64,000 bases of DNA, taken from the NCBI GenBank assembly GCA_038087875.1, contig CM075991.1:496001-560000 (forward strand), in the 5' to 3' direction. The stretch is from Malacoraja senta. Lineage: Eukaryota. Position numbers and translations under genes: made by a program. Below, piece after piece: positions 1 to 64,000 of this stretch. The notes below the pieces were generated by a model that saw nothing but the letters and a program-made list of their open reading frames with translations, made no database searches and was not told the origin of the DNA. How positions within the stretch are numbered: the first letter of the stretch is position 1; the number at the start of each line of letters is the position of its first letter.

Positions 1-17
1 TCATATTTTTTATTAAA

Positions 18-322
18 ATTTAGTTTAGTTTAGAGATACAGCACGGAGACAGGCCCTTCGGCCCACCGAGTCCACACCGACCAGCGATCTCTGCACACTA
101 ACACTATCCTACACACCAAGGACAATTTACAACTTTTACAGAAGCCAATGAACCTACAAAACTGTACGTGATTGGAGTGTGGGAGGAAACCGGAGCACCC
201 GGAGAAAATCCATGTAGGTCACGGGGAGAATGTACAAACTCCGTAGAGACAGCACCCCGTAGTCAGGGTCGAACCCAGGTCTCTAGCGCTGTGAGGCAGC
301 AACTCTATTACTGCGCCGCTGT
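18..322 (-). mobile_element. tRNA-derived V-SINE (HE1-like)
   Basis: tRNA-like head, V-domain gggtgctccggtttcctcccaca, CR1-type tail ending (TAAAC)n. Confidence 0.8.
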
Positions 323-724
323 GCTCCCCCCCAATTTAGTGACCCTGTTTTGTTCATTGTGTTAGCTATTGAGGACTGTATTTACAGACCTGTTGTGCTG
401 CTGCAATTAGGAATTTCATGCTTCCATTCTGATACATATGACAATAAAACACTCTTGACCTCAGAATGATACTGATCGAGTGGCAAGTCGGGCTGAGCTG
501 CGGCAGATGGAATTTAATTCCAGTAAGCGTGAGGTGATGCATCTTGAGCAGATTTTAATAAAACGAGGACATACACAAGGATAGTGCCCCGTGTGATATT
601 GAGGAGCAGAGCGTTTCTGGAGGTGAAGACTAGAGATGAGAGAAGGTGGCCGCACTGGTAGATAAGGTGGTGATGAAGGCATAAGGGGGGCTTGCTATCA
701 TCAACCAGGGTTACAATATGACAG

Positions 725-1180
725 AAGATAGACACAAAATGCAGGAGTAACTCACCGGGACAGGCAGCATCTCTGGAGAGAAGAAATGGGTGACTTTTCA
801 GGTCGAGACCCTTCTTCAGACTGATGTCAGGGGTGTGGGAGATGCATAGATAAGGAAGTGTAATGGTGTGAAAATAGGACAAAGGGAATGGAGATCAATG
901 AAAATGTAGAATAGATCAATGTTAGCTGGCAGAAGGTAACAACAACACAGCAAACAGAGATCAAATGTAGTCGTAAGACTGGTGGGAGAACTGAGAAGGG
1001 GGAGGGATGGAGAGAGAGGGAAAGCAAAGGCTACTTGAAGTTAGAGAAGTCAATGATCATACCACTGGGGTGTAAGCTGCCCAAGCAAAATATGAGGGGC
1101 TGTTCCTCCAATTTGCGCTGGGCCTCAGTCTGACAATGGAGGAGGCCCAGGACAGAAAGGTCAGATTGGGAATGGGAGTG
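725..1180 (-). mobile_element. Penelope-like 3' fragment
   Basis: Antisense of ...RKLEEQPLIFCLGSLHPSGMIIDF plus the pLTR shared with the other copies. Confidence 0.75.
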
Positions 1181-2538
1181 TTTAGGATGGAAGTACACTG
1201 TTATAAACCTTTGGCTAGAACCGCTGAAATATGATGTTCAGGTCTGGTCCATGGTGCAGGAGGGAGGGAGATTCACCAGGATGGTGACACAAGGAACTGC
1301 AGATGCTGGTTTGCTAAGAAACAAATGACACCAAGTCCTGGAGTAACTCAGCGGGCCAGGCAGCATCTGTGGAGAACATGGATAGGCAGTGTTTCAGTTT
1401 GGGTCCCTACATTAGACTGATTGTAGTAGAGGGGAGAAAGCTGGATGAGAGGATGGGCAGGCAAGATAGGTGGATAAAGGTGATGGGGAAGGAGGTGGGG
1501 TTGATAGGCAGAGGGCAGAGATGAAAAGACAAAAGGTGTGAGGTAGGGTGGAAGAGGTGGGAATTGTGAAGCCAGATTAAGTTATATCGGTGGAGGGGGG
1601 GAGGGAGGGGGGGGGGTTAATAGGGGAAGAAGAGTGGGAGAAGGACTGGATGGTGTTTTATCCTTTTTCATCCACATTCCTTCCTCTGGCTTCACAATCC
1701 GCTCTCTTTTATCCTTACCTCTTTTCATCTGTGCCCTTTATCCAACCGTCTGCCTATCAATATCCTCCCTCACCTGTATCCACCTATCACTCACCAGGTG
1801 CTGCCACACCCTCACCTCACATCCAGTTTTCTTCCTCCAGCACAATCAGTGTGAAGAAGGGTCCCAACCTGAAACGTCACCACTCCATGTTCTCCAGAGA
1901 TGCGGCATGAATCACTGAGTTCCCCCAGCACTCCGTGTCCTGTTTTCACCAGGATGTTGACAGGATGGGACTTCCCGAATGAGGGATGGCTGGGTCTGTG
2001 CTCCCAGGAGCGATGGGGCCTGACAGAGAGTACAAAACTACAGTAGAGTAGATAGCAGGAATCCTTGCTTGTGAAGGAGGCATTATAATCAGAGGGTGGG
2101 CAAATGGGAAAGGTTTCGAGGGGGTCTAAGGAAGATTATTTTCAGACAGAGGGTGGTTGTAATATTCAGTCTGGGTGGAGGCGGAGACTCTCATAAAGTT
2201 TACACAGGATGTGGACAGCATCGACTCACTGAGGCAGAGCAGGCCACCGACCACATGTTGGCAAAAGGATCAGCGTAGATGTACTGATGGGTAGCATGGG
2301 CAGGGTGGGCAGAAGGGCCTGCTTCTGTGCTGCGGGAGCTTTACGCTCAGCGCCTCCGTGATCTGATCACACTAGGGGCATTTTACAGAAGATGATGAAC
2401 CTACAGGGATGTGGGAGGAAACCGGAGCACCCGGAGGAAACCCACGCGGTCACAGGGAGAACGTGCAAACTTCACACAGATGTCACTTGAGGTCAGGATC
2501 GATCCTGGGTCTCTGGCACCGCTGCGTGACCAGCTCAC

Positions 2539-2601
2539 CATGCAGACCACCCACAACACCCTCCGCATGGGCCCAGCACAGCTCCCCCAGTGCAGGGGGT
2601 C
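2539..2601 (-). CDS. Possible further exon of the AFAP1-family gene, phase 1-1
   Basis: ctcccctgcag|GA...CAT G|gtgagc; 63 nt and open in frame. No recognisable homology; the acceptor is supplied by the adjacent minisatellite. Confidence 0.3.
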
Positions 2602-2602
2602 C

Positions 2603-3060
2603 TGCAGGGGAGTGATGCAGGGGAGTGATGCAGGGGAGTGGTGCAAGGGAGTGATGCAGGGGAGTGATGCAGGGGAGTGATGCAGGGGAGTGGTGCAAGG
2701 GAGTGATGCAGAGGAGTGATGCAGGGGAGTGATGCAGGGGAGTGGTGCAAGGGAGTGATGCAGGGGAGTGATGCAGGGGAGTGATGCAGGGGAGTGGTGC
2801 AAGGGAGTGATGCAGGGGAGTGATGCAGGGGAGTGATGCAGGGGAGTGGTGCAAGGGAGTGGTGCAAGGGAGTGATGCAGGGGAGTGATGCAGGGGAGTG
2901 ATGCAGGGGAAGGGTGCAGAGCAGTGGTGCAGGGGAGTGATGCAGGACAGTGGTGCAGGGGAAGGGTGCGGTGCAGTGGTGCAGGGGAGTGATGCGGGGG
3001 AAGGGTGCGGGGCAGTGGTGGCAGGGGAGTGGTGCAGGGGAAGGATGCAGGGCAGTGGCA
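2603..3060. repeat. 13-bp minisatellite (GTGATGCAGGGGA)n
   Basis: Direct inspection. Confidence 0.95.
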
Positions 3061-3244
3061 CTGAGGTAAAGGATCATTGAGTGACATGGACCAGTGAGTG
3101 AGCCGTGCGGTGCAGACTTGCATCAATACGGGCACCGTGTGGCACTCACCACACTGGGCACACACTCACCACACTGGGCATACACTCACCACACTGGGGG
3201 TGACCAAACTTCACCATGCCAGCCACACCTCACCGGGCACCTAC

Positions 3245-3433
3245 CTCTGAGTCGGCCGTCTCGGAGCTGGAGGAGAAACAGCGCCAGGCTGTGCCTGCAG
3301 GAGGCACGTTTGAAGGTCTTGCTGAGCGAGAGCAGGTTGAGCTCGGAGCCGGACTTCACCCTCTCCTTGGCACGGAGCACCGCCTGCTCCAGACGACGCA
3401 TCTTCTCCTCCAGACGTGGCAACGTCTTCCGTT
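3245..3433 (-). CDS. AFAP1-family gene, coiled-coil/leucine-zipper exon, phase 1-1
   Basis: gtgtgcag|AA...AGA G|gtaggt; ERKTLPRLEEKMRRLEQAVLRAKERVKSGSELNLLSLSKTFKRA aligns to the AFAP1 LEEKLKQLEE...ELELTEVKESLKKA segment. Confidence 0.75.
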
Positions 3434-4254
3434 CTGCACACACGCACACACGCACACGGTCAGTGGGGCAGGTCATGATCACTGGGTCATGGGTCAGTGT
3501 GGCTGGACCCACTGCTGGGGGATGGGGAGGGGGGATGGTGGAGAGGGAGAGGGGGGAGAGAGGGGGGGGAGGAGGAGGGGAGGAGGGGGAGGGATGTGAG
3601 GGGAGGGGGGAGGGGGATATGAGGGGAGGGGGAGGGGGATGTGAGGGGGAGGGGTGGGAGAGGGGGGTGACTGCGCTGGGACTACAGTTGGGGAGCAGGG
3701 TTGTTGGCCAAGAGTGAGGACTGGAGCAAGGAGTCACAGTAACCGTTGCTGAAGTAAACACACGGGTAAGCAGCAAGTGGAGGGACGGGGGTCACGTGCA
3801 GGCAGAGGAGATCAGTTTAACAGCATCATGTTGGGCATAAGCATTGTGGGCCGAAGGGCCTGCTCCTGTGCTGTACTGTCTTTCTCTTCAGTCCCTCCCT
3901 CCCCCCCACCGCATCCCTCTCCCTCCCCACACTCCCCTACCTTCTTCCCAATCTCCCTCCCCTCTGGACTCTGCCTCTCTATTTACGTTTGTATATCTCC
4001 CTGTTTACAGGCCACTCTTGTTTTTAACTCCTTCAAGTTCTCGCTCCACCTGCCTCTACAATCCCCTTCACCTCGACCCCACCGAGTCACGGACATTCAC
4101 ATCCCTGCCCTCCCTTGGCTCAAGCTGTCTATTCCTCCACTCTGGAACTCCCTCCTTGATCTTCCCCACCTCTGTATCTTTCATTCCTCCTCTGATAAAC
4201 ATCCCTCTTAGACCAAACCTCAGTGCGTCCTCTCTCACACCTTATTTCATCTGG

Positions 4255-4737
4255 TCATAGAGTGATACAATGTGGAAACAGGCCCTCCGGCCCAACTTGC
4301 CCACACCGGGCAACATGTCCCATCTACACTACTCGCACCTGCCTGCGTTTGGCCCATATCCCTCTAAACCTGTCCCATCCATGATCCTGTCCAAATGTTA
4401 CTTAAACTTACAATAGTACCTGCTGCAATGACCTCTGACAGCTTGCTCCATACGCCTACCACTCATTGTGTAACAAAGTTACCCCTCAGGTTCCCATTAA
4501 ATCTTTCCCCCCTCACCTTAAACCTACAGTATATCCTCTGGTTCTCGATTCCCCTACTCTGGGCAGAGACTCTGTGCATCTACCCGTGAATCCTCTCATG
4601 ATTTTATATGCCTCTATAACATCACCCCTAATCCTCCAGCATTACAGTGTTCTAGCCTATCTAAGCTCTCCCTACAGCTCAGGCCCTCGCGTCCTGGCAA
4701 CATCCTCGTCAACCTTCTCCGCACCCTTTCCAGCTTG
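4255..4737 (-). mobile_element. CR1 3' fragment (decayed)
   Basis: KLERVRRRLTRMLPG... and the same 3' UTR as the other copies. Confidence 0.75.
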
Positions 4738-4783
4738 GTGTTAAATGTTGTTTGACGATGTTCGTGGTGAACACCCCACTTAC

Positions 4784-4961
4784 CAGGCAAAGGATCCATC
4801 GCTTCTTTGAAGTCTTTCTTGTCTGTCTGTGTGGATTGGTGTCGGGCAGCTGCCCTTTCAACTTCAGGTGCTTTCCTTTCCAATTCACCCCAAGATGTTA
4901 GAAATCTGGCTTCAGGAAATGCAGTTGGGAAAGTAATACATGAATGGAAGCAGCACACTAG
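4784..4961 (-). CDS. AFAP1-family gene, coiled-coil exon 1, phase 0-1 (acceptor position uncertain)
   Basis: Strong donor CCT G|gtaagt. ...ELERKAPEVERAAARHQSTQTDKKDFKEAMDPLP resembles the AFAP1 coiled coil (...ERKDLRAAIE...). The acceptor catcag at 4962 was chosen for phase compatibility. Confidence 0.6.
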
Positions 4962-5372
4962 CTGATGCTCAGTATCAACGTGCAGAAGAAGTCTGTGGAA
5001 TCCTTTGCCACAGAAGGCTGTGGAGGCCAAGTCAATGGGTAGTTTTTAAGGCAGAGATAGATAGATTCTTGAATAGTACGGGGTGTCAGGGTTATGGGGA
5101 GAAGGCAGGATGGGGAGATAGATCAGCCCATGATTTGAATGGTGGAATAGACCATGGTGGAATTCATGACCTTATGAAGAGGCTTTTGGATAGGCACATG
5201 GATATAGAGGGAATGGAGGGATATGGATCCCGTGCAGACAGATTAGAGCTGGTCCTGACATCATATACGGCACAGACATTGTGGGCCGAAGGGCCTTCTC
5301 CTGTGCTGTACTGTTCTATGTTTTATGGTTGAAAACACTTAACCACTCAAGCAGCAGCTTGTGGTATGTTAT

Positions 5373-5682
5373 TGCGGCACAGTGACGCAGCGGGTAGAGC
5401 TGCTACATCACAGCGCCAGTGTCCCGGGATTGGCCCTGACTACAACTGCTGTCTGTTTGGAGTTTGTACATTCGCCCTGTGTTAACGTGGGTTTCCTCCG
5501 GGTGCCCCGGTTTCCTTCCACATCCCAAAGACGTGCGGGGTTGTAGGTTGATTGGCCCTCTGTCAATTGCCCCTTGTGGATGTGAAAGTGGGATAACATA
5601 GATCTAATGTGAAGGGGTGATGGATGGTCAGCGTGTACTCAGTGGGTCAATGGACCTGTTTCCCTGCTGTATCTCTCTAAAC
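5373..5682 (+). mobile_element. tRNA-derived V-SINE
   Basis: Same head, V domain and tail architecture. Confidence 0.75.
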
Positions 5683-6439
5683 ATTTACAGGACAAGGCAA
5701 GCCCTATTTGCCTGCACGTGATCCATGCCTCTCCATTCATGCGCCTATCTAAAAATCTTGAAATGCTCCTATTTTATGGGCTGAACATGGGCATTTCCAC
5801 AGTGTCTTTTACCTAGAGATGGGGCATCAAAAACCAGACCAGACAACTGTATATAAAGACCACAAAAACCTGTGTGGAATGGGCTGCTAGAGGAGGGTAG
5901 TTGAGGCAGGGACTATAACAGCATGCAAAAGACATTTGAACAGGTAGATGAATGGAAAGGTTTAGAGGGATATGGGCCAAATATGGTACTGGCATAGTTG
6001 GGGCATCTTGGTTGGCTTGGGAAAGTTGGGCCGAAGGGCCTGTTTCCGTGCTGTACAACTCCATGACTATGACTGTAAATGGGGCAACTCTGTTTGCACG
6101 GAGGAGTTGAGCTGCAGGTCCCGTTTCTGCGCTGTATGATTCTATTTCTATCAGCGGACCTTCAGACTATTGGGTGAGTCCCTGCATCAACCTTTACCTT
6201 GGTAACACTTTAGACTTTAGCGATACAGCATGGAAACAGGCCCTTCGGCCCTCTGAGTCCACGCCGACCAACGATCACCCCGTACACTAGCGCTACCCTA
6301 CACACTGGGGACAATTTTCAATTTACAGAAGCCAATTAATCATGTGATCATCTGAGGGTTGGAACCATCTGCATGGTGTTGACCAAGCACTGGTGTCCTG
6401 AACCTCCCTCCCCATGGTCCACGTGAAGGGCGGCATGGT

Positions 6440-6850
6440 GTATAAAGACCACCACTGTATATAAAGACCACCACTGTATATAAAGACCACTGTATATAAT
6501 GACCACCACTGTATATAAAGACCACCACTGTATATAAAGACCACCACTGTATATAAAGACCACTGTATATAAAGACCACCACTGTATATAAAGACCACTG
6601 TATATAATGACCACCACTGTATATAAAGACCACTGTATATAAAGACCACCACTGTATATAAAGACCACCACTGTATATAAAGACCACCACTGTATATAAA
6701 GACCACCACTGTACATAAAGACCACTGTATATAAAGACCACCACTGTATATACAGACCACTGTATATAAAGACCACCACTGTATATAAAGACCACCACTA
6801 TATAAAGACCACCACTATATAAAGACCACCACTGTATATAATGACCACCA
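6440..6850. repeat. 16/19-bp minisatellite (GACCACCACTGTATATAAA)n
   Basis: Direct inspection. Confidence 0.95.
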
Positions 6851-7835
6851 TGGGACAGGTCACAGTTGGCCCCAGCTGGATCATCGATTGATCACCGGTT
6901 CACACTAGTTCCATGTTTTCCCACTTTCTCATCCACTCCCTACACACCAGGGGGCAATTTACAGAGGGCTAGTCAATCTACAAACCCACACATCTTTGGG
7001 ATGTGGGAGGAAACCAGAGCAGCCGGAGGAAACCCACGCGATCACAGGGAGAACGTGCAAACTCCACACAGACAGCAGCCGAGGTCAGGATTGAACCGGG
7101 ATCTGGCGCAGTCTTGCAGACCCAGTCCATCCCTGCGTGTCCCTGGAGAGGGAGGACGTGGTGTCCACGGGGACTCTGGGGGTCTTCCGAGAACGCTGGT
7201 CACTGCGGGGACGATGTGGATGATGGTTCAGTTCAGTTTAGTTTAGAGAAACAGCAGGGAAACAGGTCCTTCCCTCCTCCCCCCGCGCCCCCCCCCCCCC
7301 CCCCCCCCCCCCCCGAGTTTGCACCGACCAGCAATCCCACACACTAACACTATCCTACACACACTAGGGACAATTTACACAAACACCAAGCCAATTTACC
7401 TACAATCCTGTACCATATAACCATTACAGCACGGAAACAGGCCATCTCGGCCCTTCAAGTCCGTATTGAACACTTCCCCCCCCCCCCCCTTCTTTCTTCC
7501 CCCTAGTCCCATCGACCTGTACGTCTTTGGCGTGTGGGAGGAAACCGAAAATCTCGGAGAAAGCCCAAGGGAGAAGGTAGAAACTCGGTACAGGCAGCAA
7601 CCTGTAGTCGGGATCGAACCCGGGTCTCTGGCGCTGCAGCTCTGCAACGCAGCAATTCCACGTGTACCGAGCTACAGTAAAAAGCTTTTGTAGTTGTAGT
7701 TTGATGCTTGATGTTTGCAAACTGTGCAAGCAGTTTTGATTTACGCAGTACTTTGTAACTGTGATTATGCAATAAAAGCTTCTTGTTATGGAGAATAAAG
7801 AGGGGTAAAAGTGGCGGGTGCCTGGATTGACTTAC

Positions 7836-7950
7836 CACTGGGCAGGGTGTTGTACCTCCCCCTTGGCTGCTATTGGTGCGCTGGTCATTCTCTGCCAATC
7901 TGATGCCTTTCTCTGTCTCCCAGCGGCTGGTTGGGCAGAGCCAGCCTCTG
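7836..7950 (-). CDS. AFAP1-family gene, internal exon, phase 2-0
   Basis: tttgcttgcag|C...GTG|gtaagt; 115 nt open in the required frame (RGWLCPTSRWETEKGIRLAENDQRTNSSQGGGTTPCPV). Unique sequence between repeats. Confidence 0.6.
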
Positions 7951-9823
7951 CTGCAAGCAAATGATAGATAACGTCACTCAGTGAGGGTGGGGGAGCTTGC
8001 AGGAAATATGGACGCAGAGGGTGGGCATGCTAGCTCCTGGGAGTACAATAGGATGAGGGGTGATCGTATAGAAGATAGACGCAAAAAGCTGGAGTAACTC
8101 AGCGGGAAAGGCAGGATCACCCTTCTTCTGACGCCCTGACTCGAAACGTCACCCATTCTTTCTCTCCAGAGATGCTGCCTGTCCCGCTGAGTTACTCCAG
8201 CTCTTTGTGTCTATCTTCGGTTTCAACCGGCATCTGCAGTTCCTTCCTACACACAGTGATCTTATAGAGGTGTCGTTTACCCAGAGTAGGGGAATCCAAA
8301 ATCAGAGGTTTAAGGTGGGAGGGAAAAGATTTAATAGGAACCTGAGGGACAACTTTTTCACACAGAATTGCATTGGCTACATGGAACGAGCTGCCAAAGG
8401 AGGTAGTTGAGGCAGGTACTACAACAACAGTCAAGACACACTTGGACAGGTACTTGGATAGGAACGTTTTTACAAGGAAATAGGCCAAACACGGGCAGGT
8501 AGGGACTAGCGTTGATGGTCAGCATGGGCAAGTCGGGCTGAAGGGCCTGGGTCCATGCTGCCTGACTCTATGACGATCTACTGTGATACAGTGATTGGCC
8601 CTTTGTAACTCTGCTGCACCATTACACTGGCTGGGATTCTGCTTCTCAATAGCAGGACAAAGGTTAGACATTGATGCAGCAGCAGTGACAATGTACAGCC
8701 CTGACTGCCCACTGCAGGTGACAGGGACAATGTACAGCCATGACTGCCCACTGCTGGTGACAGGGACACTGCTGGCGTGGGTGCTCATGGCATCTTGCCC
8801 TGAGAAAGGGAATGGCATCGATGGCTTCCTGGTTCACCAGGTGATGGGTCCATGGGATCATTGTGGCACTGACACACCTCTCTGAATGCAGGCCAGACCA
8901 TCACACAAACCAACATCCCTTCCACTGACTCCATCTACACGTCACGCTGCCTTGGCAAGGCCAGCAGCATCATCAAGGACGAGTCACATCCTGGTCACTC
9001 CCTCTTCTCCCCTTTACCATGCACTAAACGTTATTCCCTTATCATGTATCTGTACACTGTAAACAGATCGATTGTAATCACGTATTGTCTTTCTGCTGAC
9101 TGGTTAGCACGCAACAAAAGCCTTTCACAGTACCCCGTTACACATGGCAATAAACTAAACTAAACTCAAGCCCCAAACACCCTTCCTGACAGAACATGTC
9201 GGGTATCTCACAGACCAATGGCAGGAACATTGAAACCTCCAGATTTAGATGGCACACCACCACCACCACCACCCCCCCCCCCCCCCATGACCTCTCCTGT
9301 GCCCCACCCTTGTACGTGCCTATCTTTCCCACTATCCTGTCCCCCTCACCTCGCCCCTCCCCTTTCCAAACGTATCCTTCTGGCTTTACACCTTTCTCTC
9401 TTCCTCCTTACACAGTATCTCCTTTTCATCTCCAGCCTTTATCCACCCATCTGACAAATACCCCCCCCCCCCACCTGCATCCACCTATCACTCGCCAAGC
9501 TTTGTCCCTCTTTGTCTAGCTTTAACTCTGCTATAACGAGTCTAATCTAACGTCACCTCTCTATGTTCTCCAGACCTGCTGCCTGACACCAGCTCTGTGT
9601 TCTAGTAGACCAGCATGCGTGTTCTTCAGTAAACCAACACGCGTGTTCATGCATCTCCATGCTCATATGTTCATAAGTTCTAGGTACAGAATTAGGCCAT
9701 TCGGCCCATCAAGTCTACTCCGCCATCTAATCATGGCTGCTCTGCCTTTCCCTCTCAACCCCATTATCATGCCTTCTGCCCATAACCCCTGACACCCAAA
9801 CTAATCAAGAACCTGCCAATCTC

Positions 9824-10023
9824 NNNNNNNNNNNNNNNNNNNNNNNNNNNNNNNNNNNNNNNNNNNNNNNNNNNNNNNNNNNNNNNNNNNNNNNNNNNNN
9901 NNNNNNNNNNNNNNNNNNNNNNNNNNNNNNNNNNNNNNNNNNNNNNNNNNNNNNNNNNNNNNNNNNNNNNNNNNNNNNNNNNNNNNNNNNNNNNNNNNNN
10001 NNNNNNNNNNNNNNNNNNNNNNN
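9824..10023. other. Assembly gap (200 N)
   Basis: N run. Confidence 1.
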
Positions 10024-10124
10024 CCTGCAGCTTTATCCTATCTACACCCTAAATGATTATCCGTACCTCAATCATATTTGCTCTTAACTTCCTCCACTCC
10101 AGAGAACAGACTCAGCCCCTCCTA

Positions 10125-10570
10125 GAGTCATAGTGTGGAAACAGGCCCTTCGGCCCAACTTGCCCACTCCGGCCAACATGTCCCAGCTACACGTCCCACC
10201 TGCCCGCGTTTGGTCTATGTCCCTCCAAACCCGTCCTATCCATGTACCTATCTAACTGTTTCTTAAACGTTGGGATAGTCCCAGCCTCAACTACCTCCTC
10301 TGGCAGCTTGTTCCATCCACCCACCACCCTTTGTGTGAAAAAGTTACCCCTCAGATTCCTACTAAATCTTTTCTCCTTCACCTTAAACCTATGTCCTCTG
10401 GTCCTCGATTCCCCTACTCTGGGCAAGAGATTCTGTGCGTCTACCCGATCTATTTCTCTCATGATTTTATACACCTCTATAAGATCACCCCTCATCCTCA
10501 TGTGATCCAAGGAATAGAGACCCAGCCTACTCAACCTCTCCCTGTAGCTCACACCCTCTAGTCCTGGCAA
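10125..10570 (-). mobile_element. CR1 3' fragment
   Basis: LPGLEGVSYRERLSRLGLYSL...FFTQRVVGGWNKLP. Confidence 0.85.
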
Positions 10571-10669
10571 TGGTGGATCTGTGTCTCTGTGCTGCAGTGG
10601 GGGCTGCGGTGGTGAGATGAATGAATGCGATGGTGGAACGGTGACGGTGGCGAGTGGTGGACTGCAATG

Positions 10670-10945
10670 GTGTAGCTGCAGCAGTGGGGTTACAGCAGTG
10701 GGGCTGCGGTGGTGGTGCTGCAGGAGTGGGGTTACAGCAGTGGGGCTGCAGTGGTGGTGCTGCAGTGGTGGGGTTACAGCGGTGGGGCTGCAGCGGTGAA
10801 GCTGCGGTGGTGGACCTGCAGCAGCGGTGGGGTTGCAGCGGTGGTGCTGCAGCAGTGGGGTTACAGCAGTGGGGCTGCGGTGGTGGACCTGCAGCAGCGG
10901 TGGGGTTGCAGCGGTGGTGCTGCATTGGTGGGGTTGCATTGGTGG
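10670..10945. repeat. Degenerate GCAGCAGTGGGG minisatellite
   Basis: Direct inspection. Confidence 0.85.
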
Positions 10946-10955
10946 GCTGCCTGAC

Positions 10956-11101
10956 CTGACGGGTCCATTGCCGGCACCATTCCGCGCTCCGGTTGCAAGG
11001 GACGTGTCTTCGTAGGCGTGGTCCGGGTCTGGGTCTACATCAGCTCCGCCCGCTGCCGAGAGCAGCCGCAGCCAGCGTCCCCTCTCCTCCGGCGAGACAG
11101 C
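10956..11101 (-). CDS. AFAP1-family gene, PH2 C-terminal helix exon, phase 0-2
   Basis: cccacag|GCT...GTC AG|gtcagg; 146 nt, AVSPEERGRWLRLL...DPDPDHAYED. This is the PH terminal helix (A.S.EE.GRW..LL) plus the DP...Y motif seen in AFAP1/AFAP1L2. Confidence 0.85.
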
Positions 11102-11704
11102 CTGTGGGTGGGGACAGGCGGCCCTGTGACCTCGTCCAGAACACACACCCCAAATCCAGCCCCCCACCGACACTCCCCCTAAACTCCCACCCATCTACCT
11201 CTCCTGCCAGGCTCATCTACCCCTAAACCCCCCCAGTCCATCTTCCCCCCTGGACCCTTCCCCCAGCCACCTCCCCCTCCCCCCTCCACCCCCGTCCCTT
11301 CCCTTCTCCCCCTAAACCCCCCCAGTCCATCTCTCATCTCCCTTGGCTCGTCTCCCCCCTACCCACCCCCCTCCTCTATAAGGGAGTCCTCCCACTACAT
11401 TGGGGAGCTCAGGTGGGTGAGGAGGGGGGGGGGAGGGAAGAGGGTGGGTGGGGAGGGAAGGAGGGGGGGATCTCCCTGTCGGTTTGTTCCTGGGCCTGAC
11501 CAAGATGGCCATTCGTGGGTCGAGGCAGCGGGCAGCCGAGGGTTCTGCCCGTCACCCACCTGCCCCTCTTCTGTGCCCACATCCGTGCTCGCATTTCCCT
11601 GGAGAGGGAACACATGGTGACCATAGGGTCTCTGGAGGCCCTCCGTGAACACCAGTGTCATTGTGGTGTTGAATCGTCAGCTGCTGGCAACGACTCTAAA
11701 CCAG

Positions 11705-12130
11705 GTGGCAAGAAATTACAGAGAAATGATAAAGAAACCATTGAATTGTGAACACAGCCCAGGCCATCACACAAACCAACCTCCCTCCTATTGACTCCGT
11801 TGATACATCACGCTGCCTCGGCAAGGCCAGCAGCATAATCAAGGACGAGACGCACCCCGGCCACTCCCTCTTCTCCCCTCTCCCATCGGGCAAAAAGTAC
11901 AGAAGTGTGAAAACACACTCCTCCAGATTCAGAGACAGTTTCTTCCCAGCTGTCATCAGGCAACTGAACCATCCCACCACAACCAGTGAGCATTGCTGAA
12001 CTACTAAAGTATCTACGTCATTGGAGACCCTTTTTGATCAAACCTTACCAGTTTTATCTTTCACCAAACGCTGTTCACGTTGTTCCCTTATCATGTATCT
12101 ATACACTGTGAATGGCTCGATTGTAATCAC
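11705..12130 (+). mobile_element. Rex1/Babar-like LINE 3' fragment
   Basis: AITQTNLPPIDS...HPGHSLFSPLPSGKKYRS...FRDSFFP. Confidence 0.75.
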
Positions 12131-12352
12131 AGTACAGCCGTGTTACACGCAGTACACATCCGTGTTACACTGTACACATCCGTGTTACACTGTACACATC
12201 CGTGTTACACTGTACACATCCGTGTTACACACAGTACACATCCGTGTTACACTGTACACATCCGTGTTACACTGTACACATCCGTGTTACACTGTACACA
12301 GCCGTGTTACACTGTACACATCCGTGTTACACGCAGTACACATCCGTGTTGT
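12130..12352. repeat. 20-bp minisatellite (CGTGTTACACTGTACACATC)n
   Basis: Direct inspection. Confidence 0.95.
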
Positions 12353-12483
12353 ACATGCCCCCCTCTCTGTGTGTCGCATGGTATTTGTGTCTGGACATTG
12401 GGTGGTCCAGCACGTGTGAACGGCCCCCTCCCCGTCCCACCCCCTGTGAGGGGAGTGAGTCTCGGGAGACCATATGGTCTGTT

Positions 12484-13410
12484 CACACACACACACGCAC
12501 TCACCAACACACACCCCCACACACACACCCCCACACATACCCACACACACCCCCACACACACCCCCACACACACACACGCACTCACCAACACACACCCCC
12601 ACACACACCTACACACATACCCACACACACCCCCACACACACCCCCACACACACACACGCACTCACCAACACACACCCCCACACACACCTACACACATAC
12701 CCACACACACCCCCACACACACCCCCACACACACACACGCACTCACCAACACACACCCCCACACACACCTACACACATACCCACACACACCCCCACACAC
12801 ACCCCCACACACACACACGCACTCACCAACACACACCCCCACACACACCCACACACACCCCCACACCCACACACACACACCCACACACATACCCACACAC
12901 ACACACGCACTCACCAACACACCCCCGCACACACCTACACACCCACACACACACACCCACACATACCCACAGACACCCCCCCCACACACACGCACTCACC
13001 AACACACCCCCACACACACACACACACACACACCCACACATACCCACAGACACCCCCCACACACACCCCCACACACACACACACACCCACACATACCCAC
13101 AGACACCCCCCACACACACACCCACAAACACCTACACACCCCCACACACACACACACACACACACACACCCACACACACACCTACACCCCCCACACCCAC
13201 ATACACCCACACACACACCTACACCCCCCACACCCACACCCACACACCCCACACACACACACACGCACTCACCAACACACACCCACACACACACCTACAC
13301 CCACCCACCCCCACATACACCCCCCCACCCCCACACCCCCACATACACCTACAGACACCCCCCACATACACCCCCCCACCCCCACCCCCCCACATACACC
13401 TACACACACA
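12484..13410. repeat. CA-rich compound repeat with an 81-bp higher-order unit at its 5' end
   Basis: gcactcaccaacacacaccccc recurs every 81 bp between about 12497 and 12840. Confidence 0.9.
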
Positions 13411-13449
13411 CTCTCTCTCGCATGCCCTCTACAGTGGGGGGGTCCTTAC

Positions 13450-13646
13450 CTGCAGCAGTGCCAGCTCCCTGTCCTGACGGGCGATGCTCAGGCTGCATGT
13501 GTGTGCCCGCAGCGTGCAGCCTCGCAGGTCGATGGAGTGTTGCAGCGCGCCGCTGCCTCTGGGTCCCCCGTACATCAGCAGCAGCGGCCCGTCGAGCCGG
13601 CACCACACCATCTGCCAGCAACCCCTCACCAGAACCCGCAGCGAGC
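13450..13646 (-). CDS. AFAP1-family gene, PH2 domain exon, phase 1-0
   Basis: ctctgccctgcag|GC...CAG|gtaagg; GSLRVLVRGCWQMVWCRLDGPLLLMYGG...IDLRGCTL...ELALLQ matches the AFAP-type PH2 start pattern (G.L.VLV...W...WC) and the L.GC motif. Confidence 0.85.
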
Positions 13647-14072
13647 CTGCAGGGCAGAGGCAGCAACGTGGAACACACTCCCCGCAGTGAGAGGGGACAC
13701 ACACGGTCACAGGGGCAACGTGCAAACTCCACATAGGCAGCGAGCCTGCAGGGCAGAGGCAGCAACGTGGAACACACTCCCCGCAGTGAGAGGGGACACA
13801 CACGGTCACAGGGGCAACGTGCAAACTCCACATAGGCAGCGAGCCTGCAGAGCAGAGGCAGCAACGTGGAACACACTCCCCGCAGTGAGAGGGGACACAC
13901 ACGGTCACAGGGGCAACGTGCAAACTCCACATAGGCAGCGAGCCTGCAGAGCAGAGGCAGCAACGTGGAACACACTCCCCGCAGTGAGAGGGGACACACA
14001 CGGTCACAGGGGCAACGTGCAAACTCCACATAGGCAGCGAGCCTGCAGAGCAGAGGCAGCAACGTGGAACAC
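13638..14072. repeat. 99-bp tandem repeat (about 4.4 units) containing the PH2-exon splice acceptor
   Basis: gcgagcctgcag recurs at 13641, 13740, 13839, 13938 and 14037. Confidence 0.95.
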
Positions 14073-14487
14073 AGCCTGGTTGGTCAGTTAAGGGGGAGAC
14101 ACACACGTGTGGGATGTGGGGGGAAACCGGGGCACCCGGCGAAAACCCCACCCGTTCACGGGGAGAATGTATAAACTCCACACAGACAGCAGCCGAGGTG
14201 AAGATGGAACCCGGGTCCCTGGTGCTGCGAGGCAGCAGCTCTACCCGCTGCGCCACTGTGCCGCCCACAAGATGGTGCCACCACAGTTCTAGGATGCCAC
14301 TGATCTCAGCTTTGTTTTGTGCTGAGGATGGGATAGTGGAAAGAGGTGTCATGTTGAGAACTGCAGCATCGCTAGGCCACCCCGTCACCACCATGTCTGT
14401 GCAGCTGAGGCAGGATGGTCCTGGGTCTGTTGCTGCCCCCCCCCCCCCGCTGACATCAGAACATCTCCTCACCCGGTGCTCTGAGCA

Positions 14488-15066
14488 TTTATTTTTAAAA
14501 AGCTAAAATAAGTTAAATCAATTATTGCAATAATATAAACACAAAATACTAAACAAACCCACTACCATAATACAAAATCACCCAACTATCTAAACTAGTA
14601 TTCTTAAATGCTACCCTCTTATAATATTACGATCAATATGACAATCCTTGTCAAGGATACATTCCACCCACCATGGTGCCCAGCAGGCCTGGAAATCTCC
14701 CATTATGCCGGTGGACATTGGGCCCTGTGGGAATTCTCTGCCTCAGAGGGCGGTGGAGGCAGGTTCTGTGGATACTTTCAAGAGAGAGCTAGATAGGGCT
14801 CTTAAAAATAGCAGAGTCAGGGGATATGGGGAGAAGGCAGGAACGGGGTACTGATTGGGGATGATCAGCCATGATCACATTGAATGGCGGTGCTGGCTCG
14901 AAGGGCCGAATGGCCTACTCCTGCACCTATTGTCTATTGACAGAGTGTAGCCCCTCTCTAGCTCCACGCGGGCGTGGACGTAACCCCGGAAACGTGGCAG
15001 GCAGCCGACTCGAGCGGAGCCATCTTCCCCCACGGTGCCATGACTCGCGGATTTCCAGCTTGGCCA
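14488..15066 (-). mobile_element. Tx1 3' fragment interrupted by a CR1 3' end (about 14725-14938, +)
   Basis: Antisense LAKLEIRES...FRGYVHARVELERG; A-rich tail; TSD ggtgctctga(g/a)ca on both sides. Confidence 0.7.
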
Positions 15067-15169
15067 GGTGCTCTGAACACTGTGTGTCTCCATAGCTCAG
15101 ACGTGCGTTAACTAACACAGGAGATAGAGTTGTGCCCACCCCCACGCCCCTCCCCCAGTATGAGATCTC

Positions 15170-15401
15170 ACGCCTTCCCCTTTTCCAGGGTTACGTCCGA
15201 GAGAAGGACTAGGTGCTGTCCACGGGCGCCCGGGGGGGTTGAATGCATCCTTAATAAGGATGGGGAGATAGTTGTTTAAGAGAGTATTTAGTATATGAAG
15301 TATATCTGTTTGACGTATTATGGTGGTGGGGTTTGTTTTGATTTATTTCGAATGCTACACATTATTGTAAATAATTGAACAAATTATTTTTGGTTACAAA
15401 A
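15170..15401 (+). mobile_element. Tx1 extreme 3' fragment
   Basis: Matches 19380-19650 (gaatgcatccttaataagga...gttgtttaaga) and ends in an A run. Confidence 0.65.
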
Positions 15402-18400
15402 ACCATATAACCATTCCAGCACGGAAACAGGCCATCTTGGCCCTTCACGTCCGTGCCCAACACTTTTTTCCTCTTCCCTTCTTTCTTCTTACTTCCCCCT
15501 AGTCCGATCTACCTGCACTCAGACCATAACCTTACATTCCTTTCCCGTCCATATACCCATCCAATCTATTTTTAAAGGATAAAAACGAACCTGCCTCCAC
15601 CACTTCCACTGGAAGCTCATTCCACACAGCTACCACTCTCTGAGTAAAGAAGTTCCCCCATATGTTACCCCTAAACTTCTGTCCCTTAATTCTCAAGTCA
15701 TGTCCCCTTGTTTGAATCTTCCCTACTCTCAATGGGAAAAGCTTATCCACGTCAACTCTGTCTAACCCGCTCATAATTTTAAAGACCTCTATCAAGTCCC
15801 CCCTTAACTTTCTGCCCTCCATAGAATAGAGACCTAACTTGTTCAACCTTCCTCTGTAACTTAGTTGCTGAAACCCAGGCAACATTCTAGTAAATCTCCT
15901 CTGTACTCTCTCTATTTTGTTGACATCCTTCCTATAATTAGGTGACCAAAATTGTACTCCATACTCCAGAATTGGCCTCACCAATGCCTTGTACAATTTT
16001 AACATTACATCCCAACTTCTATATTCAATGCTCTGATTTATAAAGGCCAGCATACCAAAAGCTTTCTTTATCACCCTATCTACATGAGATTCCACCTTCA
16101 GGGAACTATGCACAGTTATTCCCAGATCCCTCTGTTCAACTGCATTCCTCAATTCCCTACCATTTACCATGTACGTCCTATTTTGATTTGTCCTGCCGAG
16201 ATGTAGCACCTCACATTTATCAGCATTAAACTCCATCTGCCATCTTTCAGCCCACTCTTCCAAATGGCCTAAATCTCTCTGTAGACTTTGAAAATCTACT
16301 TCATTCTCCACAACACCACCTATCTTAGTATCATCTGCTTACTTACTAATCCAATTTTCCACACCATCATCCAGATCATTGATGTACATGACAAACAACA
16401 GTGGACCCAACACAGACCCCTGAGGCACCCCACTAGTCACCGGCCTCCAACCTGACAAACAGCCATCCACCATTACTCTCTGGCATCTCCCATTCAGCCA
16501 CTGTTGAATCCATCTTGCTACTCCACCATTAATACCCAACAATTGAATCTTCTTAACCAACCTTCCATGAGGAACCTTGTCAAAGGCCTTACTGAAGTCC
16601 ATATAGACAACATCCACTGCTTTACCCTCATCAATTTCCCTAGTAACCTCTTCGAAAAATTCAAGAAGATTAGTCAAACATGACCTTCCAGGCACAAATC
16701 CATGTTGACTGTTCCTAATCAGACCCTGCTTATCCAGATGCTTATATATATTATCTCTAAGTATCCTTTTGATTAATTTGCCCACCACTGACGTCAAACT
16801 AACAGGTCTATAATTGCTAGGTTTACTCTTAGAACCCTTTTTAAACAACGGAACAACATGCGCAGTACGCCAATCCTCCGGCACTATTCCCGTTTCTAAT
16901 GACATTTGAAATATTTCTGTTATAGCCCCTGCTATTTCTACACTAACTTCCCTCAATGTCCTAGGGAATATCCTGTCAGGACCTGGAGACTTATCCGTTT
17001 TCATATTTTTCGTAACTGTCCGCACCTCCTCTTCTTTGAATCTCATAGTTTCCATTGCTTCTCTGCTTGTTTCCCTTACCTCACATAATTCCATATCCTT
17101 CTCCTTGGTGAATACCGAAGAAAATAAATTGTTCAATATCTCCCCCATCTCTTTTGGCTCTGCAGATAGCTGTCCACTCTGACTCTCTAATGGACCAATT
17201 TTATTCCTTGTTATCCTTTTGCTATTAATATAGCTGTAGAAACCCTTTGGATTTACTTTCACCTTACTTGCCAAAGCAACCTCATATCTTCTTTTAGCTT
17301 TTCTAATTTCTTTCTTAATATTCTTTTTACATCCTTTATACTCCTCAAGCACCTCATTTACTCCATGCTGCCTATAATTATTGTAGATCTCTCTCTTTTT
17401 CTGAACCGTGTCCAATTTCCCTTGAAAACCATGGCTCTTTCCAATTTTTACTATTTCCTTTCAACCGAACAGGGACATAAAGATTCTGTACTCTTAAAAT
17501 TTCACCTTTAAGTGCCCTCCATTTCTCTTCTACATCCTTCCCATAAAACAACATGTCCCAATTCACTCCTTTTAAATCCTTTCGCATCTCCTCAAAGTTA
17601 GCCTTTCTCCAATCAAAAATCTCAACCCTAGGTCCAGTTCTGACCCTCTCCATAATTATATTGAAACTAATGGTATTGTGATCACTGGACCCGAAGTGCT
17701 CCCCGACGCATACCTCCGCCACCTGCCCTGTCTCATTTCCTAACAGTGTCTCATGTGTCCAGCACTGCCCCTTCTCTAGTAAGTACCTCTATGTATTGCT
17801 GCAAAACACTATCCTGCACACATTTTACAAACTCCAAACCATCCAGCCCTTTTACAGAATGTGTTTCCCAGTCTATGTGTGGAAAATTGAAATCTCCCAC
17901 AATCACTACCTTGTGCTTACTACTAATATCTGCTATCTCCTTACATATTTGCTCTTCCAATTCTCGCTCCCCATTTGGCGGTCTATAATACACCCCTATA
18001 AGTGTTGCTACACCTTTCCCATTTCTCAGTTCCACCCAAATAGCCTCCCTAGATGAGCCCTCTAATGTATCCTGCCAAAGCACTGCTGTAATATCTTCCT
18101 TGACAAGCAATGCAACACCCCCACCTCTTGCCCCTCCAATTCTATCACCCCTGAAGCAACAAAATCCTGGAATATTTAGTTTCCAATCACAGCCCTCCTG
18201 GAACCATGTTTCACTAATCGCCACAACATCATACTTCCAGGTGTCAATCCAGGCTCTAAGCTCATCCACCTTTCTTACAATGCTCCTAGCATTAAAATAT
18301 ACACATTTAAGAAACCCACCACCACTTATTCTGTTTATTATCTTTTTCTTCTTTCTCCCCTACATTTTGGGTCCGAGTGCTTCCCTTCTCTGCCTCCTGC

Positions 18401-19000
18401 CTCCCACATTTTCAACTAGCTTTCTCTATTTGAGTTCCTCCCCCCAACCGTTCTAGTTTAAAGTCTCCCCAGTAGCCTTTGCAAATCTCCCCGCCAGGAT
18501 ATTGGTCCCCCTCGGGTTTAAGTGCAACCCGTCCTTTCTGTACAGGTCACACCTTCCCCATAAGAGTTCCCAATGATCCAGAAATTTGAATCCCTGCCCG
18601 CTGCACCAGTTCCTCAGCCACGCATTTATCCTCCACCTCATTCCATTCCTACTCTCACTGTCGCGTGGCACAGGTAGTAATCCTGAGATTGTTACCTTTG
18701 CGGTCCTTCTCCTTAACTCTCCTCCCAACTCCCTAAATTCTCCTTTCAGGACCTCTTCTCTTTTTCTGCCTATGTCATTAGTACCTATATGTACCACGAC
18801 CTCAGGCTCCTCTCCCTCCCATTTCAGGATATCTTGGACACGTTCAGACACATCCCTGACCCTGGCACCAGGGAGGCAAACTACCATACGGGTCTCCTGA
18901 CTGCGTCCACAGAATCGCCTATCCGACCCCCTAAGTATAGAGTCCCCTATTACTATTGTCCTCCTCTTCTTTTCCCAACCCTGCTGAGCAATAGGGCCGG
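15402..19000 (-). mobile_element. Near full-length CR1 LINE (SGNH esterase ORF1 + EN/RT ORF2), disrupted
   Basis: ORF1 piece CLPGARVRDV...VVVHIGTNDIG...[53 protein letters not shown] tail. Confidence 0.92.
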
Positions 19001-19009
19001 TCTCTTAAG

Positions 19010-19652
19010 AAAAGGAAATAAAATAGAAATGGGGGTCCCTCTACGCAGGGATTTTCCCCCTCTACATCGGGGACCTGGGTTGGAGTCCCCTGCAACCTGT
19101 TCACAGACTCGCCAGCTGCCTGCCACGTTTGCGGGCTGGAAGAATCTGTGTTCCACGTGTATATGGAGTGTGTGAGGTTGCAGCCCCTGTTCCAATATCT
19201 AAAGGGGCTTCTCCTGGCTGAACTTCACACCCACCATCCTCATCTTTGGACACCCTGTGTGTAGGGGAGAGGGAAGGGCTGTAGATGTCCTGGTTGGGTC
19301 GCTCCTGGGCCTGGCCAAGCTGGCCATCCACGAGTCACGGCGGCAGGCGGTGGAGGGCTTTACCCGAGCCGGCTGCCTGCCCCTTTTCCGGGGTAACGTC
19401 CGAGCCCGGGTGGTACTAGAAAGGGACTACGCACTGTCCACGGGCACCCTGGGGGATTTCCGGGACCGCTGGGCACCGCGGGGGGTGGAATGCATCCTTA
19501 ATAAGGAAGGGGAAATAGTTGTTTAAGAGTGTAACATTTAAGAATATTAGTTTAGATAATGTGGTGATTTTGTATTATGGTGCTGGGTTTAGTATTGGTT
19601 CATATTGCCTACATTATTGCAATAATTGATTATATTTATTTTGTTTTAAAAA
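19010..19652 (+). mobile_element. Tx1 3' fragment
   Basis: PLYIGDLGW and CHVCGLEESVFHVYMEC zinc motif; RARVVLERD...RWAP; AT-rich 3' UTR. Confidence 0.8.
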
Positions 19653-19758
19653 ATAGGAGATCGAGTTGTACAGCACAGAAATGAGCCCTGCAGCCCCCAA
19701 TCTCCAATGCTGAGCATGATGACAAGATCAATTCATCTCCTTATGCAGTTCCCATGTC

Positions 19759-21876
<2,118 letters not shown>

Positions 21877-21889
21877 GGCACGGACTCAC

Positions 21890-21977
21890 CTGCACTGTGG
21901 GTGTGTGAGCTCCGTGACACGACCATCTCCCCCAGGGGCCGGTGTGACTCCAGGCTCCGTGTAGCCCTCAGTGCCAC
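21890..21977 (-). CDS. AFAP1-family gene, internal exon, phase 0-1
   Basis: cttcactgcag|GTG...GCA G|gtgagt; 88 nt, VALRATRSLESHRPLGEMVVSRSSHTHSA(G). Phases fit both neighbouring exons. Confidence 0.65.
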
Positions 21978-22518
21978 CTGCAGTGAAGCACATACAGCAC
22001 TAACTCAGTAACTGGCCGGTGGGCAAGGTGGTACAGCACAGCACCACCTAGTGGTGGGTGGGGAGGCAGCTCTCTCTGCCCTTCATTACAGCAGGGATGG
22101 AGCTTAGTATCAGGGAGGTACTGGTTAGTCAGAGAGTCACACAGTACGGAAACAGGCCCTTCGGCCCAAACTGCCCGTGCCAACCAACATTACCCATCTA
22201 TACTGACCTCCCCACCACTGAAGGGGTCTACAGGAGACGCTGCTGCAGGAAGGCGGCTAATATCACTGTGACCACATCTCATCTCATGGCACAGGAGCCT
22301 GAGAACCGTGACCCCCGGCTTCAAGAACAGCTTCTTCCCAGTAGCCATCAGGCTCTTGAATCAAAGATAGATACAAAAAGCTGGAGTAACTCAGCGGGAC
22401 AGGCAGCATCTCTGGATGGAAGGAATGGGTAACGTTTCGGTTTGAGACCATTCTTTAGAACCATCTGGCTCTTGAAACATCCTGTACAACCCGAACCACA
22501 ACCCTACAGCAGCAACAA

Positions 22519-22812
22519 GGGCGGCACGGTGACGCAGCGGGAGAGTTACTTACAGCGCTTGCATCGCCGGAGACCCGGGTTCGATCTCGACTATGGGTGC
22601 TGTCTATACGGAGTTTGTATGTTCTCTCCGTGACATGTGGGTTTTTTCCGCGATCTTCGGTTTCCTCCCACACTCCAAAGACGTGCAGGTTTGTAGGTTA
22701 ATTGGCTTGGTATAAGTGTAAATTGTCCCTAGTGTTAAAGGGTAGTTAGTGTGTGGTGCGGACCGGAGGGGCCGAAGGGCCTGTTTCTGCGCTGTATCTG
22801 TAAACTAAACTA
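22519..22812 (+). mobile_element. tRNA-derived V-SINE (HE1-like)
   Basis: ggcggcacggtgacgcagcgg head, B box gggttcgatc, V domain, taaactaaac tail. Confidence 0.8.
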
Positions 22813-23184
22813 GACTTTGCAATACTAATGTGCGAGCTACTTTGTTTACAGACTATGATAGATCAGGCTATCACAGTCTGAGAACTCACTGTATATTTAT
22901 TCTAGTTATCTAAAGTGCCTGCAACATTGGGGCAAGTATGAATTTGTAAACAGGCTGTGACCCTGTGTCCCTGCCCCTCACTGTCTGACCCTCCAATCCA
23001 TCCATTCCTCCTCACCATTTCCTGTCCCTTAACCAATGAATCAGTGCAAATCGCAGAGACATCCAGCACGGAAACAGTCCCTTCGGCCCACCGACTCTGT
23101 GCTAACCACCAGCAAACTTACACATCCAACATCACTTCTGTTTCATTACCCCGCATCCCTTTTTCCCCAGGGTGGAAATGTCCT

Positions 23185-23550
23185 ACACAAGAGTTGGCCG
23201 GGATAGAGTGGATGTGGAGAGGATGTTTCCACTAGTGGGAGAGTCTAGGACCAGAGGTCACAGCCTCAGAATTAAAGGGCGTTCTTCTAGGAAGGAGATG
23301 AGGAGGAATTTCTTTAGTCAGAGGGTGTTGAATCTGTGGAATTCTTTGCCACAGAAGGCTGTGGAGGCCAAGTCAGTGGATATTTTTAAGGCAGAGATAG
23401 ATAGATTCTTGATTATTGCGGGTGTCAGGGGTTATGGGAAGAAGGCAGGGAATGGGGTTAGGTGGGAGAGATCGATCAGCCATGATTGAATGGCAGAGTA
23501 GATTTAATGGGCCGAATGGCCTAATTCTACTCCTATCCCTCATGACCTTA
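23185..23550 (+). mobile_element. CR1 3' fragment
   Basis: RMFPLVGESRTRGHSLRIKG...WNSLP plus 3' UTR. Confidence 0.8.
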
Positions 23551-23769
23551 TGACCTTAAAGGGCATAACTACAAGGTGAGCAGGGGGAGTGCGGGGCAAG
23601 TTATTTTTATTACATACAGTAGTGGGGGCCTGAAACCCGCTGCCAGGGGTGGTGGTGGAGGCAGATACGATAGTGGCGTTAAAGAGGCTTCTACATAGAC
23701 ACATGGATTTGGCATCGACATTGCTAGCCAAAGAGCTGGCGAGGAGACACAGGGAAATGCAGGGATATG

Positions 23770-25205
23770 GATCATTTTTTAAAAAGGGAGGGAGAGAGAA
23801 AACGGGGAATTACAGACCAGTTAGTCTAACATCGGTAGTAGGGAAACTGCTAGAGTCAGTTATTAAAGATGGGATAGCAACACATTTTGAAAGTGGTGAA
23901 ATCATTGGACAAAGTCAGCATGGATTTACGAAAGGTAAATCATGTCTGACGAATCTTATAGAATTTTTCGAGGATGTAACTAGTAGAGTGGATAAGGGAG
24001 AACCAGTGGATGTGTTGTATCTGGACTTTCAGAAGGCCTTCGACAAGGTCCCACATAAGAAATTAGTATGCAAACTTAAAGCACACAGTATTGGGGGTTC
24101 AGTATTGATGTGGATAGAGAACTGGCTGGCAGACAGGAAGCAAAGAGTAGGAGTAAACGGGTCCTTTTCAGAATGGCAGGCAGTGACTAGTGGGGTACCG
24201 CAAGGCTCAGTGCTGGGACCCCAGCTATTTACAATATATATTAATGATTTGGATGAGGGAATTGAATGCAACATCTCCAAGTTTGCAGATGACACGAAGC
24301 TGGGGGGCAGGGTTAGCTGTGAGGAGGATGCTAGGAGGCTGCAAGGTGACTTGGATAGGCTGGGTGAGTGGGCAAATGCATGGCAGATGCAGTACAATGT
24401 GGATAAATGTGAGGTTATCCACTTTGGTGGCAAGAACAGGAAAGTAGACTATTATCTGAATGGTGGCCAATTAGGAAAAGGGGAGATACAACGAGACCTG
24501 GGTGTCATGGTACACTAGTCATTGAAAGTAGGCATGCAGGTGCAGCAGGCAGTGAAGAAAGCGAATGGTATGTTAGCATTCATAGCAAAAGGATTTGAGT
24601 ATAGGAGCAGGGAGGTTCTACTGCAGTTGTACAGGGTCTTGGTGAGACCACACCTGGAGTATTGCGTCCAGTTTTGGTCTCCTAATCTGAGGAAAGACAT
24701 TCTTGCCATAGAAGGAGTACAGAGAAGGTTCACCAGACTGATTCCTGGGATGTCAGGACTTTGATATGAAGAAAAACTGGATAGAATCAGCTTGTACTCG
24801 CTAGAATTTAGAAGATTGAGGGGGGATCTTATAGAAACGTACAAAATTCTTAAGGGGTTGGACAGGCTAGATGCAGAAAGATTGTTCCCGATGTTGGGGA
24901 AGTCCAGAACAAAGGGTCACAGTTTAAAGATAAGGGGGAAGTCTTTTAGGACCGAGATGAGAAAATCATTTTTCACACAGAGAGTGGTGAATCTGTGGAA
25001 TTCTCTGCTACAGAAGGTAGTTGAGGCCAGTTCATTGGCTATATTTAAGAGGGAGTTAGATGTGGCCCTTGTGGCTAAAGGGATCAGGGGGTATGGAGAG
25101 AAGGCAGGTACGGGATACTGAGTTGGATGATCAGCCATGATCATATTGAATGGCGGTGCAGGCTCGAAGGGCCGAATGGCCTACTCCTGCACCTATGTTT
25201 CTATG
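23770..25205 (+). mobile_element. 5'-truncated CR1 LINE
   Basis: RT motifs [16 protein letters not shown] and KFADDTK; C-terminal VRPHLEYCVQFW; CR1 3' UTR. Confidence 0.9.
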
Positions 25206-26483
25206 TGCAGGGATAGGGGATTACTTTATCTTGGCATCATGTACGGCACAGATACTGTGGGCCGAAGGGCCTGTTCCTGTGCTGTACTGTTCCATGTTTT
25301 ATCCCATAAATTCCACACTGCCCTGTATATTGGGAGCAACCTGCAGCAGCCAAATAGCCCACCGCCTAGGGGAACCCCCCTGGTCACAGGGAGAGCGAGC
25401 AGACGCCACACAGACAGTACCCATGGTCAGGATCAAATCGGGTGGTTGGAGGGAGAGGGACGAGGACCGGGCAGGTGGGACTCCCACTAGGCAACGTGGC
25501 TAGCATGAACAAGTAGGGCCAAAAGGCCTGTTTCCATACTGTATGATGTCTCTATGTGTGTATAAAGGCCCTGTCCCACTTATGTGTCCTCGGCACGCAA
25601 ATTACGTGACCTTGTTGTTGCGTTGAGGCGCACGGGCATCGTGTGGGGCCGGTCCCACTGAGAAGGGTATGTAGTTGTGCGCAGTATCGCGCGGTGCTCC
25701 GGAATTTTGTACCGAATGAAATCTTCGCACGCCAACGGCCTGTCGTGGAACTGACGGCCAAAGTGGGACAGGCCCAAGACCCTTGTGCGACGCAACGTCT
25801 CACCTCCAGCAGCAGCAGAAGCAGGCAAACGATCGCCGAGCTCGGCCTGGGGCTCACGGCCGTTGCGGTCCGGATCCGCCCCCACTCCTACTCCCAGAGC
25901 GGGGTCAGGTGAGGAGCTGTTCTGCTGGCGGGGAGGATTTGATGAACTTTTCGGAAGGTTTTGTTTGGCGGGGAGAAACAAAAGCAGTCAGACTTTGCAG
26001 TTCAGAGCTTTGTCGATCTGCTGAGACTTTCTTTGTTCAAGGATTCCTCTAATTAGGGAGGATTTGTCCGTGTATCTGTAAAGTCGTAGGAGCGGCAGTG
26101 GCTGGCGGAAGGCCAAGTTACACTTGAACTAGTGGGAGCTGAGACTGGAGCGGTGTTTGTGTTCAGTAACATCGGAAAGCTCCCTCCTACACCGACTTGC
26201 CCGGTCCAGGTGGGCTGGGTAAGAACAGCAACAGTGCCTTGGATTCCGTTGAAGCCGGGGAGGCGCCGGAGACCTGGGGAAGAAGCCTCCGGAAGCTCCA
26301 TTTTTGACGACAGGGAGGATTGGCACGGACATTCCTATCAGGAGGAGACTGCTTCTGTTGCTTGCCAAGAAAGCCTTCACAAAACTATTTAACTGCTGCA
26401 AAAGAGTGGAGGTGCAGCAACAGCAGAAAGACTGCTTTGATTATAAAGTACTGGTACTTTGTGTGTTGTGCCACGCCCTAAAG

Positions 26484-28589
26484 ATGGCAGCCCCTCAGAG
26501 TTATGCAGCTGTCGCACGGTCGGCAGACTCCGAGACTGAGGGCCACGAGTTGATGGGGCGCACATATGGTGTAAAAATGTACATGCAGAGCAACCTGCCC
26601 TTAAAGGCCTTACTAGATGCGTTGGGTGAGACTGTTGGCAAGAAAGCCATAGTCTCGGGCGCGGTGGTCAGTGGGAAGGTTGTGGTTCTACTAAAGACTG
26701 AACAGGCGGTGGCTCTGGCTCTGGAAAGGGGGGTAACAGCAGGCGGGGATTTTTGCGGCGGTGGACCCATGGGGGGGTCCTGTTTTGCCGGTCATTCTGT
26801 CCAACGTTCCCACTTTTGTTCCGGATGCGCTCCTGCTCCTACATGTAAGGAAGCTGGGGGAGGTGCGGTCAGGGCTCACCAAACTGTTGTACAGGTTTGA
26901 CGATCCTGAGATGCAGCATATATATACGTTCAAGCGTCGCGTGTATATACAGTTGGCACAGGGGACGGACACGGAGGGGAGTTTTGAGGTGGAGGTGGAT
27001 GATTTCTCCTATTGCGTGTTCTGGAATGCGGGCCAAGTGCGTTGTCACGCTTGCAAAAAGGTGGGGCATTTTCGCAAGAATTGTCCCAGGACCCGGGCTG
27101 CCAGTTCCACCACGATGGCACGGGAAAGCACTACTGGCCCATCTGGGGCTGCTGGTTTTACCATGGTGGCCCGTGAAGGCTTTACTCCCCTACCCCCAAC
27201 CCCTATCCCCCCACCACCCCCATGTCCCGTACCTGTGACGGTGGATGCCGGAGAAGTGCGTAGGGTGGATGGGAAGGTTTGGGAGCATCAGAAGGGGAGG
27301 AAAGTCAAGAAAAAGAAGAAACATCTCCAGGCGGGTCCCCTAGAAGATGATCACCTCCAAGCGGGACCCCAGGCAGCAGATAATTTCATGCTCGCCTCTG
27401 AGATAGACGGTAGTGTGGAGGTAGAGGCTTCTGCAATGGAGCTCACCGTACCACCGTACGCCAGTGGTTCGAAGAGGAGGAGGCATGGGTCCTCCGATAC
27501 AGAGAAGGGCCCTGAAGTTCAGGGGCAACCTGAAGGGGAGCCTTCCCCTCGTGTTGAGGTGGGGTACCCAGGGCACGTTTCCTCTGAGGGGGAGGATGCC
27601 TCTGTAGGTCTGGGACCACCTGAGAGTGGAGATATATTGCTCTTGGGGGCTGTCCCCCAGAAAACACGTCTGCTAGCTTAGTGGGTGACCAGGGGCAGCC
27701 TGAAGGGGGGGACTTGGGTGAGGGGGTGGGTCCCCAGCATGAGCTCCCCGTTGAGGCTACAAGCCCAGTTGAGGGGTGTGAAGGCCCACTGGTTGAGGGA
27801 GCAGGGGAGACTCCAGTAACATCGGCCCCTGAGGGTCACTGTGAGGTGATTCACCTGGTGGTGGGGGACGGGGACTCTCTGGGTGACGGTGCATGGGCGG
27901 ATACCCTGGGTGCGGAGGAGGGCAAGATCGTTTTGGATCGTGTCCTTAGGTCGGACTCCAGACAGACCCGCTTACAGCAAGGCCCGGAGACTTGCTCTGA
28001 CTTCACTGTTCCCAATCCGGTTACAGAGGGTGATGAGAGCGTGCAGGAGACGGGCCAATTGTCAGATAGCTTGCCGCGGTCAGAGGCACTGGTACCTGCC
28101 CCTGTCACTGATCCTGGGGGTGGGATGGTGACAGAGGAGGGACTGTGTGATGTGGCTGGAATGCCCACCTCACAGGGAGGGGTGAGCGAGGCGGCTGAGG
28201 GTAGTAACTTTCCGGACTCGGGCTCGGACATTGAGTGCGAGGGGGAGGAGGGGTACCCGGAGTCCGTTGACAGTGAGTTGACGGACTGCTCCACCCGCGG
28301 CCCCATGTCTCGACTTGTCGAAGTCTGGGAACTTCGGAAGTTCTTAAAGGACACTAGAGGGAGTAGGAACAAGGTGGATTTGGCTGTCGACCGCTGGTCG
28401 GACCTGATGGCGCCCATGCAGTCTATTCATGCCATCCTTCAGAAGAAGGGGAATGAGGCGGGACTAGTAAGAAATGAGAGGCGCCAGTTCCAAGAGCTTT
28501 TTAAGGTCCTAAAGAGAGGGCAGAAGGGTTGGGGCGGCTCCAATCCATCACCGGGGACGGGTAAAAGATCTAGTGTACTTTCAAAATGA
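26484..28589 (+). pseudogene. Tx1 ORF1 (CCHC zinc knuckle), disrupted
   Basis: ATG at 26484 (MAAPQSYAAV...), frameshift near 26750, in-frame stop near 27680. Confidence 0.75.
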
Positions 28590-31500
28590 AGCTCACTATA
28601 GCCAGCCTGAATATCAATGGGGGCAGGGGGTCTCTCCGTAGGTTTCACCATCTCTCAGTGCTCAGGGACGGGAGGTATGCGGTGAGCTTCCTGCAGGAAA
28701 CACACACTGTGGCTAGTGATGAACCCACCTGGCTCCTGGAGTGGGAAGGGGGGGTCTACATGAGTCATCTCAGCTCCAAATCGAGTGGAGTAGCCTTCCT
28801 GTTGGCCCCGTCTTTCAAGCTGGAGATCCTCAAAGTGCAGGAGGTTGTACCAGGCCGTTTGCTGTATCTGGCCGTGCGCTTGGATGGCGTGCCGTTACAC
28901 TTCGTTAATGTGTACGCCCCCAAGATCGGCGCAATGCAGACGCGCTTAACAAGGGAAGTGACCACGTTGTTGAATACTATCGACCGTGGGGAGTGTGTGT
29001 TCCTTGGGGGAGATTTTAATTGTGCCCTCGAGACAAGAGATCGCTCTGGCGTTCAGCGTGACCCGGGAGCAGTAAAGACTTTGAGGGAGATGGTGGACTC
29101 TTTTGAGCTGGTAGACGCTTGGCGGAATTTCCATCCTGACTCTAACGCCTTCTCGTACAGGTTTGAGGGTGGTGGTTCCCGTATTGATCATTTATGTCTC
29201 TGTCTCCTGTGTTTCGGTGGCCTCCATGTGGCCGGCGCCATGCTCGCGAGTGGATTTTATCCCGACACGCACACGGGCTGGGTCCGCGTACTGGCATTTT
29301 AATAGCCAGCTGTTGGAGGATCGCCGATTTCGGGATTCATTCAGGCAGTTCTGGGCGAGGTGGAGAGAGAGGCAGGGGCGTTTCCTTTCCCTAAGGCAGT
29401 GGTGGGACGTGGGGAAGGTCTACGTCCGTCAGTTTTGCCAGGACTATGCGAGGGGGTCGACCAAGGGGCGGGAATCCGAGATCGGACGGCTTGAGAGAGA
29501 GTTGCTCGACTTGGAGGCTCGTGTGGATCAGACTGGTGGGGCTTCGTGTGAGTGGGAGGAATACCAGGAGAAGAAGGGAGCACTGAGGGACTTGCAGCTT
29601 AGGAGGTCCCGGGGTGCGTATGTGAGGTCGCGGGTCCAGATGTTGCACGACCTGGACCGCGCCTCCCCCTTTTTCTTTTCTCTGGAGAATGGGCGAGGAG
29701 CACGCAGGCAGCTTGTAGAGTTGCTTGCGGATGATGGCTCCTCTGTCACAGATCCAGAGAGCATTGGTGCCTCAGTTCGGTCGTTCTACAGGACTCTGTT
29801 CTCGGCTGGCACATCGAGTGGGGAGGCGCAAGAAGTCCTGTGGGAGGGCTTACCCGCTGTGTGCAATGATGTGGCTGAACAACTGGATGATCCCCTAACT
29901 CTGGAGGAGTTGACTGTTGCCCTGCACCAGCTTAGGAGGGGCAAGTCTCCAGGGCTGGATGGGCTGACTGTGGAGTACCTTAGAGCCTTCTGGGATGTCC
30001 TGGGGGGGCGACTATATGAAGGTCCTGGGGGAGAGCCTGGCGACCGGGGAGATGCCTTTCTCTTGGCGCAGGGCAGTTGTTGTCCTGCTGCCCAAGAAGG
30101 GCGATCTTCGCCTTTTGAAGAACTGGCGCCCGGTCTCTCTCCTCAGCACGGACTACAAAGTCTTTGCACGGGCATTGGCGAATCGCCTGGGTCCCATGCT
30201 GTCCCAGGTGATCCACCCTGACCAGTCGTACACAGTCCCGGGCCGGTCCATCCAGGACAATATCCATCTGCTCCGGGACCTGATCCATCTGTCCCAGGGG
30301 GCTGGTCAGTCGGTCGCCTTTCTCTCCCTCGACCAGGAGAAGGCGTTTGACAGGGTGGAGCACGACTACCTTCTTGGGACTCTGCAGGCGTTCGGATTTG
30401 GACCGCATTTTGTGGCCTGGGTCCGACTTTTATATACTGCTGCAGAATGCCTTGTTAAGGTCAACGGCTCTTTGTTGGCCCCCATTCCCTTTGGGAGGGG
30501 GGTTCATCAGGGATGTCCCATGTCCGGCCAGCTGTATTCCATCTGTGTCGAGCCTTTCCTGTGCCTTCTCCGGAGGCGGTTGACAGGCCTGGCTTTACCG
30601 GGGCCGGGGATGGAGGTGGTTCTCTCGGCCTACGCCGATGATGTCCTTCTGATGTTCACCGACCCTGTTGACCTGTGGAGGATGCGTGAGTGCCAGCAGG
30701 TTTTCTCGGCTGCATCCTCCGCCAGGATCAACTGGGGAAGTGTTCTGGTCTCTTGGTGGGTGGGTGGCAGGTGGGCTCCCTGCCGGAGGAGATGGCAGGT
30801 TTTGCGTGGAGTACCACGCACCTCCTCTATCTGGGGGTCTACCTGAGTCCCGCTGAGGAGGGGTGGCCGGCGAACTGGCAGGAGCTGGAGGCGAAAGTGG
30901 TCGCCCGGCTGGGACGTTGGTCCGGCCTACTTGGTGTGCTCTCTTACCGGGGCAGGGCTGTAGTTATAAACCAGCTGGTGGCCTCTCTGCTGTGGTACCG
31001 GATGGCCACTATGGTCCCATCCTCTTATTTTATAACCATGTTACAGAGGAGATTGGTCAACTTCTTCTGGGGTGAGAGGAACCACTGGGTCTCTGCTGGG
31101 GTTCTGAGTCTCCCGTTGGAGGAGGGTGGTCAGGCGCTGGTCTGTATTCGTACCCAGGTGGCGGCTCTCCGACTCAGGACCCTGCGGAGGTACGTCTACT
31201 CGGACTACCCTCCTAAATGGCACGTGCTGGCGACGTACTTTTTCCGTCAGGGGCGGTGCCTTCAGGAGGGCTCACGGCTCCCGGTAGCGGGCATGAGTCG
31301 ACGCGCTAGGCGGGAGTTGCCTGGCTTTTACCGTGAACTCCTGAAGGCCAGGAATTTGGTCACCTTCAGCCAGGGCCCTGCTCCTCAGGGGGAGGGGGGG
31401 TCGTGGCTGGGACGGTGGGTGTCGAGGAGAGGCGTGTACATGGAGCGATTCCGGACGAGCTTACCCCCGCTCAGTCGGAATTGTTCATAGGGCCCATGGC

Positions 31501-31987
31501 CCGGGACCCTCCCCGAGAGCCGGCCCCATGCAACATGAGCCGCCTTTCTAAGATGCCCAGTGTGCCATTCCGTGGCGCGGAGAGGCGTGTACTGTACAGG
31601 CTGCTCTTGCACACTCTCCACTTCCTCGCCCTCGTCTTCCGTCCAGACACACCCTGGCGGTCCGTGTTACCACCTGACGAGGGGAGCGGTCCCCAGTGGA
31701 GGTCTCTCTACAAGGGAGTCCTCCCCCTTTACATCGGGGACCTGGGGTGGAGAGTTTTGCACAAAGCCGTGGCCTGTAATAGGTACTTGAGCCGGTTCAC
31801 GGACTCTTCCCCTGCTTGTCATTTCTGCGGTGAGGCCCTTTGGCCCATCCGGGGTTACATCCGTGCCCGCGTGTCCCTAGAGAGGGAACACGCGGTGTCC
31901 ACGGGGACTGTGGAGGCCTTCTGTGAACGCTGGTCACCGCAGGAGGTTGAATATATTATAGATAAAAATGTTAATATTTTAATTTGA
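28586..31987 (+). pseudogene. Tx1 ORF2 (endonuclease + reverse transcriptase), several frameshifts
   Basis: Pieces in ORFs 28586-29302, 29163-30221, 29995-30846, 30690-31490 and 31403-31987; the ATG overlaps the ORF1 stop (ATGA). Confidence 0.85.
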
Positions 31988-32122
31988 TAATTGTGTTTAA
32001 GTGTTTTTTAAATTGTGTGAGCTTTCTACCCTCCCTTGTACATTGTACATTTGTTTAAAAATCTAATAAAAAAAAACATTTACGGAAAAAAAAAAAAAGA
32101 AAGAAAAGAGCGGGGCCAAGAA

Positions 32123-32324
32123 ATTTGAAGATAGACACAAAATGCTGGAGTAACTCAGCGGGACCGGCAGCATCTCTGGAGAGAAGCAATGGGTGACGTT
32201 TCGGGTCAAGACCCTTCTTTCAGACTGAAGAAGGGCCTCGACACAAAACATCATCCATTCCTTCTCTCCAGAGTTGCTGCCGGTCCCGCTGAGTTACTCC
32301 AACATTTTGTGTCTATCTTCAAAT
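32123..32324. repeat. About 200-bp palindrome of two inverted Penelope pLTR halves
   Basis: atttgaagatagacacaaaatgctggagtaactcagcgggaccggcagc... is the reverse complement of the right half; centre ttcagactgaa. Confidence 0.85.
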
Positions 32325-32724
32325 GACGTCACGCGCTCCAGACGGCCGTGCGGGCGCATGATGACCCGTGCGACCTTCGCGGGACCGTCGCGCCTCAACG
32401 CGACCACGAGGTGGTGTAATTAGCGAGCCAAGGACACGTAAGTGGGACAGGGGCTTAACTCTACAATGACCCCCTTGATTACTCGATTACCTGTCACCAT
32501 CTCCTTGAGTTTGGGGAAATGGAACAAAGCTCAAGGTGGGAAAATGAAACACTCGAGGGCACAGCTTTAAGGTGAGAGAGGAGATGTACACAGAGGGTGA
32601 TGAGTGCCTGGACATACCGCTCTGCCAGAGGGAAGGAATACAGGTGGAAGCGGGAGGTGGAAGCGGAAGCGGTGGGGAGCTGTGGTGCAAGTCCAGGTGG
32701 GGGACAGGGAGAAGTGGCAGTAGA

Positions 32725-33035
32725 GGGAGATACAGCATGGAAACGGGCCCTTTGGTCCATCGAGTCCATGCTGACAATTCACACACCAGCTCTATGTTAT
32801 CCCACTTCCTCATCCACTCCCACACACACCAGGGGGCAATATACCAAGAGTCAATTAACCCACAAACCCGCAGGTAATTGGGATGTGGGAGGAAACCGGA
32901 GCACCAGGAGGAAACCTACGTGGTCACAGGGAGAACGGACAAACTCCACACAGACGGCAGCCGAGGTCAGGAATGAACCCGGGTCTCTGGCACAGTGAAG
33001 CAGCGGATCTACCCGCTGTGCCACCATGCTGCCCG
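32725..33035 (-). mobile_element. tRNA-derived V-SINE
   Basis: Same architecture. Further partial copies lie at about 2365-2530, 6890-7110, 7230-7650, 14105-14265, 56470-56600 and 59800-60240. Confidence 0.75.
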
Positions 33036-33079
33036 TGTAGTTAGACGTTGCCGCACCTTGCGGCAGCTGCCGATTGAGT

Positions 33080-33757
33080 TAGAGTCCGACAGTGATACAG
33101 TGTAGAAACAGGCCCTTCGGCCCAACGTGCCCACACAGGCCAACATGTCCCAGCTACACTAGTCCCACTTGCCCGCGTTTGGCCCATATCTCTCCCAATC
33201 CATGTACCTGTCTAACTGTTTATTAAACGTTGGGATAGACCCAGCCTCAACTACCTCCTCTGGCAGCTTGTTCCATACACCCACCATCCTTTGTGTATAA
33301 AAGATACGCCTCAGATTCCTATTAAATCTTTTCCCCTTCACCTTGAACCTGTGGCCTCTGGTCCTCGATTCTCTACTCCGGTCGAGAGATTCTGCATCTA
33401 CCAGATCTATTCCTCTCATGATTTTGTACACCTCTGTAAGATCACCCTTTATCCTTCTGCACTCCATGGAATAGAGACCCAGCCTCCACAACCTCTCCCT
33501 GTAGCTCACACCCTCTAGTCCTGGCAACATCCTCGTAAATCTTCTCTGAACCCTTTCAAGCTTGACAATAGCTTTCCTATAACACGGTGCCCAGAACTGT
33601 ACACAATATTTTAAATGCGGTCTCACCAACATCTTATACAACTGCAACATGACCCCCCAACTTCTATACTCAATACTCTGATTGATGAAGGCCAATGTGA
33701 CAAAAGCCTTTTTCACCGCCTTATCTACCTGCGACTCCACCTTCAGGGAACCATGCA
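33080..33757 (-). mobile_element. CR1 3' fragment
   Basis: ORF 33159-33830: VRPHLKYCVQFW...WNKLP. Confidence 0.85.
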
Positions 33758-34549
33758 CCTGCTGGTTGTTTTGTTCGAGGAGACGGGAGGCAGAGGTTGA
33801 GGTATCTCGGTGGCACGGGGGGACCTCCACCCGTGGGTCCAGACCCTGGCGCCATGTGTGCGCAGCGTTGTCCAGAGTTGCCCGCTGTAACCAGGGTCAC
33901 CACCCTGGGGTCTGGCATGGGGAGGTCCCTGATGTTGGAGTGGCCACCACGCCCAGTGGCAACAGTGTATCGGTCACACAACCCCCCCCCCCCATTGCCA
34001 TCTACCCCCAGGGGTAACAGTGTCCCAGTCACACAAACCCTCCCACCTCCCCATGTACCCACCCCCACTGACCACATGACCCCTCATCATTGCACTGTGC
34101 CTACCCCTGTACACTCCCGGTCACACGATCGTGGAATACTTTGCCACTAAGGGCTGCGGAGGCCGTCAGTGGATATATTTAAGGCAGAGCGACAGATTCT
34201 TGATTAGTAACGGGTGCCAGGGGTTATGGGGAGAAGGCATGAGAATGGGGTTCGCAGGGAGAGATAGATAGCATCGATTGAATAGCGGAGTAGACTTGAT
34301 GGGTCGAATGGCCTAATTGTGGTCCTGTCACTTATGACCTTATGATCAAACCCCCACCCCTCTCTGTGTGCACCCCACCTGGCCACACCCCCACCCACCC
34401 CCCTTGTGCCTCCCCTCCCCAGTGGTTACACACCCGCATCCTACCCCCACCCCTGTGAGCCCAGCCCCCCCCCTACCGTGTGCCCCCCACTGTTACCAGT
34501 GACACCACACATCACACCCCCAGCCTGGGTGGGCCGCGGGGACACATAC

Positions 34550-34645
34550 CTTGTTGCGGGCAGGTCCCGTGCCTTTGCTCGTTGCCGATGGGCAGTGCCA
34601 GGGTGTGGATCTGTAGTGTCCGCAGCTGCTCACATCCTCAATAAC
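34550..34645 (-). CDS. AFAP1-family gene, internal exon (post-PH1 linker), phase 0-0
   Basis: gtacag|GTT...AAG|gtatgt; 96 nt, VIEDVSSCGHYRSTPWHCPSATSKGTGPARNK. Resembles the AFAP1 exon starting VIKE immediately after PH1. Confidence 0.7.
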
Positions 34646-34759
34646 CTGTACACGGGCAACACAGGAGGGTCACAATGACCGGTTCCCTCCCGGGCACGTT
34701 GGCAGTGCCAACGCCACGCCTACCTACACACGCCCACCACACCTACACACGCCCACCAT

Positions 34760-35280
34760 ATAGAAACATATATAAAAACATATAGAAAATAGGTGCAGGA
34801 GGAGGCCATTCGGCCCTTCGAGTCAGCACCGCCATTCATTGTGATCATGGCTGATTGTCCTCAATCAATAACCTGTGCCTGCCTTCGCCCCATATCCCTT
34901 GATTCCACTAGCCCCTAGAGCTCTATCTCATCCAGTGACTTGGCCTCCACTGCCCTCTGTGGCAGGGAATTCCACAACTTCACAACTCTCTGGGTGAAAA
35001 TGTTTATTCTCACCTCAGTCTTAAATGGCCTCCCCTTTATTCTAAGACTGTGGCCCCTGGTTCTGGACTCGCCCAACATTGGGAACATTTTTCCTGCATC
35101 TAGCTTGTCCAGTCCTTTTATAACTTTATAAGTTTCTATAAGATCCCCCCTCATCCTTCTAAACTCCAGTGAATACAAGCCTAGTCTTTTCAATCTTTCC
35201 TCATATGACAGTCCCGCCATCCAGGGATCAATCTCGTGAACCTACGCTGCACTGCCTCAATCACAAGGATGTCCTTCCTT
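34760..35280 (-). mobile_element. CR1 3' fragment
   Basis: GLSYEERLKRLGLYSLEFRRMRGDLIE...WNSLP. Confidence 0.85.
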
Positions 35281-35367
35281 GTATGTAGCTAGCTATCCAG
35301 TCTGTAGCCATGTAGCAAGCTACCTAGTTATCCAGTTGGTAGCTCAGTCTAGCTAGCTACCCAGCTG

Positions 35368-35567
35368 NNNNNNNNNNNNNNNNNNNNNNNNNNNNNNNNN
35401 NNNNNNNNNNNNNNNNNNNNNNNNNNNNNNNNNNNNNNNNNNNNNNNNNNNNNNNNNNNNNNNNNNNNNNNNNNNNNNNNNNNNNNNNNNNNNNNNNNNN
35501 NNNNNNNNNNNNNNNNNNNNNNNNNNNNNNNNNNNNNNNNNNNNNNNNNNNNNNNNNNNNNNNNNNN
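35368..35567. other. Assembly gap (200 N)
   Basis: N run. Confidence 1.
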
Positions 35568-35574
35568 CTAACAT

Positions 35575-38500
35575 AGTAAGATTAGAGATGACTAAACTAC
35601 CAGATGATCTTTATGATACGAGGGTTGGGAGCGGAGGGCTACGTTTCTATTAGTAATCCCTCATCGTAACTCCTCATAAAATTAATATCAAACTTCAAAC
35701 TGGTAAGTTCTCGTTTAATCTTACTATTTTACTTCAGAGTCACGTGAGTGACTACGTGAAGACTTTGAAGCTCTGTGATTTCATGCTGGATACGAGTCCA
35801 GGCGTCAAACACTGCATCAATTGACCATGGATGAGTGAAAAAGATTAATGCATTCAGCCATGACATAGTTTGTTAAAAATGCTGATGCTTTAATCATCAG
35901 AGGAAAATTATAGTGACCCCTCCCATCCTGGGGGAAACTATGAAACAAAACATAAATGGAATTTGGAAAAAAAAAAAACAGTCTGGCAATGGGTTATTAT
36001 AAAATGTTGGCAAGTTCGTTCGTTTGACCATCCTGCAGCCGCTAGGATGTGGTCCAGTGGAACGTACATAACCCTTGCTGCTAATATTGTAGCAGCCCTA
36101 GTGGAGTGAGATAGAAAATATTAGTATCTACTGCTGCATAAGCCAAAGCCTGTTTGACCACCTGGAGATGGTCTGGATTGATACCTTTATGAGGTTTTTA
36201 GTAACTAACAAACATTGCTAGTGCAGTGCTTCTAAGGCTCTTGGTGACCTTGATGAATTGTTGTAAATGTGTGACCACAGACAACCAAAGGTCCATGGGG
36301 TATGCCATAAAAATTGTTAAGGACCTAACGCCCCTGGTCTGCTCTGCTTAACTACATCATCAACATAAAATATTATGTTATTAGCAGATGTAACCATACT
36401 GTCCAGTCACAATTTAAGTAGTGGCTGGACCCGTAGCGCTGAGACTGGCGCCATGAGCATAACCACTTTGAAAGTGAGTTTGACCAGGGTTCAAATGTAG
36501 CTGGGCCCTACTGGCGAAGCAGTTTAAGAACAATGCTGACATCCCATATCTCCGAGTACCTGGGCCTGGGAGAATTTGCGTTAAAGATATCATTTAGAAA
36601 TCTGGATGTCAGATGGTGAGACCCGACAGAGTGGGTCCCGATCGCTGCAGCAACTATGATGAGAAAGCACGTTGGCACAGTTAATGGTACTGTAACTTAA
36701 TTAATTGTCAAAGACCCATCTGAAAATGAACTCCGAGACGTTAGTTATCCGTTATCCAATGTATTATATGTAACATTGGCATTAAAACAAAACACTTCCC
36801 ATCTCCTGATGAGGAAAAATGTGCTGCTTTTCCGGTGCTATCCCTGCACTGTGCAGTGAGCACGTACAAAGATCAGTCTGGCAACCCGAGCCGCCGGAAC
36901 GGTCTCTCAGAGTCTGTAGTCTATAAATTGATTTTATCATGCAGAGGATGGTTTCCAGAGTCACGGGGTTGAACCACCAAATGTTTGTGTTTAGGATAAC
37001 TATATAAGGTCCTATATTATTCCCAACATTTAGCGGGAACCATGGCTGCATAGGCCAGTCAGGCAGTACGAAATGCCTGAGGCGACATCTTGCTGGATTT
37101 TGTGCAAGACCCGACTGATGAGGCAAAATGGAGGAAAGACATAAAGAACATTCCTCCTCAGTGTAGCGAGAATACATCTATTGCCACTGTGCCACATATT
37201 TTTACAATGGTGATTGAGCCTGGATGTAAACATATTGATATTCGGTGTTCCATCAAACCACAATGTCATTAAATACTTTGTGATACAACATCCATTCTGT
37301 GTTGTCATAGATCTTTACGTGATGATATACCAGTGCCAAATGAGGTTAGGTAAATTATCACAGGATATTTAACTTGACTGCACCCATGTGATTAACATAT
37401 GCCACCACCATAGTGTATCAACTTGGAGTTGAGCATGCAGATTATGCATATTCGCACAATAAACTTTTAACCCATAGAATACACCTAGTGTCTTATAGGT
37501 AGTTGATACCATATAATTGAAAAATGGTAACTCATGCAAAGCCCATCCGCCTGCGTAACTAGAGATGGTATTCGTAATTTTTCATCTTTGAGTACTGGCA
37601 TGAGTTTGTAATATAACTGAAGAGTTACTGAGCAAAAGTTACAGGAGCAATGTTGAATACTGTTCGTCCACCATTGTGACTTTGATAGCTTCAGCTGGTA
37701 ATAACATAGGTCTGTTAATAATGACCTATATGGCACTGAAGAAGTTACTCCTTTGCAAGTTGTAAGTTCTGATAATGCAAAGGTCCAAATGCACTGCTGA
37801 AAACACAGCCACTATATTGCCAATTACACTTGATGAATAGAGGCTGCTTCACAACAACAAGGTTGTTACAGGCTTTTATTAATTCCAATCTCTTGCCGCA
37901 GGGCGGAGTCACAGTAAATTAATTGAGTTAAAGATAGATCCCAATAATCAATAACTCTAGTCGGTATCAACTTAAACTTAACTGGATGGATGAGAAACCC
38001 CAATTTCTCAAATATAGTGTGCGGCCGAAACAGTTAATTTTAGCAAAATACAGCGTTTAGAATATCATGTAGCTAGGCCATAACAAGTGTTTTTGAGCTC
38101 TAAGCAGCCCAAGCACCGGTTTTAGTAATTTGGTAAATAGCCTGGGAACTGAAGTTAGCATATTTTGCAACGCTTTAACTGTTATCATTGCCCCATCCAG
38201 CTAAATTTCAAATATCTCTGGTGATCCCTGTGAATGAGAACTGAACAGTATGCATCTTTGAGATCAATGCATGCCATAAAGATCCTATGGAAATCAGTTG
38301 TTAGACAGTAACAAAGTTTACTGCACATGCGAGTAAATCAAGGATGAACCGACATCCTGCATCTTACACAATGATCAGGCCACGCCTGCCATAGTTCCGA
38401 GCCTGCCTTGAAAAAACACTCTGGTCATATTTCGGAGCCTGTGTCGAAAGGCAATCCTGGCCATAATACTGAGTCTGCCTTGAAAGACAACTCTGGCCAA

Positions 38501-40206
38501 AATTCTGTGCCTGCCCATATTTCCGAGCCTGTCTCAAAAGGCAAAGCTGGCCATAATACTGAGGTTGCTTCGAAAGACATCTCTGGCCACAATTCCAAGC
38601 CTGCTTAGAATCCTTGTACACTGTGCAGTATAAACTAATCACATGTTCACTTTGTCATTTGTACAAAAAATAAGCGTAAATATTACCAACTTGTAAATGG
38701 TCCACATACCCCATGTTTCGGAAAGAACCAGACCCACCTACCTTCATGGTTACCGGTGGTCTTGTGGTAAGCCCAAAGGCCCCTGATGCGAGTTCTATTT
38801 CCGTCCTTGATTGGAGAGTAGGACTGGTAGGTTACGTGGATTCCATATTTTTCCTGAGACCGGCTTGGGCCTTGGCCTAAAAGACCTCTGCCCAGCTTGC
38901 TGGCTGCCACCAGCTTCAGTGAACCGCTTACTGCCGATGGAGGCGTGGGGTGTGTTGTTGCCGAAACGATGAGGCTGTACTCGTAGTTCGACAGCTTTAG
39001 CTCCCTCATGCAGATCCACCTGTTGAATAGGCTAACCTGAAGAGAAGATTCGGCGGCTGGTTTCCTGGGATTCCATGCCCTTGCAAAGTTACCCCTGATA
39101 GCGCTGTTCACTGCCGGCACTTTCAGGAACAATTTACAGGTGCATGGTATCTCACAGCCGTCACCTGTTCCTGTTATGACGTGACGTGAGGTTTTGCTGC
39201 CAACGGCTGGAACCACTCTTCCTGCAGCACTCCTTCGCTTGCGAGGATGTCGCAAACCTGGATGTCACGACAGACATTCTTGTACCTCACACACGTACTC
39301 CAGTATGTTCCACGGACATACTTCCCAGTTTGGAGTCAGTTACACACTGACCCCTCGCACTCCTCTCCATAGCGAGGGCGATAGTAAGCAGCCCTGAAAC
39401 AGGTGCTGCCGCAGGCCCCCGAGGAGACCTGCGCTGATATGGCCCCTCCACGGACCATACCCTTCGTGCCTCGTGGTACCGAACTCTGAGTCAGACAGAA
39501 CTGACCCTGACTGCTCCCCTCCTCAGAGAGGGAGACACTGTGCAGCCCTGTAAACAGGTGCCACTGCCGCGGGCCCCGAGGAGACCCCCGGTGATATAAC
39601 TCCCTCCTTGGAGCATACCATTGTGGAGAACCTCTCCATCAGGTGCTCCATGTGGGTTAGATGTCCGAAGACGTTACCCATTGAAGGAGGGGATCCTCTC
39701 CATCAGGAATCCTCCTGGCCCGACTCGTTTAAGTTAACGGGCCTCTTCCCTACGCTCCCCTCCTCAGAGAGGGAGATATAATTTAGTGGCTTACCCTCCG
39801 TGGGGTTGCCTAGGGCTACCGGCACCAGACTGAAGCCGCTGGCTCCATCGCCAGCGACTCGAAAGGCGAATTCGACCGCCGCCCGCTACCCGCACTTCCG
39901 CGGTCTCCGTGGCCGGGATTCCCTGAGGTCATGACCGGGATTCCCTACGGTCCGTGACTGGTTCCCCCGCGGCCCGTCCAAACTTCTCCCCGAAATTCAG
40001 CAGGAAAACTCTGTAAACAGAGACTCCTGCAAGAGAAAACATAACCTGGGAATAAGTTTAAAACTTACCTTCAGGTTTAAACTTACTGCTGGAAGGAGCA
40101 GCACGCCTGCCAGTCAGTCTTTCGCAATGCGGTAGATGTAAATGACGCGCATGCGGGCTGACGGGCTTCTATTCACGTAGTCACTCACGTGACTCCAAAG
40201 TAAAAT
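35575..40206 (-). mobile_element. DIRS1-like tyrosine-recombinase retrotransposon, decayed ORFs but both termini present
   Basis: YR motif HSTRAA...ILAAAGWSNE (about 36020-36108); MT-like FTSRLN...YVFPPFCLISRVLHKI (37030-37308); RT PRLFTKLLKPV (about 38110-38150); gag-like 38683-39255. An internal complementary region at 35701-35760 pairs with both ends. Confidence 0.85.
38385..38605. repeat. Degenerate ~36-bp tandem repeat inside the DIRS element
   Basis: ctggccataatactgag...gaaagaca units. Confidence 0.7.
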
Positions 40207-40357
40207 TCAGATTTGATTCAGGTTTTGCAATATAATTGTCAATAAGGAACAATTCTTTAAGAAATATTTCCCAATTATTATACAGGGTTTTTTTTCTTCA
40301 CTCCAGTGCACTGCATTTTGTGAGAACGCCCCTTCATGTTTCCTTTCTAATAACTGT

Positions 40358-43300
40358 TGTATGTATCACCAGAAGACGGTTTACCAAGTGAGAGATTTTT
40401 AACTTTCCTTGAGCTAAAAGACCACTCGGGAGAAAGCATGGCTCATTTTGTGTTTAACTATCTCACCACTGAGCTTGAAATTGACTTTAGAAAATGCCGA
40501 GGGCAGTCTTATGACAATGCTGCCAACATGGCTGGTAGGCACAAGGGTATGCAGCAAATAATCCTCGAAAAAAACAAATTTGCAAGATTCATTCCATGCG
40601 CTGCTCACTCATTATATTTGGTGGGCCGTTCGTTCGGCTGTTGATTGCTGCCTTGATGTAGTGAACTGGTTTGGAATTATCAATGACATTTATACCTTCT
40701 TTTCATCCTCCACACAGAGATGGGCAGTTCTAAAATCATTTTTGCAACCTCAGTCAAAAGTGCCTAAATATTTGTCAGACACTAGGTGGGAGCCACATGC
40801 AAAAGCCACTATCACTGATGCTCTCGGTCATTTGTACTCTGATGTTAATGTGAAGCGCGATCCCAGGCTTCAAGCTAACAATCTTTTGCAGAAAATGGAA
40901 GAACTGGAATTTGTGTTTATGCTGCATTTTTGGACCCGTCTGCTGGGTCATTTCCACAAGGTCAACAAAGCCATTCAGAAATCCAAACTGTTATTGAGTC
41001 ACTTCAAGATTTTGTATGCAAAATTAGAGAAGATTTTAATGAGCTTGAGCAACAAGCAAAGGCAACCTTGCCAGATGTTAACTACACAACTGTCACAGGG
41101 AGACAAATTGATTGATTGATTATACCTTTAATAATCCTTTGCAGGAAATTACAGTGCCACGACAGCTTCAAGACAGACATAACACCACACATTTCCTCAA
41201 ATAGCTTCCATACTTAACAAGTTAAAATACAAGTTAAAATACAATTAATGAAAAAAAAAAGTGCAGTTATTTATGCGCATTATATAACCTTATAGCAGCT
41301 GGTAAACAGGACTTCCTATGTCTCTCAGTTTTGCACATTGGTGCAATCAGTCTCTGACTGAAGATGCTGCTCTTGAGTGGGGTTGGTCATTATTGAACCC
41401 AGTTTGTTCAGAGTTCTGGCCTCTGCCACCTGCTGGACCGTTCGTTGCTCAGCCCCGACCACTGAGCCGGCCTTCCTGATCAGCTTGTCCAGCCTGTTTT
41501 TGTCCGCTATGCGGGCGCCATCTCCCCAACAGGCCACAGCAAAAAACAGAGCACTGGCCACCACTGAATGGTAGACACTGCACAGTAGGGGTTGGCAGAT
41601 GTTAAATGCCCTCAGCCTCCTTAAAAAATACAGTCGGCTTTGTCCCTTCCTGTACACCGCCTCCATATGACACTTCCAGTCCAGCTCACTGTCAAGCTGC
41701 ACACCAAGGTACCTGTGGTTAGCGACCACCTCCACCTCAGTGCCCTTAATGGTGATTGGTGTTGCTTGAGTCCTCCTCCTCCCCCTCCTGAAGTCCACAA
41801 AGAGTAAGGAAATGGCAAGGAAATGATGGAAGTGCACCTGGTCCTGATGCTTTAGATAAACTCTCTTCAAGAGATAAGTTTAGGATAAAATCCTTTATTC
41901 CTATACTAGATGCACTTGAAACCAATTTAAAAAGAAGAGGTACTGTGTATACTGAAGTTGCCCAACAGTTTTCCTTTCTTGCTAATCTGACCGCATCTAA
42001 GCAAGAAATTCAGCAAGGTGTTGAACTGTTGATGGAAGCATACCCAGAAGATGTTGACCTGGAACTTACAGATGAACTTTTGCACTTTCACTCGTACGTG
42101 AGACAAAGCCATAGGCATAGAGAAGAGCACTCTCTGTCTCATACAGACCTTTATCAAATAATATACAAGGAAACAATTCAGATGGCCTTCCCTAGGGGGC
42201 GCTGTCTGTCCTTTCATCTTTTATTTTTTATTTTAGTTAGTAAAGTGTTTTGTTTTGGAGGTCTACACTTTTTTGTGTGGGGGGGGGGGGGGAAGGGGGA
42301 AACCATCTTTCAGGGTCCCTACCTGGCCGGAGAGGCAGCTTTTCTCCGGGCTGCAGCTTCGACCAGTCCTCGCGGCCTACCAGCGGGCCTGGAGCGGCGT
42401 TTCCTGTCGGGGACCGCCCAGAACCTCGGCTTCGGCGGCGGCACAGCGCTGGAGCGCTATCGCGGAGCGGGCGGTGCCTTGCCCGTGTCGCCTCGCTGGA
42501 GCTCCGGTGAGCAGAGGATCGCTGGAGAAAACATCGCGGAGCTGCGGGACTGTGGAACGACCAGCTGCGGGCGGCGGCGCTGAACTTTACACCGGGAGCC
42601 TGGGATCTCTAGATGAGATCGCCAGTTGTGGAGCTCCAACCGGCGCGGCCTTGTTGGCTTCGGAAGCCGCGGCCCCAAGTGCGGAAGCGGCCGTTCCAGG
42701 GTTCCCAGGCCGCTGGGAGGACTCTCCCGACGCCGGAGCAATATCACCCGGCGAGAACGGCCTGGAACATCGGGCCTCCGTAGAGGCAACTGTGGAGGCC
42801 TCAATGGGCCCGACTATGGGTGAACTGGGGTTGGGGACTGGACTTTGTGCCTTCCCTCATGGTGGGAGCCATTGTGGGGGGATGTTCTTTGTGTTAAGGC
42901 TATCTTGGTGTTATGTTTGTATTATGTTATGTTATCTTTCTCTTTCTTTTCTAGGGTCTATTTTCTAACTTTACTTCCTTCTCTAACTTCTTTTCTAAGG
43001 GGCTTTCTTTTCCCAACACTCTTTTGCACTTCACAACCTTTGCGCACTTTCTTCACTTTTCTTACTTCTTTCTTTTTCTTTCTTAAAGTTTAAAAAAGTG
43101 AAGCGGTACAAAAAATGTATTAATATATACGTGTTGTACATTACTGTAATCTACCGTACTTCTATTAAAAATATTTTTAAAAAAAATAAAAAATAAAAAA
43201 ATGTTTGTATTCTATTCTTTTGTGTGCTGCATAATGGCAAGAAGCATTTCACTTCACTACACCTGGGTGTATGTGAATGTGACTAATAAAAATACTTATT

Positions 43301-44108
43301 ATATTATACTTATTATACTAATGTGGAAGCAATCTTGCGGCTGTTTCTTAGCTTAATGGTCACCAACTGCTCGGGAGAGAGGTCTTTTTCAAGACTCAAA
43401 AGAATTAAAAATGAATGAAGGTCCACAATGTCTCAAGGGAGGGTGTCTCCACTGAGCATTCTGTGCATTGAGAATGACAAACTTAGACAAACACATCGTG
43501 GTGAACCTCTGGATGATTTTGCTATGAAGAAGGCGAGGAAAAAAACATTTTTGCCCTTAGTGTATTTGTAGTTTCTTTATTTCTTAATATTCCACATTCA
43601 ATTCAAGAGACTTATTGTCACGTGCACCAATTGGTACAATGAAATTTGGGGGTCACCATCCGATGTCGGAATGGGAGAACATTCTCCGCGGCTTTGACTT
43701 CCGAATCGGCCACTTCCTACCGGAGACCGCGGCTCCCGAAGCCCACAGGATGAGCTGGATGGAGATTCACGCTGGCGGCCCTCGGCAAAGGGATCCCAGG
43801 GCTCCACGATGTTGAAATCAGCGCGGCCCAAGGCTGGGAGCTCCGCAAACCACAGCTCCATGATGTTGAAGCAGCAGACCCAACACTCCAGAGCTTCAAA
43901 CGGTGATCCAGGTAAGGCATCGCCCGCTCCGCGGTGAATCCAATATGTACTTTTAAACCAACTGTTTAATGACAACATACAGTAGGATCTAAAAGTGTCA
44001 CACTGTCACTGTCGGGTAGTCATGGTCCTCTAGTCGTGGGGGTGGGGGATTGGGGGGGGCCTCACAAGTGAAATAGCTTAGCGCCTCTCTTCATCTAAAT
44101 CCAGCCCT
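40358..44108 (+). mobile_element. hAT (ZMYM1/Tip100-like) transposase remnant in three pieces with 3' TIR
   Basis: CRGQSYDNAANMAG, CAAHSL and LSDTRW (40358-41105); middle 41830-42192; dimerisation motif LMVTNCSGERSFSRLKRIKN (43319-43550); terminal taaatccagccctg at 44095-44108. Confidence 0.8.
41107..41800 (-). mobile_element. Rex1/Babar-like LINE 3' fragment inserted in the hAT
   Basis: HRYLGVQLDSELDW...QSRLYFLRRLRAF; (AATC)n tail at about 41107-41121. Confidence 0.75.
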
Positions 44109-44109
44109 G

Positions 44110-44766
44110 CCTGTCGGTTGGCCTGGAGGGAGTTGAGCTGGGATTGCTGCTTCTTCTCCGAGCTAGCTGCGGCCCCTCACAGCCAGCGCCAAGAAAAATC
44201 GGCCACCCCAGCTCAAAAAGGCAGCCTCTCTGCCTCCCTCTCTGCCCCCCCTCTCCCTCTCTACCCCCTCCCTCTCCCTCTCTACCCCTACCCCTCCCCC
44301 TCTACCCCCTCCCCTTCCCCCTCCCTCTCTACCATCCCTCCCTCTCTACCATCCCTCCCTCTCTGCCCCCATCCTCTCTGCCCCCCTCTCTCTCTCTACC
44401 CCCTCTCTCTCTCTGCCCCCCCACTCTCTGCCCCCTCTCTCTCTGCCCCCTCCCTCTCTGCCCCCTCCCTCTCTGCCCACTCCCTCTCTGCCCCCCTCCC
44501 TCACTACCCCCCTTACCCTCTACCTCTCTACCCCGCTCCCTCTACCTCTCTAGCCATGCCTGCACAGTTGGGGGCAATGTGTGAGTGGATGGGGCAGGGG
44601 ATGGGGGGAAATGAGCGAATGAATAATATTAATATAATATCAAGGGGGGGGGTTAGTATGTATGTGTGTAAGGGGTGGTTAATGTGTGTGTGTGATGCCG
44701 CAGGTCGCCCCTCCCCCGCAACCGCGCATTGAGGGGACGGGACCCAACGGGTCCCACTTGATCTAG
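44110..44766 (+). mobile_element. Putative non-autonomous Helitron 3' portion
   Basis: Hairpin GGGACCC-aac-GGGTCCC (44739-44755) followed 7 nt later by CTAG|T. Confidence 0.45.
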
Positions 44767-44781
44767 TCTATCGTCTAGTCT

Positions 44782-44827
44782 ACCGTCCGTCTGTCCGTCC
44801 GTCCGTCCGTCCGTCCGTCTGTCTGTC

Positions 44828-44916
<89 letters not shown>

Positions 44917-45339
44917 GTCTGTCTCTCTGTCTGTCTCTCTGTCTGTCTCTCTGTCTGTCTCTGTCTGTCTCTCTGTCTGTCTCTCTGTCTGTCTCTCTCT
45001 GTCTGTCTCTGTCTGTCTCTCTCTGTCTCTCTCTCTCTGTCTGTCTCTCTCTGTCTGTCTCTCTCTGTCTCTCTCTCTCTGTCTCTCTCTCTCTGTCTCT
45101 CTCTCTGTCTCTCTCTCTCTGTCTCTCTCTCTCTCTGTCTCTCTCTCTCTCTCTGTCTCTCTCTCTCTGTCTCTCTCTCTCTGTCTCTCTCTCTCTGTCT
45201 CTCTCTCTCTGTCTCTCTCTGTCTCTCTCTGTCTCTCTCTGTCTCTCTCTGTCTCTCTCTGTCTCTCTCTGTCTCTCTCTGTCTCTCTCTGTCTCTCTCT
45301 GTCTCTCTCTGTCTCTCTCTGTTTCTCTCTGTCTGTCTG

Positions 45340-45370
<31 letters not shown>

Positions 45371-45391
45371 GTCTCTCTCTGTCTCTCTGGC

Positions 45392-45437
<46 letters not shown>

Positions 45438-45467
45438 TGTCTCTCTCTGTCTGTCTCTCTCTCTCTG

Positions 45468-45528
<61 letters not shown>

Positions 45529-45594
45529 GTCTGTCTCTCTCTCTCTCTCTGTCTGTCTCTCTCTCTGTCTGTCTCTGTCTGTCTCTGTCCGTCC

Positions 45595-45670
<76 letters not shown>
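44782..45670. repeat. Compound microsatellite (GTCC)n-(GTCT/CT)n-(ATCT)n
   Basis: Direct inspection. Confidence 0.95.
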
Positions 45671-45671
<1 letters not shown>

Positions 45672-45984
45672 ATCTTGACCACTTCCGGTCTGTGTTGTTT
45701 TTAAATTTGTGCTAAAACGCTACCCTATATCACTAGGATTACTCGGCACCTTACTCACCGTTCTCCTCTGCTCCAAGCCACCAAGTTTTGTTCCGATCAG
45801 TGGAAGATTACAAAAGTTATGAAGGTTTAAAAAATCGTGAGATCAGCAGATTGGTCTTCTCGCCTGTCATTCACCATGAGGTAATGCCCCTTCCGGCACC
45901 CGCTGGAGTATAAAAACCCCGGAGGCGGGGCTGAGTGCGTCGGCACGTCCAGAAGCCGCCCGTCCAGAAGGGGGCGGGGGCTGT

Positions 45985-46937
45985 GAGTGGCCAGAGGATC
46001 TGGGGTGATGGTGGAACTGAAGAAATCCACATTAAGCAGGAAATGGTGTTGGGTAGATTGATGGGACTGAAGGCTGATAAATCCCCAGGGCCTGATGGTC
46101 TGCATCCCAGGGTACTTGAGGAAGTGGCTCTAGAAATTGTGGATGCATTGGTGATAATTTTCCAATGTTCTATAGATTCAGGATCAGTTCCTGTGGATTG
46201 GAGGGTAGCTAATGTTATCCCACTTTTTAAGAAAGACGGGAGAGAGAAAACAGAATTATAGACCAGTTAGCCTGACATCGGTGGTGGGGAAGATGCTGGA
46301 GTCAATTATAAAAGATGAAATAGCGGCACATTTGGATAGCAGTAACAGGATCGGTCCGAGTCAGCATGCATTACAATGGGGAAATCATGCTTGCGTAATC
46401 TTCTGGAATTTTTTGAGGATGTAACTAGGAAAATGGACAAGGGAGAGCCAGTGGATGTAGTGTACCTGGACTTTCAGAAAGCATTTGATAAGATCCCACT
46501 TAGGAGATTAGTGGGCAAAATTAGGGCACATGGTATTGGGGGTAGAGTGCTGACATGGATAGAAAATTGGTTGGCAGACAGGAAACAAAGAGTAGGGATT
46601 AACGGGTCCCTTTCAGAATGGCAGGCAGTGACTAGTGGGGTACCGCAAGGCTCAGTGCTGGGACCGCAGCTATTTACAATATACATCAATGATTTAGATG
46701 AAGGGATTCAATGTAACATTAGCAAATTTGCAGATGATACAAAGCTGGGTGGCAGTGTGAACTGTGAGGAGGATGCTATGAGAATGCAGGGTGACTTGGA
46801 CAGGTGGGGGGAGTGGGCAGATGCATGGCAGATGCAGTTTAATGTGGATAAATGTGAAATTATCCACTTTGGCATAAAAAACAGGAAGGCAGATTACTAT
46901 CTAAATGGTGTCAAGTTGGGAAAAGGGGAAGTACAAC
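45985..46937 (+). mobile_element. CR1 RT internal fragment
   Basis: [29 protein letters not shown]. Confidence 0.88.
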
Positions 46938-47484
46938 GGAAGCCAAGAGCGAGGTGGGCTGACGGAAAGAGAGGAGGGCCGTCAGCGAGCAAGGAATGCC
47001 ATTGGTGAGCTACCCAGCAAGAATTAAGGGGGGACCTAGTGGGGGTCTGTTTGCTGCCACTTACAGCGCCAGGCAGTAGATAGCACAGTTCGGTGAACTT
47101 TAACATCTTTGTCGGTACCAGAAACACGGCGACACTTGTGGACTGCCGAGGTGAGGTGTGCTGTGTGCTTCTACTGAGTTGTATGCAAAACCAAGCATTC
47201 TTCTGTACCTAGATACATGTGTGTGAAAGTATCATTGAATCATTGACTAGCTCACACAATTTTGGATGTGGGAGGAAACTGGAGGTAGCGGCAGAATCTC
47301 ACGTGGTAACGGCGTGCTATTCGTAAACACGTTTCTGACTGGCACATTGCAAGGTGCAGCCATGCACTTGACCTCAGCACAGCTGCTGCAAAGGATCTGT
47401 GAGGAAGGGGCGCAGCCTCGGGTCCTGGTACCCTTGAACCTGGAGGGGCTGGTGCCAATGCAACTGGTCCTCTAGCCCTTTGTG

Positions 47485-48735
47485 TATGAAGGAACTGCAG
47501 ATGTTGGTTTAAACCAAAGACAGACACAGAATGCTGGAGTAACTCCGCGGGACAGGCAGCATCTCTGGAGAGAAGGAATGGGTGACGTTTCTGGTCGAGA
47601 CTGGTTAGGGATAAGGGAAACGAGAGATATAGACGGTGATGCGGAGAGATAAAGAACAATGAATAAAAGATATGCAAAAAAAGATGATAAAGGGAACAGG
47701 CCATTGTTAGCTGTTTGTTACGTGAAAACAAGAAGCTGGTGTGACTAGGGTGGGGGAGGGATGGAGGAGGAATGCAGGGGTCACTTGAAGTTAGCGAAAT
47801 CAATATTCATACCTCTGGGTTGTAAGTTGCCCAAGCGAAATATGAGATGCTGTTCCTCCAATTTGCGTTTGGCCTCACTCTGATGATGGAGGAGACCTAG
47901 GACAGAAAGGTCAGTGTGGGAATGGGAAGGGGAATTAAAGTGTTTAGCAACCAGGAGATCAGGTAGGTCCAGGCGGGCTGAGCGAAGGTGTTCAATGAAA
48001 CGATCGCTCATTCTACGCTTGGTCTCGCCGATGTATAAGAGTCGACATCTTGAACAGATACAGTAGATGAGGTTGGAGGAGGTGCAAGTGAACCTGAATG
48101 GACTGTCGGGGTTCCTGGACAGAGTCGAGGGAGGAGGTATAGGGACAGGAGTTGCATCTTCTGCGGTTGCAGGAGAAGGTACCTGGGGAGGGGGTGGCTT
48201 GGGTGGGAAGGGATGAGTTAACCAGAGAGTTGCGGAGGGAACGGTCTCTACGGAAGGTGGAAAGGGGTGGAGATGGGAAGATGGGGCTTGTGGTGGGATC
48301 CCGCTGGAGGTGGCGGAGATTTCAGAGGATTACGTGTTGTATTCGACAGCTGATGGGGTGGAAGGTAAGGACTAGGGGACTCTGTCTCTGTTGTGACTAA
48401 GGGGAGGGGGTGCAAGGGCGGAGCTGCGGGGTGTAGAGGAGACACGAGTGAGGGTCTCATCTATGGTGGGAGAGAGGAACCCCCGTTCCCTAAAGAAAGA
48501 GGACATCTCAGATGTCCTAGTATGGAACACCTCATCTTGGGCACAGATGCGGTGTAGATGGTAGAATTGGTAGGGAATAGAGTCTTTGCAGGAAGCAGGG
48601 TGGGAAGAAGTGTAATCGAGATAGTTGCGGGAGTCAGTAGGTTTGTAATAAACGTCAGTTGATAGTCTATTTCCTGTGATGGAGAGATCAAGAAAGGGGA
48701 GGGAGGTGTCGGAGATGGTCCAAATGAATGTGAGT
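47485..48735 (-). mobile_element. Penelope-like element fragment (GIY-YIG C-terminus + pLTR)
   Basis: SDRFIEHLRS...VAKHFNSPSHS...RKLEEQHLIFRLGNLQPRGMNIDF. Confidence 0.85.
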
Positions 48736-48935
48736 AATTATGCTGACTGCTTTTTTGAGGCGGTGTGAAGTGTAAATGGAGTCAATGGTGGGGAGTCTGG
48801 TCTGTGTGATGGACTGGGCTACATACACATCGCTGGCCTTTGTCCATCCATGCCAATTACCCCTTTCACCTGTATACACCTATCACCTATATCCACCTAT
48901 CACTCACCAGGATAGACACAAAAAGATGGAGTAAT

Positions 48936-49327
48936 AGAATTTAGACGATTGAGGGGGGATCTTATAGAAACTTACAAAATTCTTAAGGGGTTGGACAGGC
49001 TAGATGCAGGAAGATTGTTCCCAATGTTGGGGAAGTCCAGAACAAAGGGTCACAGTTTAAGGATAAGGGGGTAGTCTTTTAGGACCGAGATGAGAAAAAC
49101 ATTTTTCACACAGAGAGTGGCGAATCTCTGGAATTCTCTGCCACAGAAGGTAGTTGAGGCCAGTTCATTGGCTATATTTAAGAGGGAGTTAGATGTGGCC
49201 CTTGTGGCTAAAGGGATCAGGGGGTATGGAGAGAAGGCAGGTACAGGATACTGAGTTGGATGATCAGCCATGATCATATTGAATGGCCTACCCCTGCACC
49301 TATTTTCTATGTTTCTATGTTTCTATG
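48936..49327 (+). mobile_element. CR1 3' fragment
   Basis: Nearly identical to 24803-25205; (TTTCTATG)n tail. Confidence 0.85.
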
Positions 49328-49924
49328 TAACTCAGTGGGACAGGCAGCATCTCTGGAGAGAAGGAATGGGTGACGTTCCGGCTCGAGACCCCTGAAGAGG
49401 CTGAAGACTCTGAAGAAGGGTCTCAACCTGAAACATCATCCATTCCTTCTCTCTAGAGATGCTGCCTGTCCTGCTGAGTTACTCCAGCTTTTTGTATCTA
49501 TCTTTGCTTTAACCCAGCTAGTGCAGTTCCTTCCTATCACTCACCAGGCTCTTTCCTGCCCAACCTCTCTTCTAGCTTTCTACTCCCTGCTACAATCAGT
49601 CTGATGAAGGGTCCCGAACCGAAACATCACCTATTCATGTTCTCCAGAGATGTTGCCTGAGTTACTCCAGCACTTTGTGTCGTTATTACTAACCAACTGC
49701 AGGGTGGCACAGTGGTGAAGGTGGAGTTGTTGTCTCACAGTGCCAGGACTCGGCTACAATCCTGACCTCTGGTGCAGCTGTGCAGACACTGAACCATCTC
49801 CCTGTGACTCCTTGTTGTTATTTCAAAGATATAATGATTCATTTATTCAAGTCAAGTCAACTTTATTTGTCACATACACATACAAGATGTACAGTGAAAT
49901 GAAAGTGGCAATGCCACTTTAGAG

Positions 49925-50552
49925 AGTTTATTTGTCACGTGTACCGAGGTACAGTGAAAAGCTTTTGTTGCGTGCTAACCCGTCAGCGGAAAGACAATAC
50001 ATGATTACAATTGAGCCATTCACAGTGTATAGATACATGATAAGGGAATAACGTGAATAACGTTTGGTGAAAAATAAAGTCCAGTGGAGTCTGATCAAAG
50101 ATAGTCCATGTGTCTCCAATGAGGTAGATAGTAGTTCAGTGCTGCCCTCTGGTTGTGGTGGGATGATTCAGTGATAGTCCATGGGTCTCCAATGAGGTAG
50201 ATAGTAGTTCAGTGCTGCCCTCTGGTTGTGGTGGGATGATTCAGTTGCCTGTAAACAGCTGGGTAGAAATTTCCCGAATCTGGAGGCGTGCGTCTTCACA
50301 CTTCTATACATTTTGCCCGATGGGAGAGGGGCCAGGCTGCGACTCGTCTTTGATCATGCTGCTGGCCTTGCCGAGGCAGCGTGAGGTATAAATGGAGTTA
50401 ATGTAAGGGAGGTTGGTTTGAGAGATGGTCTGGGCTGAATCCACAATTTGTTGCAATTTCTTACAGTCTTGGATGGAACTGTTCCTAAACCTTGCTGTGA
50501 TACATAGTGATAAAATTATTTTTATGGTGCATCTGTAGACGTTGGTGAGAGT
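49925..50552 (-). mobile_element. Rex1/Babar-like LINE 3' fragment
   Basis: Same family as 62255-63050; contains an internal duplication of about 72 bp at 50100-50245. Confidence 0.75.
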
Positions 50553-50891
50553 TATTTGTAGGACATAGAATGCAATCAGTACACATCTTTCTCCCCATTC
50601 ATTATCCCATTACATTTTCATACATTACATCAATGCTATTCAAGCATATACCCACCATCTTCTGTGGGGGGAAAAGTTCCCCATGGGGTTCCTATTAAGT
50701 CACCTCTCACCATAACCCTATGCCCATTAGTTCATGATTCCACAACCCTGGGAAAAAGAGCCTGTGCATTCCACCCCATGATTGTATACGATCACTCATC
50801 AACCTCCTGCAGTCCAAGGAATAAAAGATGTGTGAAAAACGGACCTGACACAAAATGTCAGCTCTCCATGTTCTCCAGAGATGAGACACGC

Positions 50892-51190
50892 TGTTTAGTT
50901 AAGAGATTCAGCACGGATACAGGCCCTTTGGCCCACCAAGTCTATGCCGACCAGCGATCCCCGCACACTGACACTATTCTACACACACTAGGGACAACTT
51001 ACAATTTTCACCAAAGCTGATTAACTGTACATCTGTGGAGTGTGGGATGAAGCCGGAGCTCCCAGAGAAAACCCACGCAGGTCACGGGGAAAACGTACAA
51101 ACTTTGTACAGACAGCACCCGTAGTCGGGATCGAACCCAGGTCTCTGGCGATGTAAGGTAGCAACTCTACCGCTGCACCACCATGCCATC
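50892..51190 (-). mobile_element. tRNA-derived V-SINE
   Basis: Same architecture on the - strand. Confidence 0.75.
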
Positions 51191-51477
51191 CATTATTTTC
51201 CCATGACTCCATTATTGTGTGTCCTTTTGTGTAACCCAGCAACTACAGTGCCTTGTTTCTATGTTCAGAATAAAATCCTAGCATGCCCAACCTCTCCCTA
51301 CAGCTCAGGCTCTCCAGCCCCTGCAACATCCTTGTAAATCTTCTCTGCACCTTTTCCAGCTCAATGATATCCTTCCTATACCAGGTAGACTCCAAACTGC
51401 ACACCGTACTCCAACTGTAATCTCGCCAACACACCATACAACTGCAACGTAACGTCCCAACTTCTATACTCAGTGTG

Positions 51478-52265
51478 TGTATGAAGGAACATGCAGATGC
51501 TGGTTTAAACCGAAGATAGACAAATAAAATTGGAGTAACTCAGCGGGTCAGAAAGCATCTCTGGAGAAAAGAAATAGGTGACGTTTCGGGTGGAGACCCT
51601 TCTTCAGACTGAGAGTCAAGGGAAAGGAAAACGAGAGATATAGACGGTGAAATAGAGAGACATAGAACAAATGAATGAAAGATATGCAAAAGAGTAACGA
51701 TGATAAAGGAAACAGGCCATTGTTAGCTGTGGGTTAGGTGAGAACAAGTTACAGACTCAACAAGATGACTTTGAAGCTGGTACAACGGATGTGGGATGGA
51801 GAGAAAGGGGATGCAAGGGTTACTTGAAGTTAGAGAAATTAGAGTTGGAGATGGGACTAGTGGTGGGATCCCTTTCGAGGTGGCGAATATGTTGGAGGAT
51901 TATGTGCTGTTTGTGATGGTTGATGGGGTGAAAGCTAAGGAATAGGGGGACTCTGTCCCTGTTGTGACTAGGGGGAGGGGGGACAAGAGCACAGCTGTGG
52001 GGTACCGAGGAGACACATGTGAGGGCCTCATCTATGATGAAGGAGGGGAATCCCTGTTCCCTAAAGAATGAGGACATCTCAGATGTCCTGGTATGGAACA
52101 CTTCATCTTAGGCGCAGATTGGGCGTAGATGGAGGAATAGGAAGTAGGGGTTAGAGTTTTTGCAGGAAGCAGGGTGGGAAGAAGTGTAGTCTAGATAGCT
52201 GTGGGAGTCAGTAGGTTTATTAAAAATGTGATAGGTTATCTCCTGCGATGGAGACGGTGACATCA
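51478..52265 (-). mobile_element. Penelope-like element fragment, internally deleted
   Basis: FHTRTSEMSSFFREQGFP...PLFLSFHP; 3' region shared with 47485-47800. Confidence 0.8.
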
Positions 52266-52399
52266 AGATCACGAGAGGGCACTACAGGAGGCTTGGTGTT
52301 GGAGCGGTTTTGTACCAGCAGAGAGAGACTTACACACTCGGCTCACATTCACATTGCTGCTCGCCAGTGGTGGAGCTGAAAGTGAGGTGACAGCACTGG

Positions 52400-52706
52400 C
52401 AAGCACCAACACAAGCACACACAAGCACTAACACAAGCACTAACACAAGCACTAACACAAGGACTAACACAAGGACTAACACAAACACACATGCACACAC
52501 ACACTAACACAAGCACTAACACAAGCACCAACACAAGCACCAACACAAGCACCAACACAAGCACACACAAGCACTAACACAAGCACTAACACAAGCACTA
52601 ACACAAGGACTAACACAAACACACACACACACTAACACAAGCACTAACACAAGGACTAACACAAACACACACACACACTAACACATGCACTAACACAAGC
52701 ACACAC
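52400..52706. repeat. 12-bp minisatellite (CTAACACAAGCA)n
   Basis: Direct inspection. Confidence 0.9.
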
Positions 52707-52744
52707 AGAATGAGACCCATTCACATCCCACCAACATGGGTCAT

Positions 52745-54176
52745 TTGCGTGTGTGTTGATCTCTTTACCTGAGCAATAAAGTTCTCTTTGTTTCCACCAC
52801 GCATGGCTCGTTTATTCACCCGCCACATTGGTGACCCCGACGATCCAAATCGGTCATTTAGGATTTCAAACATGTTCGCAGCCAACGACCAACCTCAAGA
52901 GCGTGAGCCCAGCAGAACACTGTCTCCCTGAAGCTGCCCGTGTTCTGGACATCGCAGCCCCACGTGTGGTTCCAAACTCCAGGTGTGGTCAGGAGACATC
53001 GATCGCCTGGTCCCTATCCTCCGCTAGGACTCCTGCACATGGGCGGCCTTGGCGACCGCAAGCCGTCGGAGCTGATGAGTGAGATGCTCACCCTAATGGA
53101 CGGCCATCGGCCCTGCCTGCTCTTTGAGCACACCTTCTTGGAGCAGATGCCAGGTGACATCCGCCTGCTGCTCGCCAGTGAGGATATCGCGGACCCTCTA
53201 CTGCTAGCAGAGCGAGCCGGCGAGTTGTGGCTCGATCGATCGATTAGCGGCGGTGCCTTGGAGGGCCCAGAAACCAGACACTGCACCCACCGGGAGTTCA
53301 GCTGCGCCGCCTGTCCCGAACGCCCCGGGTAAGGGGAAGTGTTGTTACTACCACCAGCGCTGGGGTCCCGCAGCCCATCAGTGCCGCCCACCCTGCTCGC
53401 ATTAAGCAAACGCCAGTAGTCACTGCGGTGGTTGGCCTAAAACATCACCTCTACGCGTGGGATCGGCACTCAGGACAACGGTTCCTGGTCGACACGGGTG
53501 CGGAGGTTAATGTTTTATCCCCGTCCGGCAAGCGGGGGCCTTCTCTCACTGCAGTCAACGGCAGCACCATGCAGACGTATGGAGTTCGCACGATCCCGCT
53601 CATCTTTGGACCCTGCCATTTTACCTGGACCTTTACGATGGCCGACGTCTCCCAGCCGTTGCAGGACACAGATTTCCTTCGGGCCCAATCCCTGTTGGTG
53701 GGTGTGCGGGGGCAACGTCTTGTTCGCCTACCCTTTCGGTTTCGTGCCTTGGGTTCTGGGGGGGGGGTCGGGTCCTGTGGCGCCACCTGGCGGTTAGGCC
53801 ACCTGTATCCGAACCCCGGACAGTTGGGGGTAGGGTCACGTGACTGGGTAATGGCGGGAAGCAGTTGTCACGAGGTTTAGGGTGTGGCCCTAGTATAAGT
53901 ATGGAGACCTGGGTCAGCACCCCCTCCCCCCGGGTCAGCCCCCCCTCCCCCCGGTCAGCCCCCCTCCCCGTGGGTCAGCCCCCCTCCCCCTCGGTCAGCC
54001 CCCCTCCCCCTGGGTCAGCCCCCCTCCCCCCGGGTCAGCCCCCCCTCCCCCCCGGGGTCAGCCCCCCCTCCCCCCGGGTCAGCCCCCCTCCCCCCGGGTC
54101 AGCCCCCCCTCCCCCCGGGTCAGCCCCCCTCCCCCATTCACGTGCGTTGATCTCTTTACCTGAGCAATAAAGTTCG
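52745..54176 (+). mobile_element. Internally deleted Gypsy LTR retrotransposon
   Basis: LTR segment ttgatctctttacctgagcaataaagttc at both ends; tRNA-Trp PBS TGGTGACCCCGACG (52829-52842); gag LGDRKPSELM; protease FLVDTGAEV; G-run PPT then TG-start 3' LTR at 53776; no RT/IN. Confidence 0.8.
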
Positions 54177-55242
54177 CAAATACAACGCTAACGGACTATG
54201 TGGAGCCGCGGAGAATGTAGGAGGAATTTTGAACAGTTCTTGTTTGATAAGGTCTTAAGGGATAGGAGCAGAATGAGGCCATTCGGCCCATCAAGTCTGC
54301 CCCGCCATTCAATCATGGCTGATCTATCTCTCCCTCCTAACCCCATTCTCCTGCCTTCTCCCCATAACCCCTGACACCCGTAGTAATCAGTACGGGTTCC
54401 TGCACAGGAAGGAACTGCAGATGCTGGTTTAAACCGAAGAGAGACACAAAGTGCTGGAGTAACTGTGAGGCAGCAGCTCTACCAATGTGCTGCCCATTTG
54501 CAGTTCCCCGTGCGAGCGGGTTTCAGCTGAAGGCCGGAGTTTGAGCACTGACCTCAACACCACACAAGCGGCTCTGTGTCAGACTGAACAACAGCGCCCT
54601 GTCCCACACGCGGCCCGAGTGCCATTGTTATCTGCGAGCGCTCACACTGACACCAAACAATGTGTGGCAGGGAACTGCAGATGCTGATTTAAACCCAACA
54701 TTGACACAAAGTGCTGGAGGAAAGAAGGAGTAGGTGACGTTTCGGGTGGAGACGCTTGTTCAGAACCGAAACGTCACCCATTCCTTCTCTCCAGAGATGC
54801 TGCCTGTCCCTCTGAGCTGCAGAGCCCGAGCCGCTGACTTACTCCAGCACTCTGTCATTTTCTTTTTTGTAAACCAGCACCTGCAGTTCCCCGTTTCTGC
54901 TAAGTCAGCTGGTTTTTAGGCCAAGTTGAGGGGATGAGCGAGTTCCTCAATAAGATAAATGACCTCGCTCGCGATGTTGAAACAACGGCACAAAGTGCTG
55001 GCGGGTCGGGCAGCATCTCTGGAGAACATGGACACACAGTGCTGGCGGGTCTAGCGCAGCCAATCTGCCACTTGTCCCATTTCTCCGTGTGTGGCCCAAC
55101 CTTCCCCATACAAATTAAAGTAAACTAAATTAAATTAAAGAAGACACAAAGTGCTGGAGTAACTCAGCGGGTCGGGCAGCATCTCTGGAGAACATGGATA
55201 GGTGACGTTTCATGTCGGGATCCTTCATGTCGGGATCCTCCT

Positions 55243-55741
55243 CTGTAGAGAGAGTAGAGAGGAGATTTACTAGAATGTTGCCTGGGTTTCAGCAACTAAG
55301 TTACAGAGAAAGGTTGAACAAGTTAGGTCTTTATTCTTTGGAGCGCAGAAGGTTAAGAGGGGACTTGATAGAGGTCTTTAAAATTATGAGCTGACAGTGG
55401 ATAAGCTTTTCCCATTGAGAGTAGGGAAGATTCAAACAAGGGGACATGACTTGAGAATTAAGGTACAGAAGTTTAGGGGTAACATTAGGGGAACTTCTTT
55501 ACTCAGAGAGTGGTAGCTGTGTGGAATGAGCTTCCAGTGGAAGTGGTGGAGGCAGGTTTGATTTTATCATTTAAAAATAGATTGGATGGGTATATGGACG
55601 GGAAAGGAATGGAGGGTTATGGTCTGAGTGCAGGTAGATGGGACTAGGGGGAAGTATTTATTTTTAATTTAAAAAAATATGTTCGGCACGGACTTGATGG
55701 GCCGAGATGGCTTGTTTCCGTGCTTTTATGGTTATATGGTT
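55243..55741 (+). mobile_element. CR1 3' fragment, same subfamily as 15402-19000
   Basis: ERRFTRMLPGFQQLSYRERLNKLGLYSLE and ggttatatggtt tail, nearly identical to the 3' end of the large copy. Confidence 0.85.
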
Positions 55742-55889
55742 CTTCAGACTCAATCGGGACTTGATTAACCTGAAGAAGGTGTCCCGACCTATCCATGTTC
55801 TCCACAGATGCTGCCTGACCCGCTGAGTTACTCCAGCACTCTGTGTCTTTTTGTTTTGTTATCCAGCACCTGCAGTTCCAGTGCCTCTG

Positions 55890-56450
55890 GAATGAACGAG
55901 GCCCCTGTCTGCTGAGTCCGGGATGGTGGTTTGTGAGCGAGGTTTTGCTGACAGCCCCGGATTGCGCCGTCGATACGCGAGTCCCGACTATAAGCCATTA
56001 CTTCACGGCTAACAATCGATGCTTTGAGTCCTGCCCCCGTTGTACACGCCGCTGTCTGCGGCTGGCATTGGCACATGCGGCTTTGCAGAGAGCGGGCAGA
56101 TGCAGTGGCCCCGTTATCAGAGGGGCGTTGGTATGCAAGCGGGCACGGGGCCGGGTCTACGCGGTAGCCGGGGTCCCAGTCTGTCCACGCCGCCGGGAAG
56201 CAGCAGGGAGCAGCGCGTAGGAACTGGCCGCGTCCACCGTGGAACAGTGAGAGGCTGCGCCGTGATGCCCCTGGGCTGGATACTGTTGCTGCTGTTGCTG
56301 CTGTTGCTGCTGCTGCTGCCGGTGGAGGCCAAGGCGCCCCGGGACCCTCACTGCCCCACCACCTGCTCGTGTACCAGCGACAGCGCTCTTTGCATCGCCT
56401 CCAGGTCTATCCCGCATGGCTTCGCCGGAGACCTCATCTCCCTGTGAGTC
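55890..56450 (+). promoter_or_regulatory. CpG-rich promoter/5' UTR region of the LGI gene
   Basis: Non-repetitive, CpG-dense, GC-rich stretch directly upstream of and overlapping the ATG. Confidence 0.5.
56265..56443 (+). CDS. LGI3: Leucine-rich glioma-inactivated (LGI) family, coding exon 1 (signal peptide + LRRNT); closest to LGI3
   Basis: MPLGWILLLLLLLLLLLLPVEAKAPRDPHCPTTCSCTSDSALCIASRSIPHGFAGDLISL followed by the phase-2 donor CT|gtgagt. CP..CSC...ALC...P....ISL is the LGI exon-1 signature. The family call is strong; the LGI3 paralog call is tentative. Confidence 0.75.
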
Positions 56451-57029
56451 ACAGCCGTCAGTCAGCACCAGAGTGGCGCCGCGGGTAGAGTTGCTGCCTT
56501 ACAGCGCCCCGGGTTCCACCCTGACCTCGGGTGCTGTCTGTACAGAATTTGTACCTTCTCTCTGTGACCGCGTGGGTTTTCTCTGGGTTCTCCTGTTTCC
56601 ATCAATGATTTGGGTGAAGTAACATTAGCAAATTTGCACTTGACACCTGTCCTATCCATGTACCTGACTAACTGTTCCTTAAACATTAGGAAAGTCCCAG
56701 CCTCAAGTACCTCCTCTGGCAGCTTGCTCCATACACCCACCACCCTTTGTGTGAAAACGTTACCCCTCGGGTTCCTATTAAATCTTTTCCCCTTCACCTT
56801 AAACCTGCCAATGGACAGAAATCGAATGATCCATTCAGTGAGTGTCTGCAAATGTGAGGGTCCCAGTCCGAGTGCTTTCCAAACGGTGAGAATACAGCAA
56901 ATGGTGGAAGTACAGAATGTACTAAATGCACAGAATCTATAGCCCAGAGTATGAGAATCGAGCACCAGAGGACATACTGTGCAAATAGAAAGTATTCAGA
57001 CCCCTTCACTTTTTCCATATTTTGTTGAT

Positions 57030-57980
57030 TCAAAGTAACATTAGCAAATTTGCAGAAGACACAAAGCTGGGTGGCAGTGTGAACTGTGAGGAGGATGCTA
57101 TGAGAATGCAGGATGACTTGGACAGGTTGGGGGAGTGGGCAGATGTATGGCAGATGCAGTTTAATGTGGTTATCCACATTTATATGTGAGGTTATCCACT
57201 TTGGTATCAAAAGAAGGGAGGCAGATTACTATCTAAATAGCTTCTTTGGGAAAAGGGGAAGTGCAATGGGATCTGGGGTCCTTGTTCATCAGTCTATGAA
57301 AGTAAGCATGCAGGTACAGCAGGCAGTGAAGAAAATGAATGGCATATTGGCCTTTATAACAAGAGGAGTCGAGAATAGGAGCAAAGAGGTCCTTCTGCAG
57401 TTGTACAGGGCCCTAGTGAGACCACACCTGGAGTATTGTGTGCAGTTTTGGTCCACTATTTGAGGAAGGACATTCTTGCTATTGAGGGAGTGCAGCGTAG
57501 GTTTTCAAGGTTAATTCCCGGGATGGCGGGACTGTCATATGCTGAGAGAATGGAGCAGCTGGGCTTGTACACTCGAGTTTAGAAGGATGAGAGGGTATCT
57601 TATTGAAACATATAGGATTGTTGAGGGTTTGGTCACGCTAGAGGCAGGAAACATGTTCCCGATGTTGGGGGAGTCGAGAACCAGGGGCCACAGTTTAAGA
57701 ATAAGGAGTAAGCCATTTAGAACGGAGACGAGGAAACATTTTTTCTCACAGAGAGTTGTGAGTCTGTGGAATTCTCTGCCTCAGAGGGTGGTGGAGGTCG
57801 GTTCTCTGGATACTTTCAAGAGAGAGCTAGATGGGGTTCTTAAAGATAGCAGAGTCAGGTGATATGGGGAGAAGGCAGGAACGGGGTACTGATTGGGGAT
57901 GATCAGCCATGATCACATTGAATGGCGGTGCTGGCTCGAAGGTCCAAATGGCCTACTCCTGCACCTGTTGTCTATTGTGT
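57030..57980 (+). mobile_element. 5'-truncated CR1 LINE
   Basis: C-terminal ORF2 (VRPHLEYCVQFW, FFSQRVVSLWNSLP) plus 3' UTR. Confidence 0.88.
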
Positions 57981-58639
57981 ATTGTCCCCCCACACTCTAA
58001 TGACGTAAACATTTGTAGGTTAATTGACTTGGGTAAAGTTGTAAATTGTCCCTGGTGTGGGTTGGACAGTGTTAGTGTGCGGGAATCGCTGGTCGGTGTA
58101 GACACGGTCGGCCGAAGGGCCTGTTTCCGTGCTGTATCTCTAAACTAAACTAAACTAAACAAGGAACTGCAGGCGAAATGTGTGGGAAGCAGATGCTGGT
58201 TTAAACCGAAGATAGACACAACAAGCTGGAGTAACTCAGCGGGACAGGCAGCTTCTCTGGAGAGAAGGAATGGGTAACGTTTCGTGTCAAGACCCTTCTT
58301 CAGCGGCGCTGAGATCAAGAGGAAAACACAGAGTGCCGGAGGAACTCAGGAGGTCAGGCAGCATCTGGGGTGGAAGATTGCAGCCTTCATGTGGTCCGCC
58401 CTGTTTCGACTAATGCAATCAACTCGACATGCACAAACGGAAGATCAAATAGAACAAGGTGTCCAACAACTTTAGGCTGTGCACGCCACACGAAAGAAGA
58501 AGAATGCAGCATCTGTGGAGTACATTGATACATGAAGGTGGGTGGGGACCCTTCTTCAGACTGACCCGCTGAGTTCCTTTGTGTGTGATTGGGATTTTCA
58601 TCCACCCAACTTGTATAGAGAGCATCGCCCAATCTAGAC

Positions 58640-59611
58640 TGTTACTGCCACATTCTGCCCCATTGCTGCCACATTCTGCCCCATTGCTGCCTCATTCTGC
58701 CCCGTTGTTGCCATATTCTGCCCCATTGCTGCCATATTCTGCCCCATTGCTGCCTCATTCTGCCCCGTTGTTGCCATATTCTGCTCCGTTGTTGCCACAT
58801 TCTGCCCCGTTGCTGCCATATTCTGCCCCGTTGTTGCCACATTCTGCCCCGTTGTTGCCATATTCTGCCCCATTGCTGCCACATTCTGCCGCATTGTTGC
58901 CATATTCTGCCCCGTTGCTGCCATATTCTGCCCCATTGCTGCCTCATTCTGCCCCGTTGTTGCCATATTCTGCCCCGTTGTTGCCATATTCTGCCCCATT
59001 GCTGCCTCATGCTGCCCCATTGCTGCCACATTCTGCCCCGTTGTTGCCACATTCTGCTCCGTTGTTGCCACATTCTGCCCCATTGCTGCCACATTCTGCC
59101 GCGTTATTGCCACATTCTGCTCCGTTGTTGCCATATTCTGCCCCATTGCTGCCACATTCTGCCCCATTGCTGCCTCATTCTGCCCCGTTGTTGCCATATT
59201 CTGCCCCATTGCTGCCACATTCTGCCCCATTGCTGCCTCATTCTGCTCCGTTGTTGCCATATTCTGCCCCATTGCTGCCACATTCTGCCCCATTGCTGCC
59301 TCATTCTGCCCCATTGCTGCCTCATTCTGTCCCGTTGTTGCCATATTCTGCCCCGTTGCTGCCATATTCTGCCCCATTGTTGCCATATTCTGCCCCGTTG
59401 TTGCCATATTCTGCCCCGTTGTTGCCATATTCTGTCCCGTTGTTGCCATATTCTGCCCCATTGTTGCCATATTCTGCCCCGTTGTTGCCATATTCTGTCC
59501 CGTTGTTGCCATATTCTGCCCCGTTGCTGCCATATTCTGCCCCGTTGTTGCCATATTCTGTCCCGTCGTTGCCATATTCTGCCCCGTTGCTGCCACATTC
59601 TGCACCGTTGC
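58640..59611. repeat. 21-bp minisatellite (CTGCCCCATTGCTGCCATATT)n in LGI intron 1
   Basis: About 46 units; explains the LLPHSAP pseudo-ORF. Confidence 0.95.
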
Positions 59612-60239
59612 CTCTAGGAGATTCCAGGGACATTCCCACAGAAACCACTGTTCCTGCAGCCCATATCGGGGGTAAGGACTGCACTGTCAGTGGAAAGACA
59701 AACAGCATCATCGATTCAGGTGGAAGACCCTTCAACAGGAGGTTTATGAGGGTCTTTTTCTCTCTCCACGGATGCTGCCTGGCCTACTGAATGTTTCCAG
59801 CACAGTGGCGCAGCAGGTAGAGCTGTTGTCTCACAGTGCCAGAGACCCGGGTTTGATTCTGCCCTCGGGTGCTGTCTGTGTGGAGTTTGCACGTTCTCCC
59901 TGTAACCTCGTGGGTTTCCTCCGGGTGCTCTGTTTGCTCCCATATCCCAAAGATGTGCGGGTTGTGTAGCTGTTGTAAACAGCGCCTCGTGTGTAGGGAG
60001 TGGCAGCAGTTTAATTTAGTTTACTTTACAAATACAGCTTCGGCCCATCGTGTCGGCGCCGACCCGCGATCCCGACACACTAACACTATCCTACACACAC
60101 CAGGGACAACATTTTAACCAAGCCAATTGACCTATACCTGTAGGTCTTGTCACGGGGAGAATGTACACACTCCGTACAGACAGCACCCATAGTCGGGTCA
60201 CTGTGGGCAATAACTCTGCCGCTGAGCCAACGTGGCCGC

Positions 60240-60617
60240 CCTTGTTGATGAGAACGCGGGGAGAATAAAGCACGTGTCCAGGGCTCGCACACTATGGACG
60301 CAGAGTCCCACGGTGCAAGTTCATTCAAGAGCTCTCCCGAGTTAAAATAAAAAATCAAACTCGTAGTAAGCACGTAGAATGAACGTAGCGGGTACGTCGG
60401 AGCTCGGGGACGTCTCTTAGCGGCTCGTAACGCTAACGGCAGGTACTCGGGAAACGTGGTAAGCTGGGGAAGACTCGTGAAGATTTTTCAACATGTTGAA
60501 AAATGTCCATGAGAGCCCCGAGTACTTACGAGCGGCCATTACCGTAAATCTCCGAGTTCGAATCAGGGCAAACTCGGGAGAATTGTTGAATGAACTCGTA
60601 CGGTGGGACAGGGCTTT
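60240..60617. mobile_element. Half of a Harbinger-like MITE
   Basis: Ends in gtgggacagggct|tta, the same TIR terminus as the MITE at 32455; CpG-rich internal subrepeats; left TIR absent. Confidence 0.5.
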
Positions 60618-61490
60618 AGCTTCACTGTAGGAAGCAGGGGTGTGGTGGGAAGTTGTTGGGCTGGAGTCCTGGGTCTTCTGACTTTGCTTTGAACACAATC
60701 CGCAACAATGTTGGAAGTGTAATTTAGCCAATCAACCAACACCAACCAACAGCTACAGATGTACGGACAGAAGCTGTCAGGCAGCATCTGTGGAGAACAT
60801 GGGTCCATGACCTTTAGGGTCTGGATTCTTTAGACTTTATTTTAGACTTTAGAGATACAGCGCAGAAATAGGCATTTCGGCCAACTGAGTCCGCACCGAC
60901 CAGCGACTCCCCCCCCCCCCTCCTCCTTCAGAAGAGTTATTGCAGCAATTTGTGGTTTTCTGCTCAATGTCACTCACGTACTCTGTCCAATCTTCACCAG
61001 AAGTACACTGTACGTGATCTGTTTACAGTAAGTACAGCCACGTCGCTGTTCATTACAACCTTCATCCCAGCAGCTCAATACATTGTCCTGCCAGCTGTAA
61101 GCACCACTCCCGTCTCCTTCAACAATCCACTCACTCCACATACATTATTCACTCTGCTTACTGTGCAAGGACATTTACAAATGACGTCAACATACACAAG
61201 GAACTGCAGATGCTAGAATGTAGACAAAAACAAGGTGCTGGAGGAACTCTGTGGGTCAGGCAGCATCTCTGGAGGGAATGGACAGATGATGTTTTGTGTC
61301 GGGACCTTTCATCAGACAGTAAAAGGTCCCCGACTCGAAACGTCATTTGTCCACTGCCTCCCGAGTTGCTGCCTGACCCCCTGAGTCTCCAGCACTCTGT
61401 GTTTGGCTGGCACATTGTGTTAATGTTTGCCACATGAGCACTGAGTCCAACGAGGTTTCAGTGAGTGCCTGCTGAGGGTGTGTTTATTGT

Positions 61491-62213
61491 ACGCACACAC
61501 ACTCACACACACTCACATACACACACACACGCACACACACTCACTCACACACTCACATGCACACTCACACACCCACATGCACACTCACTCACATACGCAC
61601 ATACACACACTCACACACACGCACACACACTCACACACACTCACATACACACACACACACACACACTCACATACACACACACACACACACACTCACTCAC
61701 ACACTCACATGCACACTCACTCACACACCCACATGCACACTCACTCACATACGCACATACACACACACACACGCTCACACTCACACGCGAACACATTCAC
61801 ACACACGCACATGCACACTCAAACACACACATGCACGCACAAACACACACACACATGCACACTCACACACACTCACATGCGCACACACACACACTCACAA
61901 ACACATTCACACACATGCACTCACATCCGCACACATTCACACGCACGCACATGCACACTCAAACACTCACACATTCACGCACACACCCGCACTCATGCAC
62001 TCACACACACTCAGACACACATACACAAACATTGTCACACTCACACACACACACTCACTTGCATACACGCACGCTCGCATGCATGCTCGCACGCATACTC
62101 GCACAAACACACACACACTTGCATGCAAAGGCATCCACGCTCACATACACACATACATACACACAAACACACACACACACACACGCACACACACTCGCAC
62201 ACACACACACACA
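61491..62213. repeat. Degenerate (CA)n array
   Basis: Direct inspection. Confidence 0.95.
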
Positions 62214-62254
62214 CGGGCCACGAACAGCTGGAACAGCTGGAATCCACTAGCGGA

Positions 62255-63050
62255 TTCAGTTCAGTTTAGTTTATTGGCACGTGTACCGAGGTGAAGTGAA
62301 AAGCTTTTGTTGCGTGCTATCCAGTCAGCAGAAAGACAATACATGATTACAATCACAGTTTACAGATACATGACGGGGGAATAACATTTAGTGCAAGTAA
62401 AGGTGAAGCCAGTAATGTCCGATCAACGATAGTCCGAGGGGCGCCAATGAGGTAGATAGTAGTTCAGCACTGCTCTCTGGTTGTGGTAGGATGGTTCAGT
62501 TGCCTGATAATAGCTGGGAAGAAACTGTCCCTGAATCTGGAGGTGTGTGTTTTTTCACTTCTATATCTTTTGCCTGATGGGAGAGGCGAGAAGAGGGAGT
62601 GACCAGGGAGCGACTCGTCCTTGATTACGCTGCTGGCCTTGCCGAGGCATCCTGAGGTATAAATGGAGTCAATGGAAGGGAGGTTGGTTTGTGTGATGGT
62701 CTGGGCTGCGTCCACAATTCCCTGCAATTTCTTGCGGTCATGGATGGAGCTGTTCCCAAACCAAGTTGTGATGCATCCTGATAAAATGCTTTCTACGGTG
62801 CACCTGTAGAAGTTGGTGAGAGTTCTTGGGGACATGCCGAACTTCCTAAGCCTTCTGGGGAAGAAGTGGCGTTGGTGTTCTTTCTTGGTCGTTGCTACAA
62901 TATGGGTGGTCCAGGAGAAGTTGTTGGTGATATTGACTCCTAGTAATTTGAAGCTTTCATCCTGTGTACTTCAGCACCGTCAGTGCAAACCGCTTCACTT
63001 CCAGAAGTCTATCACTATCTCCTTTGTCTTGCTGACATTGGGAGAAAGGT
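62255..63050 (-). mobile_element. Rex1/Babar-like LINE 3' fragment
   Basis: LTNFYRCTVESILSGCITTWFG...HSLFSPLPSGKRYRS...FRDSFFP. Confidence 0.8.
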
Positions 63051-64000
63051 TGACACAAAATGCTGGAGTAACTCAGCATCTCTGGAGTGAAGGAATGGGC
63101 GACGTTTTGGGTCGAGACCCTTCTTCAGACTGATGTCAGGGGAGTGGGCGGGACAGAGATAGAATGTAGGCGGAGACAGTAGGACTGGTGGGAGAACTGG
63201 GAAGGGGGAGGGGATGGAGAGAACGCAAGGGCTATCTGAAGGACACTACTACAGGGCTAAATGGAGGGGAGGTATGCAGTAATCCATGGCCTTTATTATA
63301 CCAGCAGAATCTCATGTACCCGAAGGCACTTTGTAACGTCATGCAGCTCCACATTCCAGCTAAGTTACAACAAATTGCAATGCAATGAGACAAGCTTACT
63401 TTTAGATTGATGTGTACCGACGTACAGTGAAAAGCTTTGTTTGCAAGATATCCAATCAAATCTTAAAAAACATTTGGCCAGGTACATGGATAGCATTTGG
63501 TTTAGGGGCAGGTGGGACTTGCGTAGGTGGAGATCTTGGTTATGGGCAAGTTGGGCCGGAGAGCCTATTCCGTGCTGTACGACAATATGACTCTAAATCA
63601 GATAATACTGATTGTACCTCAAGTATGTACATGAATACAATCAGATCAAACTCGTACAACAGTTAGAACAAAGGGGAATATACAGAGTGCAGAATATAAT
63701 TCTCAGCATATAGTACGCACCAGTTCCAGAGACAAAGTCCAATGTCTGCAATAGGGTAGAGGTGAATCGGACAGTACCCTAGCTAATGGAAGGAGCGTTC
63801 AGAAGCCTGATAACAGAGGGGAAGAAGCTGGTCCTGAGTCTGGTGGTGTGTGTTTCAAGCTTCTGTACCTTCTGCCTGACGGGAGCAGGGAGAAGAGGGA
63901 ATGAGTGGTGAGCTGTGTGTCTGTGATCTGATCTCCAGCGATGGGGCCAGATTTGCACATGTCTCAGCTTGTCCTGCTTTGTATTCATGTCAAGGTTCTC

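What the first reader, a model, noticed from the sequence alone, without database searches (positions are those of the whole stretch)
2539..34645. Divergent AFAP1-family gene: candidate fourth ohnolog
Seen: 7-8 short exons hidden among repeats splice with compatible phases (0-0, 0-1, 1-0, 0-2, 2-0, 0-1, 1-1) into a protein with a PH domain and a coiled coil. One acceptor (4962) was chosen to fit phase. Established: this order and these motifs match AFAP1, AFAP1L1 and AFAP1L2 (XB130), of which mammals have three. Inference: the sequence departs strongly from all three as I recall them (for example DHAYED instead of YDY.D), more than expected of a slow-evolving chondrichthyan ortholog. It may be a fourth whole-genome-duplication paralog lost in mammals.
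Basis: partly seen in the sequence, partly recalled or inferred. Interest (0 to 1): 0.75.

Follow-up and report, generated by a model that had tools for sequence, protein, structure and literature searches.

The report
Overlooked fourth AFAP1-family gene in skate
This DNA, likely from a skate, holds seven exons of a fourth member of the AFAP1 adaptor-protein gene family that sharks, fishes, amphibians, turtles and birds also carry under misleading database names; it likely dates from the early vertebrate genome duplications, and this copy has three frame-breaking indels that may be decay or assembly errors.

Summary
They encode the second PH domain and C-terminal part of an AFAP1-family adaptor, 91% identical to a thorny-skate protein. 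Trees place it in a fourth clade (100/100) with sharks, rays, coelacanth, bowfin, teleosts, amphibians, a turtle and birds, sister to AFAP1L2. AU tests reject membership of AFAP1, AFAP1L1 or AFAP1L2. An LGI gene lies next to it, and the topology matches the published (8,10)(4,5) paralogon, so a fourth genome-duplication copy is likely. It is not unknown to databases: it is the si:dkey-220o5.5 group, mostly named 'AFAP1-like 1/2'. No paper describing it as a fourth paralog turned up in 9 searches, and the scan had not noted it before. Loss in mammals fits (0 mammals among the named hits) but is not shown. Whether these are decay or assembly errors is open; there is no read evidence.

The parts
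34550..34645 (-). Exon A, 96 nt, phase 0-0: last helix of PH1 and start of the PH1-PH2 linker
   Evidence: tblastn to sawfish P0002 res 281-313, 52% id; HMM piece iE 6e-7; AG/GT
21890..21977 (-). Exon B, 88 nt, phase 0-1: linker; holds an in-frame ATG at 21926
   Evidence: P0002 res 316-342, 68% id; HMM iE 2.5e-6; AG/GT
13450..13646 (-). Exon C, 197 nt, phase 1-0: strands of the second PH domain
   Evidence: 97% to Amblyraja P0001; Pfam PH E 0.014; best PDB sequence and fold match 2COF
10956..11101 (-). Exon D, 146 nt, phase 0-2: PH2 C-terminal helix and the HAYED tyrosine motif
   Evidence: 88% to P0001 res 76-126; AG/GT
9824..10023 (.). 200-N assembly gap in the intron where the conserved 'NAYMDDPF' exon (P0001 res about 129-174) must lie; that exon is not in the window
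   Evidence: gap; no hit for the exon
7836..7950 (-). Exon E, 115 nt, homologous phase 0-1; +1 base in the A run 7910-7908 and -1 base at the G run 7862-7858; first in-frame stop at 7887-7885
   Evidence: frame switch against P0001; positions; stop after 21 codons
4784..4909 (-).
   Evidence: 89% to P0001 res 212-256; junction agrees with skate, sawfish and stingray proteins
3245..3433 (-). Exon G, 189 nt (188 expected): shortened coiled-coil helix and the GSELNL motif; +1 base in the T run 3278-3276
   Evidence: 96% to P0001 res 257-309, then frame switch for res 309-320; helix in model
35368..35567 (.). 200-N assembly gap 0.7 kb upstream of exon A; the N-terminal and PH1 exons are not in the window and may lie in it
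   Evidence: gap; no N-terminal or PH1 hit on either strand
56265..56443 (+). First coding exon of an LGI-family gene (signal peptide and LRR N-cap), head to head with the AFAP-family gene; synteny marker
   Evidence: human LGI1 structures E 2e-6; GT donor at 56444; which LGI paralog was not tested

Best explanation
The window holds the 3' half of a fourth AFAP1-family gene, the sister of AFAP1L2 (XB130), which likely arose in the second vertebrate whole-genome duplication and is predicted to encode a tyrosine-phosphorylated, membrane-binding signalling adaptor. Shown: the exons, the clade, the LGI neighbour, the motif pattern. Inferred mechanism: the full-length form (650-730 aa in sharks, rays, bowfin-type fishes, axolotl, turtle, birds) would dock on membranes by an AFAP1L2-type PH1, be phosphorylated by Src-family kinases on conserved tyrosines (YEExxP, SSxYESY, NxYMDDP) and recruit SH2 proteins, as XB130 does. 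It lacks the proline SH3-binding motif, the basic linker and the first half of the coiled coil, so it would likely be a weaker Src activator and self-associate less than its paralogs. In skates the retained half evolves about five times faster than in the sawfish. The three indels in this copy are, with slightly better than even odds, assembly errors.
For: Fourth clade 100 SH-aLRT (41 rows, 621 columns) and 100/100 (31 rows, 567 columns), with an inner branching that follows the species tree. AU test rejects placing the cartilaginous-fish set with AFAP1L2 (delta lnL 198, p 6e-5), AFAP1L1 (302, p 1e-3) or AFAP1 (294, p 2e-5). Birds and teleosts carry both this clade and true AFAP1L2; the peregrine falcon has it on a 6.3 Mb contig and AFAP1 on a 127 Mb contig. 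Split (fourth + L2) against (AFAP1, L1, lampreys) 98.7/100, which matches the (Hsa8,Hsa10),(Hsa4,Hsa5) topology of PMC2453138 and the chr10/chr8 sister paralogons of PMC2446394. LGI neighbour; in Narcine the model is fused to an FHIP2 gene. 32 of 34 bird hits with a contig length lie on contigs under 10 Mb, as expected for a microchromosome. Motif counts in 54 fourth-type against 11 other proteins. XB130 anatomy from PMC4666142.
Against: No shark or ray AFAP1, L1 or L2 and no invertebrate outgroup are in the trees; the stem branch is long (0.86-0.93), and the careful mixture-model search did not finish. Constrained trees used a fast search. The LGI and FHIP2 paralogs were not identified; NCBI names the Narcine partner 'FHIP2A-like', and FHIP2A is the neighbour of AFAP1L2 in human (recalled). 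The human map positions of these genes are recalled, not fetched. Function is inferred from motifs only. The window copy does not encode an intact frame as assembled.
Confidence: 0.85

Rival explanations
1. Same fourth paralog, but this copy is a real young pseudogene: the skate lineage relaxed the gene, possibly lost its PH1 half, and this species fixed three frameshifts. (Compatible with the best explanation on origin; differs on status.)
For: Three single-base indels and a one-codon deletion in about 960 coding bases. Skate lineage accelerated: 68 against 12 unique changes relative to the sawfish in 311 columns, p 4e-10. All 4 NCBI models from two other skates lack PH1. A 99-bp tandem repeat in the same region shows 0% indels over 436 bases, so the assembly is not grossly noisy there.
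Against: The window copy has no excess of amino-acid changes over intact skate copies (7 against 6, p 0.78; 8 against 9, p 0.81). All three indels lie in short single-base runs. All seven exons keep AG/GT sites, and exon A stays open although it lies upstream of the ATG that the skate models use. Both missing internal parts coincide with assembly gaps.
Confidence: 0.4
2. It is the fast-evolving skate ortholog of AFAP1L2 or AFAP1L1, as the database names say.
For: NCBI names the closest proteins 'AFAP1-like 1' or '-like 2'. It shares the L2-type PH1 and NxY[MI]D motifs. Best solved match is the AFAP1L2 PH2 domain (2COF, KIAA1914; the alias is recalled). Canonical shark or skate paralogs were not retrieved.
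Against: AU rejection. The same clade holds bird, turtle, amphibian and teleost genes whose lineages also have true AFAP1L2 and L1. The names switch between 'like 1' and 'like 2' within one clade and even within one gene's isoforms (Gadus).
Confidence: 0.03
3. A fourth paralog from a local or segmental duplication of AFAP1L2 before the shark-bony fish split, not from whole-genome duplication.
For: The tree alone dates the duplication only to before the jawed-vertebrate split. The neighbours' paralog identity is untested, and the Narcine partner is named FHIP2A-like.
Against: Two neighbour families (LGI, FHIP2) are duplicated in the same paralogon (LGI: PMC2453138; FHIP2 recalled); the pairwise topology matches the published pattern; bird copies sit on small contigs.
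Confidence: 0.1
4. The reader's chain is a real, skate-specific re-spliced product (exon skipped, acceptor 4962, new last exon).
For: The chain is open for 357 codons with canonical sites.
Against: It needs a non-homologous acceptor with 10 of 20 pyrimidines, non-homologous frames in exon E, loss of the NxYMD exon kept in 52 of 54 relatives and of the KEWE end kept in 47 of 54. The sites were chosen to fit phase.
Confidence: 0.03

Closest known systems
si:dkey-220o5.5 group (zebrafish gene name; UniProt H3BBM5 of coelacanth; NCBI 'AFAP1-like 1/2' models such as XP_032869775.1)
   Same: Same clade: the coelacanth protein named Si:dkey-220o5.5 groups with the window gene at 100/100. The name appears only in expression tables of 2 papers, glossed as AFAP1L2.
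   Different: The window copy lacks the N-terminal half and one internal exon as assembled, and carries three indels. The zebrafish protein itself was not retrieved.
AFAP1L2 / XB130
   Same: Sister clade (98.7/100); two PH domains, N-terminal tyrosine motifs, L2-type PH1 motif, NxY[MI]D motif, KEWE end; PH2 fold match 2COF.
   Different: About 32% identity to the sevengill shark member. No YDYVD, no GKxRxE coiled-coil start, no proline SH3-binding motif; has its own GSExNL and RRTAS motifs.
AFAP1 (AFAP-110) and AFAP1L1
   Same: Family architecture, exon C-D layout of PH2, N-terminal helix and tyrosine motifs, KEWE end.
   Different: 30-32% identity; LLRKKRF PH1 motif and KITxI basic linker absent in 54 of 54 fourth-type proteins; AU test rejects membership.

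Membership tests
AFAP1 family | Two PH domains | tested here: inconclusive
   Met in full-length orthologs (Pfam PH, 2 stretches). Only PH2 and the end of PH1 are in the window; the PH1 exons may lie in the gap.
AFAP1 family | N-terminal tyrosine (SH2-binding) motifs YEExxP and SSxYESY | tested here: met
   49 of 54 and 52 of 54 full-length members of the clade; these exons are not in the window.
AFAP1 family | C-terminal coiled coil and KEWE end | tested here: inconclusive
   KEWE end in 47 of 54; the first half of the coil (GKxRxE) in 1 of 54; one 22-residue helix modelled.
AFAP1 family | Homology by sequence and fold to a named member | tested here: met
   Sawfish ortholog to 2COF E 1.7e-12; skate model to 2COF rank 1, E 8.7e-7; canonical members found by phmmer.
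AFAP1 family | Src binding, tyrosine phosphorylation, lipid or actin association | not testable with these tools
   Needs cell or biochemical assays.
AFAP1L2 (XB130) orthologs | Nests inside the AFAP1L2 clade | tested here: not met
   AU p 5.7e-5, delta lnL 198.
AFAP1L2 (XB130) orthologs | Proline SH3-binding motif, YDYVD and full coiled coil | tested here: not met
   0, 0 and 1 of 54 (patterns written after seeing the alignment).
AFAP1 or AFAP1L1 orthologs | Nests inside either clade | tested here: not met
   AU p 2.3e-5 and 1.3e-3.
si:dkey-220o5.5 (fourth) clade | Groups with the coelacanth, fish and tetrapod members; GSExNL motif | tested here: met
   100/100; motif in exon G and in 49 of 54 members, 0 of 11 others.
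2R ohnolog of the chromosome 4/5/8/10 paralogon | Duplication older than the shark-bony fish split | tested here: met
   Clade holds both lineages and excludes bony-vertebrate AFAP1L2.
2R ohnolog of the chromosome 4/5/8/10 paralogon | Lies on the fourth paralogous chromosome among its marker genes | tested here: inconclusive
   LGI and FHIP2 family neighbours found; their paralog identity and the chromosome were not determined.
2R ohnolog of the chromosome 4/5/8/10 paralogon | The three other copies exist elsewhere in the same genome | not testable with these tools
   No genome is held for this window.

The most novel reading that the evidence does not exclude
An undescribed fourth AFAP ohnolog ('AFAP1L3') that vertebrate lineages are dismantling independently and from different ends: gone in mammals, without PH2 in caecilians, without PH1 and evolving five times faster in skates, and freshly frameshifted in this species, so that the loss of a 450-million-year-old duplicate is caught in the act.
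Probability: 0.25. Interest if true: 0.62.

Novelty: new member of a known kind. Interest (0 to 1): 0.45.

Why it matters
The AFAP family is treated as having three members. A fourth completes a 2R quartet and adds a marker for the eroded fourth chromosome of the 4/5/8/10 paralogon. In fish, bird and shark annotations it is labelled AFAP1L1 or AFAP1L2, so expression tables can assign its signal to the wrong gene (two papers gloss it as AFAP1L2). It is also a natural deletion variant of XB130 (no SH3-binding motif, half a coiled coil) that can be tested in zebrafish or chicken. Retained fourth ohnologs lost in mammals are a familiar pattern, so the surprise is moderate.

Tried and rejected
Own genome: none held, so the three canonical paralogs were not sought there. 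Sequencing runs: 24 listed, best share 0.35, no RNA holder listed; no reads were laid, so junctions and indels have no read test. A profile search meant to fetch shark AFAP1, L1 and L2 listed only the best 120 of 2659 hits, nearly all mammalian AFAP1 and no cartilaginous fish by name. N-terminal, PH1, NAYMDD, C-terminal and FHIP2 exons: no hit in six frames of the window (best HMM piece iE 0.13 or weaker; tblastn E 0.065 or weaker), while the short linker exons A and B were found at iE under 3e-6. The careful mixture-model tree did not finish in two runs; a smaller LG+F+G4 run with bootstrap was used. Exon E looks more diverged between its two indels, but 4 changes in 17 codons is not significant (p 0.055). 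Papers: no description of a fourth AFAP paralog; PMC2453138 and PMC2446394 do not mention AFAP in the main text, nor do the 5 supplementary files of the former except as chance letters in an alignment. The AFAP1L1 discovery paper is not held. Earlier scan notes: nothing on this gene.
Full report
Observation. The gene lies on the minus strand among LINE, SINE and simple repeats. Searching with exon C returned one protein, an Amblyraja radiata model named 'AFAP1-like 1', 364 aa, 97% identical; its cluster holds three Leucoraja models. The window is therefore likely from another skate: 91% identity to Amblyraja over 264 columns, 87% to Leucoraja over 268. Comparing these and full-length shark and ray proteins with the window confirms seven exons: A 34645-34550, B 21977-21890, C 13646-13450, D 11101-10956, E 7950-7836, F 4909-4784, G 3433-3245.

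The homologous acceptor of exon F gives a start at 4909, not 4962. The last exon near 2601-2539 matches nothing in the relatives, and the conserved C-terminal exons are not in the window; they probably lie beyond base 1. An exon with the NAYMDDPF motif, kept in 52 of 54 full-length relatives, is missing between D and E, where a 200-N gap lies (9824-10023). Three single-base indels break the frame relative to Amblyraja: +1 and -1 in exon E and +1 in exon G, each in a short single-base run. Read at homologous sites, E-F-G stops after 21 codons.

What it is. A search for longer relatives of the Amblyraja protein gave 51 proteins: 12 from sharks and rays (11 species, 56-62% identity), 37 from birds, one axolotl, one turtle; none from a mammal. 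A full HMMER scan gave 46 representatives; of the 43 new ones, best-match sorting put 27 with this group, 7 with AFAP1L2, 6 with AFAP1 (two are lampreys) and 3 with AFAP1L1. I named 20 of them. The 9 named members of this group are coelacanth (UniProt name Si:dkey-220o5.5), bowfin, three teleosts, two caecilians, a hummingbird and chicken; 18 stayed unnamed, so absence from mammals is suggested, not shown. No frog, lizard or chimaera member was seen among the named rows either.

Tree. I aligned the window pieces with 40 chosen proteins (24 of this group, 5 AFAP1, 3 L1, 6 L2, 2 lamprey; labels set beforehand; three rows trimmed of duplicated or foreign parts). The quick mixture-model tree gives four clades with 99-100 SH-aLRT; the window sits with the two skates, inside rays, inside cartilaginous fishes, and the fourth clade follows the species tree. 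The careful search did not finish. With 10 long or redundant rows dropped, LG+F+G4 gives the fourth clade 100/100 and the split (fourth + AFAP1L2) against (AFAP1, AFAP1L1, lampreys) 98.7/100. Forcing the cartilaginous-fish set into AFAP1L2, AFAP1L1 or AFAP1 costs 198, 302 and 294 log units and is rejected by the AU test (p 5.7e-5, 1.3e-3, 2.3e-5; fast constrained searches). Limits: no shark AFAP1, L1 or L2 (one search returned none among the 120 rows listed), no invertebrate root, and a long stem. The argument does not need the shark copies: birds and teleosts have both this clade and true AFAP1L2, so the duplication is older than the shark-bony fish split.

Neighbourhood. At 56265-56443 on the plus strand lies the first exon of an LGI-family gene (LGI1 structures, E 2e-6). 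In Narcine the NCBI model runs from this gene into an FHIP2-family gene. From recall, LGI1 and FHIP2A lie on human 10q with AFAP1L2, and LGI3 and FHIP2B lie together on 8p21; I did not determine which paralogs these neighbours are. PMC2453138 (passages read) describes the paralogon of human chromosomes 4, 5, 8 and 10, lists LGI among its families and reports (8,10),(4,5) as the commonest topology; PMC2446394 (passages read) finds the same pairing and places the fourth region on chicken chromosome 22. The AFAP tree has this shape, and 32 of 34 bird hits with a contig length lie on contigs under 10 Mb. A fourth 2R copy is the best reading (0.85).

How it likely works. PMC4666142 (passages read) describes XB130 as a scaffold with N-terminal SH2- and SH3-binding motifs, two PH domains and a coiled coil. 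In 54 full-length fourth-type proteins (bird-heavy; patterns written after seeing the alignment) against 11 others: YEExxP 49 and 8; SSxYESY 52 and 11; L2-type PH1 motif 52 and 3 (the three L2); NxY[MIT]D 52 and 4; KEWE end 47 and 11. Absent are the proline SH3-binding motif (0 and 8), YDYVD (0 and 9), the basic KITxI linker (0 and 7) and GKxRxE (1 and 9); specific is GSExNL (49 and 0). The skate protein is modelled as a PH domain (residues 10-93, pLDDT about 95), one helix (262-283) and otherwise low-confidence chain; its top fold match is the AFAP1L2 PH2 structure 2COF. I infer a largely disordered, membrane-recruited phosphotyrosine adaptor that works like XB130 but with less SH3-driven Src activation and less self-assembly. 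None of this is tested.

Is this copy alive? For decay: three frameshifts; a skate lineage about five times faster than the sawfish (68 against 12 unique changes in 311 columns, p 4e-10; 57 against 16 for a stingray); all 4 models from two other skates lack PH1; no PH1 exon in the 21.6 kb up to the LGI gene. For assembly error: no excess of amino-acid change over the intact skate copies (7 against 6, p 0.78), indels only in single-base runs, intact splice sites, an open exon A, and both missing parts at assembly gaps. I put error at about 0.55-0.6 and real pseudogene at about 0.4. No read evidence was obtained.

Novelty. The clade exists in databases as si:dkey-220o5.5 and as models named AFAP1-like 1 or 2. 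That name occurs in 2 papers, each once in a table row glossed as AFAP1L2 (one passage each read). Nine searches of the held library (listings only) showed no paper that describes a fourth AFAP paralog; subscription journals, gene-tree and ohnolog databases and supplements other than those of PMC2453138 were not seen and may list it. The scan's notes hold nothing on this gene. Verdict: a real, apparently undescribed fourth member of a known family, of moderate interest (0.45).

Noticed in passing
window 13638-14073: A 99-bp tandem repeat (4.4 copies, 99% identical) copies the acceptor of exon C and its first bases several times upstream. Two Leucoraja models (P0053, P0054) start inside the matching repeat, so it is shared between skates and may offer decoy acceptors.
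   Followed up: partly
window 56265-56443 (+): First coding exon of an LGI-family gene, intact frame and GT donor; later exons were not looked for with an LGI query.
   Followed up: partly
P0012, P0013 (Narcine bancroftii): NCBI models fuse the C-terminal half of this gene to an FHIP2-family gene; read-through or annotation merge, and a synteny clue.
   Followed up: partly
P0070, P0080 (caecilians): The models of Rhinatrema and Geotrypetes keep PH1 but lack all or most of PH2 (sequences), the mirror image of the skate models.
   Followed up: no
P0053, P0054, P0055 (Leucoraja erinacea): Three near-identical models, one on a 15.6 Mb contig and two on contigs of 76 and 83 kb: unplaced haplotypes or local duplicates.
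   Followed up: no
window about 26500-31550 (+), in the A-B intron: A long broken non-LTR retroelement with a zinc-knuckle ORF1 piece and a reverse-transcriptase piece (translations); L1/Tx1 type by recall, not tested.
   Followed up: no
window about 40350-42200 (+) and about 52800-53750 (+): Broken pieces that look like a DNA-transposon transposase and an LTR-retrotransposon gag/protease (by eye and recall only).
   Followed up: no
window 4922-4909: Several sharks have four more residues at the E-F junction than skates, sawfish and stingray; the window has TG where the upstream acceptor AG would be, so rays and skates appear to have shifted the acceptor by 12 bases.
   Followed up: partly
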